IMG/VR virus record: IMGVR_UViG_3300030102_006951
Location: 94,421-158,420 of that record
Length of the DNA: 64,000 bases
Source: a virus
Reading direction: 5' to 3' (one strand)
The position numbers and the translations under genes are program-made. The notes under the pieces are model-generated. The model worked only from the letters and a program-made list of their open reading frames with translations. It was not told where the DNA came from and ran no database searches. This document shows positions 1-64,000 of the stretch, piece by piece. Within the stretch, counting starts at the first letter, position 1, and each line of letters starts with the position of its first letter.

Positions 1-96
1 TTCATCCTCTGAATTTAAATAATTTAAAACAGCCGTTTCTTGTTCTGGACCAAAGTATAAATTACTAGTCCGTTTACGTCCACGTTTCTTAGCCAT
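1..96 (-). CDS. 5' part of a phage protein running off the window (possibly a sigma-factor-like transcription protein)
   Basis: ATG at 96-94 gives MAKKRGRKRTSNLYFGPEQETAVLNYLNSEDE, open to the window edge; the function is a weak guess from the N-terminus only. Confidence 0.5.
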   Translation of the reverse strand, partial: MAKKRGRKRTSNLYFGPEQETAVLNYLNSEDE

Positions 97-100
97 TTTA

Positions 101-907
101 TTAAGTTGTTTCTTCGTATGTTATCTCTCTTTCGTTATCAAAATAATATTCTTTTTTAGCTTGTGCTAACCACCAGTTAGCCTCAACTGGGTCCATTTCT
201 TCTTTATATTTAACAAAAAGAGAGTCTGGCCTTTGATTTAAATGTTTATAACCTAATTTAGGTATAACCATAACTTTTTGGTCTTTGAAAGTGATTCTAA
301 GTAAAAATTCATAAATGAATGTTAACTTAATATTTGATTTTAATCCACCACTTTCATTAAATGCTTCGGTTTTCATTGTTATACCATCAATATTAAAGTT
401 TTGGAATGATAATAATGCGTTGTTATCTAAAACGCCTAATTCATCTGAAAAACTGTTGGCCCATACTGCCTCATTTGTTAAGCCCATAAACGAACCGTCT
501 TTTTGGTTAACGTCAATTATAATGGGCATGAATACATCAACATCTTTATGGGCTTCTTTGTATTTAACTACGTTTTTAAACCACTTACTTGAGTACTCAT
601 CATCAAACTCTAAAATACTAAACCACTCTGTTTTGCACTGAGAAACACCATAGTTAACTTGACTTGAGAAATCAGTTCCTCCAGGATTTTCAAGTATTGT
701 TGTTTTAACACCATGACTTGTTAAGTCCATATCTTTTAGTTTTTTATAAACATCTGAGCCTTTTGGCGTTACAATTAATACTGAATCTGGTTTTACTTCT
801 TGATTTCCAATACTTGTCATTGCATTATTGAATAATTTCATATTTTCTTCACCCACCAATTCATGCACTGGTAGAACTACTGATATATTTGTTTTTTTAT
901 TTGCCAT
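101..907 (-). CDS. GT-A fold glycosyltransferase (GT2-like)
   Basis: N-terminal ISVVLPVH, VNYGVSQCKTEWFSILEFDD (DxD-like), late YEFLLR segment. Confidence 0.8.
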   Translation of the reverse strand: MANKKTNISVVLPVHELVGEENMKLFNNAMTSIGNQEVKPDSVLIVTPKGSDVYKKLKDMDLTSHGVKTTILENPGGTDFSSQVNYGVSQCKTEWFSILEFDDEYSSKWFKNVVKYKEAHKDVDVFMPIIIDVNQKDGSFMGLTNEAVWANSFSDELGVLDNNALLSFQNFNIDGITMKTEAFNESGGLKSNIKLTFIYEFLLRITFKDQKVMVIPKLGYKHLNQRPDSLFVKYKEEMDPVEANWWLAQAKKEYYFDNEREITYEETT

Positions 908-920
908 TTCTATTTATTTA

Positions 921-2036
921 TTATTGAGCCACTTCTGTTATTTGCTCTAAAACGTTATTAAATTCTGAAAGTCTGTTTTTAACTAATGTGCCGTAAACAT
1001 TTTCAATAATCTCTTTTTGATTTTCTGCTGTATACGTGTTTTTAGTTGATTCCATACCATCCAATAAATCTTGTGGTACTGTGTCTTCAAGCCAAACTTT
1101 CATATAAGTTGCTATTAATTCTGGAATATTTAAGTGGGTATTTGTCCAAACACCGTTATTTTTAATCTTACCATTACCCTCAGCGTCTATCTCTTCCATC
1201 CACTCAGGAATCATATTTGGCATTTTACCAATTACTGGTGTGTTGCATTGAATGGCTTCTAGTGGGAAGGTGCCAAATCCAGCTCTGTCATCTAACCACA
1301 CAGCTAGACATGATTTGCCTAACTCTTCAGCAAACTGTCTTTTTGGGATTCCTCTTAGTTCTTTAAATGTTATCCACTTATATAATGGGTTTTGTAAGTA
1401 AAACATTTTAGCTATTTTAGCTGCGTCACCCTGTTCTCTAGCTACAATACTAACCACTGGTATTTTAGGTTTATCAGAGTCAACAAAATAATCGGATATA
1501 CTTATTGGTACCGTATATGTGTTAATTGACGGGAACATACTTTTCAAATATTCACCTTGTTTTTTAGATGTAGTAATAACATCATTAAAACCATAATCCG
1601 TCCACCTTCTACCTATCGGTAGTAATTCAGTGATGTAGTCATAACTTTGAGATATAACTATTTTTTTACATGGGAATTGTTTGACTTGGTCCATTAAGTT
1701 TGAAAAGACTTCTGGAACTATTATAAAGTCTTGTGGGCCAACATTTAATTGTTGCGATTCTATAGACATGTGTGGTAGTTTAGTGTATTCCTCACCTAAC
1801 CAATCAGATAGCCCCATGCCCTCTGAGTCACCATGCATTTTATAGTCATTTTTTTCGTGTAATATAGTCGCACTGTAACCAAGTTCATTTAGAACCTTAA
1901 CATGCTCATAGATATTTGCAACGCCAGCTGTTGGGTTACCTTTAGTGTCTAGTGTGAAAAAATATAATCCAAATTCTTTATTTTCTAGTTTGGATATGAT
2001 TTCTTCCACTGTTGATTTTTTTACTTTTTCACTCAT
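921..2036 (-). CDS. GT-B fold glycosyltransferase (GT4-like)
   Basis: GVANIYEHV..LNELG at the N-terminus; GFGTFPLEAIQCNTPVIG matches the GT4 E-x7-E-like region. Confidence 0.75.
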   Translation of the reverse strand: MSEKVKKSTVEEIISKLENKEFGLYFFTLDTKGNPTAGVANIYEHVKVLNELGYSATILHEKNDYKMHGDSEGMGLSDWLGEEYTKLPHMSIESQQLNVGPQDFIIVPEVFSNLMDQVKQFPCKKIVISQSYDYITELLPIGRRWTDYGFNDVITTSKKQGEYLKSMFPSINTYTVPISISDYFVDSDKPKIPVVSIVAREQGDAAKIAKMFYLQNPLYKWITFKELRGIPKRQFAEELGKSCLAVWLDDRAGFGTFPLEAIQCNTPVIGKMPNMIPEWMEEIDAEGNGKIKNNGVWTNTHLNIPELIATYMKVWLEDTVPQDLLDGMESTKNTYTAENQKEIIENVYGTLVKNRLSEFNNVLEQITEVAQ

Positions 2037-2068
2037 TTTTTTTAATTATTTGATTATTATTTAAATTA

Positions 2069-2416
2069 TTATTCTATTTCAACTATAATTCCATAGTCTA
2101 ATAGAGTGTTAAATGCCATTTTAAATGGTAGCGGGGCCGAATCAAGTGCTCTTGCTAAACCTAAGGTTGAATCTACTTCCTCGTTGTAAACTAAAACCAC
2201 TTCCATGAACCCTCTAATTGATTCATATTTGGTTGCATCTATTTCTCTGGACCTCGGACTTTTTGTTTTTATAATTTCTTTGGTTACTAACTTATCATTA
2301 GAATCAGTTGTTATTTTTTCTTGAAATTCTTCAAATGTATCAGGATTATTTACCCTAATTATTTTTTCTAAAGCGTCTAAATCAAACTTAAATATTTTAC
2401 CGCCAATATCTAACAT
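2069..2416 (-). CDS. hypothetical phage protein
   Basis: 115-aa ORF tightly packed in the operon. Confidence 0.7.
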   Translation of the reverse strand: MLDIGGKIFKFDLDALEKIIRVNNPDTFEEFQEKITTDSNDKLVTKEIIKTKSPRSREIDATKYESIRGFMEVVLVYNEEVDSTLGLARALDSAPLPFKMAFNTLLDYGIIVEIE

Positions 2417-2417
2417 A

Positions 2418-3023
2418 TTATTTAATTTCTTCGTATGTTGTTATCCTTGTGTTTAAAATTTTTTCTCTTAAATCACTATCTTTGATAAAGTCAATAATAC
2501 TATCTAGTTCAAAATCAGAACCTGAAGTTTTATTGTAGCTTGAGTTTACTTTAACCGATATTTTTTCATTTGGTTTGGTTTCTAAAGCTTTTGGATTTGC
2601 TGTGATTAGTAAATCAATGTTATCCCAAATATCTTCATACTTTGAAACAAAAATTATCTTGTCTGCCCTACAACCTAACTTGGATAAGAAAAAGTATGTT
2701 GACGGTATACTTTTAGCGACTTCTTTAGAGGTTATTATTATTTCATGTTCCTCCTCATCTTTTATGTCCATCAAAAACATATTTAATTGAGCCATTAAGT
2801 TTTCGTGTAATTGGTCCGCATGTCCGAACACTTCTAAAGATGCTTCCATAAATAAAAATTTATTCATGTCATCCACCGTTTCAAATTTAAAATGTTTGAT
2901 TAAATCAAAACTATCTACTGGGTTTTCTTCAATATCTAGTTCACCAATATATTTTTCATACGTGTATGCGAACTGACCTATAAAGTCTCTTAAAACCTCA
3001 TTAATATCTATACCAATTTTCAT
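2418..3023 (-). CDS. HAD-superfamily 5'(3')-deoxyribonucleotidase-like protein
   Basis: MKIGIDINEVLRDF resembles the NT5C motif I, with DxD replaced by DxN. Confidence 0.65.
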   Translation of the reverse strand: MKIGIDINEVLRDFIGQFAYTYEKYIGELDIEENPVDSFDLIKHFKFETVDDMNKFLFMEASLEVFGHADQLHENLMAQLNMFLMDIKDEEEHEIIITSKEVAKSIPSTYFFLSKLGCRADKIIFVSKYEDIWDNIDLLITANPKALETKPNEKISVKVNSSYNKTSGSDFELDSIIDFIKDSDLREKILNTRITTYEEIK

Positions 3024-3060
3024 ATTAATAAGAATACCCTAATTTAGGCTAAAGTAAAGT

Positions 3061-3909
3061 TTAAATATTAAATTTTCGTTTTAAGAAAATATTTATTCTT
3101 CTAATTAATTTTATCTTTTTATTTTTTCTTTTTGATTTGTTTTTAATAGAATCGATTTTTACATGATTTTTATTATCTATCATGTTATCTGTATTATCAT
3201 AATTATTAAGAATTTTAGATATGATTGGGTTTCTAACTATGTCTTCGATTTTAAATTCAAAGAACCCAATCTCAGATATATTTCTATGTCTATTCATTGC
3301 ATCATATAACCCGCTTTGTTTTACATTTTTATATCTATCTGATTGGTCTAGGTCTCCAGATAATACGTACTTTGAATTTTCACCTATTCTGGTTAAAATT
3401 GTTTTTACTTGTTCTGGTGACATGTTTTGGACTTCTTCCACAATAACTACTGAATTATCAATTGTCTTGCCTCTTATGAAACCTAGTGGTTCAACTTTAA
3501 TTATCTCTAATTCTTCTAATTTCTGCCTATTAGATTTACCAATTATTTTATCAATAATATCTAATGATGAAGCAACGTGAGGTTCCATTTTTTCTTTCAT
3601 GTCACCTGGTAGATGACCTAGCTTTTCCCCAGCTTCTATGGCTGGCTTTGTAATTATTAATGTTTTATATGGGGTTGTTTTGTTTTGTATTAATTCAATA
3701 CCTCTTGCAATTGCTATATAACTTTTACCTACACCAGCTGGTCCAGCAGCAATTATAATTTCTTTTTCATTGATTAAATTTGCAAATTCTTTTTGTTTTA
3801 TGTTTTTACATTTTAACCTGTGTTTTTTTGTGAGAACTGAATCTATAACCCTATTTTGTTTTTTGGTTTCTAAAATTGATGATGGGGCTCTTCTTTGTGT
3901 TTTTGGCAT
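3061..3909 (-). CDS. phoH: PhoH-like ATPase
   Basis: GPAGVGKS Walker A, GEKLGHLPGD, FIRGKTI, EEVQN, LTRIGE, GDLDQSD, DIVRNP. Confidence 0.93.
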   Translation of the reverse strand: MPKTQRRAPSSILETKKQNRVIDSVLTKKHRLKCKNIKQKEFANLINEKEIIIAAGPAGVGKSYIAIARGIELIQNKTTPYKTLIITKPAIEAGEKLGHLPGDMKEKMEPHVASSLDIIDKIIGKSNRQKLEELEIIKVEPLGFIRGKTIDNSVVIVEEVQNMSPEQVKTILTRIGENSKYVLSGDLDQSDRYKNVKQSGLYDAMNRHRNISEIGFFEFKIEDIVRNPIISKILNNYDNTDNMIDNKNHVKIDSIKNKSKRKNKKIKLIRRINIFLKRKFNI

Positions 3910-3912
3910 ATA

Positions 3913-4887
3913 TTACCTTTTTGACTCTTTATTTTTGTATTTTTTATCCAACTCTTCTAGTCGGTACTTTTCTAATAAATATTCGCCATTTATGATAACT
4001 TCACATTTAAATTTAATTATATAGTGCCCATCAAACTCAACTACCTTGTCAAATTCTTTTATATCGTATTGAAATAAATAGAAATCTTTAACACCAATGT
4101 CTTTATATGTTGTAAACCCAACACCTTTGATGTCTAACATACTTGACTTTTTTGGGGTTTTTAAACACTTTTTTAACTCAGATATAAATAACCTACTTTT
4201 TCTATCATACTCATCTGGATACTTACTAACATAAAACTCTATTAACCTTTCATTATCATTTATAATTCTAATATTCATTTTATTTGTAAATGATTCAATT
4301 TCAAATTTACTCCTTGAATCCCTAATTACTTTAATAGGTTTTTCAGCTTTTATAGTTGAATGGTATTTTTCGCTATCTATTTCTCCTAGTGTTGCTGATG
4401 TGGTATCTTTATTTGATATGATTGATTCTGACCTTTCATTAGAATTGTATTCACTTATATTTTTATTTGATAATATATCATCGCTACTTAGTGTTATTTC
4501 TTTATTATCAATAACCATCTCAAGTGGGTAGTTGTCTTCTTTGTCTAGTTTAATCTTTTTCAAACCGCTTTTAATTGTTGCTGAAGTACTTTTTTTAACA
4601 TTTAAGTCATGATAGCCTTCACTATCTGTTGATAGTGATTTTATCATCATCTTATCCGAAGCCTCTAATATTTTAAATAGTCTCCACCTTAGCTCTTTAA
4701 CTTCTTGAGTTATTTCACCCCTATTTAAAGAGTCTGCAAGTGTACCTTGATTGTGTCTTTGGAATTTGCCGATAGCACCTTCCAATTCCTCTGATGATTG
4801 TCCTAGTAAATCTTTTTCAACGCTAGCGGTAGCTAAGGCTATAGTTGCCATCTTTCTTCTTAGCCAATTAACAGTCTTTTTTATCAT
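3913..4887 (-). CDS. hypothetical phage protein
   Basis: 324-aa ORF in operon; no recognisable motif. Confidence 0.7.
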   Translation of the reverse strand: MIKKTVNWLRRKMATIALATASVEKDLLGQSSEELEGAIGKFQRHNQGTLADSLNRGEITQEVKELRWRLFKILEASDKMMIKSLSTDSEGYHDLNVKKSTSATIKSGLKKIKLDKEDNYPLEMVIDNKEITLSSDDILSNKNISEYNSNERSESIISNKDTTSATLGEIDSEKYHSTIKAEKPIKVIRDSRSKFEIESFTNKMNIRIINDNERLIEFYVSKYPDEYDRKSRLFISELKKCLKTPKKSSMLDIKGVGFTTYKDIGVKDFYLFQYDIKEFDKVVEFDGHYIIKFKCEVIINGEYLLEKYRLEELDKKYKNKESKR

Positions 4888-4898
4888 AAAATTTTATT

Positions 4899-5987
4899 TT
4901 AACGTTTATTCACTAGTTCCCTAGTATTTGGTTCAGAACCAAATTCTCTACGATAAACAGTTTTTCCGTTATCTGGACTTTCATAGACGTAAACTTTATT
5001 TTTCACTTGTTCATCTATCCATTCATAAGTTTTTTTCATACCTTCTATAAGTGGTTGAGAGACTGCCCACCCTATTTTTTCATTATAAAGTTTATTGTCA
5101 GAATTTCTACCTCTAACACCTAACGGACATTTAAAACCATATTTTTCAATAAAATCTTGTCCGTCTATATTACTAATTTTAACATCTTTATTTGATATGT
5201 CAATAGCCATTTGTGCGAGTTCATTAATAGTTACCATTTCTTCAGAACCTATATTGACAGGGCCTATAAAATCTGATTCCATAAGACGAAGCACTGCTTC
5301 TACACATTCGTCTACATATAAAAATGAACGGGTCTGTTTTCCATCACCCCAGACTTCTACCGTTTTGTTTGATTCTGATACTTTCCTACACATAGCTGCT
5401 GGAGCTTTTTCCTTACCCCCTGTCCACGTACCCATAGGTCCAAATATATTATGAAATCTTGCGATTCGAACATTTAAACCATAGTTACGACTAAAGGATA
5501 AAAATAATCTTTCAGAAAATAGTTTTTCCCATCCATATTCCGAATCTGGGTTGGCGGGGTAAGCTGATGATTCTTCACAATTAGGACTATTAGAATCAAG
5601 TTGATTATGTTCTGGATACATACATGCGGAAGAGGAGTAGAAAACTTTTTTTACTTTCTTTTTAGTACACTCATGAACAACATTCAAATTAATTAATGCG
5701 GAATTGTGCATGACGTTAGCATCATTTTCACCTGTAAATATATAACCAGCACCGCCCATATCTGCGGCTAATTGATAAACCTCGTCTACATCATCACCTA
5801 TAACTTCTGACACTACTTTAGCATCCCTCAAATCCCCTTTAAAAAATTTGTCACATATGTCATCGTGATTGAAGAATTCATGATTTTTTATATCACAAAT
5901 TATTACTGTATTACCTTCTTTTTTTAATCTTTTCGCAAGATGACCTCCGATAAAGCCACCCCCACCTAGAACTACTATTTTTTTCAT
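4899..5987 (-). CDS. NAD-dependent epimerase, GDP-mannose 3,5-epimerase-like
   Basis: GGGGFIG, LAADMGG, SSACMYP, YGWEK, RFHNIFGP.GTW.GGKEKAPAAMCRK, GVRGRNSDN: GME signature segments including the catalytic Cys, Tyr and Lys. Confidence 0.88.
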   Translation of the reverse strand: MKKIVVLGGGGFIGGHLAKRLKKEGNTVIICDIKNHEFFNHDDICDKFFKGDLRDAKVVSEVIGDDVDEVYQLAADMGGAGYIFTGENDANVMHNSALINLNVVHECTKKKVKKVFYSSSACMYPEHNQLDSNSPNCEESSAYPANPDSEYGWEKLFSERLFLSFSRNYGLNVRIARFHNIFGPMGTWTGGKEKAPAAMCRKVSESNKTVEVWGDGKQTRSFLYVDECVEAVLRLMESDFIGPVNIGSEEMVTINELAQMAIDISNKDVKISNIDGQDFIEKYGFKCPLGVRGRNSDNKLYNEKIGWAVSQPLIEGMKKTYEWIDEQVKNKVYVYESPDNGKTVYRREFGSEPNTRELVNKR

Positions 5988-6038
5988 ATTTTAATTATAC
6001 TATTAAAATTACATAAAGTAAAGATTGTATTTACAATA

Positions 6039-6131
6039 TTACATCAGTATCCTAAATAGATTATACCCCATTAATAAATTTTTCACAACTTTCTCAGGGC
6101 CATTCTGGTCTTGTGAGATATAAATTTGCAA
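6039..6131 (-). pseudogene. possible 30-codon gene remnant
   Basis: TTG-start ORF LQIYISQDQNGPEKVVKNLLMGYNLFRILM fills the gap in an otherwise tightly packed operon. Confidence 0.3.
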
Positions 6132-6133
6132 TG

Positions 6134-6757
6134 TTACTTCACCCATATCATTCCCCATTTATCTTTTCTGTTTATGTCTATATCGTTGTGTATTTCACAC
6201 TCTTCCCACGATGTATATATTTCTGGTTTTTTTAAATATTCATCACCATATATAACACCAAAATCAGTATATCCAATAGATTTTAAATGTTCACAAGTTT
6301 TATTAATGTTAACATATTGTTCTTCAGCCCATTCAAAACAAATTTCTTTCTGCTTATTTGACAGTCCCTTTATAACTTCTAATTCATACCCTTCAACGTC
6401 AATCTTAATTAAGTCTGGTGTTTTGTGGTTAATAACTAAATCATCTAAGCTTATAGTGTTTTTAACAATAGTAGAGTTCCATTTGTAATTATTAGAAAAT
6501 CTAGAATTATTAATCCAATCAATACTAGCGGTAGATATTGTGTCTGCATTGCTTATGTGAAATTGAATTTTTTTATTACTTTCAGTAGAAACTAAATCTT
6601 CAATTATAACCACATTTTTATTAAAAAATTTCTTTTTTAACTTATTATATAACTCTATATTTGGCTCAACTGAAATAACTTTGCAATTTGGATATAATTC
6701 TAAACATTTATCTGTAAAATTACCCACGTTTGCACCTACATCAAAAATCAAATCCAT
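6134..6757 (-). CDS. FkbM-family methyltransferase
   Basis: FDVGANVG, SVEPN, LIKIDVEGYE. Confidence 0.9.
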   Translation of the reverse strand: MDLIFDVGANVGNFTDKCLELYPNCKVISVEPNIELYNKLKKKFFNKNVVIIEDLVSTESNKKIQFHISNADTISTASIDWINNSRFSNNYKWNSTIVKNTISLDDLVINHKTPDLIKIDVEGYELEVIKGLSNKQKEICFEWAEEQYVNINKTCEHLKSIGYTDFGVIYGDEYLKKPEIYTSWEECEIHNDIDINRKDKWGMIWVK

Positions 6758-6759
6758 AA

Positions 6760-7389
6760 TTAATTATTTTTTATATAAAAAGCATCTCCCCATTCATAGG
6801 GTGTCATTTTTATTTCAACTCTTTTAAATCCAAATTGAGACAAATATTCATCTATCTCTTCTATTTTGGCGCACTTTTTGTAAACCTCTCCAGAATTAAC
6901 TTCAGTATAAATGTAGTCTATTTTTTCTAAAGAATTTTTCATACCTTTCAATGCTAACAATTCAGCACCTTGTATGTCTAAGTTTAAAAAATTATAATCA
7001 TAAGGATTGAATCCTTCCTCTTCAAAAAAAGTGTCAATTTTTTTAGTTTTAACAATTTTTTTATCAACTACGGTTATGTGGGGGTGATGCTTTGTATGTT
7101 TTCCCATCTCTAAAATTGAAGAAGACTCCCCATTGCTAGCCACATGGAAATCAATCTCTTTACCGTCTATATCAGATGCAGCAAAACAATAAGATTTATG
7201 TAATGGGTATTTATTAATAATCAGACTTAATTCTTTAAACGTATCAATGTCGGCCTCTACCCACAAAACATCTTTGACACCAGACTGTACATAAGAGTCT
7301 GCTTCTTGAGCATGGTGAGCGCCAACGTGTAATATTCCCCTTGGTGTTATTCCGTACTTATTTACTATATCTTTAAATTTAATTAGCAT
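6760..7389 (-). CDS. FkbM-family methyltransferase
   Basis: LHVGAH, SSSIL, NLDIQGAELLALKG, YTEVN, WGDAFY. Confidence 0.9.
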   Translation of the reverse strand: MLIKFKDIVNKYGITPRGILHVGAHHAQEADSYVQSGVKDVLWVEADIDTFKELSLIINKYPLHKSYCFAASDIDGKEIDFHVASNGESSSILEMGKHTKHHPHITVVDKKIVKTKKIDTFFEEEGFNPYDYNFLNLDIQGAELLALKGMKNSLEKIDYIYTEVNSGEVYKKCAKIEEIDEYLSQFGFKRVEIKMTPYEWGDAFYIKNN

Positions 7390-7390
7390 A

Positions 7391-8059
7391 TTAATTGTAT
7401 TTTTCTAAAATTTGTTTTAAATCATATTTCTTTGTATTAAAGTTGCTGCCCTTATGTATTCTATGTAACACTAACTCTTCTTTTATATTCATAAACTTAG
7501 CCCCGTGTTTCATTAACCTTAACCAAAAATCAAAGTCTTCAATACCAGATAATTTTTCGTCCCACCCATTAATTTTTTTAGCAATGCTTGTTTTTAAAAT
7601 AGCAGAACTATTTGCAATTTGATTATCACCCATCATTGAGCGTGAAAATATTTCATCATGTTCTGCACACAAATTTGGTTGTCCTGTTATTATTTCAGAT
7701 TCATTACAGTAAAATATTTTAGAACCTATAACATCGTATTTCCCAGTTTTAGAAAACTTATTTTGTATTTCAAGTTTTTTTGGTAACCATATATCGTCAT
7801 CATCCTGAATTGCAATCCATTCACCCCTAACTTCTTTTAATAATTTGTTTAATGTTTTTGATTTACCTTTATCTAACCCATAATCAAAAACTCTAATTCT
7901 TTTATCGTTATAATTTTTAACAATATTTTTTGAATTGTCGTTTGTTCCATTAAAACCAATAAGTAATTCCCAATCTGTATATGTTTGGTTTATTATTGAA
8001 TCAATGGATTTACTAATATATTTTTCACCGTTGTATGTTGCTAATAATATTGATATCAT
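7391..8059 (-). CDS. glycosyltransferase family 2
   Basis: ISILLATYNGEKYI, IAIQDDDDIW, EDFDFWLR. Confidence 0.92.
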   Translation of the reverse strand: MISILLATYNGEKYISKSIDSIINQTYTDWELLIGFNGTNDNSKNIVKNYNDKRIRVFDYGLDKGKSKTLNKLLKEVRGEWIAIQDDDDIWLPKKLEIQNKFSKTGKYDVIGSKIFYCNESEIITGQPNLCAEHDEIFSRSMMGDNQIANSSAILKTSIAKKINGWDEKLSGIEDFDFWLRLMKHGAKFMNIKEELVLHRIHKGSNFNTKKYDLKQILEKYN

Positions 8060-8070
8060 AAATTACTTAT

Positions 8071-8889
8071 TTAAATTACAATCCAGTTTGTTTCGTATAT
8101 ATCTTTAACATCTTTAGGTCCTTTAGGTCCAAACCATATTCTGGGTGCAATTACCTTATTATTGTGTGGGCATAAATAAGCTCCCCACCAGCTGAAACTA
8201 CTATTAGCTATAATGTGATTATTAGACTGTACTAGTAAACATAAATCATCTATTTCATTTTTAAAAGGTGAATAATATATATTTTTAGCTTTAAAGTTAT
8301 CTTTGCACCACTCAATATCGTCTGATACAAATATAAATTTAGTATTATTATCACCTATAATATCCATACTTTTTTTATAATAATCAACGCTACATGTTGG
8401 GTGGTAACCTGGGTTATTAAGGTAATCACCTCTACGAACATGAACAGATGTTATATTATTATCATTTCCAATATTATTTACAAAATCACAAACTCTATCT
8501 ACCCTTTCTTTTGAGAAATGAAAAAGTTTTGATATTTCATTTTTAAAATCGTGAAAATACTTTGAGCTTTGGAAGTAGCCGAATATTTCCAACCCCTCCG
8601 ACCATTTTTTAGTGGGTGCAATTTCTGAATAAGAAAAACCATTTTCTTTATATTTGTGTTTTAAATTACCAATATTTTGGTTTGGGATATTTTTAAAGAA
8701 GTCATTTTTGTATGTGTTCGACACATTTCCCTGTAATTGTGTATCACATTTATTAAAATCAAACGTACATTTAACACTTTTATAGTCTTCTGGGTATAAC
8801 TCTTTTAACTTCATGGTTAAACCCTTTGCGGCTGCTATCTGAAACATTTGGTTGCCGATGCCTCCCATTAATTGTGCTGTAATAATCAT
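8071..8889 (-). CDS. alpha-1,2-fucosyltransferase-like, GT11
   Basis: GGIGNQMFQ, GYFQS, HVRRGDY, SDDIEWC, NSSFSWWGAYL. Confidence 0.92.
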   Translation of the reverse strand: MIITAQLMGGIGNQMFQIAAAKGLTMKLKELYPEDYKSVKCTFDFNKCDTQLQGNVSNTYKNDFFKNIPNQNIGNLKHKYKENGFSYSEIAPTKKWSEGLEIFGYFQSSKYFHDFKNEISKLFHFSKERVDRVCDFVNNIGNDNNITSVHVRRGDYLNNPGYHPTCSVDYYKKSMDIIGDNNTKFIFVSDDIEWCKDNFKAKNIYYSPFKNEIDDLCLLVQSNNHIIANSSFSWWGAYLCPHNNKVIAPRIWFGPKGPKDVKDIYETNWIVI

Positions 8890-8896
8890 AATTATA

Positions 8897-9574
8897 TTAA
8901 TTTCTAACTTCTTCGTGGTTTTTATCTAATGCTATTAATTTCTTATCAAATGGTATATTCATACTTTCACCATAACAATAACTGGGGTTAAGAATCTTAG
9001 TTGGTGTGTTGTCAAAGAAATATCTATTCATGTGACTTTCATCATGCCACTTAGCGATAATACCATTTTTAAAATCAATGTCAATATTATCTGCTAAGTT
9101 TTTAGCCATTTTTAAATACTCTTCACTTGTACCGCCATTAAAACCACCAGCAAAATACTGATTTTGGTCGTTTGGGTCTATGTAAGCTAATGAATTTGGG
9201 TTGGTTTCTGGAGTTCCTTTACTACCATAGAAACCAGGGTGTTGTGTTGCAACTCTTTCTGAAATTATTTCATCACCAACCTCACTAACGAATTTCATAT
9301 CGGCATCTGAATAAAATAAATAATCCATTTCAGATAATTCTTTTCTTGACTCGTTAAATATTTTATATCTACCTAGTGTCATCCATGGCCAATCTTTATG
9401 TTCAACATTTATTTTAACCACATTTCTTTCAGTGAATAACTCAACATCTTCATTGGTAAATACAAAGTATGTAACCTCTTGATTTTTAAGTAAAAATTTA
9501 TCAGCGCTAGTTATGAGTGGTTGTAAAAATCTAATATACTTGTTTGTTGCTATAATTAATAAACCTATTTTCAT
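8897..9574 (-). CDS. GT6 (ABO/alpha-1,3-Gal(NAc) transferase family)
   Basis: IGLLIIATNKY, YFVFT, DAD, HPGFY, YFAGGFNGG, AKWHDESHMNRYF, KILNPSY, ALDKNH. Confidence 0.9.
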   Translation of the reverse strand: MKIGLLIIATNKYIRFLQPLITSADKFLLKNQEVTYFVFTNEDVELFTERNVVKINVEHKDWPWMTLGRYKIFNESRKELSEMDYLFYSDADMKFVSEVGDEIISERVATQHPGFYGSKGTPETNPNSLAYIDPNDQNQYFAGGFNGGTSEEYLKMAKNLADNIDIDFKNGIIAKWHDESHMNRYFFDNTPTKILNPSYCYGESMNIPFDKKLIALDKNHEEVRN

Positions 9575-10290
9575 GATTGTATTTTTTTATATGGTGTCAT
9601 ATTTCTTATTTTAATGGCGATATCATTAACAAGTGCTAAGTCTACCTTGTGGTCATTAAGTGGATTTTCTTCATTATAAATATAATTGATATCATCCATA
9701 AATTTATAGTGTTCTTGTCCAGCCATTTCTAGCATTGGGTACATGAATGATAAATCACCAGTTACTTTCCAATATACACCATTTTCATCTTTTAAATCGT
9801 CTTGCTTTATATTTCTCCACAGAAATGTTCTCCACGTTCTTATATGTGACGCTGTAAATCTAGACTTGCGTAAGTTAGGTGTGATAATTTGTTCTGAAGA
9901 AAATCCAGGATTTCCATTAGAATATCTGAAGCTGCCGTTGGCAATCCATACTTCTGGGTCTGAATAGACCTCAGCTATTCTAGAAAGTGTTTTAGAATCT
10001 GGTAACCAATCGTCACCATCAACCTCAACGATTACTTCGTCATCAGAAATTTTGTCGTTATATCTAATAACTTGGTCATAATTACCTGGTTGGTATAATT
10101 TTTCCTTATTCTCTATAAGAATGAATCTATCGTCACCATTAATCATGTTTTTAACTTTATCTACAGACCCATCAGTACTGATATCATCCGTAATATAACA
10201 TGTGAAACCTTTATAATTTTGGCCCATAAGTGAGCTAATACATTTTTCAACATAATCTTCTGCATTATATAATGTTGTAATTATTATCAT
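9571..10290 (-). CDS. glycosyltransferase family 2
   Basis: TTLYNAEDYVEKC, DDISTDGS, VDGDDWL. Confidence 0.88.
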   Translation of the reverse strand: MIIITTLYNAEDYVEKCISSLMGQNYKGFTCYITDDISTDGSVDKVKNMINGDDRFILIENKEKLYQPGNYDQVIRYNDKISDDEVIVEVDGDDWLPDSKTLSRIAEVYSDPEVWIANGSFRYSNGNPGFSSEQIITPNLRKSRFTASHIRTWRTFLWRNIKQDDLKDENGVYWKVTGDLSFMYPMLEMAGQEHYKFMDDINYIYNEENPLNDHKVDLALVNDIAIKIRNMTPYKKIQS

Positions 10291-11081
10291 AATTCTAAAA
10301 CTTTAACCCACTCTTTAATGATTTCTTCATTCGTTAAATCTTTAGTGTCGTGGTTAGTTGCGTGATTACCAAAAAATTTAGTGCCATTAGTTTCGCACTC
10401 GTCCTTAACCAGGCTGGCTACTTCTGATTTAGAAGAAAGGTAAACAGCGTCTATCATATTGTACATCTTTTCTTTATCAGATATAAACCCATATTCAATT
10501 ATCTTGTCTTTATTGTCTTCTATTATTGGTTTTACTTCGTTTTCATAAAATTGTTGGTCTGTTACATTACCAAATATATATACTTTATCATACCCGTCAT
10601 TAATTGCTCTAAGGATTGATATATGTGTTTGTTTGTTTTTATCTATTGAACCAATAACTCCAGCGCATTTATCAGCACCTTCTTCCTTAATGCTATTGGG
10701 TAGTGGTTCTTTTAAATTTGGTATTGTTACATAAGAACCCGTATATGCACTATGGTATTTTCTTTGTTTTTCATTAAGAAAAATACATTCATCCCAAAAC
10801 GGAACAACTCTACTAACTTCATATACGTCTTTTTCGTGACAATTTAAGACTACTTTTTTAACTGGTGGTCTATCTGGTAAAGCTAAGAAGTGTATGATAA
10901 GTGTGTCATCAGGTTCTGGTTTAAAATTATCCAATTTATCTGATTTACACTTATCTAAGTGCCAATCATGCGGACCATACATTTTAGCTTCGTATCCAGC
11001 GTCATTTAATGCGTTTGTTAGTCGTATAAATGCAAATGTGGAACCACCTTTATTACTCCAACCAGTAAGTATTTTTATCAT
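10287..11081 (-). CDS. GT-B glycosyltransferase-like (GT4-like)
   Basis: GGSTFAFIRLTNAL, GVIGSIDKNKQTH, YLSSKSEVASLV. Confidence 0.7.
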   Translation of the reverse strand: MIKILTGWSNKGGSTFAFIRLTNALNDAGYEAKMYGPHDWHLDKCKSDKLDNFKPEPDDTLIIHFLALPDRPPVKKVVLNCHEKDVYEVSRVVPFWDECIFLNEKQRKYHSAYTGSYVTIPNLKEPLPNSIKEEGADKCAGVIGSIDKNKQTHISILRAINDGYDKVYIFGNVTDQQFYENEVKPIIEDNKDKIIEYGFISDKEKMYNMIDAVYLSSKSEVASLVKDECETNGTKFFGNHATNHDTKDLTNEEIIKEWVKVLEL

Positions 11082-12163
11082 GATAAAACTTTTTGATATA
11101 CGTTTATTATTTCTTCAATATCGCCATCCACAGTAACGCAAGGTAATTCTGGATATAATTTTTTAAGGTCAGATGTTTTTTCAGTATCTGTGGTGTGTGT
11201 TAAATGGAATTTTACCTCACTCATTCTATATAACTTATTTGGTTCTGAAGTTACAGGTCCGTTGGGTGTGTTTACACCCCATTTTCCATCTCCAATTCTG
11301 TAACCTGGGGGTTCGTTTATTGGTACGAATTTAACTCGCTTAAACATTAGTCTTTTAAAGTTGTTTTTATCCGAATCTAATATAGGGGTTGAAACAGTGA
11401 CATTATGTTTATCTTTTTTAAGTTTATCAACTAATTCAATAGTTTCACCAATACTGCTACCGACAACTAAAACGTTGTATTTTTCCTTTCCAGTGAATAC
11501 TTTATCTATTTTTACTGGTAAGTTTTCTTTAAACTTATTAGCGAACTCTTTTCTGTTGTCTTCCCATTCTTGATTTGTTTCACCAACCGATTTATGATTT
11601 ACTCTAACATTAGTATGAACTCCAATTTTAACCCCAGATAAATAATTTCTGAAACAAAAATCTACATCATAAAAATGAAACCCCTTAACATTTAAATCAA
11701 AGTCTTTATTTATTCTACCTCTATGAACACTAAAAAAAACTCCATCTACAATAACAACTTCAGTTATTTCATTTCCTAAATCTTCACTATATGAAGATAA
11801 CCAGGTTTTTCCATTTGATGTATGTGCCACCTTACCATACATTTTTTTCCTATCATCCCACCACCTTCCGCTTTCACTCATGTATTTAGTTCCAGCAACT
11901 CCAATTATCCCAAATTCTGGATTGTCTTCAAAAAGCTTGGTTATTTTTTTGGCTATTTGTTTGGTTTCAATTGTTATGTCATCATGACAAAAAACAATGA
12001 TATCATTTTTAGCTTCCTTAATCGCTTTATGATAGTATTTTGTTAACCCTTCACCTTTGTTTATATATTCTATTATCTCAACTTTTGGGTTACCACATGC
12101 TTTTGATAAATGCTCCTTATGTTCTGGTTTAGATTCTTTTGTACAATAAACTATACTAATCAT
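11078..12163 (-). CDS. GT2-like glycosyltransferase with C-terminal extension
   Basis: ISIVYC, IVFCHDDI, VDGVFF, GFHFYDVDFC. Confidence 0.8.
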   Translation of the reverse strand: MISIVYCTKESKPEHKEHLSKACGNPKVEIIEYINKGEGLTKYYHKAIKEAKNDIIVFCHDDITIETKQIAKKITKLFEDNPEFGIIGVAGTKYMSESGRWWDDRKKMYGKVAHTSNGKTWLSSYSEDLGNEITEVVIVDGVFFSVHRGRINKDFDLNVKGFHFYDVDFCFRNYLSGVKIGVHTNVRVNHKSVGETNQEWEDNRKEFANKFKENLPVKIDKVFTGKEKYNVLVVGSSIGETIELVDKLKKDKHNVTVSTPILDSDKNNFKRLMFKRVKFVPINEPPGYRIGDGKWGVNTPNGPVTSEPNKLYRMSEVKFHLTHTTDTEKTSDLKKLYPELPCVTVDGDIEEIINVYQKVLS

Positions 12164-12843
12164 TTTATAATATTTTTATATTTTTCATTATATATTTTTA
12201 ATGCCTCTTCATAAAATTTTATTTCACCTGAAAGTAAATCCTCTAATTTATTCTTATCTTCTTCGATTATTTCTTTTTTATTCTTGGTTTTATTAGTCGT
12301 TTGATATTTTGGAATCCAATTATTAGTTACACAACACAAATCAATAAATTCATTATAATTTTCAGTAAACCCAAAAATAAATTTATCGTCTTTAATATTT
12401 TTTAATGCAATTTGTAATTTAGATTCATAAGGTAGGTCTTTTGGTGCACCAGAAACATGATTTAATTGATAAAATAATTGACTTGTGTCTTCATTGAACC
12501 AGTCTATAATATTTTTGTTTTCATTTATCCAACCTCTGTCTATTGCGTATCGGTATGCTGAAATGGTTCTGGAAACTGGATGTCTAAGCATAGCAATATA
12601 TTGATAGTCTTTAGTTTTAAGGTATTCGTGTAGGCCATAAGTGAAGTGTTCCGAAAATAAATCATAGTGTTCTAGGGTTGCCATTCCATTTGGTTCTGAT
12701 TCTAAAAATTTACCAATGTCTTTGACATCGGTTAAGTACCATAATTTACCATAACCCCAATAATGTTTTTTAATATTTGATTCTAGAAAGTGTCTAAAGC
12801 TAGTTCCAGCGGTTTTACCTATATGTAAAAATATATGTTTCAA
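12160..12843 (-). CDS. sulfotransferase-family protein
   Basis: FLHIGKTAGTS (5'-PSB loop) and LRHPVSRTISAY (3'-PB motif); TTG start overlaps the upstream TGA stop. Confidence 0.8.
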   Translation of the reverse strand: MKHIFLHIGKTAGTSFRHFLESNIKKHYWGYGKLWYLTDVKDIGKFLESEPNGMATLEHYDLFSEHFTYGLHEYLKTKDYQYIAMLRHPVSRTISAYRYAIDRGWINENKNIIDWFNEDTSQLFYQLNHVSGAPKDLPYESKLQIALKNIKDDKFIFGFTENYNEFIDLCCVTNNWIPKYQTTNKTKNKKEIIEEDKNKLEDLLSGEIKFYEEALKIYNEKYKNIIK

Positions 12844-13007
12844 GATTTATTTTTATTAAACTTTATGGTTTTCAATTCATTAACTAAGTTTTTAAGTTCT
12901 TTTTTTAAACCAGATAGTGTCCAACCATCATAGTATTCCCCCATAGCAATTTCAGTTTTCAACCATGAAATTCTTTTTTTAATTTTTTCTATCCTTTCTT
13001 TTATCAT
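12840..13007 (-). CDS. small hypothetical protein (55 aa), not in ORF track
   Basis: MIKERIEKIKKRISWLKTEIAMGEYYDGWTLSGLKKELKNLVNELKTIKFNKNKS; its TGA overlaps the next TTG start. Confidence 0.65.
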   Translation of the reverse strand: MIKERIEKIKKRISWLKTEIAMGEYYDGWTLSGLKKELKNLVNELKTIKFNKNKS

Positions 13008-13137
13008 ACCTTAAATTTAAAAAATAATTTCTAATTTTAGAACCTAAATCCTGGTCATTCGGGTATTCCTTAACTAAGTTTATTAAATCTTTTAAGTGCT
13101 CTTTCTCAGTTTTTTTTAATTTATACATTATACTCAT
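12979..13137 (-). CDS. small hypothetical protein (52 aa), not in ORF track
   Basis: MSIMYKLKKTEKEHLKDLINLVKEYPNDQDLGSKIRNYFLNLRYDKRKDRKN; starts 2 nt after the upstream stop. Confidence 0.6.
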   Translation of the reverse strand: MSIMYKLKKTEKEHLKDLINLVKEYPNDQDLGSKIRNYFLNLRYDKRKDRKN

Positions 13138-13139
13138 TT

Positions 13140-14249
13140 TTATTTATTAAATCTTTTAAACGAATTATCACTAATTCTTATAATATTTGCTTTATTAACA
13201 AATTCCTCTAGTGTATTTGAATCTGAATAACTCATTGCTGAACGTAAATATGACTTAAAATTATCAACCCAACCACTGAGAGTGTATTCTATCTTTCTAT
13301 ATGTGACTATACCTTCAGATGTTTTTAATACGGCATTTCCCCACTTTCTTTGAACCTCTTTTGTACTCATCCCTCTGAACTTTTTGTACACTGGTATTGA
13401 GATATCTCTACATTTTTTAGCACCATATTGAGTTATGGGTACTCTTCTGAATATATAATTTTTACCACATGACTCTAAGGCTTTATTAAAAATACTACCA
13501 ATCATTACATAATCAGCACCAAGAGCTAGAGCTTTTATTACGTCTGAATAGTTTTTCATACCCCCATCGGCAACTATTTTAGCTGGGTTGTCTAAGCTCA
13601 ATGATTTATAGTAACACTCTCTAACTAGACTAGCCATTGGGAACCCAACGCCAGTTTGCTGTGTTGTTAAACATCCACCACCATTTCCTATACCCACTCT
13701 TATATAGTCAGCCCCAGCATTTGATAATAAACCATACGTTTCAGGGTTGGCTACATTGCCTACCATTAATAATAATTTATCACCCCATATTTCTTTTGAT
13801 TTAGACACTGATTCAACCATTTCTTTGGTATGACCATTTGCAGTATCTATTAACACCTTAAATTGTGTTGGTGGGGTAGTGGATGATTTTATATATGACT
13901 CTAAAATTTTTTCTCTTATTATAAATGTGTTTATAAACTCCTTAAGTGAGTATGATTTAAAACTTGAATCGTTACCTTCTTCACCTCTTGGTAAACATAT
14001 ATTAATACCTAGCTCTTCAAATTTTTTGTAGTTGGTGTTATCAATAACGGTATCCATTGGTGCGGTGAATAATGGTAATTTACCATTTTCATCTATAATA
14101 TTTATTCTAGACCTAGTACTAATATCACTTACTTTAGATGGTTCTATTAATACATCATTAAAATCTAATTTTAATGTATTCTCATTAAAAAAAGTATTCA
14201 AACCCATATGTTTTTTATTTAATTCCTGTTGAGCCAAATCCACCATCAC
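13140..14249 (-). CDS. guaC: GMP reductase / IMPDH-family enzyme (likely true start 14207)
   Basis: [68 protein letters not shown]; no CBS domains. Confidence 0.82.
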
Positions 14250-14817
14250 CTCTATTTGTTTGATTTAGGCTTTCAACCTTTGTAAAATTTACTAATGTCT
14301 TTCCCACCAAGCTCGATAAGACACCTTGAGCTATTCTATCACCATTTTCAATTATAAATGGTTCTTTACCATGATTTATAAGTATAATCATAACTTCACC
14401 TCTGTAGTCAGAATCTATAGTTCCTGGTGAATTTAATACTGTAACACCGTGTTTTGCCGCTAAACCACTTCTGGGTCTTACCTGTAATTCCAAGTGTGTT
14501 GGTAGTTCAAAGTAAAGACCTGTTGATATCATTGTTTTTTCACCTGGTCCTAGTGTTACTACTTCATTTATATTAGCCCTGAAATCAAATCCAGCTGACC
14601 CCTCTGTAGAATATTCTGGGTCTGGGTTATTTGATTTATTAATAAATTTAATAGAGTATCCAATACTGAATTCATTTTTTGTTACATCGGTTTCTGGTAA
14701 GATATACTTATCTAATTGTGAATACTGTTTAGTGAATTCATCTAAATTATACCCGCCTTCTTCATTTATCGCTTTTAATAAATTTTCAAGCATTTCAATT
14801 TCCTTAAAATCTGACAT
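14215..14817 (-). CDS. dut: trimeric dUTPase with N-terminal extension
   Basis: [38 protein letters not shown] (all five motifs). Confidence 0.95.
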
Positions 14818-14834
14818 ATAATATATTAATTATG

Positions 14835-15389
14835 TTATTTTTCTGACATTATTGCGACCATGTTTGCAGTTCTTAATAATGCGGATAATTTTTCACCTAA
14901 AGTTGTCATTGGTCTTTGTGAAAAATCGCTATTATAGTTATATATTGCAAAAACCTCATCTTCGTTTAAATTTATACCACATTTAAGTGCATAGTAAATT
15001 GAACGCTCAGCTGTAGACATACTTAATAGTTCGTCATTAAATGTATACATTTCTCCTCTATTATCTTTATGCCACTTAGATGTTTGTTCTGAATACATTT
15101 TAGCTTTACCAATTTGGTGAATTAAACACACCCTAATTATGTTTTCTGAGCTAACTTGCTTATCTTCTGGCAAAGCCTCATTAATATTTAAAGCGTACTT
15201 AGTTGTGTTCAATATGTGTTGTATTAAACCACCATCATAGGCACCGTAAAGGTTTGTTGTTGTAGTGCATGGAGCATCAATAAACTCTTTTCCGAGCATA
15301 TTCATTAAATCGTCATTTACGACATCGTATTTAAGTCCAGTATCATTAAATTTTTTTGCGTTTTTTAAAATTTTTTCTTTTGATAACAT
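14835..15389 (-). CDS. HD-domain-like protein (degenerate)
   Basis: APC..GAYDGGLIQHIL ... CLIHQIGK resembles HD hydrolases, with HD changed to HQ. Confidence 0.55.
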   Translation of the reverse strand: MLSKEKILKNAKKFNDTGLKYDVVNDDLMNMLGKEFIDAPCTTTTNLYGAYDGGLIQHILNTTKYALNINEALPEDKQVSSENIIRVCLIHQIGKAKMYSEQTSKWHKDNRGEMYTFNDELLSMSTAERSIYYALKCGINLNEDEVFAIYNYNSDFSQRPMTTLGEKLSALLRTANMVAIMSEK

Positions 15390-15412
15390 AAATATTTTTT
15401 TTAATTATTTGT

Positions 15413-15760
15413 TTAAACAGGAATGTGTTCTTTTAATGGGCCAACAACAACATTTGTTATTTTTCCTTCAGAATCTAATGTGACTCCAGTTCTATTTTTA
15501 AAAGATTCTTCTAAAGATTCACTATTTTTTTCGATTATTGCGTTTTTCTTAGCTTCTTCCTTTAAGTTATTCATCTTCTCTTTTAATTCGTTCTTAACTC
15601 TAGATTCAACATTGTCTATTTCATCTATTTTTTTCATGATATCGTGAGCCCTCGTCATATCACCTGTTTTATCATTGGTTTTGTTGTCTTCAACAACATC
15701 ATCTTTTAAGTATTCTGCTATAAAGTCAAATACTAAATTTAGTTTTTCTTTTTTATTCAT
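15413..15760 (-). CDS. hypothetical protein (start 15760 preferred over 15808)
   Basis: MNKKEKLNLVF start avoids overlap with the upstream gene. Confidence 0.65.
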   Translation of the reverse strand: MNKKEKLNLVFDFIAEYLKDDVVEDNKTNDKTGDMTRAHDIMKKIDEIDNVESRVKNELKEKMNNLKEEAKKNAIIEKNSESLEESFKNRTGVTLDSEGKITNVVVGPLKEHIPV

Positions 15761-15782
15761 AAACACAAATTTAAAACAATTT

Positions 15783-17063
15783 TTAAGATATTGCAACTTT
15801 TGCAACACTCGATTTTTTATTTTTTAATATATTAATATATAAATTTTTCCTATTTTCAGTCACGGCATCAATACTATATTTGTCTTTAACTGTATCGTTT
15901 AACTTACTACTTAGTTCAGTAACCAATTCTGGATTTTCAATCAATCTTTTTATGTTTCTAAACCAGTCTTTATGATTTTTATTAGACTTGACCAACAACG
16001 CATTTCCCATTGGGTTTACTGGTAGGTTGTGTTGTCCTTTTTCTGGTTTATCATAGTAGTTAAATAAGTCTAGTTGATATGGCCCAAAGTCTTGCGCAAT
16101 AATAGCCTTATTATGAAAACCAGCTTCAATAACTTTTAATTGTGACTTAACCTTGTTAAAAGTATGTTCTTCAAGTGGTGCTAAAGATACATCAAATAAG
16201 TTATAATTTGTGGCATATGTGGAAATTGGTTTAGTCCATACTCTTCTATATGATTCATTTTCAACTCCGTCATATTCATCTTGTTTAAAACTAAGCAAAT
16301 GTTTTCTATATTCATCACTAACTATAGAGTAATTATCTGTAAATATTTTTTCATACTGATACCAAACACTTTCTTTTGGTTGTATTGGCCTTTGTTTTCT
16401 TTTTCCAGTTTTTTCATCAATCATTGTTACTGAACCCCTTAAGTCGAAACCACATAATACTAATTGTATTTTGTCTATTAATTTACTTGATTTTAATTGT
16501 CCAACAAAATTACCTAATAATTGTAGGTCTTTTAAGTGGCTACTACCTCCTAGCCATCCTATTCTTAATTTGTCTGAGGGTTCTGATTTTGGTTTATATT
16601 GTTTTTCTTTAGGGTCGATTGCGTTTGGTAAAACAAATACGTTTTCATTGTATTTTTTAATTTCATCAGCAAACAGTGGTGTTGTAGTTATTATATTTCT
16701 AGCCACTTTAATATTATTTAAAATATTTTTATCCATTCCAGATTGTTTAATCAATAGATAGGCTGGGTGGTGTTTCCCTGGAGACCAGTGGTCATCGATA
16801 TCCATAAATGTTTTGATTCCCAATTTATCACACCTTTCTAATACGCTTTCGACTTTATCAAATGGGCCCAAGCTTCTATGATAATGAATTATATCGTATT
16901 TTTTTAAAAAATTATCATCATTAATTTTTGGTTCATAATCTATGTCAATATGAAATTTATCTGGATAATTATTTTCTAGTGTGATGTGTGGTTTTGTTGA
17001 GCGGAAATAACCAACCCCTGTTCTGTCTGACGGTACTACTAATACCTTAATTTTTTTACTCAT
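15783..17063 (-). CDS. GT-B glycosyltransferase
   Basis: TGVGYFRS, MDIDDHW, VLPNAID, IGWLGGSSH, DVSLAPL..FNKVKSQLKVIEAG. Confidence 0.85.
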   Translation of the reverse strand: MSKKIKVLVVPSDRTGVGYFRSTKPHITLENNYPDKFHIDIDYEPKINDDNFLKKYDIIHYHRSLGPFDKVESVLERCDKLGIKTFMDIDDHWSPGKHHPAYLLIKQSGMDKNILNNIKVARNIITTTPLFADEIKKYNENVFVLPNAIDPKEKQYKPKSEPSDKLRIGWLGGSSHLKDLQLLGNFVGQLKSSKLIDKIQLVLCGFDLRGSVTMIDEKTGKRKQRPIQPKESVWYQYEKIFTDNYSIVSDEYRKHLLSFKQDEYDGVENESYRRVWTKPISTYATNYNLFDVSLAPLEEHTFNKVKSQLKVIEAGFHNKAIIAQDFGPYQLDLFNYYDKPEKGQHNLPVNPMGNALLVKSNKNHKDWFRNIKRLIENPELVTELSSKLNDTVKDKYSIDAVTENRKNLYINILKNKKSSVAKVAIS

Positions 17064-17132
17064 ATACTTACTAGTTAAAACTTTTATAATTATAGTTAAG
17101 TATAGATATAAAATTTATAAATGTAAATGATA

Positions 17133-17155
17133 AAGGCCCAGAAAAACTGAGCCTT
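17133..17155 (-). terminator. hairpin, putative terminator after 17182..17748
   Basis: Minus strand AAGGCTCAG-TTTTT-CTGGGCCTT; weak U-tract. Confidence 0.45.
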
Positions 17156-17181
17156 AAATTTTATATAATTAATTATTATAT

Positions 17182-17748
17182 TTATTTACTTCTTTTTGTT
17201 TTAATTTTACCTTCTTTAACTAAAGTATTAATAGTTTTTTTAATAACACTTTCGCTTATATTTTTACTATAGTCTACTGACAAATATTCAATTAAAACAT
17301 CTTTAATCATGTCTCTTAATCCAGACTTACTTATTGTAATCATATCACCGTTAACGATACTCTCATTTACGTTTTTATTGTTAGTCTGCATTGGTTTTTC
17401 GTTAATTAAATCTGAAACATCATCTAAATTGAATGTATGACCCATTGTTGGTTGTTTTATTGGGTTTTCTAACATTGCTTTTTTAATTTCTTCTGGCATT
17501 TTTGAATTTAAAATAGCTTCTTTATTAGGTTGTTTCATCTGTCTAGTGGCATTTCCCATTGTTTGGGCCTGAGTGCTAGTTTTTACATTTGTTTCACTAA
17601 CATATCCTTCAGTGTTTTGCGTAAATGCATCACCATTAACATTTCCCGTTTCATAATTACCGTTATCTACTTTATTCATAACAGCTTTAGCGCTACCAAG
17701 TATATTTTTTAACTTTGTCAAATCCGCTGGTGGTGGAACTCCATTCAT
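17182..17748 (-). CDS. hypothetical phage protein
   Basis: 188-aa ORF. Confidence 0.7.
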   Translation of the reverse strand: MNGVPPPADLTKLKNILGSAKAVMNKVDNGNYETGNVNGDAFTQNTEGYVSETNVKTSTQAQTMGNATRQMKQPNKEAILNSKMPEEIKKAMLENPIKQPTMGHTFNLDDVSDLINEKPMQTNNKNVNESIVNGDMITISKSGLRDMIKDVLIEYLSVDYSKNISESVIKKTINTLVKEGKIKTKRSK

Positions 17749-17768
17749 AATACTTTTTTTTTTAATTA

Positions 17769-18197
17769 TTAACTTTTATTTTCTACACCCTTTTCTAAAC
17801 CGTTCATAAATGAACTGTCTTTGGTGGGGCCAACATATGGTGGTATGTTTTCACCACCTTTAATTTTATTAACTGGTTTATACCATTTTAAGTCAGTTGG
17901 TTCTATTCTTTTAATTTTATCTATTAAGAATATTTTCCAAAACCCATTAGCTTTACCGCTAGTTGATTCACCGCTAGCTTGGAATGCTCTAATTGCTGGA
18001 TTACCAGCTTTAGTTTTTCCTTTTCCATATATAAATACGTACCTCTGACTTAATGAACCGTCTTTATTTTCGTACCATATTCTCGCTGAGCGATAAAACT
18101 TATTACCGCTTTTGGATATCTCACCATCAATCATTGAATCTATGGTACTTATATTGCTTTCTAATATAAGGCCTTTATATATATTGTAAAGCTTCAT
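17769..18197 (-). CDS. WYL-like domain protein
   Basis: IWY...RYVFIYGKG..KAGNPAIRAFQ...WKIFLIDKI resembles the WYL (SH3-like) pattern. Confidence 0.5.
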   Translation of the reverse strand: MKLYNIYKGLILESNISTIDSMIDGEISKSGNKFYRSARIWYENKDGSLSQRYVFIYGKGKTKAGNPAIRAFQASGESTSGKANGFWKIFLIDKIKRIEPTDLKWYKPVNKIKGGENIPPYVGPTKDSSFMNGLEKGVENKS

Positions 18198-18204
18198 ATT
18201 TTTT

Positions 18205-18549
18205 TTATAGTACTACTTGACCAATATTTTCTGTTGTGTCAGGTGTTGTGTAATTATCTGATGGTGTGTATCCCCAGGTTGCACCGTTGTTTGCAAATGC
18301 TGCTAATCTACCAGAACCACCATAGAGTGGGTTACCGTTAATATCTACATCCCCACCACCATTATTTGTGTCTAAAAATACACCAGTGCCTTTACCATAA
18401 ATTGGTGTGACCTGGTCTGACAAGGCTTTAGTGTGTGTAGCACTGTAATTGTTTCCTGGGTCTGAGTTGTCGTAACTATTACTTGCGATTAATGAATTTC
18501 TTTGCGATATAGCAATTTGTTCTAATCTATTACTTGTGTAATTTGGCAT
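18205..18549 (-). CDS. hypothetical, probably virion protein
   Basis: 114-aa G/N/T-rich ORF. Confidence 0.6.
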   Translation of the reverse strand: MPNYTSNRLEQIAISQRNSLIASNSYDNSDPGNNYSATHTKALSDQVTPIYGKGTGVFLDTNNGGGDVDINGNPLYGGSGRLAAFANNGATWGYTPSDNYTTPDTTENIGQVVL

Positions 18550-18551
18550 AA

Positions 18552-19022
18552 TTATAAAATTTTATTATCTTTATTGTTATTCATATACTCTATTAAATAT
18601 CTAACAGCTTCAATTTCTGACTCATATGACTCATAATATTGCAATCTATTATTCTCTATCTGGTCAGAAACCTTAGAGTGTTTACCGCTAGAGTTGATTT
18701 TGACCATGCCACCAATTTTAGTTGGATTTGCATTGTCCTTATCTTTGGTGTGTGTATCTTTAAATGCGTTACCACCCTTTTTTGAGCCAACGCCTTTGGT
18801 TTTCATTATAATTCTTTTAACACCGTCAATTTTTTTTATTTCCCCATCATGTTTAGCATTTAACCAGTTAAATATTTCTTCTTCTAATTCAGTTAAATTT
18901 TCTTTAGACTTTAACCTACTTAATCTGGTTGTTATATTATTTCCAGATATTTTATCACCTAATTCTTTTTTTAGGTTATCTGGAACAACATAATCTTTAT
19001 TTATGAAATCATGATTGGGCAT
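18552..19022 (-). CDS. hypothetical protein
   Basis: 156-aa ORF coupled to its neighbours. Confidence 0.65.
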   Translation of the reverse strand: MPNHDFINKDYVVPDNLKKELGDKISGNNITTRLSRLKSKENLTELEEEIFNWLNAKHDGEIKKIDGVKRIIMKTKGVGSKKGGNAFKDTHTKDKDNANPTKIGGMVKINSSGKHSKVSDQIENNRLQYYESYESEIEAVRYLIEYMNNNKDNKIL

Positions 19023-19654
19023 TACGTTATTATTTTTTTAATTTCATACTTTATTAATGTAGACATTTTTTTTAAATTAACATTATCATTTAAACTTTTA
19101 AGTGTATGAAAAATAACGGTACCAAGTTCGTCATCCGTTAATTCAGAACCACTTATTGATGATATAAACTTGTTCATTGTTGTAATAACTTCTGGTTTAT
19201 TTATCTCATCAATATCCATTATGTTATTATTATTTATGTCTTCTGGACTTGATTTATCCACTATCTCTCGACTTGAGGTATAGTTGTTTAGTAACTCTTT
19301 TATTAAATCTTCCATTTTACCCTTAGCCTCTTCATTTTCTCTTACACCATACATTCCACCAATACCCCATGGATTACCCATGTTTGGTCCAAACGGGTGA
19401 AACCTACTTAGTCTATTTTTAGCCATAGTTGCATAATCATCTCCAGTTGTCGGTATGTCTTCTTCATATTCCGATTCATCATCAAAAGATTTTTGCGTGT
19501 TAGTACTTATTTGACTCACGGATGATAATTCTGGTTTATCTCCACCAAAATCACCTTCTGGTTCAAATATTTCATCAATGTCTTCGTCAACATTTTTATT
19601 ATTTTTCTCTTTAGATAAATAATTTTCCTCGAATTCTTTTTTAGTGAATTTCAT
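19022..19654 (-). CDS. hypothetical acidic protein
   Basis: 210-aa ORF, first gene of the leftward unit. Confidence 0.65.
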   Translation of the reverse strand: MKFTKKEFEENYLSKEKNNKNVDEDIDEIFEPEGDFGGDKPELSSVSQISTNTQKSFDDESEYEEDIPTTGDDYATMAKNRLSRFHPFGPNMGNPWGIGGMYGVRENEEAKGKMEDLIKELLNNYTSSREIVDKSSPEDINNNNIMDIDEINKPEVITTMNKFISSISGSELTDDELGTVIFHTLKSLNDNVNLKKMSTLIKYEIKKIIT

Positions 19655-19670
19655 AAATATTCTTTTTATT

Positions 19671-19700
19671 ATAAATATAAGCTAAAACCATAATATTTAT
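19671..19700. promoter_or_regulatory. back-to-back putative late promoters (ATATTTAT on each strand)
   Basis: ATAAATAT at 19671-19678 (minus sense) and ATATTTAT at 19693-19700 (plus sense) between divergent genes; the same motif precedes many structural genes. Confidence 0.55.
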
Positions 19701-19718
19701 ATAAAAAGATTTTTAATT

Positions 19719-21395
19719 ATGGGTTTTAAGACAAAATTAGATTATTCAGATAATAGACAAATAAGACAAACAGAGAAAACCTCTACCACTCTATCTGGTG
19801 CAACAGTGTTTGGTATACCATTTAGTGGGTTAACAACTGGACCCGATTTATCAGCTACTGGTGATACTAGTGAATTTAGTTTAGTTATCAGTACATTTAG
19901 TGGTAATAATACAACTACAAATTTTACTTGGTTTGACCCTAGTATGGATATTGTCAACCCAACCGTTTCGGCTATAACTCCAGTTACTAGTGGTGTTACG
20001 CAAGAAATTGTACCCGTTTTTGGCCCTTCTACCACTGCGACCACGGTTGATGGGTATGATGTGGTTTTATCTTACAGTGGAGTTGGTTTTGATTTAACAG
20101 TTACTAATATAATTAGCGGTGCTGGACCAACTTATATTGGTACTGTTGTTCATAACTTAGTAACATTTTATAGTGCTGCAACATTAGATTTCCTGGGTAG
20201 ACCTATTTGGGTTGACAATCCAGAAATAACAAGAACTAATAGGCTTATAGTCAAAAACAATCCGACCATTGGTTATGTTTTAACTTGTGATACGGCTGAA
20301 GGGGAGGCTGTGTGGGGTCCTGTATCTGGTACATCGTCTTCTGGTGTAACATTCTGGGAGGAAGGTGGTACTGGTAATACAGCAATTAAAGACAATAAAG
20401 GTACTCATACGATTAATGGTACTTCAAACAACTCCATGATAACTGGTGGGCTTAACAATATGGTTAAAACTTCATTAGGTACTGGAATTTTAAGTGGTAG
20501 GGGAAATTCAATAGAGGATTTGGCTAATTATTCTACCATTATTGGTGGTTTAGATAATAAAATTGAAAATTCTCAAAGGTCATCAATTATAGGTGGTAAT
20601 CAAAATATATTGATTGGAGCTTCTAACTCCACTATTTTAGGTGGTGAAGATATTACTGGAACATCTAATAATACCGTTTATGTGGATAATTTAGATATTA
20701 AAAATGATTTAGTAATTAATAATTTAGGTTCTGGCCCAGGTACTACAGATTTAGGTGTTGACGCAACTGGCGTTGTTGTGGACCAAGCATCAGATATAAA
20801 TTTAAAAGAAAATATTAATACAATAGAAAACGCATTAGACAAGGTTTTAAGCTTGAGAGGTGTGACATACAACTGGAAAGATAGACAAAGGGGTGGTAAC
20901 GACTTAAGAATGGGATTTATTGCTCAAGAAGTTGATGATGTCGAACCCAATTTATCTTATATGGGAACTTCTGGTTTTATGGGTGTACATTACAAAGATT
21001 TTCCAGCGCTTATTGTTGAAGCAATAAAAGAATTAGTTAATAATAAAAAAATAACTTTTAATAAAGAGGAGTTAATTTTTGAGACTCAAACAATAGCTTC
21101 GGAAGATAATAATATAGAGTTAAATTATAATGGTACTCATGAGTCATCTATTGATGGTGGTATTACTGTAGTTAAGGGAATTGATGAAGATAATGATTCC
21201 ACATTCGTAGTTGATTCTGTGGGTGATTGGATTACAAATACACACTTAAAACCAAGTGGTTTAGTTATTCCAGAATATACGCCAACATCGACTGAAGATT
21301 TAAACGGTAAGGTTGGTGAAATAAAGTGGGATGACAAATACTTATATGTAAAGACCAATAATGGTTGGAAAAGGTCTGGACTTGAAACATTTTAG
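19719..21395 (+). CDS. tail fibre-like protein with intramolecular chaperone (peptidase S74) domain
   Basis: S/T/G-rich N-half, GG-xx-N beta-helix repeats, SDINLKENINTIENALDKVLSLRGVTYNWKD..GFIAQEV. Confidence 0.8.
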   Translation: MGFKTKLDYSDNRQIRQTEKTSTTLSGATVFGIPFSGLTTGPDLSATGDTSEFSLVISTFSGNNTTTNFTWFDPSMDIVNPTVSAITPVTSGVTQEIVPVFGPSTTATTVDGYDVVLSYSGVGFDLTVTNIISGAGPTYIGTVVHNLVTFYSAATLDFLGRPIWVDNPEITRTNRLIVKNNPTIGYVLTCDTAEGEAVWGPVSGTSSSGVTFWEEGGTGNTAIKDNKGTHTINGTSNNSMITGGLNNMVKTSLGTGILSGRGNSIEDLANYSTIIGGLDNKIENSQRSSIIGGNQNILIGASNSTILGGEDITGTSNNTVYVDNLDIKNDLVINNLGSGPGTTDLGVDATGVVVDQASDINLKENINTIENALDKVLSLRGVTYNWKDRQRGGNDLRMGFIAQEVDDVEPNLSYMGTSGFMGVHYKDFPALIVEAIKELVNNKKITFNKEELIFETQTIASEDNNIELNYNGTHESSIDGGITVVKGIDEDNDSTFVVDSVGDWITNTHLKPSGLVIPEYTPTSTEDLNGKVGEIKWDDKYLYVKTNNGWKRSGLETF

Positions 21396-21397
21396 TA

Positions 21398-23113
21398 ATG
21401 AGTAATTTAAAAAATTATAATTTTAATAAGATTGATACTTACTTAAGTGAAAGTGAGTACTATGATTTTTATTTAGCTCAAGATGAGATAGCCTCACCAT
21501 GCGTTTGTGATGATTCAATCAATAACGAATGCTTAGTTGTGCACTACGACTTTAACAACCCTAATATATATTCAACTGGTATTACTTCAGCTAATACAAT
21601 ATATAGTTTATCTACTTGGTCTGAAGCTTTTAACACTGGTCACACGTTTGAAACATTCGGTTTAACTGGAATTGACAACGGGTATATTGAATATATTAAA
21701 GAAATTGGTGATAATAAAAATACTGGGTTAACTAAAACTATTACTGGTACAACAACTGTAATACCTTCTGGAGATACAAGATTAACATTAAATATAGTTA
21801 GTGGATATACTGGTCAATATATTTACCCAACTGAAATAATAGAAGACTATGGTGTGTTAGGTGATTACCTTTCACTTTGTGGTGGATTTTATCAAGGTTA
21901 TTATAAACTAGATGGTTATTCATATGAGGTATTACCTACGAGGGTTCCAGAGGCTTGGGTTGCCGATTTTTGGTTAAATAAAACAGAGGCTTTATGTTCT
22001 TCAGTTACTGGAACTACATTAAATGATAAGTATCCAAATAATAAAGGGTTTTTCTTTTATATGGGTACTAGGGCTGAAAACAAGTATTGGAATGTTTTTA
22101 GTGGTAATAGTAGTGGTTGTGTAAGTGGTTGTACATCAGGTACTGGTTGTACTGGAACGGTTGAAACCTTTTGTACAGTGCCTAAGGAAACAGACGTTTC
22201 TTTTGTTGGTAGTGAGGGGTTTCCAATTAATTTATCTCCACCACCTTTAGAGATAGACGAAATAAGAAATCAGTTCTTAATATATGGTTACGCAGATGAA
22301 AATAAGTGTCATAAGTGTGGTTCTTCAATGGATGGTTATGCTACTAGAAGGGTTTGTGAATTTAGTGGTGATTCAATAACTGTGACTGCTTATACTCAAG
22401 AGGTTACTAATTATCAGAACCCGTTTTTGGTGTATGGTCAGGCTGGTAGTAATGCCAGATGTGGTAAATGTGGTCATATAAATACAGATTATGGAGACAA
22501 GACTGTTTGTGATTTTAGTGGTTTTACTTCAGACTTACTGGAATTAGATAAAGATAACGATATTGTGGATAATGCTATAGGTTTCAGAGTTAAAGATGAT
22601 GGTAGTATAGGTTATAGGTATTTATCTTTAACTGGTAAATGTGATGGTGATGATTATATTAGCGGTGTAACCGTAAATGAAGAATATTCATTACCAGGAG
22701 TTGTTAAAGATGACGAATGGACTAATATAACAATAAGATTTACTATGCCAGAATATGATGAGTGTGATTTAAAACACGGTGATAGAAGAAAAGGTAAGTT
22801 AATGTTTTATATTAATTCAAAATTAAAATTTGTTTCAGATGAAGTCGATGAGTTCATAGCTAAAAGACTTTATGAATATAAAGATAAACAGTTAGGTGTT
22901 CCGTTTAATATTAGTTTGGGTGGCGGTTCACAAGGCTTATTAGAGTCAATGACTTTTGACGGTCAAGACCCAGATGATTTATCACTTATAATAGAAAATA
23001 ATTTTGCTGGAACATTCATTGGAAATGTTTCTCAATTTAAATTTTTTACTTGTAATGTGAATTGGTGTGAAATTACACATATTTATAATAAAAATAAAGT
23101 TAGATATAATTAA
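21398..23113 (+). CDS. virion structural protein with LamG/ConA-like C-terminal region
   Basis: WTNITIRF..KLMFYINSKL..NISLGGG..FIGNVSQFKFF pattern; Cys-rich. Confidence 0.55.
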   Translation: MSNLKNYNFNKIDTYLSESEYYDFYLAQDEIASPCVCDDSINNECLVVHYDFNNPNIYSTGITSANTIYSLSTWSEAFNTGHTFETFGLTGIDNGYIEYIKEIGDNKNTGLTKTITGTTTVIPSGDTRLTLNIVSGYTGQYIYPTEIIEDYGVLGDYLSLCGGFYQGYYKLDGYSYEVLPTRVPEAWVADFWLNKTEALCSSVTGTTLNDKYPNNKGFFFYMGTRAENKYWNVFSGNSSGCVSGCTSGTGCTGTVETFCTVPKETDVSFVGSEGFPINLSPPPLEIDEIRNQFLIYGYADENKCHKCGSSMDGYATRRVCEFSGDSITVTAYTQEVTNYQNPFLVYGQAGSNARCGKCGHINTDYGDKTVCDFSGFTSDLLELDKDNDIVDNAIGFRVKDDGSIGYRYLSLTGKCDGDDYISGVTVNEEYSLPGVVKDDEWTNITIRFTMPEYDECDLKHGDRRKGKLMFYINSKLKFVSDEVDEFIAKRLYEYKDKQLGVPFNISLGGGSQGLLESMTFDGQDPDDLSLIIENNFAGTFIGNVSQFKFFTCNVNWCEITHIYNKNKVRYN

Positions 23114-23122
23114 ACAAAAAAA

Positions 23123-26100
23123 ATGGCAAATAATAGGTTAATACTTAGAAAGATGGTTAGTCCATGGGTTACAGACGCTGTGGATATAACAAGAAATACA
23201 ACATTAACACATGTTGAACTGGATAGTAATTTTATTTACTTAAAGGGTGAGGTGATAGAATCAGCATCTTTAGATGGTGGTAAATTATCTTTAGGTAAAA
23301 TTAATGGTGGCTCCATAGAAGTTGATATGGGTTCATTATCTGGTGATACAGCACACACCGTTAATTTATTGAATGAATTAAAAAATGAATTAGAGGCTAA
23401 TGTTCTTTGGGAGGCTGGTTCTTCTGGAAGAAAATCAATTAGACGTAAAAATGATACTCAAATTGATTCAAGAGGTAGTTATTCTCTTTCTGAGGGTAAA
23501 AATACTTTAGCTAGTGGTGACGCTTCACACGCTGAAGGTGACGGAACTGTAGCTAGTGGTAAGGCTTCACATTCTGAAGGTACTAATACTGAGGCTAGTG
23601 GAGGTAATTCACACGCTGAAGGTTTTAGTAATGTTGCTAGTGGTAACAATTCACACGCTGAAGGTTCAGATAACGTAGCTAGTGGTAACAATTCACACGC
23701 TGAAGGTTCAGATAACGTAGCTAGTGGAGTCGCTTCACATGCTGAGGGTACTGGTAGTGTTGCTTCTGGTAATGCTTCACATGCTGAAGGTTCTGAGACT
23801 GTGGCTAGTGGAGTCGCTTCACATGCTGGAGGCTCTGTAAGCGAGGCTAATGGTGATGTTTCTTTTGTACATTCTAATAATTCAAATTCAGATGGTAAAA
23901 GAAGTGCTATTTTAGGTGGTGATGATAATTTTGTTGAATCTGGAGGTCAAAACTCTGGTGTGTATGTCGGCTTAAGTAATAGAGTTTTAGGTGTTAATTA
24001 TGAAGATATTGTTAATAAACTAAAAGTTGAATTAGATAATTCAATTTCTAATAGGGCAAATGATAAAAAAGTATTTGATGACGCTAAAGAAACTCTTGAA
24101 ATAAAAATTGAACACGCTGATAAAAATATAAAGTTAAATGCATTGGATATTGAAGCTTACAAAGCTGATATTTCTGAAATAGATGCGGAAATTGGTAAAT
24201 TGGATGAAAACTCCAAAGAGGCTTTAGCATTACAAGACTTAAGAGATAAAAAAGAATCTGAATTAAAAATGAAGGAAGAAGAGAATGCCACTCTTTTAAT
24301 TGAAAAAGAAAATTCAGAAAAAGAATTAAAAAAATTAATTGAAGATGAAAATGATGCTGTTAAGCTATTTGAACAAACATCTTTAAAATTACAAGCTGAA
24401 ATAAAATACAATGAAACTCTTTTAGAAACTGAAGATAATCATCCACCAGTTAATTCAGCTATTATAGCTGGTAAAGACAATATGATTGATAGTTCTTCTG
24501 ACTCAATTGTTGGCGCTGGTAGTGATAACGTACTAAAAACTGAAGTTAAAAATTCGGGGATATTTGCTGGTTCAGAAAATGAGATAAGTGGTGATGAATA
24601 TTCAAAATTAATTAAACAATTAAAATATGAATTGTCAGTGGCAAATGAAACTCATGATTATAAAACTTCAATATTAAAGGAAGAAATTGATTCATTAAAA
24701 GAAGAAATAGCTTTTACTAAGTTTACTATTGATAACACTAAAAAAGAAATTGCTGAACTAACAAAGGAATGTGAAGGTGAAGGCACTAATAATGGTGGTC
24801 TGGCCTTATTACAAGAAGATGAGAGTGCGTGTGAAAAGTTGAAGATAGCTAACGCTAATTTAGAAAAATTATCGAAAAAATTAGAAGATTTAAATGAAAC
24901 GCTAAAATCATTAGAAGATGAACTTTCTACCATAAATGAAAAACATGCGTCTTATCAGAAATTTATTACAGAAAAAATAGCTGAATTATCCGCTATATGT
25001 TCTGATGATAAAAACGCACCTGTAGATAACTCTGCAATTATTGCTGGGGCTAATAATCAAATTACTTTATTAAGTGATAACTCTGCTATTGTTGGTGGTC
25101 AAGGAAATAGGATAATGAATTTATCAAATACGGTAATACTTGGTGGTGGAGATATTACTGCGAGAAAAGATAATACCGTGTATACACCTAGCCTTAATAT
25201 TAAAGCTAATCTTGATAGAGATAATTCTTTAACTCAAGTATTAGTTAGGGATGCTGATGGTTATATTAAGTATAAAGATGTTAGTTCGTTTACAGATTTA
25301 AATGTTGTTAGTGGTTCTTATGACCCAGAAACTGGAACTGTAACTATGACTAATAATGAAGGTGATACATTTGAGATAACTGGTTTCGCAAAAGAATTAA
25401 CTGATAGCTACACTACAAATGCATATATAGAAGGTTCTACAATGTATTTTGATAATAACGTCAAAGGTGAAAAATTTTATAGCGTTGATATAAGTAGTTT
25501 AATAGCTGAAGATGAAAAGGGTGATTGTGCTGAAGATAAATGGAAAGAATATAATGACCAAGCCGACTTATATTCAGAGTATCTTAAACTAAAATTAATT
25601 AGTGATGAGATTAAAGAAGACATAGATGATAAAGAAGCTGAGCTAAAAAAATTACAAGGTCATCATTGTTCAACTCCTGGTTATATAATAGAAAGTCTTA
25701 ATATATTAGGTGATATTGTTTCCATAGATGGATTTGCAGATAAATACCAAGACCTTAAAAATTTATCTAAACAAGAGGGTGATGGTAATATTATGCATGC
25801 TATTAACTCATTAATTAACTATCTTGGTGATTTAGATTTAGAAGGTTTAGGTGATGAAGATAAAAAAACTATTGAATCGTTTATATCGGCTAATAAAGAG
25901 CGTTTAGCAGCAATGCTTGGATATAATTCAGAATTATATGATTTGTATATTGAATTATATGGTAGATATCAAGCTGGTGAAATTATCAATTGGGATAATG
26001 ATAAGAATAAATTACAGGTAGAGCTTTTCAATCTAAGAGATACTATAAATCAAATTATTAATGATTTGAATGGTCTTACAAATATATTAACTCCATCAGA

Positions 26101-29100
26101 TGTAGATGCTATACAGGTGTATATTGATGAGTTAATTGATTCTGGCATGCCAGAAGACCCAGCATTAATTAAACAAATTAAGGAATTAATAAGTCTATTA
26201 GACGGATTAAATAAGTTGTTAAAAGATAATGAAGATAATCTAAATAAGTTCATTGAAGAGCATAACTTTTTTGATATAGTAAGTTTTGGAGCTTATATGC
26301 CAATTAATGACACTAACTTTGATTGTTGGGCTTTAAGTCAATTAGAAGACAGGATTGAAGAGTGTTGTACTGGTGGAGAAGAAGAAGTAAGGGGTAAATG
26401 TTCTGAAGCCCTTTATGCACAATATCAAAAACAAGCTTCTGAATATAGTAAAATTAAAGCTAGTTACGATACTTTATTAGCTACTCAATTAGAATTAAAA
26501 GAATCTATTTCTTTAGGTAAATTAGAGTTAGAAGGGTTGATGACCCAAATTAGTGATACTCAAGAGCAAATAATTACACTTGAAAAAGAGTGTGAAGCTT
26601 TTAGTAATCCTTCTGGACTAGCCTTATTGGAAGACCCACAAATTAACCCGTGTGAAGAGCTGGGTAAAACAAAAACACTTTTATTGAATTTACAATCACA
26701 ATTAAAAGAACTCGCTGCTGATATTAAAGAAAAAGAAAAATCTTTAGGTGAAATCGAAATTCAAATGGGGGCTATAGAAGAATCAGAAATATTAGAATTT
26801 GAAGTTTATATGCCAGTTAATGAAGTTAATTTTGATTGTTGGACTGAGAATGAGTTAAAAATAGATTTAGAGACTCAAATAACTAAAATTCTAGAAACAA
26901 TTGGTTACGATTCTAGAGGTGAGTGTTCTGATGAACATTACAATGAATATAAAAAGTTAGTTAGTGAATTAATCAAATCAAATGAGGTTATTGAAACTAA
27001 ACGTAAAGAATTAGCTGAGAATAATTTAATAAAAACAGAACTTGAAAAAGAGATTGATGACCTTGAGAAAGCGTGTGCCGAATTCAAAGCAAGCCAAGCC
27101 GATAAAAAGGCATTAAGTTTATTAGACCACGCGGAGTTTGAAAATAATCCTTGTAATACGCTTATGGGTAAAATAGAAATTTTGGATTCTATAAATAAAC
27201 AGATAGAAGACCAAATTAATTTTATTGATGCTTGGGAATCGTCTAGTGATTATGACTTATTTAACAGATACGCACCAATTAATGAGGTTAACTTTATTTG
27301 TTGGAGGATTGACCAATGTTGTAGTGAGGAAGAAGAAAAGGGCCCATGTGCTACTGAAAAATGGAAAGAATACACATCCTTAGGTGAACAGTATCTAGAA
27401 TATGAGAAAATACAGTCTCAAATTGATGTTATTGATAAACAAATATCAGATAAAGAATCTGAAATTGATTCGTTATTAGAAAATCTTGGTTATATACCAA
27501 AAAGTCAGGCTATGTTGTCCCCAGCTAATATTATTTTTGCTGGTGATGATGATGATGATGGTAAGTCTTTAAAATTATTATTAGAAGAGGATTTTAATCC
27601 TTTAAAATTATTATTATTAGAAAAAGATGGTGATGATGATAAATTAACTGGAAGTATTCGTTTTCGTGATTGGTGGTGTTGTAGAATTCAGAAAAACCCA
27701 GCTTGCTGTTATTTATTTGGTAAAAAATTATTTGGTAAACTTCAAAATATAGGTGGAGTTGGTATTGAGCCAGATGATAATATTTTTGGTGCTGTTAAAG
27801 GATTGAAGGCTGAAATTGATAGTTTAAATAAAACCTCAGCAAGTGGTGACGGTCAAGTAAATATTCCAACTGAATTTTCGAATATGTTAATTGAGTTGAC
27901 AAAAATGGAAGAACAAACTGTAGCTTTGAATAGTCAATATTTTAATAGTATTAAAATATTTGAGGAAGAGGGTGATGCTAAGTCGGCTTATACAAATCCT
28001 AAAATAAGTGGTTACCTTACAGATTTAGATAAAGGTTCGAAAGAATTACAAACTCAATTGGATTCACTGCCTGATGGTTCGGATACTAATGGTCAGTTAC
28101 AAAAACTTATCAACGACTTAAGTCGCAAAGAAACTGAATTTGATTCACAATTAACATCATTAATTAATGATTTAGATGATTTAATTAAACTAAGGGACGT
28201 CTTAATTGAGTCATTAGCCACTTTAGGTGATGTATCAGGTTTTGGAGCTTATATGCCAATTAATGACACTAACTTTGATTGTTGGGCTTTAAGTCAATTA
28301 GAAGACAGGATTGAAGAGTGTTGTGCTGAAGACGTAAAAGGTGAATGTGCTAGTGAAAAATATGCTAGCTATAAAAAACAAGCTCTTGAATATGAAGAAC
28401 GTCAACAAGAAAATTTAGTTAGAGAGACTGAATTAAATAAAATTAATAATGAAATATCGGATAAAGAGAATCAATTAGCTGCATTAAAGGCAGAACTATT
28501 GAACTGTGAAAGTCAGGGTGCTGCGTTGGCATTATTGGAAGACCAAGACCCTTGTGATTTTTTAAAAGGCCAAATTGCTAAGTTGGAGGCTGAAATTAAA
28601 GCCCTTAAAGCCTCAGCGAAAAGCATTAGTGATGAAATTAAGGAATATAATGATTCGGGAGCTGAAGAATGGCTTAATAGGTTTATGCCAATTAATGAAG
28701 TTAATTTTGATTGTTGGACTGAGAATGAGTTAAAAATAAATTTAGAGGCTCAAATAACTAAAATTGTAGAAACAATTGGTTACGGTGATAGAGGTACTTG
28801 TTCTAGTGATAAATACAAGCTTTATCGAGATAAATTAAGCGATGCAGCTAATATTATTGAAAAACAGGGTATTATTGATGATTGTAAAGATAATATTGTA
28901 AGCTGGGAATCGACCATTTCAGATTATGAAGCTTTAATTGCGAAACTTAGTTCGCAAATTCCTGTTGATGTTAGTCAGATTGCAGTGTTAAAGTCTAATA
29001 TTGATGAATTGAAAAAAGATATTAATTCATGTAAAGAAAACATCAATACAAACGAAAAGGAAATTAGAGGTTTACTTGAAAGTAGTGAATGGGCAGATAT

Positions 29101-30190
29101 TACTGAAGTTAAAAGTTTCATATCAGCTTATGGTCCAGATAACGAAGTTAACTTTGATTGTTGGTCTGAGCAGCAGATTATAGATAAGGTTGGTTATGAG
29201 AATAGAGGTGAGTGTTCTAATGAAGCTTATGCTACTTATTTGGATGAAGCTAGGGAAGCTGAAGAAGCTAACGCAGCTTATGAAGCACAAAAAGCTGATT
29301 TAGAAAGAGCTGAAAATGAATTATCGGACAAACAGACTAGATTAGCTGAATTAAAGGCAAAACTAGTAGAGTTAGGCTGTAATGATGCTCAGAATAGTGA
29401 TGGGTTGAAATTATTGCAAGAGCCAGACACTTGTGATGATATTATAGCTCAAATTCAGCTACTTGAGAATGAAATTAAGGCCGATAAAGAAAATATTAAG
29501 AGTTTAAATAATCAAATTAAGGAACATGAAGCTAGCGATGCTTATATTTTCAATGAAAGATACATGCCAGTTAATGAGGTTAACTTCATTTGTTGGGAAA
29601 ACGACAACATTAAGGAACAATTAGATAGAGTTGAATCTAAAATAGATGAATGTTGTCAAACATCTATGGCATACGATTTTGAAAGCGCCTTAACTGAGCT
29701 TAGAGGTAAGGAAGGTAAGGGTGATGCTAATATAGTAGTTGGTAAATTCCCTAAAGTTTATGAAGCTTTTGAAGCTAACCCTAAATTTATTATGGGTGAT
29801 TATGATGAACTTGTAGATATAAATAGTTCATTAGAGTCAAATAAAGATATTATAGTTTCGATGATTGGTAATGATGCCAATTTAATTGAGAGTTTTAATA
29901 ATACAAAAGTAGTTACTGAAACATTAATGGCTGAAGTTATAAAAACGAAAGATGAAACTATTAATGGACTTAATGGAAAAATTGCTTTATATCAATCACA
30001 AATTAAAGCGTTAAAAGATTCAGGTGGAAAGTTAAATACTGATAATATAGAAGACCACGTTAAGTCTATAGAAGCTGAAAGAACCTCCAAAAATAAGTTA
30101 TATGAATATATGACCACTAATTTACAAACGTTCAAAAGTGCTATTAGTGACATTTTAGATGCTTATGAGGCTACAAAAAAAGTAGGTTAA
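23123..30190 (+). CDS. giant (2355 aa) fibre-like protein: YadA-like head repeats plus Cys-clamped coiled-coil modules
   Basis: N-terminal anchor shared with 30205 and 33426; ASGxxSHAEG repeats; seven [RK]GxC...[YF]xPxN(E/D)xNFxCW modules. Confidence 0.75.
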   Translation: MANNRLILRKMVSPWVTDAVDITRNTTLTHVELDSNFIYLKGEVIESASLDGGKLSLGKINGGSIEVDMGSLSGDTAHTVNLLNELKNELEANVLWEAGSSGRKSIRRKNDTQIDSRGSYSLSEGKNTLASGDASHAEGDGTVASGKASHSEGTNTEASGGNSHAEGFSNVASGNNSHAEGSDNVASGNNSHAEGSDNVASGVASHAEGTGSVASGNASHAEGSETVASGVASHAGGSVSEANGDVSFVHSNNSNSDGKRSAILGGDDNFVESGGQNSGVYVGLSNRVLGVNYEDIVNKLKVELDNSISNRANDKKVFDDAKETLEIKIEHADKNIKLNALDIEAYKADISEIDAEIGKLDENSKEALALQDLRDKKESELKMKEEENATLLIEKENSEKELKKLIEDENDAVKLFEQTSLKLQAEIKYNETLLETEDNHPPVNSAIIAGKDNMIDSSSDSIVGAGSDNVLKTEVKNSGIFAGSENEISGDEYSKLIKQLKYELSVANETHDYKTSILKEEIDSLKEEIAFTKFTIDNTKKEIAELTKECEGEGTNNGGLALLQEDESACEKLKIANANLEKLSKKLEDLNETLKSLEDELSTINEKHASYQKFITEKIAELSAICSDDKNAPVDNSAIIAGANNQITLLSDNSAIVGGQGNRIMNLSNTVILGGGDITARKDNTVYTPSLNIKANLDRDNSLTQVLVRDADGYIKYKDVSSFTDLNVVSGSYDPETGTVTMTNNEGDTFEITGFAKELTDSYTTNAYIEGSTMYFDNNVKGEKFYSVDISSLIAEDEKGDCAEDKWKEYNDQADLYSEYLKLKLISDEIKEDIDDKEAELKKLQGHHCSTPGYIIESLNILGDIVSIDGFADKYQDLKNLSKQEGDGNIMHAINSLINYLGDLDLEGLGDEDKKTIESFISANKERLAAMLGYNSELYDLYIELYGRYQAGEIINWDNDKNKLQVELFNLRDTINQIINDLNGLTNILTPSDVDAIQVYIDELIDSGMPEDPALIKQIKELISLLDGLNKLLKDNEDNLNKFIEEHNFFDIVSFGAYMPINDTNFDCWALSQLEDRIEECCTGGEEEVRGKCSEALYAQYQKQASEYSKIKASYDTLLATQLELKESISLGKLELEGLMTQISDTQEQIITLEKECEAFSNPSGLALLEDPQINPCEELGKTKTLLLNLQSQLKELAADIKEKEKSLGEIEIQMGAIEESEILEFEVYMPVNEVNFDCWTENELKIDLETQITKILETIGYDSRGECSDEHYNEYKKLVSELIKSNEVIETKRKELAENNLIKTELEKEIDDLEKACAEFKASQADKKALSLLDHAEFENNPCNTLMGKIEILDSINKQIEDQINFIDAWESSSDYDLFNRYAPINEVNFICWRIDQCCSEEEEKGPCATEKWKEYTSLGEQYLEYEKIQSQIDVIDKQISDKESEIDSLLENLGYIPKSQAMLSPANIIFAGDDDDDGKSLKLLLEEDFNPLKLLLLEKDGDDDKLTGSIRFRDWWCCRIQKNPACCYLFGKKLFGKLQNIGGVGIEPDDNIFGAVKGLKAEIDSLNKTSASGDGQVNIPTEFSNMLIELTKMEEQTVALNSQYFNSIKIFEEEGDAKSAYTNPKISGYLTDLDKGSKELQTQLDSLPDGSDTNGQLQKLINDLSRKETEFDSQLTSLINDLDDLIKLRDVLIESLATLGDVSGFGAYMPINDTNFDCWALSQLEDRIEECCAEDVKGECASEKYASYKKQALEYEERQQENLVRETELNKINNEISDKENQLAALKAELLNCESQGAALALLEDQDPCDFLKGQIAKLEAEIKALKASAKSISDEIKEYNDSGAEEWLNRFMPINEVNFDCWTENELKINLEAQITKIVETIGYGDRGTCSSDKYKLYRDKLSDAANIIEKQGIIDDCKDNIVSWESTISDYEALIAKLSSQIPVDVSQIAVLKSNIDELKKDINSCKENINTNEKEIRGLLESSEWADITEVKSFISAYGPDNEVNFDCWSEQQIIDKVGYENRGECSNEAYATYLDEAREAEEANAAYEAQKADLERAENELSDKQTRLAELKAKLVELGCNDAQNSDGLKLLQEPDTCDDIIAQIQLLENEIKADKENIKSLNNQIKEHEASDAYIFNERYMPVNEVNFICWENDNIKEQLDRVESKIDECCQTSMAYDFESALTELRGKEGKGDANIVVGKFPKVYEAFEANPKFIMGDYDELVDINSSLESNKDIIVSMIGNDANLIESFNNTKVVTETLMAEVIKTKDETINGLNGKIALYQSQIKALKDSGGKLNTDNIEDHVKSIEAERTSKNKLYEYMTTNLQTFKSAISDILDAYEATKKVG
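23636..23727 (+). repeat. 42-bp perfect tandem repeat within YadA-like 14-aa repeats
   Basis: gctagtggtaacaattcacacgctgaaggttcagataacgta x2 plus a partial copy. Confidence 0.9.
26283..26368 (+). repeat. 86-bp perfect direct repeat, copy 1 (copy 2 at 28239-28324)
   Basis: Identical sequence encoding FGAYMPINDTNFDCWALSQLEDRIEECC. Confidence 0.9.
26809..26909 (+). repeat. 101-bp direct repeat, copy 1 (copy 2 at 28684-28784; 4 mismatches)
   Basis: Encodes MPxNEVNFDCWTENELKIxLExQITKIxETIGY. Confidence 0.88.
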
Positions 30191-30204
30191 ATAGAATTAT
30201 TTAA

Positions 30205-31704
30205 ATGAATAGTAATTTAATATTAAGAGTACTTAACAGTCCTTGGATAACACCAGAGCCCGATATTACTAAGGGTTCTGTGTTATCTCATGACGATGTA
30301 GATAATAACTTTATTTATTTAAAGGGTGAGGTGGTATATACAGCTCAAACTTTAGGTAGCACCATAACACTTAAGAAAATAAATGGTAATGATATATCGT
30401 TTGATATTGGTGGTTCTGGGGGTAGTGGAGTTTATTGGACTTCTGGTTCCACTGGTAATGGCTCAATAAGGGTTGTTAATGGAGGTACTACTGATTCTGA
30501 GGGTGATTATAGTTTGGTCACTGGTTTTGATAATTTAATTAGTTCTTTAGGTGGTATTGATTCAGCTGATAATTCTTCAATAATAGGTGGTAATCAAAAT
30601 ACTTTAGATAGGAGTAACGATTCTTCAATAATTGGAGGTAATTTAAATTTTATTAGAAGAGATAATAAAAGGTCTTTAATATTAGGTGGTCATAAGAATC
30701 AAATGTTAGGGCTATATAATACATCAATTAGTGGTATAACTACTTCTGATAATTCTATTATTGGTGGTAGTGATAACACGGTGGCTAACTCTTCAAACAG
30801 TGGTATATTGGGTGGTTTAGATAATGTTATAGAATCTACTGAAGGAAACTTATTGATACAGGATACCATACAAAATTCACATATAATTGCTGGTAGAGAT
30901 AATGTAATCTCACCATCACATATTGATTCTGTAATTCTTGGTGGTAGAGAAAACTCATTAGTTGGTAATAGAAGTAATCCACTTAATACTAATATTGATG
31001 GGATTGAGAATGGAATACTTGGTGGTTATCAAAATAAAATATCTTATGTTGGTAGAAACGGTATAGTTGGTGGTACTAACAACTTAATAAATGGTGAGGG
31101 TAACCCAACTAATAATGTTATTTGTGGTGGTGATAGTAATCATATTAAAGAACTTGCAAATATAAACTCATTTATTGCTGGTGGTGTTAATAACACCATA
31201 GATGCAGAATTATCTACCCCTTCTAGGTATTCACCTAATTCAGCAATAATAGCTGGTAGTGGTAATACAATATTCGCTGAAAGTACTGAAACAGACGGTA
31301 ACATAGTAATAATAGGTGGTAATAATATTACCGCAACTAGTAAAAATACGGTATATGTTCCTAATTTAGAAGTGACTGGACAGGCTTATACACCTATTCA
31401 TGATAATTTAACTGGTAGTACGTCATTCATTCCAGACTGGAATAATTCAAATGTACAAATATTAACTCTTAGTGGCAATACTAGTATTAGTGGTGGTATA
31501 GCTACAATGAAGGGTGGTTCATCGTATACCATGATAGTTAAGCAATCTAACGGTGGTTCTCATAGTATAACTTGGGATTCTACTTATAAGTGGGAAGATG
31601 GTTTGGCTCCAGACCTAACATCTGCTGATGGTTCAGTGGATATATTAACATTCATATGTGACGGAACTAATTTACACGGTTTAATAGCAAAAAACTTTCA
31701 ATAG
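30205..31704 (+). CDS. tail fibre/adhesin-like protein (beta-helix repeats)
   Basis: Shared N-terminal anchor; many SxIIGGxxN repeats; C-terminal Q..GG..ITW..YKW..G.AP.LT...VDILTF fibre domain. Confidence 0.75.
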   Translation: MNSNLILRVLNSPWITPEPDITKGSVLSHDDVDNNFIYLKGEVVYTAQTLGSTITLKKINGNDISFDIGGSGGSGVYWTSGSTGNGSIRVVNGGTTDSEGDYSLVTGFDNLISSLGGIDSADNSSIIGGNQNTLDRSNDSSIIGGNLNFIRRDNKRSLILGGHKNQMLGLYNTSISGITTSDNSIIGGSDNTVANSSNSGILGGLDNVIESTEGNLLIQDTIQNSHIIAGRDNVISPSHIDSVILGGRENSLVGNRSNPLNTNIDGIENGILGGYQNKISYVGRNGIVGGTNNLINGEGNPTNNVICGGDSNHIKELANINSFIAGGVNNTIDAELSTPSRYSPNSAIIAGSGNTIFAESTETDGNIVIIGGNNITATSKNTVYVPNLEVTGQAYTPIHDNLTGSTSFIPDWNNSNVQILTLSGNTSISGGIATMKGGSSYTMIVKQSNGGSHSITWDSTYKWEDGLAPDLTSADGSVDILTFICDGTNLHGLIAKNFQ

Positions 31705-31707
31705 TGT

Positions 31708-33396
31708 ATGGGATTTTTTACGCCATTTGTATATAGAAAGGGTGTTACTCAAGGTGGTGGGGGTAACCTACCAAATGGTTTTGACGTATTAGATGGTCAT
31801 AATGCTATTATTTGGTTAGATAGTTCTATAGATGTATTTAATGATGCGTCTGGCACACTAGCTTCAACTGGACAAACAGCATATCAATGGAACGACCAAA
31901 CGTCCTATAATAATCATGCTATACAATCTAATTCTAGTAATAGACCCACATACACAAGTGGTGGTACATGCATTAATGAAGGTAAAGTATTATACTTTGA
32001 TAAAGATGAAAACGATTTTATGTCAGTTACTAATGACGCCTCTTTTAATACTTTATCTGGGTTAACGTTATTTATGTATTTTAATAAGAATGATTCTCAG
32101 GATTGGTTTACTTGCTGTGATGTAATTACCGAATATGCTGACGGTGAATTTACTTATCCAGCTTCACCTTTTGGGGGCTGGACCGTAGATTGTGTTGAGC
32201 AAAATGTTGATGAATCTTATCTCAGATTTTCATATAGCGACCCAGCCGAATCGTCACCTTATGGATATAATGAATTAAAAATTAGGACACCTAAATTGGA
32301 TGACTCTGCTTCCAATGAATTTGAATTATATACATTTAGAGTTGGTGGTTCTGGGGGTACTGAACCCACACTTATTGAGTCTTGGATAAACACCACTTTT
32401 GAGGATAGCGAGTTGGGTGATGGTAGTGGTATCACTTATACTACAACTACTGAGCCTTTGAGTATTGGTGGTTCATCGGTTTCCACTAATAATCCGTCAC
32501 CAGTTTCTTTTGGTAATTATATATTATATGATGGTCCATTAAGTAATTCAGCTGTCACTAAAGTTCAAAATTATATTATTAACAGATGTTGGGGTGATAG
32601 TCCTACACCACCTAGTGGTGATTTATTATTAGACTTGGACCCGACAAAGGGTGTTTATAGTGATGATGGTGTAACTTTTGCTTCTGACGGCTCTGATGTT
32701 TATAGGTGGGACGACCAAAGTAGTTATAATAATAATGCCATAACTAATAGAGTTATTTATGATAGTGGTTCTACTGACCCCACATTTAATGTTTTCGGTA
32801 ATGCTGGTAAGCCAAATGTATTCATGTCCTGGTTTAATGATGAGACATTTGTTGTTGATAATTCTGATGCAGATTTTGATGTTCAAGAATTAACTATGAT
32901 TGCTGTTGTTGAACCTTATCAAACTAACCCAGGTTCTGGGGCCCCGTTAATATCAAATAACTGTACTTTTGGAGGTTCGGGTGTTAATGGTTATACTATT
33001 GAAGTTATAGGTACTTCTGGTAATAGGAAGTGGGCTGTTTGGATGCAAGGAACTGGCGTTAATGATAACTTCGGTAATGAACCAGCTTATACGGGTGGCA
33101 CACCACAAATAGTAACTTGGAGGTTTAGTGCTGGAACAATTGGTCAGCAATATGTTCAAATAAATAATGAAGTTAAAATGTCTGGAGATGCTGAGACTAG
33201 TATTAATTTTGGATTACCTAGTGATTTGTTAATTAATAGTAGATTTAATGCTGCTGTAGCTAATTGTGATGAGACTAATTTATCCCCAAACTTGGGTATG
33301 TATGTCTATAGATTAATGATTTATGGTGAATACCTGGATGATGCAACTATAAATAGTTTTATATCGGATTTAAATGATTTCCATGATATTTATTAA
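31708..33396 (+). CDS. virion protein with two LamG/ConA-like domains
   Basis: Two copies of W/L-LD...WxDQ(T/S)SYNNxA...P. Confidence 0.7.
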   Translation: MGFFTPFVYRKGVTQGGGGNLPNGFDVLDGHNAIIWLDSSIDVFNDASGTLASTGQTAYQWNDQTSYNNHAIQSNSSNRPTYTSGGTCINEGKVLYFDKDENDFMSVTNDASFNTLSGLTLFMYFNKNDSQDWFTCCDVITEYADGEFTYPASPFGGWTVDCVEQNVDESYLRFSYSDPAESSPYGYNELKIRTPKLDDSASNEFELYTFRVGGSGGTEPTLIESWINTTFEDSELGDGSGITYTTTTEPLSIGGSSVSTNNPSPVSFGNYILYDGPLSNSAVTKVQNYIINRCWGDSPTPPSGDLLLDLDPTKGVYSDDGVTFASDGSDVYRWDDQSSYNNNAITNRVIYDSGSTDPTFNVFGNAGKPNVFMSWFNDETFVVDNSDADFDVQELTMIAVVEPYQTNPGSGAPLISNNCTFGGSGVNGYTIEVIGTSGNRKWAVWMQGTGVNDNFGNEPAYTGGTPQIVTWRFSAGTIGQQYVQINNEVKMSGDAETSINFGLPSDLLINSRFNAAVANCDETNLSPNLGMYVYRLMIYGEYLDDATINSFISDLNDFHDIY

Positions 33397-33425
33397 TAAA
33401 TAATAAAAAGTATAAAAACAAAAAC

Positions 33426-34607
33426 ATGTCTTCTAACAATAATTTAATTTTAAGAGTACTTAATAGTCCTTGGACTGAATACAGCCCTTTGGATGTTAAA
33501 CTAATGAGTAAAGTAGAGTTTACGAATGTAGATTATCCATTTTATAAATCATTAGATAATAACTTTATTTATTTAAAGGGTGAGATAATACATGAGGCTG
33601 AAAATCTTGATGGTACTGTAACGCTTAAGAAAATAAATGGTAATGATATATCGTTCGATATTGGTTCTAGTAATGGTGATGCTACTGGGCCAATTACTGT
33701 TGAAGGTAATTTAGAGTTACAGGGTACATCACCAGCTACTACATCTCAAGCTATATATGGTATTAATGTTATAACTGGTGCCACAGAATCAGCTTTAGCT
33801 ACAAAGCTACCAAGCCCTACTACGGGTAGACATACTATTTTTGTTAATAATTCAGACATACCAATACTAGTTTTTCCATCAGATACTGGTGGTGAGATTA
33901 ATGGTGTTGTAGATGGTGTGGCAATAATACCAAATGATGGTATAGCTTATACTTTTTATTGTATTGAAAATCCTACACCAGGTGCGTGGACTTGGACTGC
34001 ACCAGCGATAGGTAATTTAAGTCACAGTGAAATTTCAATTAATCACACCAATGGTGCTCAATCTATAGAGTGGAATAATGGTCAACAAGGTGTGTCAAAC
34101 GACACTTCTCCCGTTTCAGTTGGTATGGCGGGTGATGGTAGTATAATGCTAGATGGTAGTTGGAATACAAATAATTTCCCAGTTTGGGTTCATAAACTGA
34201 AAGTATATACTAATATTAAATGGGATGATATAGGGCCTAATCAAAATGATAAGATACAAGTTGGTTTCAAACAAGGTTATAAAAGTGCTTCGAATAGTAC
34301 AAGTCATGGTGTTAGAGCTACTGCGGTTTTTCAAGGTACTCAAGCTTCTCACCATCCTGATATTCAAGAAGTTTCAAGCGGTGTATCTGGGAATAATGTG
34401 GGTGACCTTGGCACTCTTTATATGGAAATACCTACCACTTACAATTTTCCACTATATAATATAATAGGTAATCAATGTGTCACAACACCAATTGCTCTTG
34501 GTAACGAGATTTGTCAAAGTAATGGTTTTTATACATTTGAAATGGTTGTGAATGCAAATGTGATATCAAAGGAATATAAGTTTCAGTGGTTTATAGAGTA
34601 CTCTTAA
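33426..34607 (+). CDS. fibre-like protein with shared N-terminal anchor
   Basis: LILRVLNSPW...DNNFIYLKGE..TLKKINGNDISFDIG, near-identical to 30205. Confidence 0.7.
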   Translation: MSSNNNLILRVLNSPWTEYSPLDVKLMSKVEFTNVDYPFYKSLDNNFIYLKGEIIHEAENLDGTVTLKKINGNDISFDIGSSNGDATGPITVEGNLELQGTSPATTSQAIYGINVITGATESALATKLPSPTTGRHTIFVNNSDIPILVFPSDTGGEINGVVDGVAIIPNDGIAYTFYCIENPTPGAWTWTAPAIGNLSHSEISINHTNGAQSIEWNNGQQGVSNDTSPVSVGMAGDGSIMLDGSWNTNNFPVWVHKLKVYTNIKWDDIGPNQNDKIQVGFKQGYKSASNSTSHGVRATAVFQGTQASHHPDIQEVSSGVSGNNVGDLGTLYMEIPTTYNFPLYNIIGNQCVTTPIALGNEICQSNGFYTFEMVVNANVISKEYKFQWFIEYS

Positions 34608-34629
34608 TATTTATTAATAAAGGGAAGAT

Positions 34630-35016
34630 ATGGATTTTTACATTAACAAAGGGGCAACATTACCAATACTTAAAATGGAATTAATTAAAGATGGTAGATA
34701 TACTTACAAAGAATTTCATGATATGTTACAGAATAGTGATATATATTTCTGTATGACAGATGTTGTAACTGGTGTTAAAAAGATTGGTAAAAAACCAGCA
34801 GAATGTATTTTAAAATCAGAATATAATGGTTGTGGCGATGATGAATACTATATTGGTTATCGATTTACTAGTAAAGACACTAATAAGCCAGGTAGGTATG
34901 TTGGTAAATTCATAATTGAGTTTTTAGATGGTACTGTACACCCAGAAGGTACTCTTATAGTTCCAATAAGAGAGGAATTATTCATTAATGTATTAGACGG
35001 TTCAATAAAAAAGTAA
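34630..35016 (+). CDS. BppU-like (baseplate upper) Ig-like virion protein
   Basis: FYINKGATLP.L...YRFTSKDTNKPGRYVGKFIIEF pattern. Confidence 0.6.
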   Translation: MDFYINKGATLPILKMELIKDGRYTYKEFHDMLQNSDIYFCMTDVVTGVKKIGKKPAECILKSEYNGCGDDEYYIGYRFTSKDTNKPGRYVGKFIIEFLDGTVHPEGTLIVPIREELFINVLDGSIKK

Positions 35017-35056
35017 CACAAATAGTTGCTTGTTTGATTCAAAACAATTATCTTTA

Positions 35057-35080
35057 TTAATCTTTTTACAAAAAGATTAA
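35057..35080. promoter_or_regulatory. perfect inverted repeat upstream of the polymerase promoter
   Basis: TTAATCTTTTT-AC-AAAAAGATTAA. Confidence 0.5.
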
Positions 35081-35100
35081 AAAATCTTTTAACTAAAAAA

Positions 35101-35132
35101 TTTGTTTTACTATTTTTAATTCATTATATTTG
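35101..35132 (+). promoter_or_regulatory. Bacteroidota sigma-A-type promoter (-33 TTTG / -7 TAnnTTTG)
   Basis: TTTG 35101-35104, 20-nt spacer, TATATTTG 35125-35132, ATG at 35149. Confidence 0.6.
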
Positions 35133-35148
35133 GCGAAAAATATATAAT

Positions 35149-38100
35149 ATGAATAATACAGTTGGCTTTGAAGTAATCGAGCAATTCCTAGAAGGTAGAG
35201 ACCCCCAAAAATATATAGTAGCAATTGAGAGCTCTTATAGAGACAACACAGTTGATTTAATAATTAATGACCCGACAGATGGTAAACGAATCGAAAAGCA
35301 CTCATATAAACCGTTTGTTTGGTTGAAGCATGAGGTTTCACTTTTATTGTATGGTGGTAAGACTAGTTTGATAAAAGAGGCTATGTCTAAATATAAGGTT
35401 AAAATAAAAAAACTTATAGTTGAGGATGGTGATGGTAATGTTCCAGAAAGACTAGATAATGGTTATAAGTTTATGGCAATATGTGATGGTAGTTATTCTA
35501 ATTTAATAAACTTTTTTAGGGAAGGTGGTGTCGATTTATATAGTAAGGATAATATAAATCCTTCAGATAAAAATTCACCAACATTTAGAAGTTTATTTGT
35601 TGCATTTTCACCTGACGAACAATTTTTAATACAAAGTGGTAAGAGATTGTTTAAGGGTATGGATGAATATAATGATTTACATAGATTTCAGTTTGACCTT
35701 GAGACTGAAGGTTTAGATGCATCAGTAGATGCTATATTCCAAATAGGTATTAGAGACAATAGGGGTTATGAAGAGGTTTTGGAGACTAGGGGTAATAATG
35801 AAAAAGAAAAAAGAGATTCGGAAAGGAATAACATTATTAGATTTTTTCATATAATAGATGAAAGATTGCCAGATTTAATAACAGCTTATAATGATGCAAA
35901 TTTTGATTGGCCTTTTATTAAAAGAAGATGTGAGAGACTTGGTATAGATATAGTAAATATAGCTAAAACACTAAACCCTAATAAAAAAATTAGGTGGAAG
36001 GATACTATGCTTAAATTGGGCGGTGAGACTGAATTTTTTGAGCAAACTTTGATGTGGGGGTATAATGTATTGGACATTTCTCACTCTGTTCGTAGGGCCC
36101 AAGCAATTAATTCAGATATAAAATCATGGTCACTTAAATATATTACACAATTTTCTGGTGTAGCAAAAAAGAATAGGGTTTATGTTCCTGGGGATATACT
36201 AAACAAAACGTGGCTAGATACCTCTGATTACGCTTTTAATGATGTTAATGGTGATTGGTATAGGATTAGTGAAGATAAGCCATTAGATGAAGGTTATGTG
36301 GTTGTTAAGGGTGATTATATAATCAGGAGGTACTTGCTTGATGACCTTTGGGAAACCGACCAAGTAGATGCTATATACAATCAGGCAGCATATTTAATTG
36401 CTAAATTATTACCAACATCATATATGCGTTCATCTACAATGGGTACCGCTGGGCAATGGAAGTTGATTATGGCTGCTTGGTCTTACGAAAACGGATTAGG
36501 TATACCAGCATTAGAAAAGAAGAGGGAGTTCACAGGTGGTCTTTCTAGACTGCTTGAGGTTGGCTACGCTAGAGATGTGGCTAAACTTGACTTTGCTGCA
36601 CTATACCCTAAAACTCAATTAACTCATGATATATTCCCTAGTTTAGACATATCTGGGGTTATGAAGGGTCTTTTAACTTACGTTGTTGATAAGAGGGATG
36701 AGTTTAAATTTAAAACTGGTGAGGAAAAGACTGTAGCTAAAGATTTACAGAAAAAGTTAGATGATAATTTACATAGACTTACACCAGACAGGGTGGCTAA
36801 TGCTAATAGGATGATTAGTGAGCATAAAAAACTTTCATCTGATTATGACAAAAAACAATTACCACTTAAAATATTGGCTAATTCATTTTTTGGTGCATAT
36901 GGGGCTCCTTATATATTTAATTGGGGGGATAGTGATTGTGCTGAAGAAACAACTTGTAGGGGTAGGCAGTATTTGAGACTTATGGTTAAACATTTTTATG
37001 AGACTCATGGTTTCAGACCCTTAGTGGGTGATACTGATGGGTTTAACTTTGCCATGCCAGAAAATATAAACGAAATTAAATATTTAGTCAAGGGCAGTCA
37101 TTGGAAAACTAAGAAGTATGAGCCAGGTACTGAACTAATTGGGTTAGATGCTGTTTTAGCTGATTTTAATGAAAGATATATGATTGGTAGGATGGGGTTA
37201 GACATAGATGATGTTTGTAATTCAACAATTAACTTTGCTAGAAAAAACTATGCTAACGACATTGATGGTAAAATAAAGTTGGTTGGTAACTCTATTAAAT
37301 CTAAAGCCATGCCCGTTTATATTGAAGAGTTTTTAAATAAAGCTATTAGACTTCTTTTAGATGGTAAGGGTTACGAGTTTATTCAATGGTATTACGATTA
37401 TGTAAATAAAATTTATAATTATGAAATACCTGTAGCTAAAATAGCTTCAAAGTCAAAGGTTAAATTAACACCTAACAATTATAAAAATGTTTACTGTAGA
37501 CAAAAAAATAAAGCTGGTAATCTTAAGTCTAGACAAGCACACATGGAACTAATATTAAAACATGATTTAAATGTTAATTTAGGTGATGTTATTTATTACG
37601 TTAATACTGGTACCGCTAAAAGTCATGCTGATATAAAAACAATTAAAGATAAAAAAACTAAGCAAGTATCTGAGGTTTTATTTAATTGTAAGTTAGTCCC
37701 TATAGATGAAATAGAAAATAATCCAGATTATACTACGGATGAATATAATGTTGCTAAGTACTTAGATTCTTTTAACAAGAGAATTAAACCTCTTCTAGTT
37801 TGTTTTAGTCCAGAAATTAGAAATGAAATTATTATTGATGTGTATAAAGATAAAAAGACTAAACTACTTAAATTAAATGAAAGAAACGCATTCACTAGGA
37901 AAGAATGTGAATTAGTCGCTGGAAAACCTTTCGAGGATACGGACCAAGATTCATATGATGCACTTATGACTTTAGAAGATAAAGAGATTAGATTCTGGGA
38001 TTCTGTTAACAAAACTCCTAATAATATGGAAGAAGACGAGTGGGCTTTAATTAGGTCAGATTATAATGAAAGGAAGAGAATAGAAAGAATTGAAGGTATT

Positions 38101-38646
38101 AGTAATGAAAAAAATCTTGTAAATGATATTTGTATGAGATTGGAAGTTGATGATTATAATTTAATGAAAAATGAGAATAAGTTACCAAATGAAATATTAT
38201 CTTTCTGTGATTTATTTGAAATTGATGGTAGATTTGTTTTAATATCTAATAAATGGGGTGTTGAATTACATGACAGTTCTATTTTACTAAAATATGAGCC
38301 TCAAGCAAATGAAAGACAAATTTATTATAATACTTTGGTTGAAGATGTTGATGATAGGTATCAACAGTGGATTGATTATAAAGAATCGTTGAAAGATGTG
38401 AACACAACAAAAGATGTTATTAACGATGTAAATGGTTTAGAGGCAAATATGATTAAATTATTAGAGGATAACTATTGGGAGGTAGGTTATGATGGGTCAT
38501 GGATTAGAAAAGACTGGGATTATAACAAAATTGGTAGTTTTACTTTGGAAGAAGCTTATAAAGCTGAGATGAGTTATCAAAACGATTTAAATAAAGCTAA
38601 GAATCAAAAATCAGATGATTTAATTATGAAATTTAAAGATGATTAA
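35149..38646 (+). CDS. family B DNA polymerase with 3'-5' exonuclease
   Basis: FDLET (ExoI), YNDANFDWPFI (ExoII), DFAALYP (motif A), KILANSFFG (motif B), GDTDG (motif C). Confidence 0.93.
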   Translation: MNNTVGFEVIEQFLEGRDPQKYIVAIESSYRDNTVDLIINDPTDGKRIEKHSYKPFVWLKHEVSLLLYGGKTSLIKEAMSKYKVKIKKLIVEDGDGNVPERLDNGYKFMAICDGSYSNLINFFREGGVDLYSKDNINPSDKNSPTFRSLFVAFSPDEQFLIQSGKRLFKGMDEYNDLHRFQFDLETEGLDASVDAIFQIGIRDNRGYEEVLETRGNNEKEKRDSERNNIIRFFHIIDERLPDLITAYNDANFDWPFIKRRCERLGIDIVNIAKTLNPNKKIRWKDTMLKLGGETEFFEQTLMWGYNVLDISHSVRRAQAINSDIKSWSLKYITQFSGVAKKNRVYVPGDILNKTWLDTSDYAFNDVNGDWYRISEDKPLDEGYVVVKGDYIIRRYLLDDLWETDQVDAIYNQAAYLIAKLLPTSYMRSSTMGTAGQWKLIMAAWSYENGLGIPALEKKREFTGGLSRLLEVGYARDVAKLDFAALYPKTQLTHDIFPSLDISGVMKGLLTYVVDKRDEFKFKTGEEKTVAKDLQKKLDDNLHRLTPDRVANANRMISEHKKLSSDYDKKQLPLKILANSFFGAYGAPYIFNWGDSDCAEETTCRGRQYLRLMVKHFYETHGFRPLVGDTDGFNFAMPENINEIKYLVKGSHWKTKKYEPGTELIGLDAVLADFNERYMIGRMGLDIDDVCNSTINFARKNYANDIDGKIKLVGNSIKSKAMPVYIEEFLNKAIRLLLDGKGYEFIQWYYDYVNKIYNYEIPVAKIASKSKVKLTPNNYKNVYCRQKNKAGNLKSRQAHMELILKHDLNVNLGDVIYYVNTGTAKSHADIKTIKDKKTKQVSEVLFNCKLVPIDEIENNPDYTTDEYNVAKYLDSFNKRIKPLLVCFSPEIRNEIIIDVYKDKKTKLLKLNERNAFTRKECELVAGKPFEDTDQDSYDALMTLEDKEIRFWDSVNKTPNNMEEDEWALIRSDYNERKRIERIEGISNEKNLVNDICMRLEVDDYNLMKNENKLPNEILSFCDLFEIDGRFVLISNKWGVELHDSSILLKYEPQANERQIYYNTLVEDVDDRYQQWIDYKESLKDVNTTKDVINDVNGLEANMIKLLEDNYWEVGYDGSWIRKDWDYNKIGSFTLEEAYKAEMSYQNDLNKAKNQKSDDLIMKFKDD

Positions 38647-38650
38647 AATA

Positions 38651-38678
38651 AAATAGGGCTAAACAAAGCCCTTTTTTT
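38651..38678. terminator. bidirectional intrinsic terminator between convergent genes
   Basis: AAAT-AGGGCT-aaacaa-AGCCCT-TTTTTT. Confidence 0.75.
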
Positions 38679-38682
38679 ATAA

Positions 38683-39831
38683 TTACTTTAAGTAGAACCC
38701 TAATGGTCTAAACTTTAAATGTTTATTTAAAAACTCAGCTTCATTAGCAGCTCTTTCCATTTGTTTAGTAGATGATAATCTATCAAGTCTGGCGTCAAGT
38801 CTCTCTAATACAGATTTTCTTTCATCATTACCTTCACTTAATAATGACTCATAATCCATTGTTCTTTCAGCTTCTGGTGGCCCTACTACTCCACCAAATT
38901 TACCTCTTGTTCTACCTAAAGCCCTTTTAGCTTCAGATATAAATAGTTGCCTAACAAGTGTTTTTGTTGGTTCATTGAAATCTGAAAAATCTAATTTAGA
39001 TAATGGTACATCGTTTGGTAATTTAATAATATCTGGATTATCTCTTCTACAATCATCAACGTTTGATGGGTTTGTGTCATAATAGAAATACCAAGCCTGA
39101 CACCCAGTTATATTTATTGAGCTACCTGGACCACCTATACCGTGACCGAATGTAAATTTAGAACCTGGTGTGGATAGTAAGTGTAATAATCTAGTTCCAT
39201 TTGGCCCAGCTGTTAATTTATAAACCAGTTCACTTCTTAATAACCTATTCTTTAAATTTAAGTCACTAGCTGTTAGTAAGATATCAAAGGCTGGTGCGAT
39301 ATAATAACCACCATAACCACCAAATCCGTAACCGTTACCACCACCACCTACGCCACCTAGCTGTCCGTATCCACCAGCGAATCCATAATCTAAACCAGCA
39401 TAGTTAGCAAACAATGCCGCTTGTGTTGTTGGAGGTGTTATCCATAATACTTCGTTTACTTCTCTACCAGCTGGTATTTCATAAACTTGTCTGCCAGCTT
39501 CTAGGGTTACATAATCTTTTTTTAATTCCCATGGCCCCCTTGTTTGTAGTCCAACTTGTTTTGAGTATGCGTATGTGTATTGTGTCGTCAAATCAAAATC
39601 TCTAACACTTAAGGCAAATGCCATGTCAGTACTATCGATACTTTGACCTAATAATGATTGCCATTGGTGTTCTATGAGCCACTCTTGGACATATTGTGCG
39701 TAGTCTTCAATTGCAATGTCTAGCAGTGTGCAAAGCATGTCGTCAGTTAATTCAATCTGACGCAATGGTGCACCCATTGAAACTCTAAATTGTTCAAATA
39801 TTCTATTCTTATCTTCGTTACTAATTGGCAT
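38683..39831 (-). CDS. neck / head-tail adaptor protein (T4 gp13-like)
   Basis: MGAPLRQIEL at the N-terminus; AKRALGRTRGKFG..V..P...MDYESLLSEG near the C-terminus. Confidence 0.75.
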   Translation of the reverse strand: MPISNEDKNRIFEQFRVSMGAPLRQIELTDDMLCTLLDIAIEDYAQYVQEWLIEHQWQSLLGQSIDSTDMAFALSVRDFDLTTQYTYAYSKQVGLQTRGPWELKKDYVTLEAGRQVYEIPAGREVNEVLWITPPTTQAALFANYAGLDYGFAGGYGQLGGVGGGGNGYGFGGYGGYYIAPAFDILLTASDLNLKNRLLRSELVYKLTAGPNGTRLLHLLSTPGSKFTFGHGIGGPGSSINITGCQAWYFYYDTNPSNVDDCRRDNPDIIKLPNDVPLSKLDFSDFNEPTKTLVRQLFISEAKRALGRTRGKFGGVVGPPEAERTMDYESLLSEGNDERKSVLERLDARLDRLSSTKQMERAANEAEFLNKHLKFRPLGFYLK

Positions 39832-39875
39832 AATATTATGATTTATATATAAATATTAAGAAATTAGGTAATCTT

Positions 39876-40145
39876 TTATTTTTCTTCAGATAAGAATTTT
39901 TTAGTTAAATCAAATGCTTCATCAATACTCTTAAAACTAATTTCTGGGGATAATAATACTTTTTTAACTAGAATTATCGGTACATTTTCAGTTTTACCTA
40001 ATTCCATTATTTTTTCAACTTCTTTAGTATGTTCTTTTAATTCAATATCTACATAGATATAATCAATCCCACCCTCATCAAATTTAGTTCTAATTTCTTT
40101 ACAGTATGGACAGTTTTCAAATCCATATAATCTTACATTATTCAT
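39876..40145 (-). CDS. glutaredoxin-like protein
   Basis: CPYC active site, NVP cis-Pro motif. Confidence 0.85.
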   Translation of the reverse strand: MNNVRLYGFENCPYCKEIRTKFDEGGIDYIYVDIELKEHTKEVEKIMELGKTENVPIILVKKVLLSPEISFKSIDEAFDLTKKFLSEEK

Positions 40146-41997
40146 AATCTTCTATTATTTCATTTAACATCTGGTCTATAACTTCTTCTTCATTGAAGTC
40201 TACTTGACCCATTATAGTGTTTATTATATTTTGTTTTCTTTTTAGCGTGCCCCATATTCTTATTGATATAGTATCTTCAAATAATTGGTAGTATACAGTT
40301 ACATTATTTTTTTGACCTATCCTATAACTTCTATCCTCCGCTTGTTCATTATTACCTGGAACCCAGTCAAATGAATTAAAAATAACATGAGTGGCTTCGG
40401 TTAATGTAATACCAACCCCAGCTGATATTATATTACCAATAAATACTGTAGTTTTACTAGACTGTTGAAATTTATCAATTGACTTTTGTTTTTCTTTATC
40501 GCTCATTGAGCCATGGTGTATTACACATTTATTACCAAAGTAATTTTCCAACTCCATTAATTCGTCTGTAAATGTACAAAATATAATTACCTTGTGACCT
40601 TGTTCTAATACCTCCTCAGCTTGCTCTATAGTTTTTGGTATTGCTTCCATAGCCACATATTTTCTAAGTAACCCTAATTCTACCAAATCCCTTTCGGGTT
40701 CACCTCTTTTTTTCTTAGCTCTTCTTTCTTCTAAATATTCTTCCCATAAATTATCATAATTTGACCATTGTTTTTTATTAAATTTATGATATAACGGAAC
40801 TATATTTTTTTCTGGCATATCACCTATCTCGGTTTTAAGTCTTCTTAGGTATATGTGTTTTGTTTTCATGGCTAATTCTTCTAAATTGGTTGCTCCGTTA
40901 GTTAACCAAATTCTTTTTTGTCTACCGTTTTTAAGTGTGGTAGTTATTTGTCTACCTTCACAATATCTTAGGACAAAGTGTTTCCAATTATCAGCTATTG
41001 GTGATTTTATTAGTTTTAATAAATTATAGTAATCCATAGGTCTATTAGCTACTGGGGTTCCACTTAATAACCATACTTTTTTATCACCATAATTAGTACA
41101 TATATCTTTCATTATAGCACCCCTATTACTGTTCGGGTTTTTTAATTTATGTGCTTCGTCAATTATTATTAAGTCAAACTTTGCTTTAACTAATTCTTGA
41201 CTGTCCCAACAAATATCTTCTTCTCTAATGTTTTTTCCAGGTATTTCATGAAAGTTTTTAAGTATGTCGTAATTTATTATAGTAAATTTAGCATCTTTCC
41301 ACCTCTTACCATCAATTATTGCGGTATCATTTTCTTTAAAATATTGTATCTCTCTCTCCCAGTTAATTTTAACCGAAGATGGACACACTATTAATATTTT
41401 TTTTGCGTTACATTCTATTGCCGATATAACGCTCATCATTGTTTTACCTAAGCCCATGTCATCTGCTAACAAACATCCGTCATTTGTTAGTAGGAATTTA
41501 ATACCTTTCTTTTGGTGTTCGTATGGGGTTCTACCTATGGTTCCGTCACTTAGCGTGAATTGGTCTAATTTTTTATATTTATCAAAATCAACTTCAATAT
41601 CAATTTCTTTATGAAATGGGTCGTCAAGAACTTGTGTTTTTGGTACAAAATACATTTCAGATTTATCTTGATTTCTCTTTAATTTACCATATATATGATA
41701 TGTTTTTTCACTCTCGGCCAAGACATATTCAAATAATATTTTTTCTGGTGTAAATGATAGGTTGTAGTTTTTTTTGAGTTCTTCACCTAAATATGAAGTT
41801 ATTGGTATAATTTTATTTACGTGGATGGGTTCTTTATCATGATTGTTAACTATATACTTTGTTTGATTGGCGGTTAGTTTTAACTTACCAGACTTACCAA
41901 GTTTTAGTTTCAATTTCTTTAAATACGGGTTCTTCCCGTTGTAATTTTCAAGAATAGTAATAGCCGAACGTCCTTTTATGTCATCCAAATTAATCAA
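40138..41997 (-). CDS. SNF2-family helicase
   Basis: LADDMGLGKT, DEAH, LSGTP, GVGITL, QAEDRSYRIGQ. Confidence 0.92.
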   Translation of the reverse strand: MINLDDIKGRSAITILENYNGKNPYLKKLKLKLGKSGKLKLTANQTKYIVNNHDKEPIHVNKIIPITSYLGEELKKNYNLSFTPEKILFEYVLAESEKTYHIYGKLKRNQDKSEMYFVPKTQVLDDPFHKEIDIEVDFDKYKKLDQFTLSDGTIGRTPYEHQKKGIKFLLTNDGCLLADDMGLGKTMMSVISAIECNAKKILIVCPSSVKINWEREIQYFKENDTAIIDGKRWKDAKFTIINYDILKNFHEIPGKNIREEDICWDSQELVKAKFDLIIIDEAHKLKNPNSNRGAIMKDICTNYGDKKVWLLSGTPVANRPMDYYNLLKLIKSPIADNWKHFVLRYCEGRQITTTLKNGRQKRIWLTNGATNLEELAMKTKHIYLRRLKTEIGDMPEKNIVPLYHKFNKKQWSNYDNLWEEYLEERRAKKKRGEPERDLVELGLLRKYVAMEAIPKTIEQAEEVLEQGHKVIIFCTFTDELMELENYFGNKCVIHHGSMSDKEKQKSIDKFQQSSKTTVFIGNIISAGVGITLTEATHVIFNSFDWVPGNNEQAEDRSYRIGQKNNVTVYYQLFEDTISIRIWGTLKRKQNIINTIMGQVDFNEEEVIDQMLNEIIEDYE

Positions 41998-42134
41998 TGT
42001 TAATAATATTTAACAATATTGTTATAAGTTAAATATAAGTATTTTTTTATAAAAAATCAATACTTTACTGATTATTCTTTGTTTCTAAATATTTATCTAA
42101 AAAGATATTACAACGCCAATAAAATTAATTAACT

Positions 42135-42656
42135 ATGCCAAAGAAAAATGTACCTATCAATAGAGTTAACAAATTTTTTTCAGAAGAAGATTTCAACCTA
42201 GAAGTTTCTTTTGGTAGAGAGGCTGTTGAGGGGGATGGTAATTTTGTTGTTGTTTTATACAGAGTTGACAGAGAAAGAACGGAATCCGATGACTTATATG
42301 GTGAAGCCGTTAAAGATGGTATTAAGTTTTTTCCACCAGTAGAGCTTCGTGTGGTACCCATTATGAATGAACCCGATAACAAAGCTTACAATAGTGGTGC
42401 TGGTTCAGTTAGGTATTTACAAGATGGACAACTCACTTTTGGTATTTATGATGCTCAACTAGAAGAGCTGGGTGTTGAACTTAGTTATGGTGATTATATA
42501 GGGTATCAAGTTAGTGAAACTGATGTAAGATATTTTTCAGTTACTAATGATGGGGTTAAAAATTATGATAATAAACACACGATTATGGGTTATAAAGGTG
42601 CTTTTAGAACTATCCTTTGTGCTAGTGTTGAAGAAGATGAATTTAGAGGATTATAA
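42135..42656 (+). CDS. head-closure / neck protein (gp14-like)
   Basis: DDLYGEA..KFFPPVEL, GDYIGY; position next to the tail-completion gene. Confidence 0.6.
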   Translation: MPKKNVPINRVNKFFSEEDFNLEVSFGREAVEGDGNFVVVLYRVDRERTESDDLYGEAVKDGIKFFPPVELRVVPIMNEPDNKAYNSGAGSVRYLQDGQLTFGIYDAQLEELGVELSYGDYIGYQVSETDVRYFSVTNDGVKNYDNKHTIMGYKGAFRTILCASVEEDEFRGL

Positions 42657-42667
42657 AATATAATATT

Positions 42668-43720
42668 ATGGGATTACCTAAGGGATTTAGAAAAAATTTA
42701 AACTTTATCGAAAAAAAAGTTGGGCCTGAAAGGAGACAAGAGCTTCTAGATGAAATAACTAAGAATGGTACTTTTTTACCTAGGGGTGTTATGTATGAGG
42801 ACATGGATAAAGCGTTCATTAAGTTTGTCGAAGATGAATTAAATTTAGTTCTAGGCGGTGATAAAGTACCTGTTTTATTCTTAACTCTACAGAGGTGGTC
42901 TGAGTTTTCTAAAACTTGGCAACATTCTGATAAATATAAAAATATTAAAATGCCTTTCATAACTATCGTTAGGCAACCAAACCCACAGGTAGGTAAGAAC
43001 CAGGCTGGTTTGTATAATATACCTGGTAGGAATACCTATACTTATATGAAAGTACCTACATTTGAAGGTGGTAGAAGAGGGATTGATGTTTATAAGATAC
43101 CTCAACCAACTTCTGTTGATATTAATTATGAAGTTAGGTTATTCTGTAATAGGATGAGGGATTTAAATAAATTTAATGTATCTATTCAAAGGGCTTTCAA
43201 TGCTATACAGCACTATATTAGGGTAAATGAACATCCAATGCCTTTATTGTTAGAAAATATTGGTGATGAGTCAAATATAGATGACTTTGAAAATAAAAGA
43301 TTTTATGTTCAACCATTCGATATTAGATTACAAGGTTATGTTTTAGATGAAAATGATTTTAAAGTCATACCAGCGATTAACAGAGCTTTAGCTATGATGG
43401 AAATTGAGGATAAGAAAGCTAAACCCAAATTAATGGTTAATAACAGTGCTATAGACGGTTCTGTTACTTATAATGTGATATTTAAACCTAACTCTGAGAC
43501 TGATTTCACATTTAGTTCTGATTTTGATATTAAATTTACACAAATACTTAATATAGAGAGCGTTGATAACATAATTATAAAGGTTAATGGCGTTGAGAAG
43601 TTCAACGGTATAGATTTTGTCGACCCAGTAGTTGTTAATACTGGTGATGAAATATTTATAGAAATAAATAAAAATTTATTAGCAACGGGTAAATTTACCC
43701 TAATAGGAAATATATTATAA
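42668..43720 (+). CDS. tail terminator / sheath stabiliser (gp15-like)
   Basis: KVPV..QRW...MPFITIVR, PTSVDINYEVRLFC. Confidence 0.6.
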   Translation: MGLPKGFRKNLNFIEKKVGPERRQELLDEITKNGTFLPRGVMYEDMDKAFIKFVEDELNLVLGGDKVPVLFLTLQRWSEFSKTWQHSDKYKNIKMPFITIVRQPNPQVGKNQAGLYNIPGRNTYTYMKVPTFEGGRRGIDVYKIPQPTSVDINYEVRLFCNRMRDLNKFNVSIQRAFNAIQHYIRVNEHPMPLLLENIGDESNIDDFENKRFYVQPFDIRLQGYVLDENDFKVIPAINRALAMMEIEDKKAKPKLMVNNSAIDGSVTYNVIFKPNSETDFTFSSDFDIKFTQILNIESVDNIIIKVNGVEKFNGIDFVDPVVVNTGDEIFIEINKNLLATGKFTLIGNIL

Positions 43721-43721
43721 T

Positions 43722-46700
43722 ATGGCTTGTAATTGTAGCACACCTAATGTAAATAAAACGTTCATTATAGAACAGGTTGACGAGACACCAGTTTTTAGTG
43801 CTTGTACGTCTATATTCACAGATATGGTAAAAAGTTGTAGTGGTGATGCTACTATGACAATGGGAACTGGTTTAGTTACCTTTAATAGTAACGTTGATGG
43901 GATTGATTCATTAACAGCAAACACTGTAGAGGCTACCACTTATTTATCTGGTGGAACCAATATTTTAAATATTGTAAATGGTAATGATACATATATTACT
44001 AGTGCGGAATTAACTGGTACAACTTTAGACCTTAATAGAAATGATAGTGTAAAAGTATCTGTAGATTTAAACCCGATAGTAAGTGGTAAAACTGATTTAA
44101 CTTTATTTAGTGCTTACACTAGCACAACTGAAACTATATTGAATAATAAGATTGAAAATGGTCTTAATTTTGGTGGGGCTAATGAAGTTTTTAGTGCTAA
44201 GTCAGGAACAGATTTATATTTCAGAACAATTACTGGTGGTAGTAACACAAACGTAATTGTAGACGGTGACGTTATAAAGATTAATAGTAGTGGTTCTTCT
44301 TCAGATAAATTTGGTTCGATATACTTTGTTTCTTCGGACGGAGATGATTCTGTTGCAGAAAAAGGTAATATATTAAAGCCCTGGGCTAATATAGCTTCGG
44401 CTAGAGACCAAGCAATTTTAGATGCTGATACATCACCTTTAATATATGTTTATCCAGGTGTTTATGGTGGGTCTAATTTTCAATACAATGGTGCGTATTT
44501 TTTTACACCTGGTGTAACTCTAACTTCGGTTACACAATATCATGGAACTAGTGGTTTGGTTTCAATTAATCAAGGTTCTAAAACTTTTACAACTCCAGGT
44601 AACTTTGATTATCATTTTATTCCTGGAAAAAAAATATTAATAATAGATAGTAGTTCTGGTAATAATGGATTATATACGGTTGTTAGTGCTTCTAATAATG
44701 GGTCTAACACTGATGTTGTTGTACAGGAACCTATACCTAGTCCCACGGTTAGTGGTAGGTTAACAGATGTCCAACCTATTTTTCAGTTTGGGGATTCTGG
44801 GGAGCCTTTACTTGATGGTGTTGTAACTAATAAATGTAGGGTTTATGGTGAATTAATTGCTGATATAGCTAAAACAATTGATGATGATTGGTCTGGAGGG
44901 TTTGTTAATTCTTATGAAAATGCTGATTCTTATATAGAGGTTCATAGTATTACTGTTGAGAAAGGTATAGGTCTATTTCAAGTAAGTAACTCTAAGTTAA
45001 CACTTAAGGGTGAATTTTTTGATATTACTGATGAGGGTTACGCTATGACTTTTAGAGATAGTTCTGAGTCCGTTTTGAATTTCCAAAAAATAAACATTAG
45101 TAGTAATGCAGCATATGGCGTATTTGTTAGGAATGGAGTTGTTTCTGGGTTTAACGGTAAGCTTTTGATTGAGGCTGAAGAAATAGTTCGTTCTGGTTCT
45201 GGGGACTTATTGGTGTTTAATTCTGTAATTGATGGTGCTAAGGTTTGGATAGAGTCTCCTAATATAAATCATTCTGGTTCTGGTAAAGCAATATTCAATG
45301 TTTTTGCTGGTTCTGGTGGTGAGATTAAAATAAATGGTAATATTTCAGCTACTAAAGCTATTGATTGTTTTGGTAATTCTGGCGGTATTTTAAAGATAAC
45401 TGGGGATTTAATAAGTAATGGGTCTACAACTAATTTTATTAATCACCCTAATGGTGGGTTATATGTGAATGGTGACATATATCAAGATAGTAATCTTAAT
45501 GATGTTACAAATATGGTTAACCAAACTGGTGGGGACTTAAGGTTAAATGGTAAAATAACTAATTTAACTTCTGGTGGTTGTGCGATAAATAAGAGTGGTG
45601 GTAATTTATATTTAGATTCTGTTACATTAGAGACTTTAAATAATTTTACTATAAATGCAACTAATTCTCAGGTTGTAAATATAAATAATTCTTTAAAAAT
45701 AAATAAAGAACTCAACCCTAACATTACAACTAATGGGTTATTTAACTTTACTGGTACAACAAATGTCAGTGATTTAGTAATAACTAATGAACCCGATAAT
45801 GATGATTCATTAACTCAAATTTTAGGTAGAAACTCATCCAATGGTAATATTGAATATAGAGATGTCGATAGTATTACAAGTTCTATTAATACGGCATTTA
45901 CAGCTCACACTGGTAATACTGACAATCCTCATAGTACATCATTTAGTAATTTAATCTCAACTGCCCATACACATACAATTAGTAATATAATTGATTTACA
46001 GTCTGAATTAAATAGTAAAACTGATAATATATCGTTTACAGCTCACACTGGTGACACAAGCAACCCACACAGCACGTCATTTAGTAATTTAATCTCAACT
46101 GCACATACACATACAATTAGTAACATAACTAACTTACAAACAGAATTAAATAATAAGGTTGATAATTTGGCCTTTACAACACACACTGGTGATACGGCAA
46201 TACATTACACTAAAAATAGTATTAACTTAAGTGAATTGGGTAATACGGCACATACACATAGTATTGTTGAAATAACTAATTTACAAACAGAATTAAATAG
46301 TAAAACTGACAATACATCCTTCACAACACACACTGGTGACACAACAATACATTACACTAAAGGTAGTATTAACTTAAGTGATTTAGGTAATACGGCACAT
46401 ACCCATAACATAAGTGAAATAACTAATTTACAGTCTGAATTAAATAATAAAACTAACAATACGGCATTTACAGCTCACACTGGTGACACAACAATACACT
46501 ATACTAAAAATAGTATTAACTTAAGTGATTTAGGTAATACAGCACATACGCATAACATAAGTGAAATAACTAATTTACAGTCTGAATTAAATAGTAAAAC
46601 TGATAATATATCGTTTACAGCTCACACTGGTAATACTGACAATCCTCATAGTACATCATTTAGTAATTTAACATCTACTGCACACACGCATAACATAAGT

Positions 46701-49358
46701 GAAATAACTAATTTACAGTCTGAATTAAATAATATTATAAGTAGTGGTTCTGCTAATTCGGTAACACAGGAACTAATATTCACAAATACAACTGGTGGTA
46801 CATTTAGTGTAACAAATGCCGCAGCATTATTTACTGATAATGATATTAATGTAACTGGTGGTGTATATAACACATCAACTGGATGTGTGACATTCAGCAC
46901 AAATAGCGGTAGTACGTTCGATGTATGTGGGTTTGTAACTGGTATTACTGATACATTTGTTACAGGTGGTACATTATCAGGGACTAATTTAGATTTAAGT
47001 AGAAGTAATGGTACTAATGCTAGTTCTATTGATTTATCTTCTTTAATAAGTGGTAAAGCAGATGATATAGCCTTTACAACACACACTGGTGATACAACAA
47101 TACACTATACCAAAAATAGTATTAACTTAAGTGAATTAGGTAATACGGCACATACACATAATATATCAGAAATTAATAATTTAAGTGTTAATCTGGATAA
47201 TAAGTTTGATAAGAGTGGTGGTACAATAAATGGTGACTTAACAGTAACTGGTGATACGGTAATCAATGGTAAATTAACTGTTGATAATCAAATATTTTTT
47301 AAGGGTTCGCCAATAACTTTTGGTAATTCAACGGCAGATTCAATAGACTTTACTGGTAGGATAAATGGGGATTTTATCCCTGTTTGGGATAACAATTCTA
47401 GTATTGGTAAACCAATTACATCAACTCCACAAAAATACTGGAAAAATCTTTATGTACATAATATTACTGGTGGAACCTTAAATTTATTTAGTGGTCTTAC
47501 TACTAACAATAGTGGTACTGAAATATTAGTTAGAAATAGTTCAACTGGTCAGATTGAAAAGAGGGATATAAGTTCTATTACTGGTTCCACTAACACGGTT
47601 TGGACCGTTGGTTCTGGGGGTACTTTTTCAATAAAAGCTGATAATAATTCAACTACTGAATCAACTGGTAATTATTCTGTTGCCAGTGGGTTTAACACAC
47701 TAGCAAGTGGAGTGGCTTCAAATGCTGAGGGTGCTAACACAAAGGCAATTGCCGATTACTCACATTCAGAAGGTTTATCTACGACTGCTAGTGGTAGTAA
47801 TTCTCATGCTGAAGGAAGTGGTACGTTTGCGATGGGTACTAACTCACATTCAGAAGGTGAGGGTAGTATGGCTTCTGGTGAGTCTTCACATGCTGAGGGT
47901 CTTGCAACAACTGCGAGTGGTAGTGCTTCTCATTCGGAAGGTGATGGAACAACTGCGAGTGGTAGTGCTTCTCATTCGGAAGGTCTTGGAACTACTTCTA
48001 GTGGTAATAATTCTCATGCTGGGGGAAAAAATTCAAAATCTGTTGGTGATACTTCTTTCATACATTCAGATGGGTCAATAGTTACTGGTAACAGGTCTGT
48101 AGTATTGGGTGGTCAAAATATTACTGGGGCAACGGACGATACGGTTTATGTACCTAAATTAAATATTAATAGTGTTGGCTCCACGACTCCAACGGAAAAT
48201 TTAGGTGTTGATGTTGATGGGAATGTGGTGTCTGTAGATTTAAATCCATTATTTACTGGTAAAACTGATAATATAGTTTTTACAGCACACACTGGTGACA
48301 CAACAATACACTATACTAAGGGTAGTATTAACTTAAGTGAATTAGGTAATACAGCACATACCCATAACATAAGTGAAATAATTGATTTACAAACAGAATT
48401 AAATAGTAAGTTTGATAAGAGTGGTGGTACAATAAATGGTCATTTAATAGTTGAACCTAGTGATAGTGGTTATACATCTGGAACTACTTTTTACCTAACT
48501 GAAGATTCGTTTAATTTAAGAGTGGCATCTCAAGAAGACACCTCGTATAGTAAAGTTAAAATTGGTCTTTTCAGTGGATATACTAATACGGCAGATACCT
48601 CTTTTACAACATTTTTTACTGCTAAAGAAAGTGGTTCTACAGCTGTTTTAGGTAGTGAAATCAATGGGAATACAATAATAAAGGGGACTAATAGTATTGA
48701 AATGACCACCAATGATTTTACACTGACTAGTGGTCTGGGCGGTGTGGTTAATATTGGGTATTATGGTCTTCCTTCTATGTTTCCATCTTCTACTATTAAT
48801 ATAGGTAATGATGCGAATAACACTGATTTAAATATTTTAGTTAACACTGTTAATATTACTGGAGATACAGTAATTGATGGTAATTTAAAGGTTACTGGTG
48901 ATACTGTATTAGAGAATAGTGTTACGGCAAAAACTATTAATATAACCTCACAGCCTACTCTTAATAATTCTGCTACAGATATATTAGTTAGAAACAGTGG
49001 TACAGGTGATATAGAATATAGACCAGTTAGTGGAATTACACCAGATACAAATACATTTATTACTGGTGGTACGTTCTCATCTGAAACATTGACTCTTGGT
49101 AGAAACGATGGTAATTCTGTTATTGTTACTGGATTTACTTCTGGTAGTGGGGAAATAAACACGGCATCTAATTTGGGTTCTGGTACTGGATTATTCTTTC
49201 AAAAGAGTGGTGTTGACTTAGAATTTAAATCTATAACATCTACTGGTGGTACGGTAACAATTACAAATGATTCAACGACTATAAATGTTGAGGCTGCTGG
49301 TGGAAACTCTGGAGTTAGTGACGCAAATAAAATATTTAGTTGGTTTATGACTGTTTAA
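43722..49358 (+). CDS. long tail fibre-like protein (1878 aa)
   Basis: Beta-helix-like region after YFVSSDGDD..PWANI, eight H-T-H repeats, ASGxxSHxEG YadA-like repeats, ASNLGSGTGLF..LEFKSI module. Confidence 0.8.
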   Translation: MACNCSTPNVNKTFIIEQVDETPVFSACTSIFTDMVKSCSGDATMTMGTGLVTFNSNVDGIDSLTANTVEATTYLSGGTNILNIVNGNDTYITSAELTGTTLDLNRNDSVKVSVDLNPIVSGKTDLTLFSAYTSTTETILNNKIENGLNFGGANEVFSAKSGTDLYFRTITGGSNTNVIVDGDVIKINSSGSSSDKFGSIYFVSSDGDDSVAEKGNILKPWANIASARDQAILDADTSPLIYVYPGVYGGSNFQYNGAYFFTPGVTLTSVTQYHGTSGLVSINQGSKTFTTPGNFDYHFIPGKKILIIDSSSGNNGLYTVVSASNNGSNTDVVVQEPIPSPTVSGRLTDVQPIFQFGDSGEPLLDGVVTNKCRVYGELIADIAKTIDDDWSGGFVNSYENADSYIEVHSITVEKGIGLFQVSNSKLTLKGEFFDITDEGYAMTFRDSSESVLNFQKINISSNAAYGVFVRNGVVSGFNGKLLIEAEEIVRSGSGDLLVFNSVIDGAKVWIESPNINHSGSGKAIFNVFAGSGGEIKINGNISATKAIDCFGNSGGILKITGDLISNGSTTNFINHPNGGLYVNGDIYQDSNLNDVTNMVNQTGGDLRLNGKITNLTSGGCAINKSGGNLYLDSVTLETLNNFTINATNSQVVNINNSLKINKELNPNITTNGLFNFTGTTNVSDLVITNEPDNDDSLTQILGRNSSNGNIEYRDVDSITSSINTAFTAHTGNTDNPHSTSFSNLISTAHTHTISNIIDLQSELNSKTDNISFTAHTGDTSNPHSTSFSNLISTAHTHTISNITNLQTELNNKVDNLAFTTHTGDTAIHYTKNSINLSELGNTAHTHSIVEITNLQTELNSKTDNTSFTTHTGDTTIHYTKGSINLSDLGNTAHTHNISEITNLQSELNNKTNNTAFTAHTGDTTIHYTKNSINLSDLGNTAHTHNISEITNLQSELNSKTDNISFTAHTGNTDNPHSTSFSNLTSTAHTHNISEITNLQSELNNIISSGSANSVTQELIFTNTTGGTFSVTNAAALFTDNDINVTGGVYNTSTGCVTFSTNSGSTFDVCGFVTGITDTFVTGGTLSGTNLDLSRSNGTNASSIDLSSLISGKADDIAFTTHTGDTTIHYTKNSINLSELGNTAHTHNISEINNLSVNLDNKFDKSGGTINGDLTVTGDTVINGKLTVDNQIFFKGSPITFGNSTADSIDFTGRINGDFIPVWDNNSSIGKPITSTPQKYWKNLYVHNITGGTLNLFSGLTTNNSGTEILVRNSSTGQIEKRDISSITGSTNTVWTVGSGGTFSIKADNNSTTESTGNYSVASGFNTLASGVASNAEGANTKAIADYSHSEGLSTTASGSNSHAEGSGTFAMGTNSHSEGEGSMASGESSHAEGLATTASGSASHSEGDGTTASGSASHSEGLGTTSSGNNSHAGGKNSKSVGDTSFIHSDGSIVTGNRSVVLGGQNITGATDDTVYVPKLNINSVGSTTPTENLGVDVDGNVVSVDLNPLFTGKTDNIVFTAHTGDTTIHYTKGSINLSELGNTAHTHNISEIIDLQTELNSKFDKSGGTINGHLIVEPSDSGYTSGTTFYLTEDSFNLRVASQEDTSYSKVKIGLFSGYTNTADTSFTTFFTAKESGSTAVLGSEINGNTIIKGTNSIEMTTNDFTLTSGLGGVVNIGYYGLPSMFPSSTINIGNDANNTDLNILVNTVNITGDTVIDGNLKVTGDTVLENSVTAKTINITSQPTLNNSATDILVRNSGTGDIEYRPVSGITPDTNTFITGGTFSSETLTLGRNDGNSVIVTGFTSGSGEINTASNLGSGTGLFFQKSGVDLEFKSITSTGGTVTITNDSTTINVEAAGGNSGVSDANKIFSWFMTV
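45890..46730 (+). repeat. tandem 138/147-bp repeats encoding His-rich (HTH) fibre units
   Basis: Six tandem units FT(A/T)HTG...TAHTHxIxxIxxLQxELN; two more at about 47070 and 48280. Confidence 0.9.
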
Positions 49359-49387
49359 AATAATTTAAATTAAAATAAAAGAAAATA

Positions 49388-50119
49388 ATGGGTATTAGAG
49401 GAAATAGTGGTTTTATTGGTTTGGATTTAAGGACTGGTTCATCTACTGGTGACACTAAGGGTATTGTTGGTAGAAAACAACATTTTTTAGAAAGAACTGA
49501 TGGGCGATATGACCCTCCAAAGATTATCACCACTGGTTCCACGCAAATTGGTAATGGTACTACTGACCAAGAGCATTGTCCAACATACGGATTTTATGAT
49601 TTTGGATGGTCTGGTATAATTTACACGTCTTCTGAGATGTCTGTAGATTTTACTGGACCTAAAACTATTACTGATTTGGTTTTTGATTACGGATACCTTA
49701 ATAGTAGTGGAAATGATGCATTTGATGACCTTAGGGTTTTCTGTGGTCACTATAATGCTGACACATTCCCAAGTTCTCCAGATGAGGATATAGAGGACTA
49801 TACTGGTATTACAGATTGGACTCAATGTACTAATAATGGCTATGTTTGGTCTCCAGAAACTGTTGGTTTTAATTACAGTGAAAGAATAACATTTGACACA
49901 CCATTTGAATATAATGGGACTGATAGACTTGTAATTAAAATAGAACAGAGGGAGGGTGAATACCAAGACCAACCAAGAATATTTTGGAACTCTTCCACTG
50001 GTACTGATTCTGTGGCGTATAATAGACAGGATGGTTCTTACCCGACTGGTTCTGGTATAAGGACAAATGTTAAACCTAACATAATAATACATTATAATAT
50101 GTCAGGTAATTTAGTTTAA
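49388..50119 (+). CDS. virion accessory / adhesin-like protein
   Basis: Short N-terminal segment plus a domain with IIYTSSEM, ITFDTPFEYNGTDRLVI and KPNI, reminiscent of Bacteroidota surface-protein domains. Confidence 0.55.
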   Translation: MGIRGNSGFIGLDLRTGSSTGDTKGIVGRKQHFLERTDGRYDPPKIITTGSTQIGNGTTDQEHCPTYGFYDFGWSGIIYTSSEMSVDFTGPKTITDLVFDYGYLNSSGNDAFDDLRVFCGHYNADTFPSSPDEDIEDYTGITDWTQCTNNGYVWSPETVGFNYSERITFDTPFEYNGTDRLVIKIEQREGEYQDQPRIFWNSSTGTDSVAYNRQDGSYPTGSGIRTNVKPNIIIHYNMSGNLV

Positions 50120-50146
50120 ATAAAAAATATTTATAAAATAAAAGTA

Positions 50147-50791
50147 ATGGGTTACATAAAAATAGGTAAAAATAAAGGGTATGATAAAACACTACCTAGA
50201 TATCAATTTAAGGAGATTTTAGATAGTGATTATGAAGACATATCTTCTATTAGAAATTGGTTTGACGCTCCAGTGTATGCTAATGTTGATTACATATATT
50301 CTAAAGATGGTGCCACTGGTTATATGGATAATAATGGTGGTTTTTCATCATTCTCAGAAAATGATAGGATTAAATTAGCAAAGAATTTTTGTGTTGATAA
50401 AGCAGATAGGGATACGGTTATAAGTGATGATGAACAAGAGTTATCTTGGGATATATTTGTTTATAATTCACATAATGCTAGAAATCGAAGGTGGAATATA
50501 GCTAGGTCTTTTATTTCATATAGGTTAACACCAAATGAATCTTCTGATTTAGGTGATTCAACTGACATGCTTACATCAAGATACTTAAGATATGGCATTG
50601 AGAGTGAGGTTGAGGATGGTAAGCCTGGTATTTATGATTGGATTAAGGATGAAAACCATTATAGTGGTGGTACTGGATTTTCTAGTAAGAGTTATTATTC
50701 TACAGATTTAAGAGACGGGATAATAGATAGACTTAATGGGAATGTCTTTGATTTACCAATATTACCAGAAATTGAAATAATAAAACCATAA
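50147..50791 (+). CDS. hypothetical protein (late operon)
   Basis: 214-aa ORF preceded by ATATTTAT at 50127. Confidence 0.7.
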   Translation: MGYIKIGKNKGYDKTLPRYQFKEILDSDYEDISSIRNWFDAPVYANVDYIYSKDGATGYMDNNGGFSSFSENDRIKLAKNFCVDKADRDTVISDDEQELSWDIFVYNSHNARNRRWNIARSFISYRLTPNESSDLGDSTDMLTSRYLRYGIESEVEDGKPGIYDWIKDENHYSGGTGFSSKSYYSTDLRDGIIDRLNGNVFDLPILPEIEIIKP

Positions 50792-50818
50792 AATAAAATA
50801 TTTATAAAATAAAATAAT

Positions 50819-51148
50819 ATGGAATATTTAAATACAGGTAGTCACTTAGGTACTGGTTCAACAACGGTACTTAGTGCATCAACTACAACAAAATATCTAG
50901 TTAAATCGGTTCATGCAACTAATGTTTTTAGTGGTGATACATCTTTTGCTTTATCTTGGGTTGATAATAGTGAGTCTCAAACTTATAAGTTAGCTTTTAA
51001 TGTTAGAATACCAGAGGGTTCTTCGTTTCAGGCTTTAGACAATACGTTTACTTTAGAAAACTTAGATAGTTTACAGGCAAATTGTGGTTCTGACAATGCA
51101 ATTGACTTATCTATATCTTACATGGAAATAAATAATAGTGAGGGTTAA
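50819..51148 (+). CDS. small beta-rich virion protein
   Basis: S/T-rich 109-aa ORF; ATATTTAT at 50798. Confidence 0.65.
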   Translation: MEYLNTGSHLGTGSTTVLSASTTTKYLVKSVHATNVFSGDTSFALSWVDNSESQTYKLAFNVRIPEGSSFQALDNTFTLENLDSLQANCGSDNAIDLSISYMEINNSEG

Positions 51149-51157
51149 TAGTACTAA

Positions 51158-51637
51158 ATGGCTATAAGAATTAAAACTGCTAAGTTAGATGACTTAAGTC
51201 ATCAATTCGGTGAAGGGGTTCCTAGTCATCTTTCACCAATAGGTTCTCAATTTGTTAACGAACTTAATGGTGATATATATTACAATAGGGATGGTGGTAG
51301 CTCTTGGGAGCTTAGTGTTGCACATATAACAAATATAAATTATAAACAAACTACAGACCAGCCAGATAGATACGGTAAAGGTGGTTCTGATGTTATGAAT
51401 GACCTAATGGGTGGATTTGTAAATAAAGAAGTGGCTGTTAGAGTAAGTAACTCAAATAATAAAAAGTTTTTATTGAATAATATACCCAAATTAAATAGTG
51501 AAGATGTTTATATAAATGGTGTTCTACAAGATAGAGAGCGTAAGCCAAACTATGTTTTAGATGGTAGAACTATAACTTTTAGGGTGCCAATTGGGGAAAG
51601 TAATACTGTTTTGGTTAGTTACATTGTTGATGAATAA
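51158..51637 (+). CDS. virion protein with VYINGVLQ-type beta domain
   Basis: SEDVYINGVLQ..NYVLDGRTITF..P....VLVSY, a common phage structural module. Confidence 0.6.
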   Translation: MAIRIKTAKLDDLSHQFGEGVPSHLSPIGSQFVNELNGDIYYNRDGGSSWELSVAHITNINYKQTTDQPDRYGKGGSDVMNDLMGGFVNKEVAVRVSNSNNKKFLLNNIPKLNSEDVYINGVLQDRERKPNYVLDGRTITFRVPIGESNTVLVSYIVDE

Positions 51638-51737
51638 GTCAAATATAAAACATTATAGTTAAAATTAATAAAAAATATTTTTTTTTAAACAACATTAACT
51701 CCTTATCTTATATTTATAAATAAGAATTATTATAACT

Positions 51738-51971
51738 ATGAAAGAAACAAAAATTTACAAAACGTCAGACATGTATTTAGCGGCATTTTTAAAGCTAAAT
51801 GAACAAAAGTTGAGGGTCGAAAAAAATAAAGGTAAGGCTGCTTTTATATTCGATAGCTCTCCTGAATTACTTGAATTGGTTAATACTTATTTAACCGAAG
51901 AAGGTAGCTGTAATCCTTTACTATACACTAATTCTATTAAGAATTTAAAAAACCTCATTTATAATCTTTAA
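51738..51971 (+). CDS. DUF5659-like small protein
   Basis: YKTSDMYLAAFL...FIF...Y..SIKNLK. Confidence 0.6.
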   Translation: MKETKIYKTSDMYLAAFLKLNEQKLRVEKNKGKAAFIFDSSPELLELVNTYLTEEGSCNPLLYTNSIKNLKNLIYNL

Positions 51972-51977
51972 ATAATT

Positions 51978-52012
51978 AAAATGGTGGGGTTTAATTCTCA
52001 CCATTTTTTTTT
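51978..52012 (+). terminator. intrinsic terminator
   Basis: AAAATGGTGGG-loop-CTCACCATTTT followed by a T-run. Confidence 0.8.
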
Positions 52013-52025
52013 ACAAAACACGCAT

Positions 52026-53093
52026 ATGCTTGGTATATCACTTGTTGTCGGTAGTTTGTCTAAAATTGTCATTGATTATGTTAATAATTTTAATAAAAAT
52101 AATTTAAACTCTGGTAAGGAGTGTATTATTTTAGTTAAGGATTTTAAAGCTATATATCAAGAATTTAAGGTTGATAAGTTAGTCATAAAGTTAGGTTATT
52201 TAAATGAATATTTACATAATGATTCTGGATTTGATTCTGAAAAATCAGAATACATCGTATATATAAATTTAAATAAGAAAAAGATAAAACTTAGTAGTAT
52301 TATGCATGAGCTTAAGCATGCATATGTTGATTGGTGTATTTTTAAAAATGGGGGTGTGGCCATAAAAGATAGTCTAGAGGTTAAAGAGCTTTATACAAAT
52401 GGATTTGAAGACTTATTAACCGTGGATAAACACAAAATACCTTTATTACAACCAATTATAAGATGTTTTTATTATACCACTAAACTAGAGATACCAGCCT
52501 TTTTAGAAAATCAATTATGTGATTCAAATTTTTATTATAAAAAGAGGATAAACAACATGCTTAATATGAATATGGATGACTTTAAGAATAAAGCATGTGA
52601 AAAAGAGTTTGAGATAATCAGGTCGTATAATATACCCAGATTCAATAGGTTTAAAAATTATTTAGATTTCTTGGATTACTGTGACGGGTTTTTTAAAAAA
52701 AGAGGTGGGTATATTAAAAAGAAGTTGAATAAAGTAGATTACTTTTTGAAGGTTGCTGATAATGATTGGTTGGCTCATTTACTTATAAACCATACTAATG
52801 GAACTAAGATATTAAGTAATCTAGAATGGAAACTTATATTTAATTTGTCTAATACAGTTATAAGTAATAGAGGTCAATGGGATTTTCCAGGAGAATGTAC
52901 TTTAATTATAAGTAAGACTAAAAGAATAACAATGGTTAATGTTAATCATGATGTTTTAGGTATTGATAGTACAGGTAAGTTTATTCTTATGAAACCAGGT
53001 TTGAAGTATCAATTCAATAGTGAATTTATATTTGAAATACCTTATATGGGCAAATGGAAGGGGTTAGTAAAAAAAATCGTTAATAAGTGTTAA
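52026..53093 (+). CDS. HExxH (zincin-like) protein with C-terminal phage domain; start 52026 preferred
   Basis: IMHELKHAY; C-terminal RGQWDFPG..ITM.NV..DVLGID.TG...MKPG..Y.F; the ATG at 51981 lies inside the terminator stem. Confidence 0.6.
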   Translation: MLGISLVVGSLSKIVIDYVNNFNKNNLNSGKECIILVKDFKAIYQEFKVDKLVIKLGYLNEYLHNDSGFDSEKSEYIVYINLNKKKIKLSSIMHELKHAYVDWCIFKNGGVAIKDSLEVKELYTNGFEDLLTVDKHKIPLLQPIIRCFYYTTKLEIPAFLENQLCDSNFYYKKRINNMLNMNMDDFKNKACEKEFEIIRSYNIPRFNRFKNYLDFLDYCDGFFKKRGGYIKKKLNKVDYFLKVADNDWLAHLLINHTNGTKILSNLEWKLIFNLSNTVISNRGQWDFPGECTLIISKTKRITMVNVNHDVLGIDSTGKFILMKPGLKYQFNSEFIFEIPYMGKWKGLVKKIVNKC

Positions 53094-53162
53094 AAAAAAT
53101 GTCTTTTACCTCGAGTGGGTATATTTATATTACGAGTGCCTGAATTGGTGCCAATTATTTAT

Positions 53163-53269
53163 ATTTATATTCTTATTAGAAATCTTTTAATCAAAAAGAT
53201 TTAATTCACAAATTTATATTCTTATTAGGAATCTTTTAATCAAAAAGATTTAATTCACAAATTTATATT
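53163..53269 (+). repeat. 49-bp tandem duplication containing an inverted repeat
   Basis: atttatattcttattag(a/g)aatcttttaatcaaaaagatttaattcacaa x2 (1 mismatch) plus a partial third copy. Confidence 0.9.
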
Positions 53270-53347
53270 TATTTTTTATTTATATCCAAAAAAACATGAA
53301 CGAATGTTTAAATAATAATAATAAAATAAAAAACAAAAAAATAAATT

Positions 53348-54586
53348 ATGAAAAATTATAATAGATTATTTTTATTACAACCAGATGAGCCAACACAAGA
53401 AGAAAAGAATGCCTTGGCAAAAGCAATGGCTGAATCTGATTATGCTGGTACTCCAATAGAAAATACCATACCTTCTCAAAAAGATGTTGCGATTGGTGAA
53501 ATTGGACTTGGACAGCTTAAGGTGTTAGACCGTTTAACGGTGCCTGTTGACTCAATGTTACCTAGAAACATCTGCATGCCTAGTTTGCAAGATGATGGTA
53601 ATTTTGACTTCTCAACTAGCATGTTCGAAGTGCTTAATGGATTGATGAGAAAAGAGGTGTTCAAGGACGTTCAGACAGATGGTCTAGAGACTATTGCTAA
53701 TCTTGGTGATACACTTGGTTTAAGAGCTAGAATTAATGCGTTAACTAACGTTGAGTCAGCTGAAGCATATGAAGCATTTGGTGGATTCACAAGTCCAATC
53801 GAAGCTCCAACAACTGAAGAACAGATATTAGATGCTATTGAAAAGGGTAGTGATGCTATTGCTCATCATGTGGCTACTAAGGCTTCAACAGAAGAAGTTG
53901 GTGAAAAATTCTATATCGAGCAACCTTTTACTGGTATGATAAAAGTAAACGGGGTTAACCAAGATAGTTCTCAAGTTGAATTTGAAACTGGTAGTATGGG
54001 CGCTAAAATAGCTGTTTCATTCCTTAATCCAGATGGAAATCCAGTTGCTTTAACTAAAGGTTCTATAGTATCTAGTGTTAGTAATGCTGGTATTAAAGAA
54101 GCATATGATAAATTTGTCGAAAGTAACAATACAAATTCAGAGATATTTGCTGATGAATCAAGTGATTATTCTGATTATGTAACACAGGCGAATAGTGATA
54201 GAGCTGATAAGGCTAGTGCTAAAACTGCTGCTGATGCTGATTTGACTGCGGCTATAGCCGATGTGGATGCTAAACAAACTGCATTTGACTCAGCGGTAGA
54301 TGAGTTAAGTAGTAGTACTACTGTTGATGGAGCAAAAGCGGCTATTACAAAATCTAAAAAAGCTAGAATTGCACTACATAAAGCAAATAATACAAAATCT
54401 AATGCACAAGCAAAAGTAGATAAATTAACTGAAGAATTAGCTGCTATTGATGATGCTATTGCTAAATCAGCTACTATGAAAACAAAAGCTGATGCTGCTC
54501 AGGCTGAAGAATCGGCTAATTTTAAGGCTGCTATTGAGAAGGCTGAAGTTTTAGCTCGTGAGGTTAAAAACGCAAGCTTTATATAA
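53348..54586 (+). CDS. coiled-coil putative virion protein, paralogue A
   Basis: Shares PSQ..I.L.QL.VLDR..M..NI..P.L.DDG and KGSIVS blocks with 54708; Ala/Lys-rich C-terminal coil. Confidence 0.7.
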   Translation: MKNYNRLFLLQPDEPTQEEKNALAKAMAESDYAGTPIENTIPSQKDVAIGEIGLGQLKVLDRLTVPVDSMLPRNICMPSLQDDGNFDFSTSMFEVLNGLMRKEVFKDVQTDGLETIANLGDTLGLRARINALTNVESAEAYEAFGGFTSPIEAPTTEEQILDAIEKGSDAIAHHVATKASTEEVGEKFYIEQPFTGMIKVNGVNQDSSQVEFETGSMGAKIAVSFLNPDGNPVALTKGSIVSSVSNAGIKEAYDKFVESNNTNSEIFADESSDYSDYVTQANSDRADKASAKTAADADLTAAIADVDAKQTAFDSAVDELSSSTTVDGAKAAITKSKKARIALHKANNTKSNAQAKVDKLTEELAAIDDAIAKSATMKTKADAAQAEESANFKAAIEKAEVLAREVKNASFI

Positions 54587-54631
54587 CAATAAAAAAACTA
54601 ACTTATTAAATTAATAGGTTTATATTAATTT

Positions 54632-54664
54632 AAAATGGGGGTTGTTATTAAGACCCCCTATTTT
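54632..54664 (+). terminator. intrinsic terminator
   Basis: GGGGGT-loop-ACCCCC-TATTTT. Confidence 0.7.
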
Positions 54665-54707
54665 AAGAAAATAATGAATAACAAAAAAATAAAATAATAT
54701 AAAAATT

Positions 54708-56354
54708 ATGAAAAAATATAATAAATTATTTTTACTTGAGGAACCTGAGCATCATGATAACTCTTTACCTAGTTCGGTTACATCTGAATTAGATGGTGTT
54801 GGACTGCCCACGCAATTTGAAGCTAGGCTTACTATCTATCCAGATGGTGGAGAAGACGAAGTAAGAGGGTATAGTCTTGAGCAGTTAAATGCATTGCTTT
54901 TGAGTGGAAAGTCTCTAATGGATGAACGTGCTTATGCTGGATTTCAGACATATTGGGGCAAATACTTAGAATGGTTTAGATTCGCATCCTTGCGTGCAAT
55001 CTATCTACCGATTGCTTTAGAGTATGCTGCCTTTGTTGTTAAGCTAGAGAAAGAGTTGAAATTCATTTCTGACCTTATAGAGGCGAAAGAAGCTGAAAAT
55101 TCTGGTGGTAACGGTGGTGCTACTGTTCCAGCTCCTCCTACAGTAGAAGACAACGATACGCCTTATACTAAGCATATAAAAGCGATGCTTCAACCTGATT
55201 ATCCTGGACACAGTCCTGAAAAAGCTATGCCTTCTCAAGAGAATCAATTAGCGCCTACTATCGACTTGCACCAGTTAACGGTATTAGATAGAGATGTGGA
55301 GTTGCAAAGTCCTATGTTCTGGAAGAACATTTCTTTTCCTCAGCTTGGAGATGACGGACAATATACGATGTCAACTGTATATGACGTAGTTTATAACTTG
55401 ATGACAAATGAGTCTAAAGAGGATAAAATTACAGATTTAGCTGAAAAGTTAATAGCAGACCTAGAGATTCTTCAACTGACTGAAATAGTTACTTCTTTAG
55501 AGGCAGAACCAGTTGATTTAGTGCCTTATGAAAGACTTGCAAGGTATAGTGCAAACGCAATTATACCATTTGCAAATGCTAAAGGTACAAGAGATGTTAG
55601 AGTCATTGAGTCCACACCAGCATTGGGAAATAAAGGTGAGGTATTTACATTTAATGGTAGAATTGATGAGAAATCAGTAGTTGAATTAGCTGGTGTTGCA
55701 CAAGTAGAAGGCGTAGATTTTAGATACGTTAAAGAAGGTGATGACATCATTGGTGTCGTATTAGTCAATTCTGAAGGTGATGTTATACCTAAGAAGGGGT
55801 CTATAGTTTCTATTGTTACTTCTTCATTTGTAAACTTACCTAAGGAGAAAACAATGTTGGAAGATGTGATAGCTGAGAATCGAGCAACTTTAACTGCACA
55901 AAACGATGCTTTTGATGTTTGGGAAACAGCTTACGTTTCTACAAAGTCTGAAAAGGAAGCTGAGAAAAGTCAATTAGAGGCTGATATAAAAGCTTTAGAA
56001 GCTGATGTAGCAGCAGCTATACTTGCTATTCATAACCCAGATGCAGAATCATCTGATGAAAATGGCATGATTCAAAATATATTTGGTGCTGAAAACGTTA
56101 ATGATGCAAAAGAAATAGCATCTGATAATGTTAAGCCAGCACTAGATGAGTTGAAATCATCTTTGGCTGAACTTGAAACTAAAAAACGAAAATTAGTTGA
56201 ATTAAAAGAGGTTTGTGAAGACCTTTATGAAGCTAATGAGGAAAGTAAAAAGTTTAGTGAGGACGACAGAGAATTGTTGGAGGCTGCTATTGAAGACCAA
56301 AATTCTGGTTTACAAAGGGTCATTGACATGATTGAAGCTATCCCAGCTGCATAA
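54708..56354 (+). CDS. coiled-coil putative virion protein, paralogue B
   Basis: Homology blocks with 53348; acidic C-terminal coiled coil. Confidence 0.7.
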   Translation: MKKYNKLFLLEEPEHHDNSLPSSVTSELDGVGLPTQFEARLTIYPDGGEDEVRGYSLEQLNALLLSGKSLMDERAYAGFQTYWGKYLEWFRFASLRAIYLPIALEYAAFVVKLEKELKFISDLIEAKEAENSGGNGGATVPAPPTVEDNDTPYTKHIKAMLQPDYPGHSPEKAMPSQENQLAPTIDLHQLTVLDRDVELQSPMFWKNISFPQLGDDGQYTMSTVYDVVYNLMTNESKEDKITDLAEKLIADLEILQLTEIVTSLEAEPVDLVPYERLARYSANAIIPFANAKGTRDVRVIESTPALGNKGEVFTFNGRIDEKSVVELAGVAQVEGVDFRYVKEGDDIIGVVLVNSEGDVIPKKGSIVSIVTSSFVNLPKEKTMLEDVIAENRATLTAQNDAFDVWETAYVSTKSEKEAEKSQLEADIKALEADVAAAILAIHNPDAESSDENGMIQNIFGAENVNDAKEIASDNVKPALDELKSSLAELETKKRKLVELKEVCEDLYEANEESKKFSEDDRELLEAAIEDQNSGLQRVIDMIEAIPAA

Positions 56355-56403
56355 CACTTGATTTAATTTAATATATAAATATTAATTTATATCATATAAA
56401 ATT

Positions 56404-56433
56404 AAAGGGGGTCTTTTTAGACTCCCTTTTTTT
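56404..56433. terminator. intrinsic terminator between convergent units
   Basis: AAAGGGGGTCT-tttt-AGACTCCCTTT-TTTT. Confidence 0.8.
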
Positions 56434-56453
56434 ATTATTTTATTTTTTCATAT

Positions 56454-57233
56454 TTATTTTGTGATTAACATTTGTTTCCATTTAGATAGTATAAAATTTT
56501 CTATACTTGGACCTAGCAATGTAGATGGTCTAAAAGCCATTTCACCAGCATAAAGCTTATCTTCTTTTTTGGAGTAAAAGAAATCTATCCTAAAAAAGTC
56601 TATTCTAAGTTCTTTTGCTATTTCTTTACATATCTCATGTTCTTTATCCCAATTGAAATATTTATTATCTTTGTCTATAATGTCTATTCTGTGCCATTCT
56701 TTTGGTCCATTCCTTAAGTCACCTAAAATTGGGCACCCATATAATACGAACACTTTAAATTCGTAATCGTATTCAATATATTCTTCTATTAATATTCCTT
56801 TTTCTGTTTCTTTCATCATTTTGGGTTCGGTAGTTCTAGAGGTTTTACTTAAGTTTTGATTAAGGCTATCATTAACTTTTTTGTAGTTACTATCATTAAT
56901 AAAAATACCATCATTTTCAGACATATGAGCTGGTTTCGCCACATATCTTTTATGATAAGATAATATATGTTCTACATTGTTTTCTGAATTAGTATAATAA
57001 TAAAGTGACGGAACTTTTAAACCATGGGACTCAAAAAAACTCTTAACTTCATATTTGTTGTAAAGTTTTTTAATAGTTTCACACTCTATTTTATTTTTAT
57101 TATATAACGTACTCATATAACTTTTTTCTATAGGTGTTTTGTATTTGTCTTCAACATAAGAATTGTTGAATTGTGGTATCCAATTACCTAAGTTATCTGG
57201 TTTAAAAAGATATGGCTTAGCATTAAACGTCAT
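56454..57233 (-). CDS. ATP-grasp ligase (TupA-like)
   Basis: NKYEVK, YVAKPAHMS, ILIEEYI, EFKVFVLYG, FRIDFF, YAGEMAFRP. Confidence 0.75.
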   Translation of the reverse strand: MTFNAKPYLFKPDNLGNWIPQFNNSYVEDKYKTPIEKSYMSTLYNKNKIECETIKKLYNKYEVKSFFESHGLKVPSLYYYTNSENNVEHILSYHKRYVAKPAHMSENDGIFINDSNYKKVNDSLNQNLSKTSRTTEPKMMKETEKGILIEEYIEYDYEFKVFVLYGCPILGDLRNGPKEWHRIDIIDKDNKYFNWDKEHEICKEIAKELRIDFFRIDFFYSKKEDKLYAGEMAFRPSTLLGPSIENFILSKWKQMLITK

Positions 57234-57251
57234 AAAATTTTAATTGTTTAC

Positions 57252-57833
57252 TTATATTTTTTCATATATATAAAAACTCTGTTTATTATACCAACTAACT
57301 GGTAATGCTATTCTATCATGATTTAAATCTTTAATAATATTTAATCTATTTAAACTAACATATGATATTATAGATATATCATTTCTTTCATTAAATAGTT
57401 TCTCATTATACATTAATGTTTTTTCTTTTGGGAAACATAAGTTACTTTGCCATATTAAATCACCGTCCATAAATTGGAACTCTTCAAAAGATTCTAACTT
57501 TAATTCTATGTTATTTAAGTTATATTTATTAATTAATTCATTACCAAACGATACTCTATTATCATGAATATCTATACCAATAGTTTTTATATTTGGATTT
57601 AATTCGTTAAAGTAAAAGTTCATCCACCCTATACTACAACCAACTACTATAAATCTATTTGGTTTTATTTTCACTTTTTCATATATTTTTTTGAAGGTAT
57701 TAAATGGAGTTGTTCCATACGTTAGGCTTTTCATATCAACTTTTTCTTTTAACTTTTTTGAACAAGTTATATCATTAATCATGTTGATTTTAATGTATCC
57801 GTCTAAATCTTTAAATAAGTTCTGATTTTTCAT
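57252..57833 (-). CDS. class I SAM methyltransferase, divergent DOT1-like
   Basis: LTYGTT, FIVVGCSIG, IGIDI, IWQSNLCF. Confidence 0.6.
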   Translation of the reverse strand: MKNQNLFKDLDGYIKINMINDITCSKKLKEKVDMKSLTYGTTPFNTFKKIYEKVKIKPNRFIVVGCSIGWMNFYFNELNPNIKTIGIDIHDNRVSFGNELINKYNLNNIELKLESFEEFQFMDGDLIWQSNLCFPKEKTLMYNEKLFNERNDISIISYVSLNRLNIIKDLNHDRIALPVSWYNKQSFYIYEKI

Positions 57834-57838
57834 TATTC

Positions 57839-58399
57839 TTATTTTATAAGATAATATACATTTTTTTTACCATATGTTGTTTCAAAATTATTGAAGGTTT
57901 TTGGTTTAATAATTTTAGTATTAAGTAAAGCTCTAAAAATTATTAGTGTTTTTGGTGGAACCATTTCTATTATATTTTGGATATGAATAATGTCATACAT
58001 AGCTGTATTATCAAAGTAAACTACATTAGCATCGCTAAGGTCACATTTAAAGTAATCTTTTTTTATGAATTCTATGTTATTATTTTCTTTAGCATATTTT
58101 TCTTTAAGTTCTAATGCCCCTTTGAATCTTTCGTTACTTAATTCAATTCCACAAGATTTTTTAATATTAAGTTTTAAGCCAATATGTAAAACCATTTTAC
58201 CTAATCCACAACCTAGGTCATAGAAAACAGTATCTTCATTAAAAAAATCTTTAAATTCAATTAACATATTTTCTACCCCATTTTTTGTAACTTCACCATA
58301 AACGTCCGAATAACTTTCATTAATATCTTTAAGGTTGGTTTTATTTATGTAAGCTCTTTCATATGGACTTTGGTTATATATTTCATCTATTTTTATCAT
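57839..58399 (-). CDS. DOT1-like protein methyltransferase
   Basis: VYGEV, FYDLGCGLGKMVL, GIELSNER, ANVVYFDN. Confidence 0.75.
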   Translation of the reverse strand: MIKIDEIYNQSPYERAYINKTNLKDINESYSDVYGEVTKNGVENMLIEFKDFFNEDTVFYDLGCGLGKMVLHIGLKLNIKKSCGIELSNERFKGALELKEKYAKENNNIEFIKKDYFKCDLSDANVVYFDNTAMYDIIHIQNIIEMVPPKTLIIFRALLNTKIIKPKTFNNFETTYGKKNVYYLIK

Positions 58400-58402
58400 A
58401 AT

Positions 58403-59032
58403 TTATTTTTTATAGTATGTTTTACAAAACATTTTTATCTTACTCTCTTTTTCTTTTTTATTTTCAGAAGTTGCCCATATGTAAACCCAGGTCTTTTTTA
58501 ATTTATAAATTTCTTCTCTTTTATTATTTAGGGATTTGTTAATTGATTTAACATCATCTAATGTTAGGTCTGGTTTTATATTCAAAATTTTACAATTATA
58601 TATAAGACCTAAAAAATCTTCTTTATCATACAATTCTTTAGATTTTATATATATGTCAATTAATTCTTCTGAGTTTGTTTTATCTGGATGTGTTTTTTTA
58701 ACTATTTCTCTAAATATATTTTTTAATGTTTTATTAATTGGTGATTTAGTAGATTCGTTAACATGTGAATCTTCTTTATTAATTTCTTCTTTTATATCTT
58801 TTTCTTCAATATTATCACAACCTTTAATTTCTTTTATATCTTTATTAATATCTAAGTTATCATTTTTTAATTCATTTGAACTTTCATTTTCACCCATAAG
58901 TTTTTTAACTTCAGATTGAAATTCTAATTTATTATCTTCAATAATTGATTGGATATCTTCTTCTTCAATTAATAGTGATTCATAAAAGTTCAGTAATTTT
59001 TTTATTTCTAGAGGTTTTAGTTTATCTGACAT
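58403..59032 (-). CDS. J-domain-like (HPD) protein
   Basis: LKNIFREIVKKTHPDK followed by a helix. Confidence 0.65.
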   Translation of the reverse strand: MSDKLKPLEIKKLLNFYESLLIEEEDIQSIIEDNKLEFQSEVKKLMGENESSNELKNDNLDINKDIKEIKGCDNIEEKDIKEEINKEDSHVNESTKSPINKTLKNIFREIVKKTHPDKTNSEELIDIYIKSKELYDKEDFLGLIYNCKILNIKPDLTLDDVKSINKSLNNKREEIYKLKKTWVYIWATSENKKEKESKIKMFCKTYYKK

Positions 59033-59069
59033 ATTTATAAATATGGTGTTGATAAGCTAAAAGTATTAA

Positions 59070-59225
59070 TTATTCACCGTAAATGTCAGTTGGTTTTTTG
59101 CAAGTTTCCTTTATTATTTTTTCAACAAAGGCAAACATTTTAAGACCGTTTTCTTGGCAGTACTCTTTTAACATCTTGTGTGTTGTTGGGGTGATTTTAA
59201 GATTTTTAGTACGTTTTATGGGCAT
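59070..59225 (-). CDS. small ribbon-helix-helix-like DNA-binding protein (51 aa), not in ORF track
   Basis: MPIKRTKNLKITPTTHKMLKEYCQENGLKMFAFVEKIIKETCKKPTDIYGE: beta-strand, helix, G-turn, helix pattern. Confidence 0.65.
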   Translation of the reverse strand: MPIKRTKNLKITPTTHKMLKEYCQENGLKMFAFVEKIIKETCKKPTDIYGE

Positions 59226-59279
59226 AATATAGGGTATTTATATATAAGTATGACAAAAGTAAGAAAAAAGGTACACTAA

Positions 59280-59333
59280 TTATGGTCTTTTTAAGACCAT
59301 AAAAATTCTTTTGGAATTTTAGTACATATTTAT
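59280..59333. promoter_or_regulatory. inverted repeats plus ATATTTAT late motif upstream of tail sheath
   Basis: TTATGGTCTT-TTT-AAGACCATAA (59280-59302), AAAATTC-N5-GAATTTT, ATATTTAT 59326-59333. Confidence 0.55.
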
Positions 59334-59376
59334 AATTAAATAACTGAAAATAATAAAAATTTAAAATAAGTAAAGA

Positions 59377-64000: not shown

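What the first reader, a model, noticed from the sequence alone, without database searches (positions are those of the whole stretch)
24797..54752. L-x-L-L-[E/Q] peptide at hairpin tips matches the N-termini of two distant paralogues
Hairpin turns of the giant fibre carry a motif usually bracketed by two Cys: C..GLALLQEDESAC (24797), C..GLALLEDPQINPC (26615), C..ALSLLDHAEFENNPC (27110), SLKLLLEEDFNPLKLLLLEKD (27566), C..ALALLEDQDPC (28523), C..GLKLLQEPDTC (29402). The proteins at 53348 and 54708 start MKNYNRLFLLQPDEP and MKKYNKLFLLEEPEH. Inference: this is a shared short linear motif, either a docking site for a decorating protein or enzyme, or a protease site in a disulfide-closed loop, linking three coiled-coil proteins about 25 kb apart into one system.
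Basis: partly seen in the sequence, partly recalled or inferred. Interest (0 to 1): 0.7.

Follow-up and report, generated by a model that had tools for sequence, protein, structure and literature searches.

The report
Fibre tip loops versus capsid-targeting-like leaders
The leucine-rich peptide is really there, both in loops of a giant phage fibre and at the start of two paralogous proteins, but the two sets are probably separate features: fibre loops found only in this phage lineage, and a T4-style head-loading and cleavage leader.

Summary
The sites are real. The 2,355-aa fibre has six strict L-x-L-L-[E/Q/D] matches, against 0.5 expected, plus one L-x-L-L-L-E variant. Five lie in Cys-bracketed loops at the tips of predicted helical hairpins, not in the heptad core.

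The tip motif is not conserved. In four divergent homologues the hairpin junction motif is nearly invariant, but none of their roughly 20 tips has the Cys pair or the motif.

The proteins at 53348 and 54708 are true paralogues, and their first 11 residues are their best-conserved part. A Tara homologue only 27% identical has the first 13 residues identical.

The link is weak. A profile of the tips scores these N-termini no better than unrelated sites in the DNA polymerase and a head-module ORF.

The phage is T4-like. It encodes an S77 prohead protease, and its capsid protein keeps the T4 L-x-E cut site. The leaders resemble T4's capsid targeting sequence.

Best reading: two separate features, with the link unproven. 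This scan has noted T4-like head-loading tags before on other DNA.

The parts
23123..30190 (+). Giant fibre gene (2,355 aa). It has an N-terminal beta-repeat region followed by hairpin cassettes. Each cassette is bounded by a conserved junction motif: Y-M-P-[IV]-N-E-V-N-F-x-C-W, a linker, then G-Y-x-x-R-G-x-C-S.
   Evidence: PHROG tail-fibre hits are weak. The neighbouring genes are tail-fibre or baseplate-like.
24770..24832 (+). Tip loop 1, from Cys550 to Cys570, with L-A-L-L-Q-E. It sits in a hairpin inserted in the N-terminal beta-repeat region.
26591..26653 (+). Tip loop 2, from Cys1157 to Cys1177, with L-A-L-L-E-D-P.
   Evidence: The orthologous module of P0006 has no Cys pair and no motif.
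27074..27154 (+). Tip loop 3, from Cys1318 to Cys1344, with L-S-L-L-D.
27545..27640 (+). Doubled copy (L-K-L-L-L-E-E and L-K-L-L-L-L-E-K) between poly-Asp runs. It is not Cys-bracketed and lies just before the conserved W-W-C-C...C-C-Y block.
   Evidence: The homologous module of P0005 keeps the Cys/Trp block but has no Leu motif.
28505..28555 (+). Tip loop 5, from Cys1795 to Cys1811, with L-A-L-L-E-D.
29378..29434 (+). Tip loop 6, from Cys2086 to Cys2104, with L-K-L-L-Q-E-P. This is the module that was modelled.
53348..53380 (+). 11-residue N-terminal leader of the 412-aa paralogue. It ends L-F-L-L-Q, so there is no Glu at the expected cut position.
53348..54586 (+). Paralogue 1 (P0002, 412 aa): leader, a conserved 75-aa block, a small beta domain and a C-terminal Ala/Lys-rich coil.
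54708..54740 (+). 11-residue N-terminal leader of the 548-aa paralogue. It ends F-L-L-E, which fits hydrophobic-L-x-E.
54708..56354 (+). Paralogue 2 (P0003, 548 aa). It has a 129-residue insert directly after the leader, then a beta domain and a long C-terminal coil.

Best explanation
There are two separate features that share only a run of leucines followed by an acidic residue. (1) The first 11 residues of the paralogues at 53348 and 54708 are a T4-type N-terminal leader, that is, a capsid-targeting and prohead-protease propeptide. It would direct these abundant coiled-coil proteins to the prohead core. In the 548-aa protein it would be cut off after the Glu of F-L-L-E by the phage's S77 protease. 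The 412-aa protein has Gln there and would be targeted but not cut. This step is inferred, not shown. (2) The Cys-bracketed L-x-L-L-[E/Q/D] loops are a lineage-specific addition to the tips of the helical hairpin cassettes of a tail-associated giant fibre. The chains associate through the conserved junction motifs, and the hairpins project outward. After lysis, in oxic water, the two Cys would close each tip into a loop that displays a small hydrophobic patch next to acidic residues. That patch would most likely serve as a weak adhesive or contact surface. The loop position is shown by sequence and model. The disulfide and the adhesive role are inferred.
For: Setting: the phage is T4-like, with a sheath and tube, a gp23-like capsid protein and a Peptidase_S77 match at 93.5 bits. 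The capsid protein aligns its S-L-L-T-E|S-T-T site with the T4 gp23 F-L-T-E|A and gp24 L-L-R-E|S-T-T cut sites. The scaffold, the protease and a 255-aa ORF after the portal carry hydrophobic-L-x-E within their first 20 residues.

Leader: T4 IPII and IPIII start M-K-T-Y-Q-E-F-I-A-E. The leaders here start M-K-x-Y-N-x-L-F-L-L-[E/Q]. They share the M-K-x-Y-amide start and the hydrophobic-aliphatic-x-Glu end, and are one residue longer. In T4, residues 4 and 7 matter for targeting and residues 8 and 10 for processing, and a changed residue 10 blocks cutting but not loading (PMC9026906). The leader is the best-conserved part of the paralogues and is identical over 13 residues in a homologue that is 27% identical overall. 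SPN3US gp53 and gp54 show the same pattern, with identical cleavable N-termini on diverged paralogues (PMC5694885).

Tips: Gly and Pro flank the motif. In the AF2 model the helices have pLDDT above 90 and the motif lies in loop 89-105. None of 15 canonical modules in P0005, P0006 and P0007, nor the module in P0015, has the tip motif, while the junction motif is kept in every module. A three-copy model passed with a score of 0.59 against a best control of 0.22. That mark was reached by 20 of 30 solved same-chain pairs and by 1 of 23 single chains. The runs agree in at least 3% of contacts, the partner pLDDT is at least 59, and one of the three runs scored 0.00. All confident contacts lie in junction residues 17-40 and 150-166, and none in the tip.

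Separation: the tip profile ranks the leaders level with unrelated sites.
Against: - The leader sits only on paralogues and their homologue. In the 158-kb piece no clearly unrelated protein carries it, so portability, the hallmark of a capsid targeting sequence, is not shown.
- M-K-x-[Y/F] starts are common here, in 15 of 225 ORFs.
- One paralogue has Gln instead of Glu at the cut position.
- The two genes lie among tail and fibre genes, about 65 kb from the head module, and encode long coils unlike T4's small internal proteins.
- The scaffold that a targeting sequence would bind is very diverged from T4 gp22.
- The tip motif spread to non-orthologous modules and to two non-hairpin contexts in this lineage. 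This argues for selection on the peptide itself and leaves room for a specific partner.
- Both sets alternate E and Q and are followed by acidic residues and Pro.
- The loop in the model has pLDDT of only 52-62.
Confidence: 0.42

Rival explanations
1. One reading: one short linear motif, displayed in the fibre loops and at the two N-termini, is bound or cut by the same partner, and so ties the three proteins into one system.
For: - The core L-x-L-L-[E/Q] is followed by acidic residues and Pro in both sets, and both sets alternate E and Q.
- The leaders are among the five best non-fibre matches to the tip profile out of about 46,500 positions.
- The tip motif was gained on non-orthologous modules and in two other contexts in this lineage only. 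This suggests selection for the peptide, possibly copying an older N-terminal peptide.
- The motif is exposed in both places.
Against: - Unrelated sites score the same.
- Outside the fibre the motif is not enriched: 6 observed against 3.5 expected.
- Each set has conserved features that the other lacks.
- The homologues' fibres lack the tip motif, while a homologue of the paralogues keeps the leader.
- No partner was identified. The neighbouring HExxH ORF (51981-53093) and the ORFs at 56454-59032 gave no informative family.
Confidence: 0.15
2. The N-terminal 11-13 residues are a virion-attachment anchor, for example a donated beta strand. It would plug the two fibrous coiled-coil paralogues into a neck, collar or baseplate socket and would not be cleaved. 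The fibre tips are unrelated.
For: - The genes lie in the late structural region between a 1,878-aa repeat fibre and the sheath.
- The proteins have a long C-terminal coil, as fibritin-like whiskers do.
- Gln in one paralogue is tolerated, which fits binding better than Glu-specific cutting.
- The leader is found only on homologues.
Against: - Known fibre anchors are usually whole domains rather than 11 residues (general knowledge, not tested here).
- The match to the T4 leader in length, start and end, together with a T4-type protease and L-x-E sites in the head proteins, is then a coincidence.
- A 129-residue insert directly after the leader in one paralogue fits a detachable tag better than a structured anchor.
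Confidence: 0.23
3. The fibre tip loops are cleavage sites for a secreted or virion-associated protease, so that the disulfide holds the nicked loop together. Candidates are the phage's M43 metallopeptidase or the HExxH ORF at 51981-53093.
For: - Six of the seven copies contain L-x-E.
- The phage encodes a signal-peptide M43 peptidase with a type IX secretion sorting tail, and an HExxH ORF lies just upstream of the paralogues.
- The Cys bracket would keep a cut loop together.
Against: - The final residue varies between E, Q and D.
- The prohead protease acts only inside proheads, according to T4 knowledge.
- Nothing links M43 specificity to this peptide.
- Fibre homologues function without the loop.
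Confidence: 0.05
4. Neither motif has a specific function. The tips are a neutral by-product of module duplication, and the N-terminal identity reflects translation-initiation constraints on AT-rich 5' codons.
For: - Two tip-bearing modules are each other's best match.
- The leaders are AT-rich, and both genes have similar A-rich upstream regions.
Against: - The tip codons differ while the residues are kept.
- The motif also sits in modules whose nearest relative is in another protein, and in non-hairpin contexts.
- Leu10 uses TTA in one paralogue and CTT in the other.
- 13 of 13 residues are identical at 27% overall identity.
Confidence: 0.1

Closest known systems
Capsid targeting sequence (CTS) of phage T4 internal proteins IPII and IPIII, removed by the gp21 protease (Mullaney and Black 1996, as reviewed in PMC9026906)
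   Same: - It is N-terminal and 10-11 residues long.
- It starts M-K-x-Y-(Q/N) and ends hydrophobic-aliphatic-x-Glu.
- The genome has a gp21-type S77 protease, and its capsid protein keeps the T4 cut site.
   Different: - It is one residue longer.
- One paralogue has Gln at the cut position.
- It is carried only by homologous 400-600-aa coiled-coil proteins, not by small unrelated proteins.
- Loading and cutting are untested.
Salmonella phage SPN3US gp53/gp54 (phiKZ gp93 family): diverged paralogous head proteins with identical cleavable N-termini (PMC5694885)
   Same: The paralogues have diverged strongly but keep the first 11-15 residues, which contain the protease motif.
   Different: There is no sequence similarity. 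SPN3US cuts at A-x-E and has much longer propeptides. Those proteins are shown by mass spectrometry to be in the head, and these are not.
Coiled-coil phage fibres such as T4 fibritin, and proteins with Pfam PTR (phage tail repeat-like) repeats
   Same: It is a long alpha-helical fibrous virion protein encoded among tail-fibre genes. The N-terminal part has beta repeats like those of the PTR-bearing 1,878-aa neighbour, and both match phrog_25468.
   Different: The helices fold back as hairpins between conserved Cys-containing junctions, rather than running as one parallel coil. No Pfam family matches above threshold, and there is no match in 50,697 GenBank phage records.
Cys-flanked internal fusion loops at helical-hairpin tips of class I viral fusion proteins (recalled from memory, a lead only)
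   Same: A short hydrophobic peptide is displayed in a loop closed by two Cys, next to long helices.
   Different: There is no homology. The hydrophobic run here is only 4-5 residues long and sits next to acidic residues. No membrane role was tested.

Membership tests
T4-type capsid targeting sequence / gp21-cleaved propeptide | A short peptide of 10-20 residues at the very N-terminus | tested here: met
   11 residues are conserved between the paralogues, and 13 are identical in P0009/P0010.
T4-type capsid targeting sequence / gp21-cleaved propeptide | Ends in the protease's cut motif, (L/I)-x-E | tested here: inconclusive
   F-L-L-E in P0003 and P0009/P0010 fits. P0002 has F-L-L-Q.
T4-type capsid targeting sequence / gp21-cleaved propeptide | The genome encodes a gp21-type (S77) prohead protease with Glu specificity | tested here: met
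   PF03420 match at 93.5 bits, E 9e-28. The capsid protein's cut site aligns with T4 gp23 and gp24. The specificity itself is inferred.
T4-type capsid targeting sequence / gp21-cleaved propeptide | The same leader sits on otherwise unrelated proteins (a portable tag) | tested here: not met
   Only the paralogues carry it. The next-best N-terminus, a 155-aa ORF at genome 31909 with L-E-L-L-E at residues 7-11, scores 18 against 56-59. Only about half of the genome is available.
T4-type capsid targeting sequence / gp21-cleaved propeptide | The protein is found inside the head and its leader is removed | not testable with these tools
   This needs virion proteomics.
Shared short linear motif (one partner for tips and N-termini) | The motif is conserved in homologues of each carrier | tested here: not met
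   The tips are absent from P0005, P0006, P0007 and P0015. The N-terminal peptide is conserved.
Shared short linear motif (one partner for tips and N-termini) | The match between the two sets exceeds chance in the proteome | tested here: inconclusive
   The leaders score 11.5 bits, against 12.0 and 11.5 for unrelated sites. Outside the fibre the motif occurs 6 times against 3.5 expected.
Shared short linear motif (one partner for tips and N-termini) | The motif lies in an exposed, non-core position | tested here: met
   The tip motif lies in a loop between helices, flanked by Gly and Pro. The N-terminus has low model confidence, so no inference about disorder is drawn from it.
Shared short linear motif (one partner for tips and N-termini) | A partner has been identified | not tested
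   No candidate stood out.

The most novel reading that the evidence does not exclude
The fibre of this lineage has acquired seven copies of a peptide that mimics the older N-terminal leader of the two coiled-coil paralogues. One phage-encoded or host receptor then binds all of them. Examples would be a docking system that decorates the fibre's hairpin tips, or a shared assembly or quality-control factor for three coiled-coil virion proteins.
Probability: 0.12. Interest if true: 0.7.

Novelty: new member of a known kind. Interest (0 to 1): 0.35.

Why it matters
- **Leader.** If the leader is a capsid-loading tag, two abundant coiled-coil proteins of an uncultured marine T4-like phage are head-internal or core proteins. 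The host is probably a member of the Bacteroidota. The T4 targeting code (M-K-x-Y ... hydrophobic-L-x-E) would then reach much further across the T4 superfamily than the T-even phages.
- **Fibre.** The fibre belongs to an undescribed family of Cys-stapled hairpin cassettes. Its lineage-specific tip loops are a natural example of peptides grafted onto a repetitive scaffold, which bears on host recognition and on display engineering.
- **Claimed link.** The claimed three-protein system would be more interesting, but it is not supported at present.

Tried and rejected
- **Relatives in IMG/VR.** Searches with P0002, P0003, P0009 and the module alignment found none.
- **Leader as a DNA pattern.** A back-translated leader pattern gave 0 hits in IMG/VR. 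It gave 35 hits in metagenome contigs, all chance matches in ORFs of 2-57 codons.
- **Co-occurrence.** The contigs of P0005, P0006, P0007, P0009 and P0010 could not be read, so co-occurrence of the leader and the tips in relatives could not be tested.
- **Identity of the paralogues.**
  - Word-based homology search with P0003 found only its own cluster.
  - The full HMMER profile found only P0009.
  - GenBank phages gave no match for P0003 or the cassettes.
  - Pfam and PHROGs gave nothing for P0002, P0003, P0010, the HExxH ORF or most neighbours.
  - The ESM Atlas gave scores of 0.78 or less and TM of 0.23 or less, which is not usable.
  - The PDB profile search gave only coiled-coil noise.
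  - The AF2 model of P0003 was too poor (mean pLDDT 49) for a fold search, so none was run.
- **Rejected readings.**
  - Heptad core: the motif lies in a loop.
  - DnaK site served by the nearby J-domain gene: the flanks are acidic rather than basic (general knowledge).
  - Signal peptide: the hydrophobic run is only four residues.
  - Recent gene conversion as the sole cause of the tips: the codons differ.
Full report
**What the window is.** The window is the last 64 kb of a 158-kb viral record with 30% G+C that CheckV rates about 48% complete. It is a distant T4-like myophage.
- The sheath is at 59377-62223 and the tube at 62394-62882, and there is a family B polymerase.
- The capsid protein is gp23-like. 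Its nearest cultured relative is Flavobacterium phage immuto, at 38% identity.
- A Peptidase_S77 (T4 gp21-type) prohead protease lies upstream of the window.
- An M43 peptidase with a type IX secretion sorting tail points to a host in the Bacteroidota.
- Homologues come from Tara and GOS sea-water samples.

- Strict L-x-L-L-[E/Q/D] occurs six times in the 2,355-aa fibre, against 0.52 expected from shuffling and a maximum of 3 in 500 shuffles. There is one further L-x-L-L-L-E variant.
- In the other 224 ORFs it occurs six times, against 3.5 +/- 1.8 expected.

**Anatomy of the fibre.** From residue 1050 onward the protein is a series of cassettes. Each has a junction (Y-M-P-[IV]-N-E-V-N-F-x-C-W, a linker, then G-Y-x-x-R-G-x-C-S), a helix of about 50 residues, a tip, and a return helix of about 40 residues that leads into the next junction.
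- An AF2 model of one cassette gives two helices with pLDDT above 90. Between them is a 17-residue loop that holds G-L-K-L-L-Q, with pLDDT 52-62.
- Gly and Pro flank the motif in every copy. The motif is therefore not part of the heptad core.
- A three-copy model passed its controls, with a score of 0.59 against a best control of 0.22.
  - That mark was reached by 20 of 30 solved same-chain pairs and by 1 of 23 single chains.
  - The runs agree in at least 3% of contacts, and the partner pLDDT is at least 59.
  - One run scored 0.00.
  - The calibration counts hold only roughly, because my own alignment and three copies were used.
  - All confident contacts lie in the junction residues and none in the tip.
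  - This supports, but does not show, association through the junctions with free, projecting tips. The contacts could also be a domain-swapped picture of the closure at the base of a hairpin within one chain.

**Conservation of the tips.** Four divergent homologues were found: P0005 (33% identity), P0006 (30%), P0007 (25%) and the fragment P0015.
- All of them keep the junction motif in every cassette.
- None of their tips has the Cys pair or the leucine motif. Their tips are short, polar and Pro-rich.
- The module with the conserved W-W-C-C...C-C-Y block is shared with P0005, but the doubled leucine motif in front of it is not.
- Cassette 1065 of this fibre is most similar to a cassette of P0006 rather than to its own sisters, yet only the copy here has the tip loop. 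Cassettes 1717 and 2010 are each other's best match.
- The tip loop is thus a private feature of this lineage. It spread partly by internal duplication and partly onto older, non-orthologous cassettes. It also reached two other contexts: a hairpin in the N-terminal beta-repeat region, and the poly-Asp-flanked double copy.
- The codons differ between copies.
It also suggests that the peptide is under selection in this phage.

**The two downstream proteins.** They are true paralogues (E 3e-14, 27% identity).
- Their first 11 residues are the best-conserved stretch, with 9 identical. In the longer paralogue a 129-residue insert follows directly.
- A full HMMER search of 1.8 billion representatives found one further family member, P0009 (full-length form P0010), from a Tara surface sample. 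It is 27% identical overall, but its first 13 residues are identical.
- The N-terminal peptide is therefore strongly constrained at protein level. Leu10 is TTA in one gene and CTT in the other.

**Is it the same motif as the tips?** A profile built from the five Cys-bracketed tips was run over all 46,537 residues of the record.
- It scores the two N-termini at 11.5 bits, level with an unrelated site in the polymerase (12.0) and one in a head-module ORF (11.5).
- The features conserved in the leaders (M-K-x-Y-N and Phe8) are absent from the tips. The features conserved in the tips (a preceding Gly or Ala, a small residue at x, the Cys bracket) are absent from the leaders.
- Both sets do alternate E and Q and are followed by acidic residues and Pro.
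- So a link cannot be excluded, but it is no stronger than chance matches in the same proteome.

**A better account of the N-termini.** T4 IPII and IPIII begin with a ten-residue capsid targeting sequence, read here from the T4 record. The leaders here share its M-K-x-Y-amide start and its hydrophobic-aliphatic-x-Glu end, and are one residue longer.
- In T4, residues 4 and 7 govern loading and residues 8 and 10 govern cutting. A changed residue 10 blocks cutting but not loading (PMC9026906). That would explain the Gln in the 412-aa paralogue.
- This phage has the matching protease. Its capsid protein aligns an S-L-L-T-E|S-T-T site with the gp23 and gp24 cut sites of T4.
- Its scaffold, its protease and a 255-aa ORF after the portal carry hydrophobic-L-x-E within their first 20 residues.
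- SPN3US offers a direct precedent for diverged paralogous head proteins that keep identical cleavable N-termini (PMC5694885).

**Weaknesses of that account.**
- The leader is not found on unrelated proteins in the available half-genome.
- The only other L-x-L-L-E at residues 7-11 is on a 155-aa ORF of unknown function. That is a suggestive coincidence, with a rough chance of 1-5%.
- M-K-x-[Y/F] starts are common, in 15 of 225 ORFs.
- The genes sit among tail genes.
- An anchor peptide for fibrous proteins remains a serious rival.

**Verdict.** The proposed three-protein system is not supported. The most likely picture is a T4-style leader on two paralogues, plus unrelated lineage-specific, exposed, Cys-closed hydrophobic tip loops on a new kind of hairpin-cassette fibre. 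This scan has reported T4-like head-loading tags before in other uncultured T4-like phages. Those notes are unchecked and were not used as evidence. I reached the capsid-targeting reading before seeing them.

Noticed in passing
window 26273-29608 (fibre residues 1051-2162): The junction motif Y-M-P-[IV]-N-E-V-N-F-x-C-W ... G-Y-x-D-R-G-x-C-S is nearly invariant in every cassette of four marine metagenomic homologues that are 25-33% identical. It has no Pfam family and no match in GenBank phages. In a three-copy model it forms the whole confident interface.
   Followed up: partly
window 27641-27765 (fibre residues about 1507-1548): The cationic block W-W-C-C-R-I-Q-x-N-P-A-C-C-Y-x-[FW]-G-K-K-L-F is conserved in P0005 residues about 1070-1095, unlike the leucine motif that precedes it here.
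   Followed up: partly
genome 86794-88044 (L038:11795-13045), upstream of the window: Next to the capsid gene lies a 416-aa protein with a signal peptide, a Peptidase_M43 domain (E 1e-11) and a weak type IX secretion C-terminal sorting domain. It would be a phage-borne secreted metallopeptidase and points to a host in the Bacteroidota.
   Followed up: partly
genome 80522-80869 (L038:5523-5870): A 115-aa PAS-domain protein (PAS_3, E 7e-18) lies inside the head module, between the portal and the prohead protease.
   Followed up: no
genome 82580-84025 (L038:7581-9026): The ORF in the scaffold position is 481 aa and extremely acidic. It contains three tandem copies of a 30-residue Glu/Met/Tyr-rich unit of roughly 30 residues that includes a Cys, and an L-D-E|A site at residue 10.
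   Followed up: no
genome 31909-32376 (L039:1910-2377): A 155-aa ORF of unknown function has L-E-L-L-E at residues 7-11, the same register as the two paralogues. It has no Pfam or PHROG match.
   Followed up: partly
window 17769-18197 (-) and genome 54786-55535, 79644-80411: Three further ORFs start M-K-x-[Y/F] and have hydrophobic-L-x-E at residues 13-17. Among the 15 M-K-x-[Y/F] ORFs, 6 have such a site in residues 5-25, against 26 of the 210 others.
   Followed up: partly
window 51981-53093: A 370-aa ORF with an H-E-x-x-H motif lies directly upstream of the paralogues. It has no Pfam or PHROG match, so a metalloprotease role is unverified.
   Followed up: partly
window 53348-56354: The protein cluster of P0003 is recorded on 32 contigs, the longest 279,754 bases. 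The real genome may therefore be a jumbo phage of about 280 kb, of which this record is roughly half.
   Followed up: no
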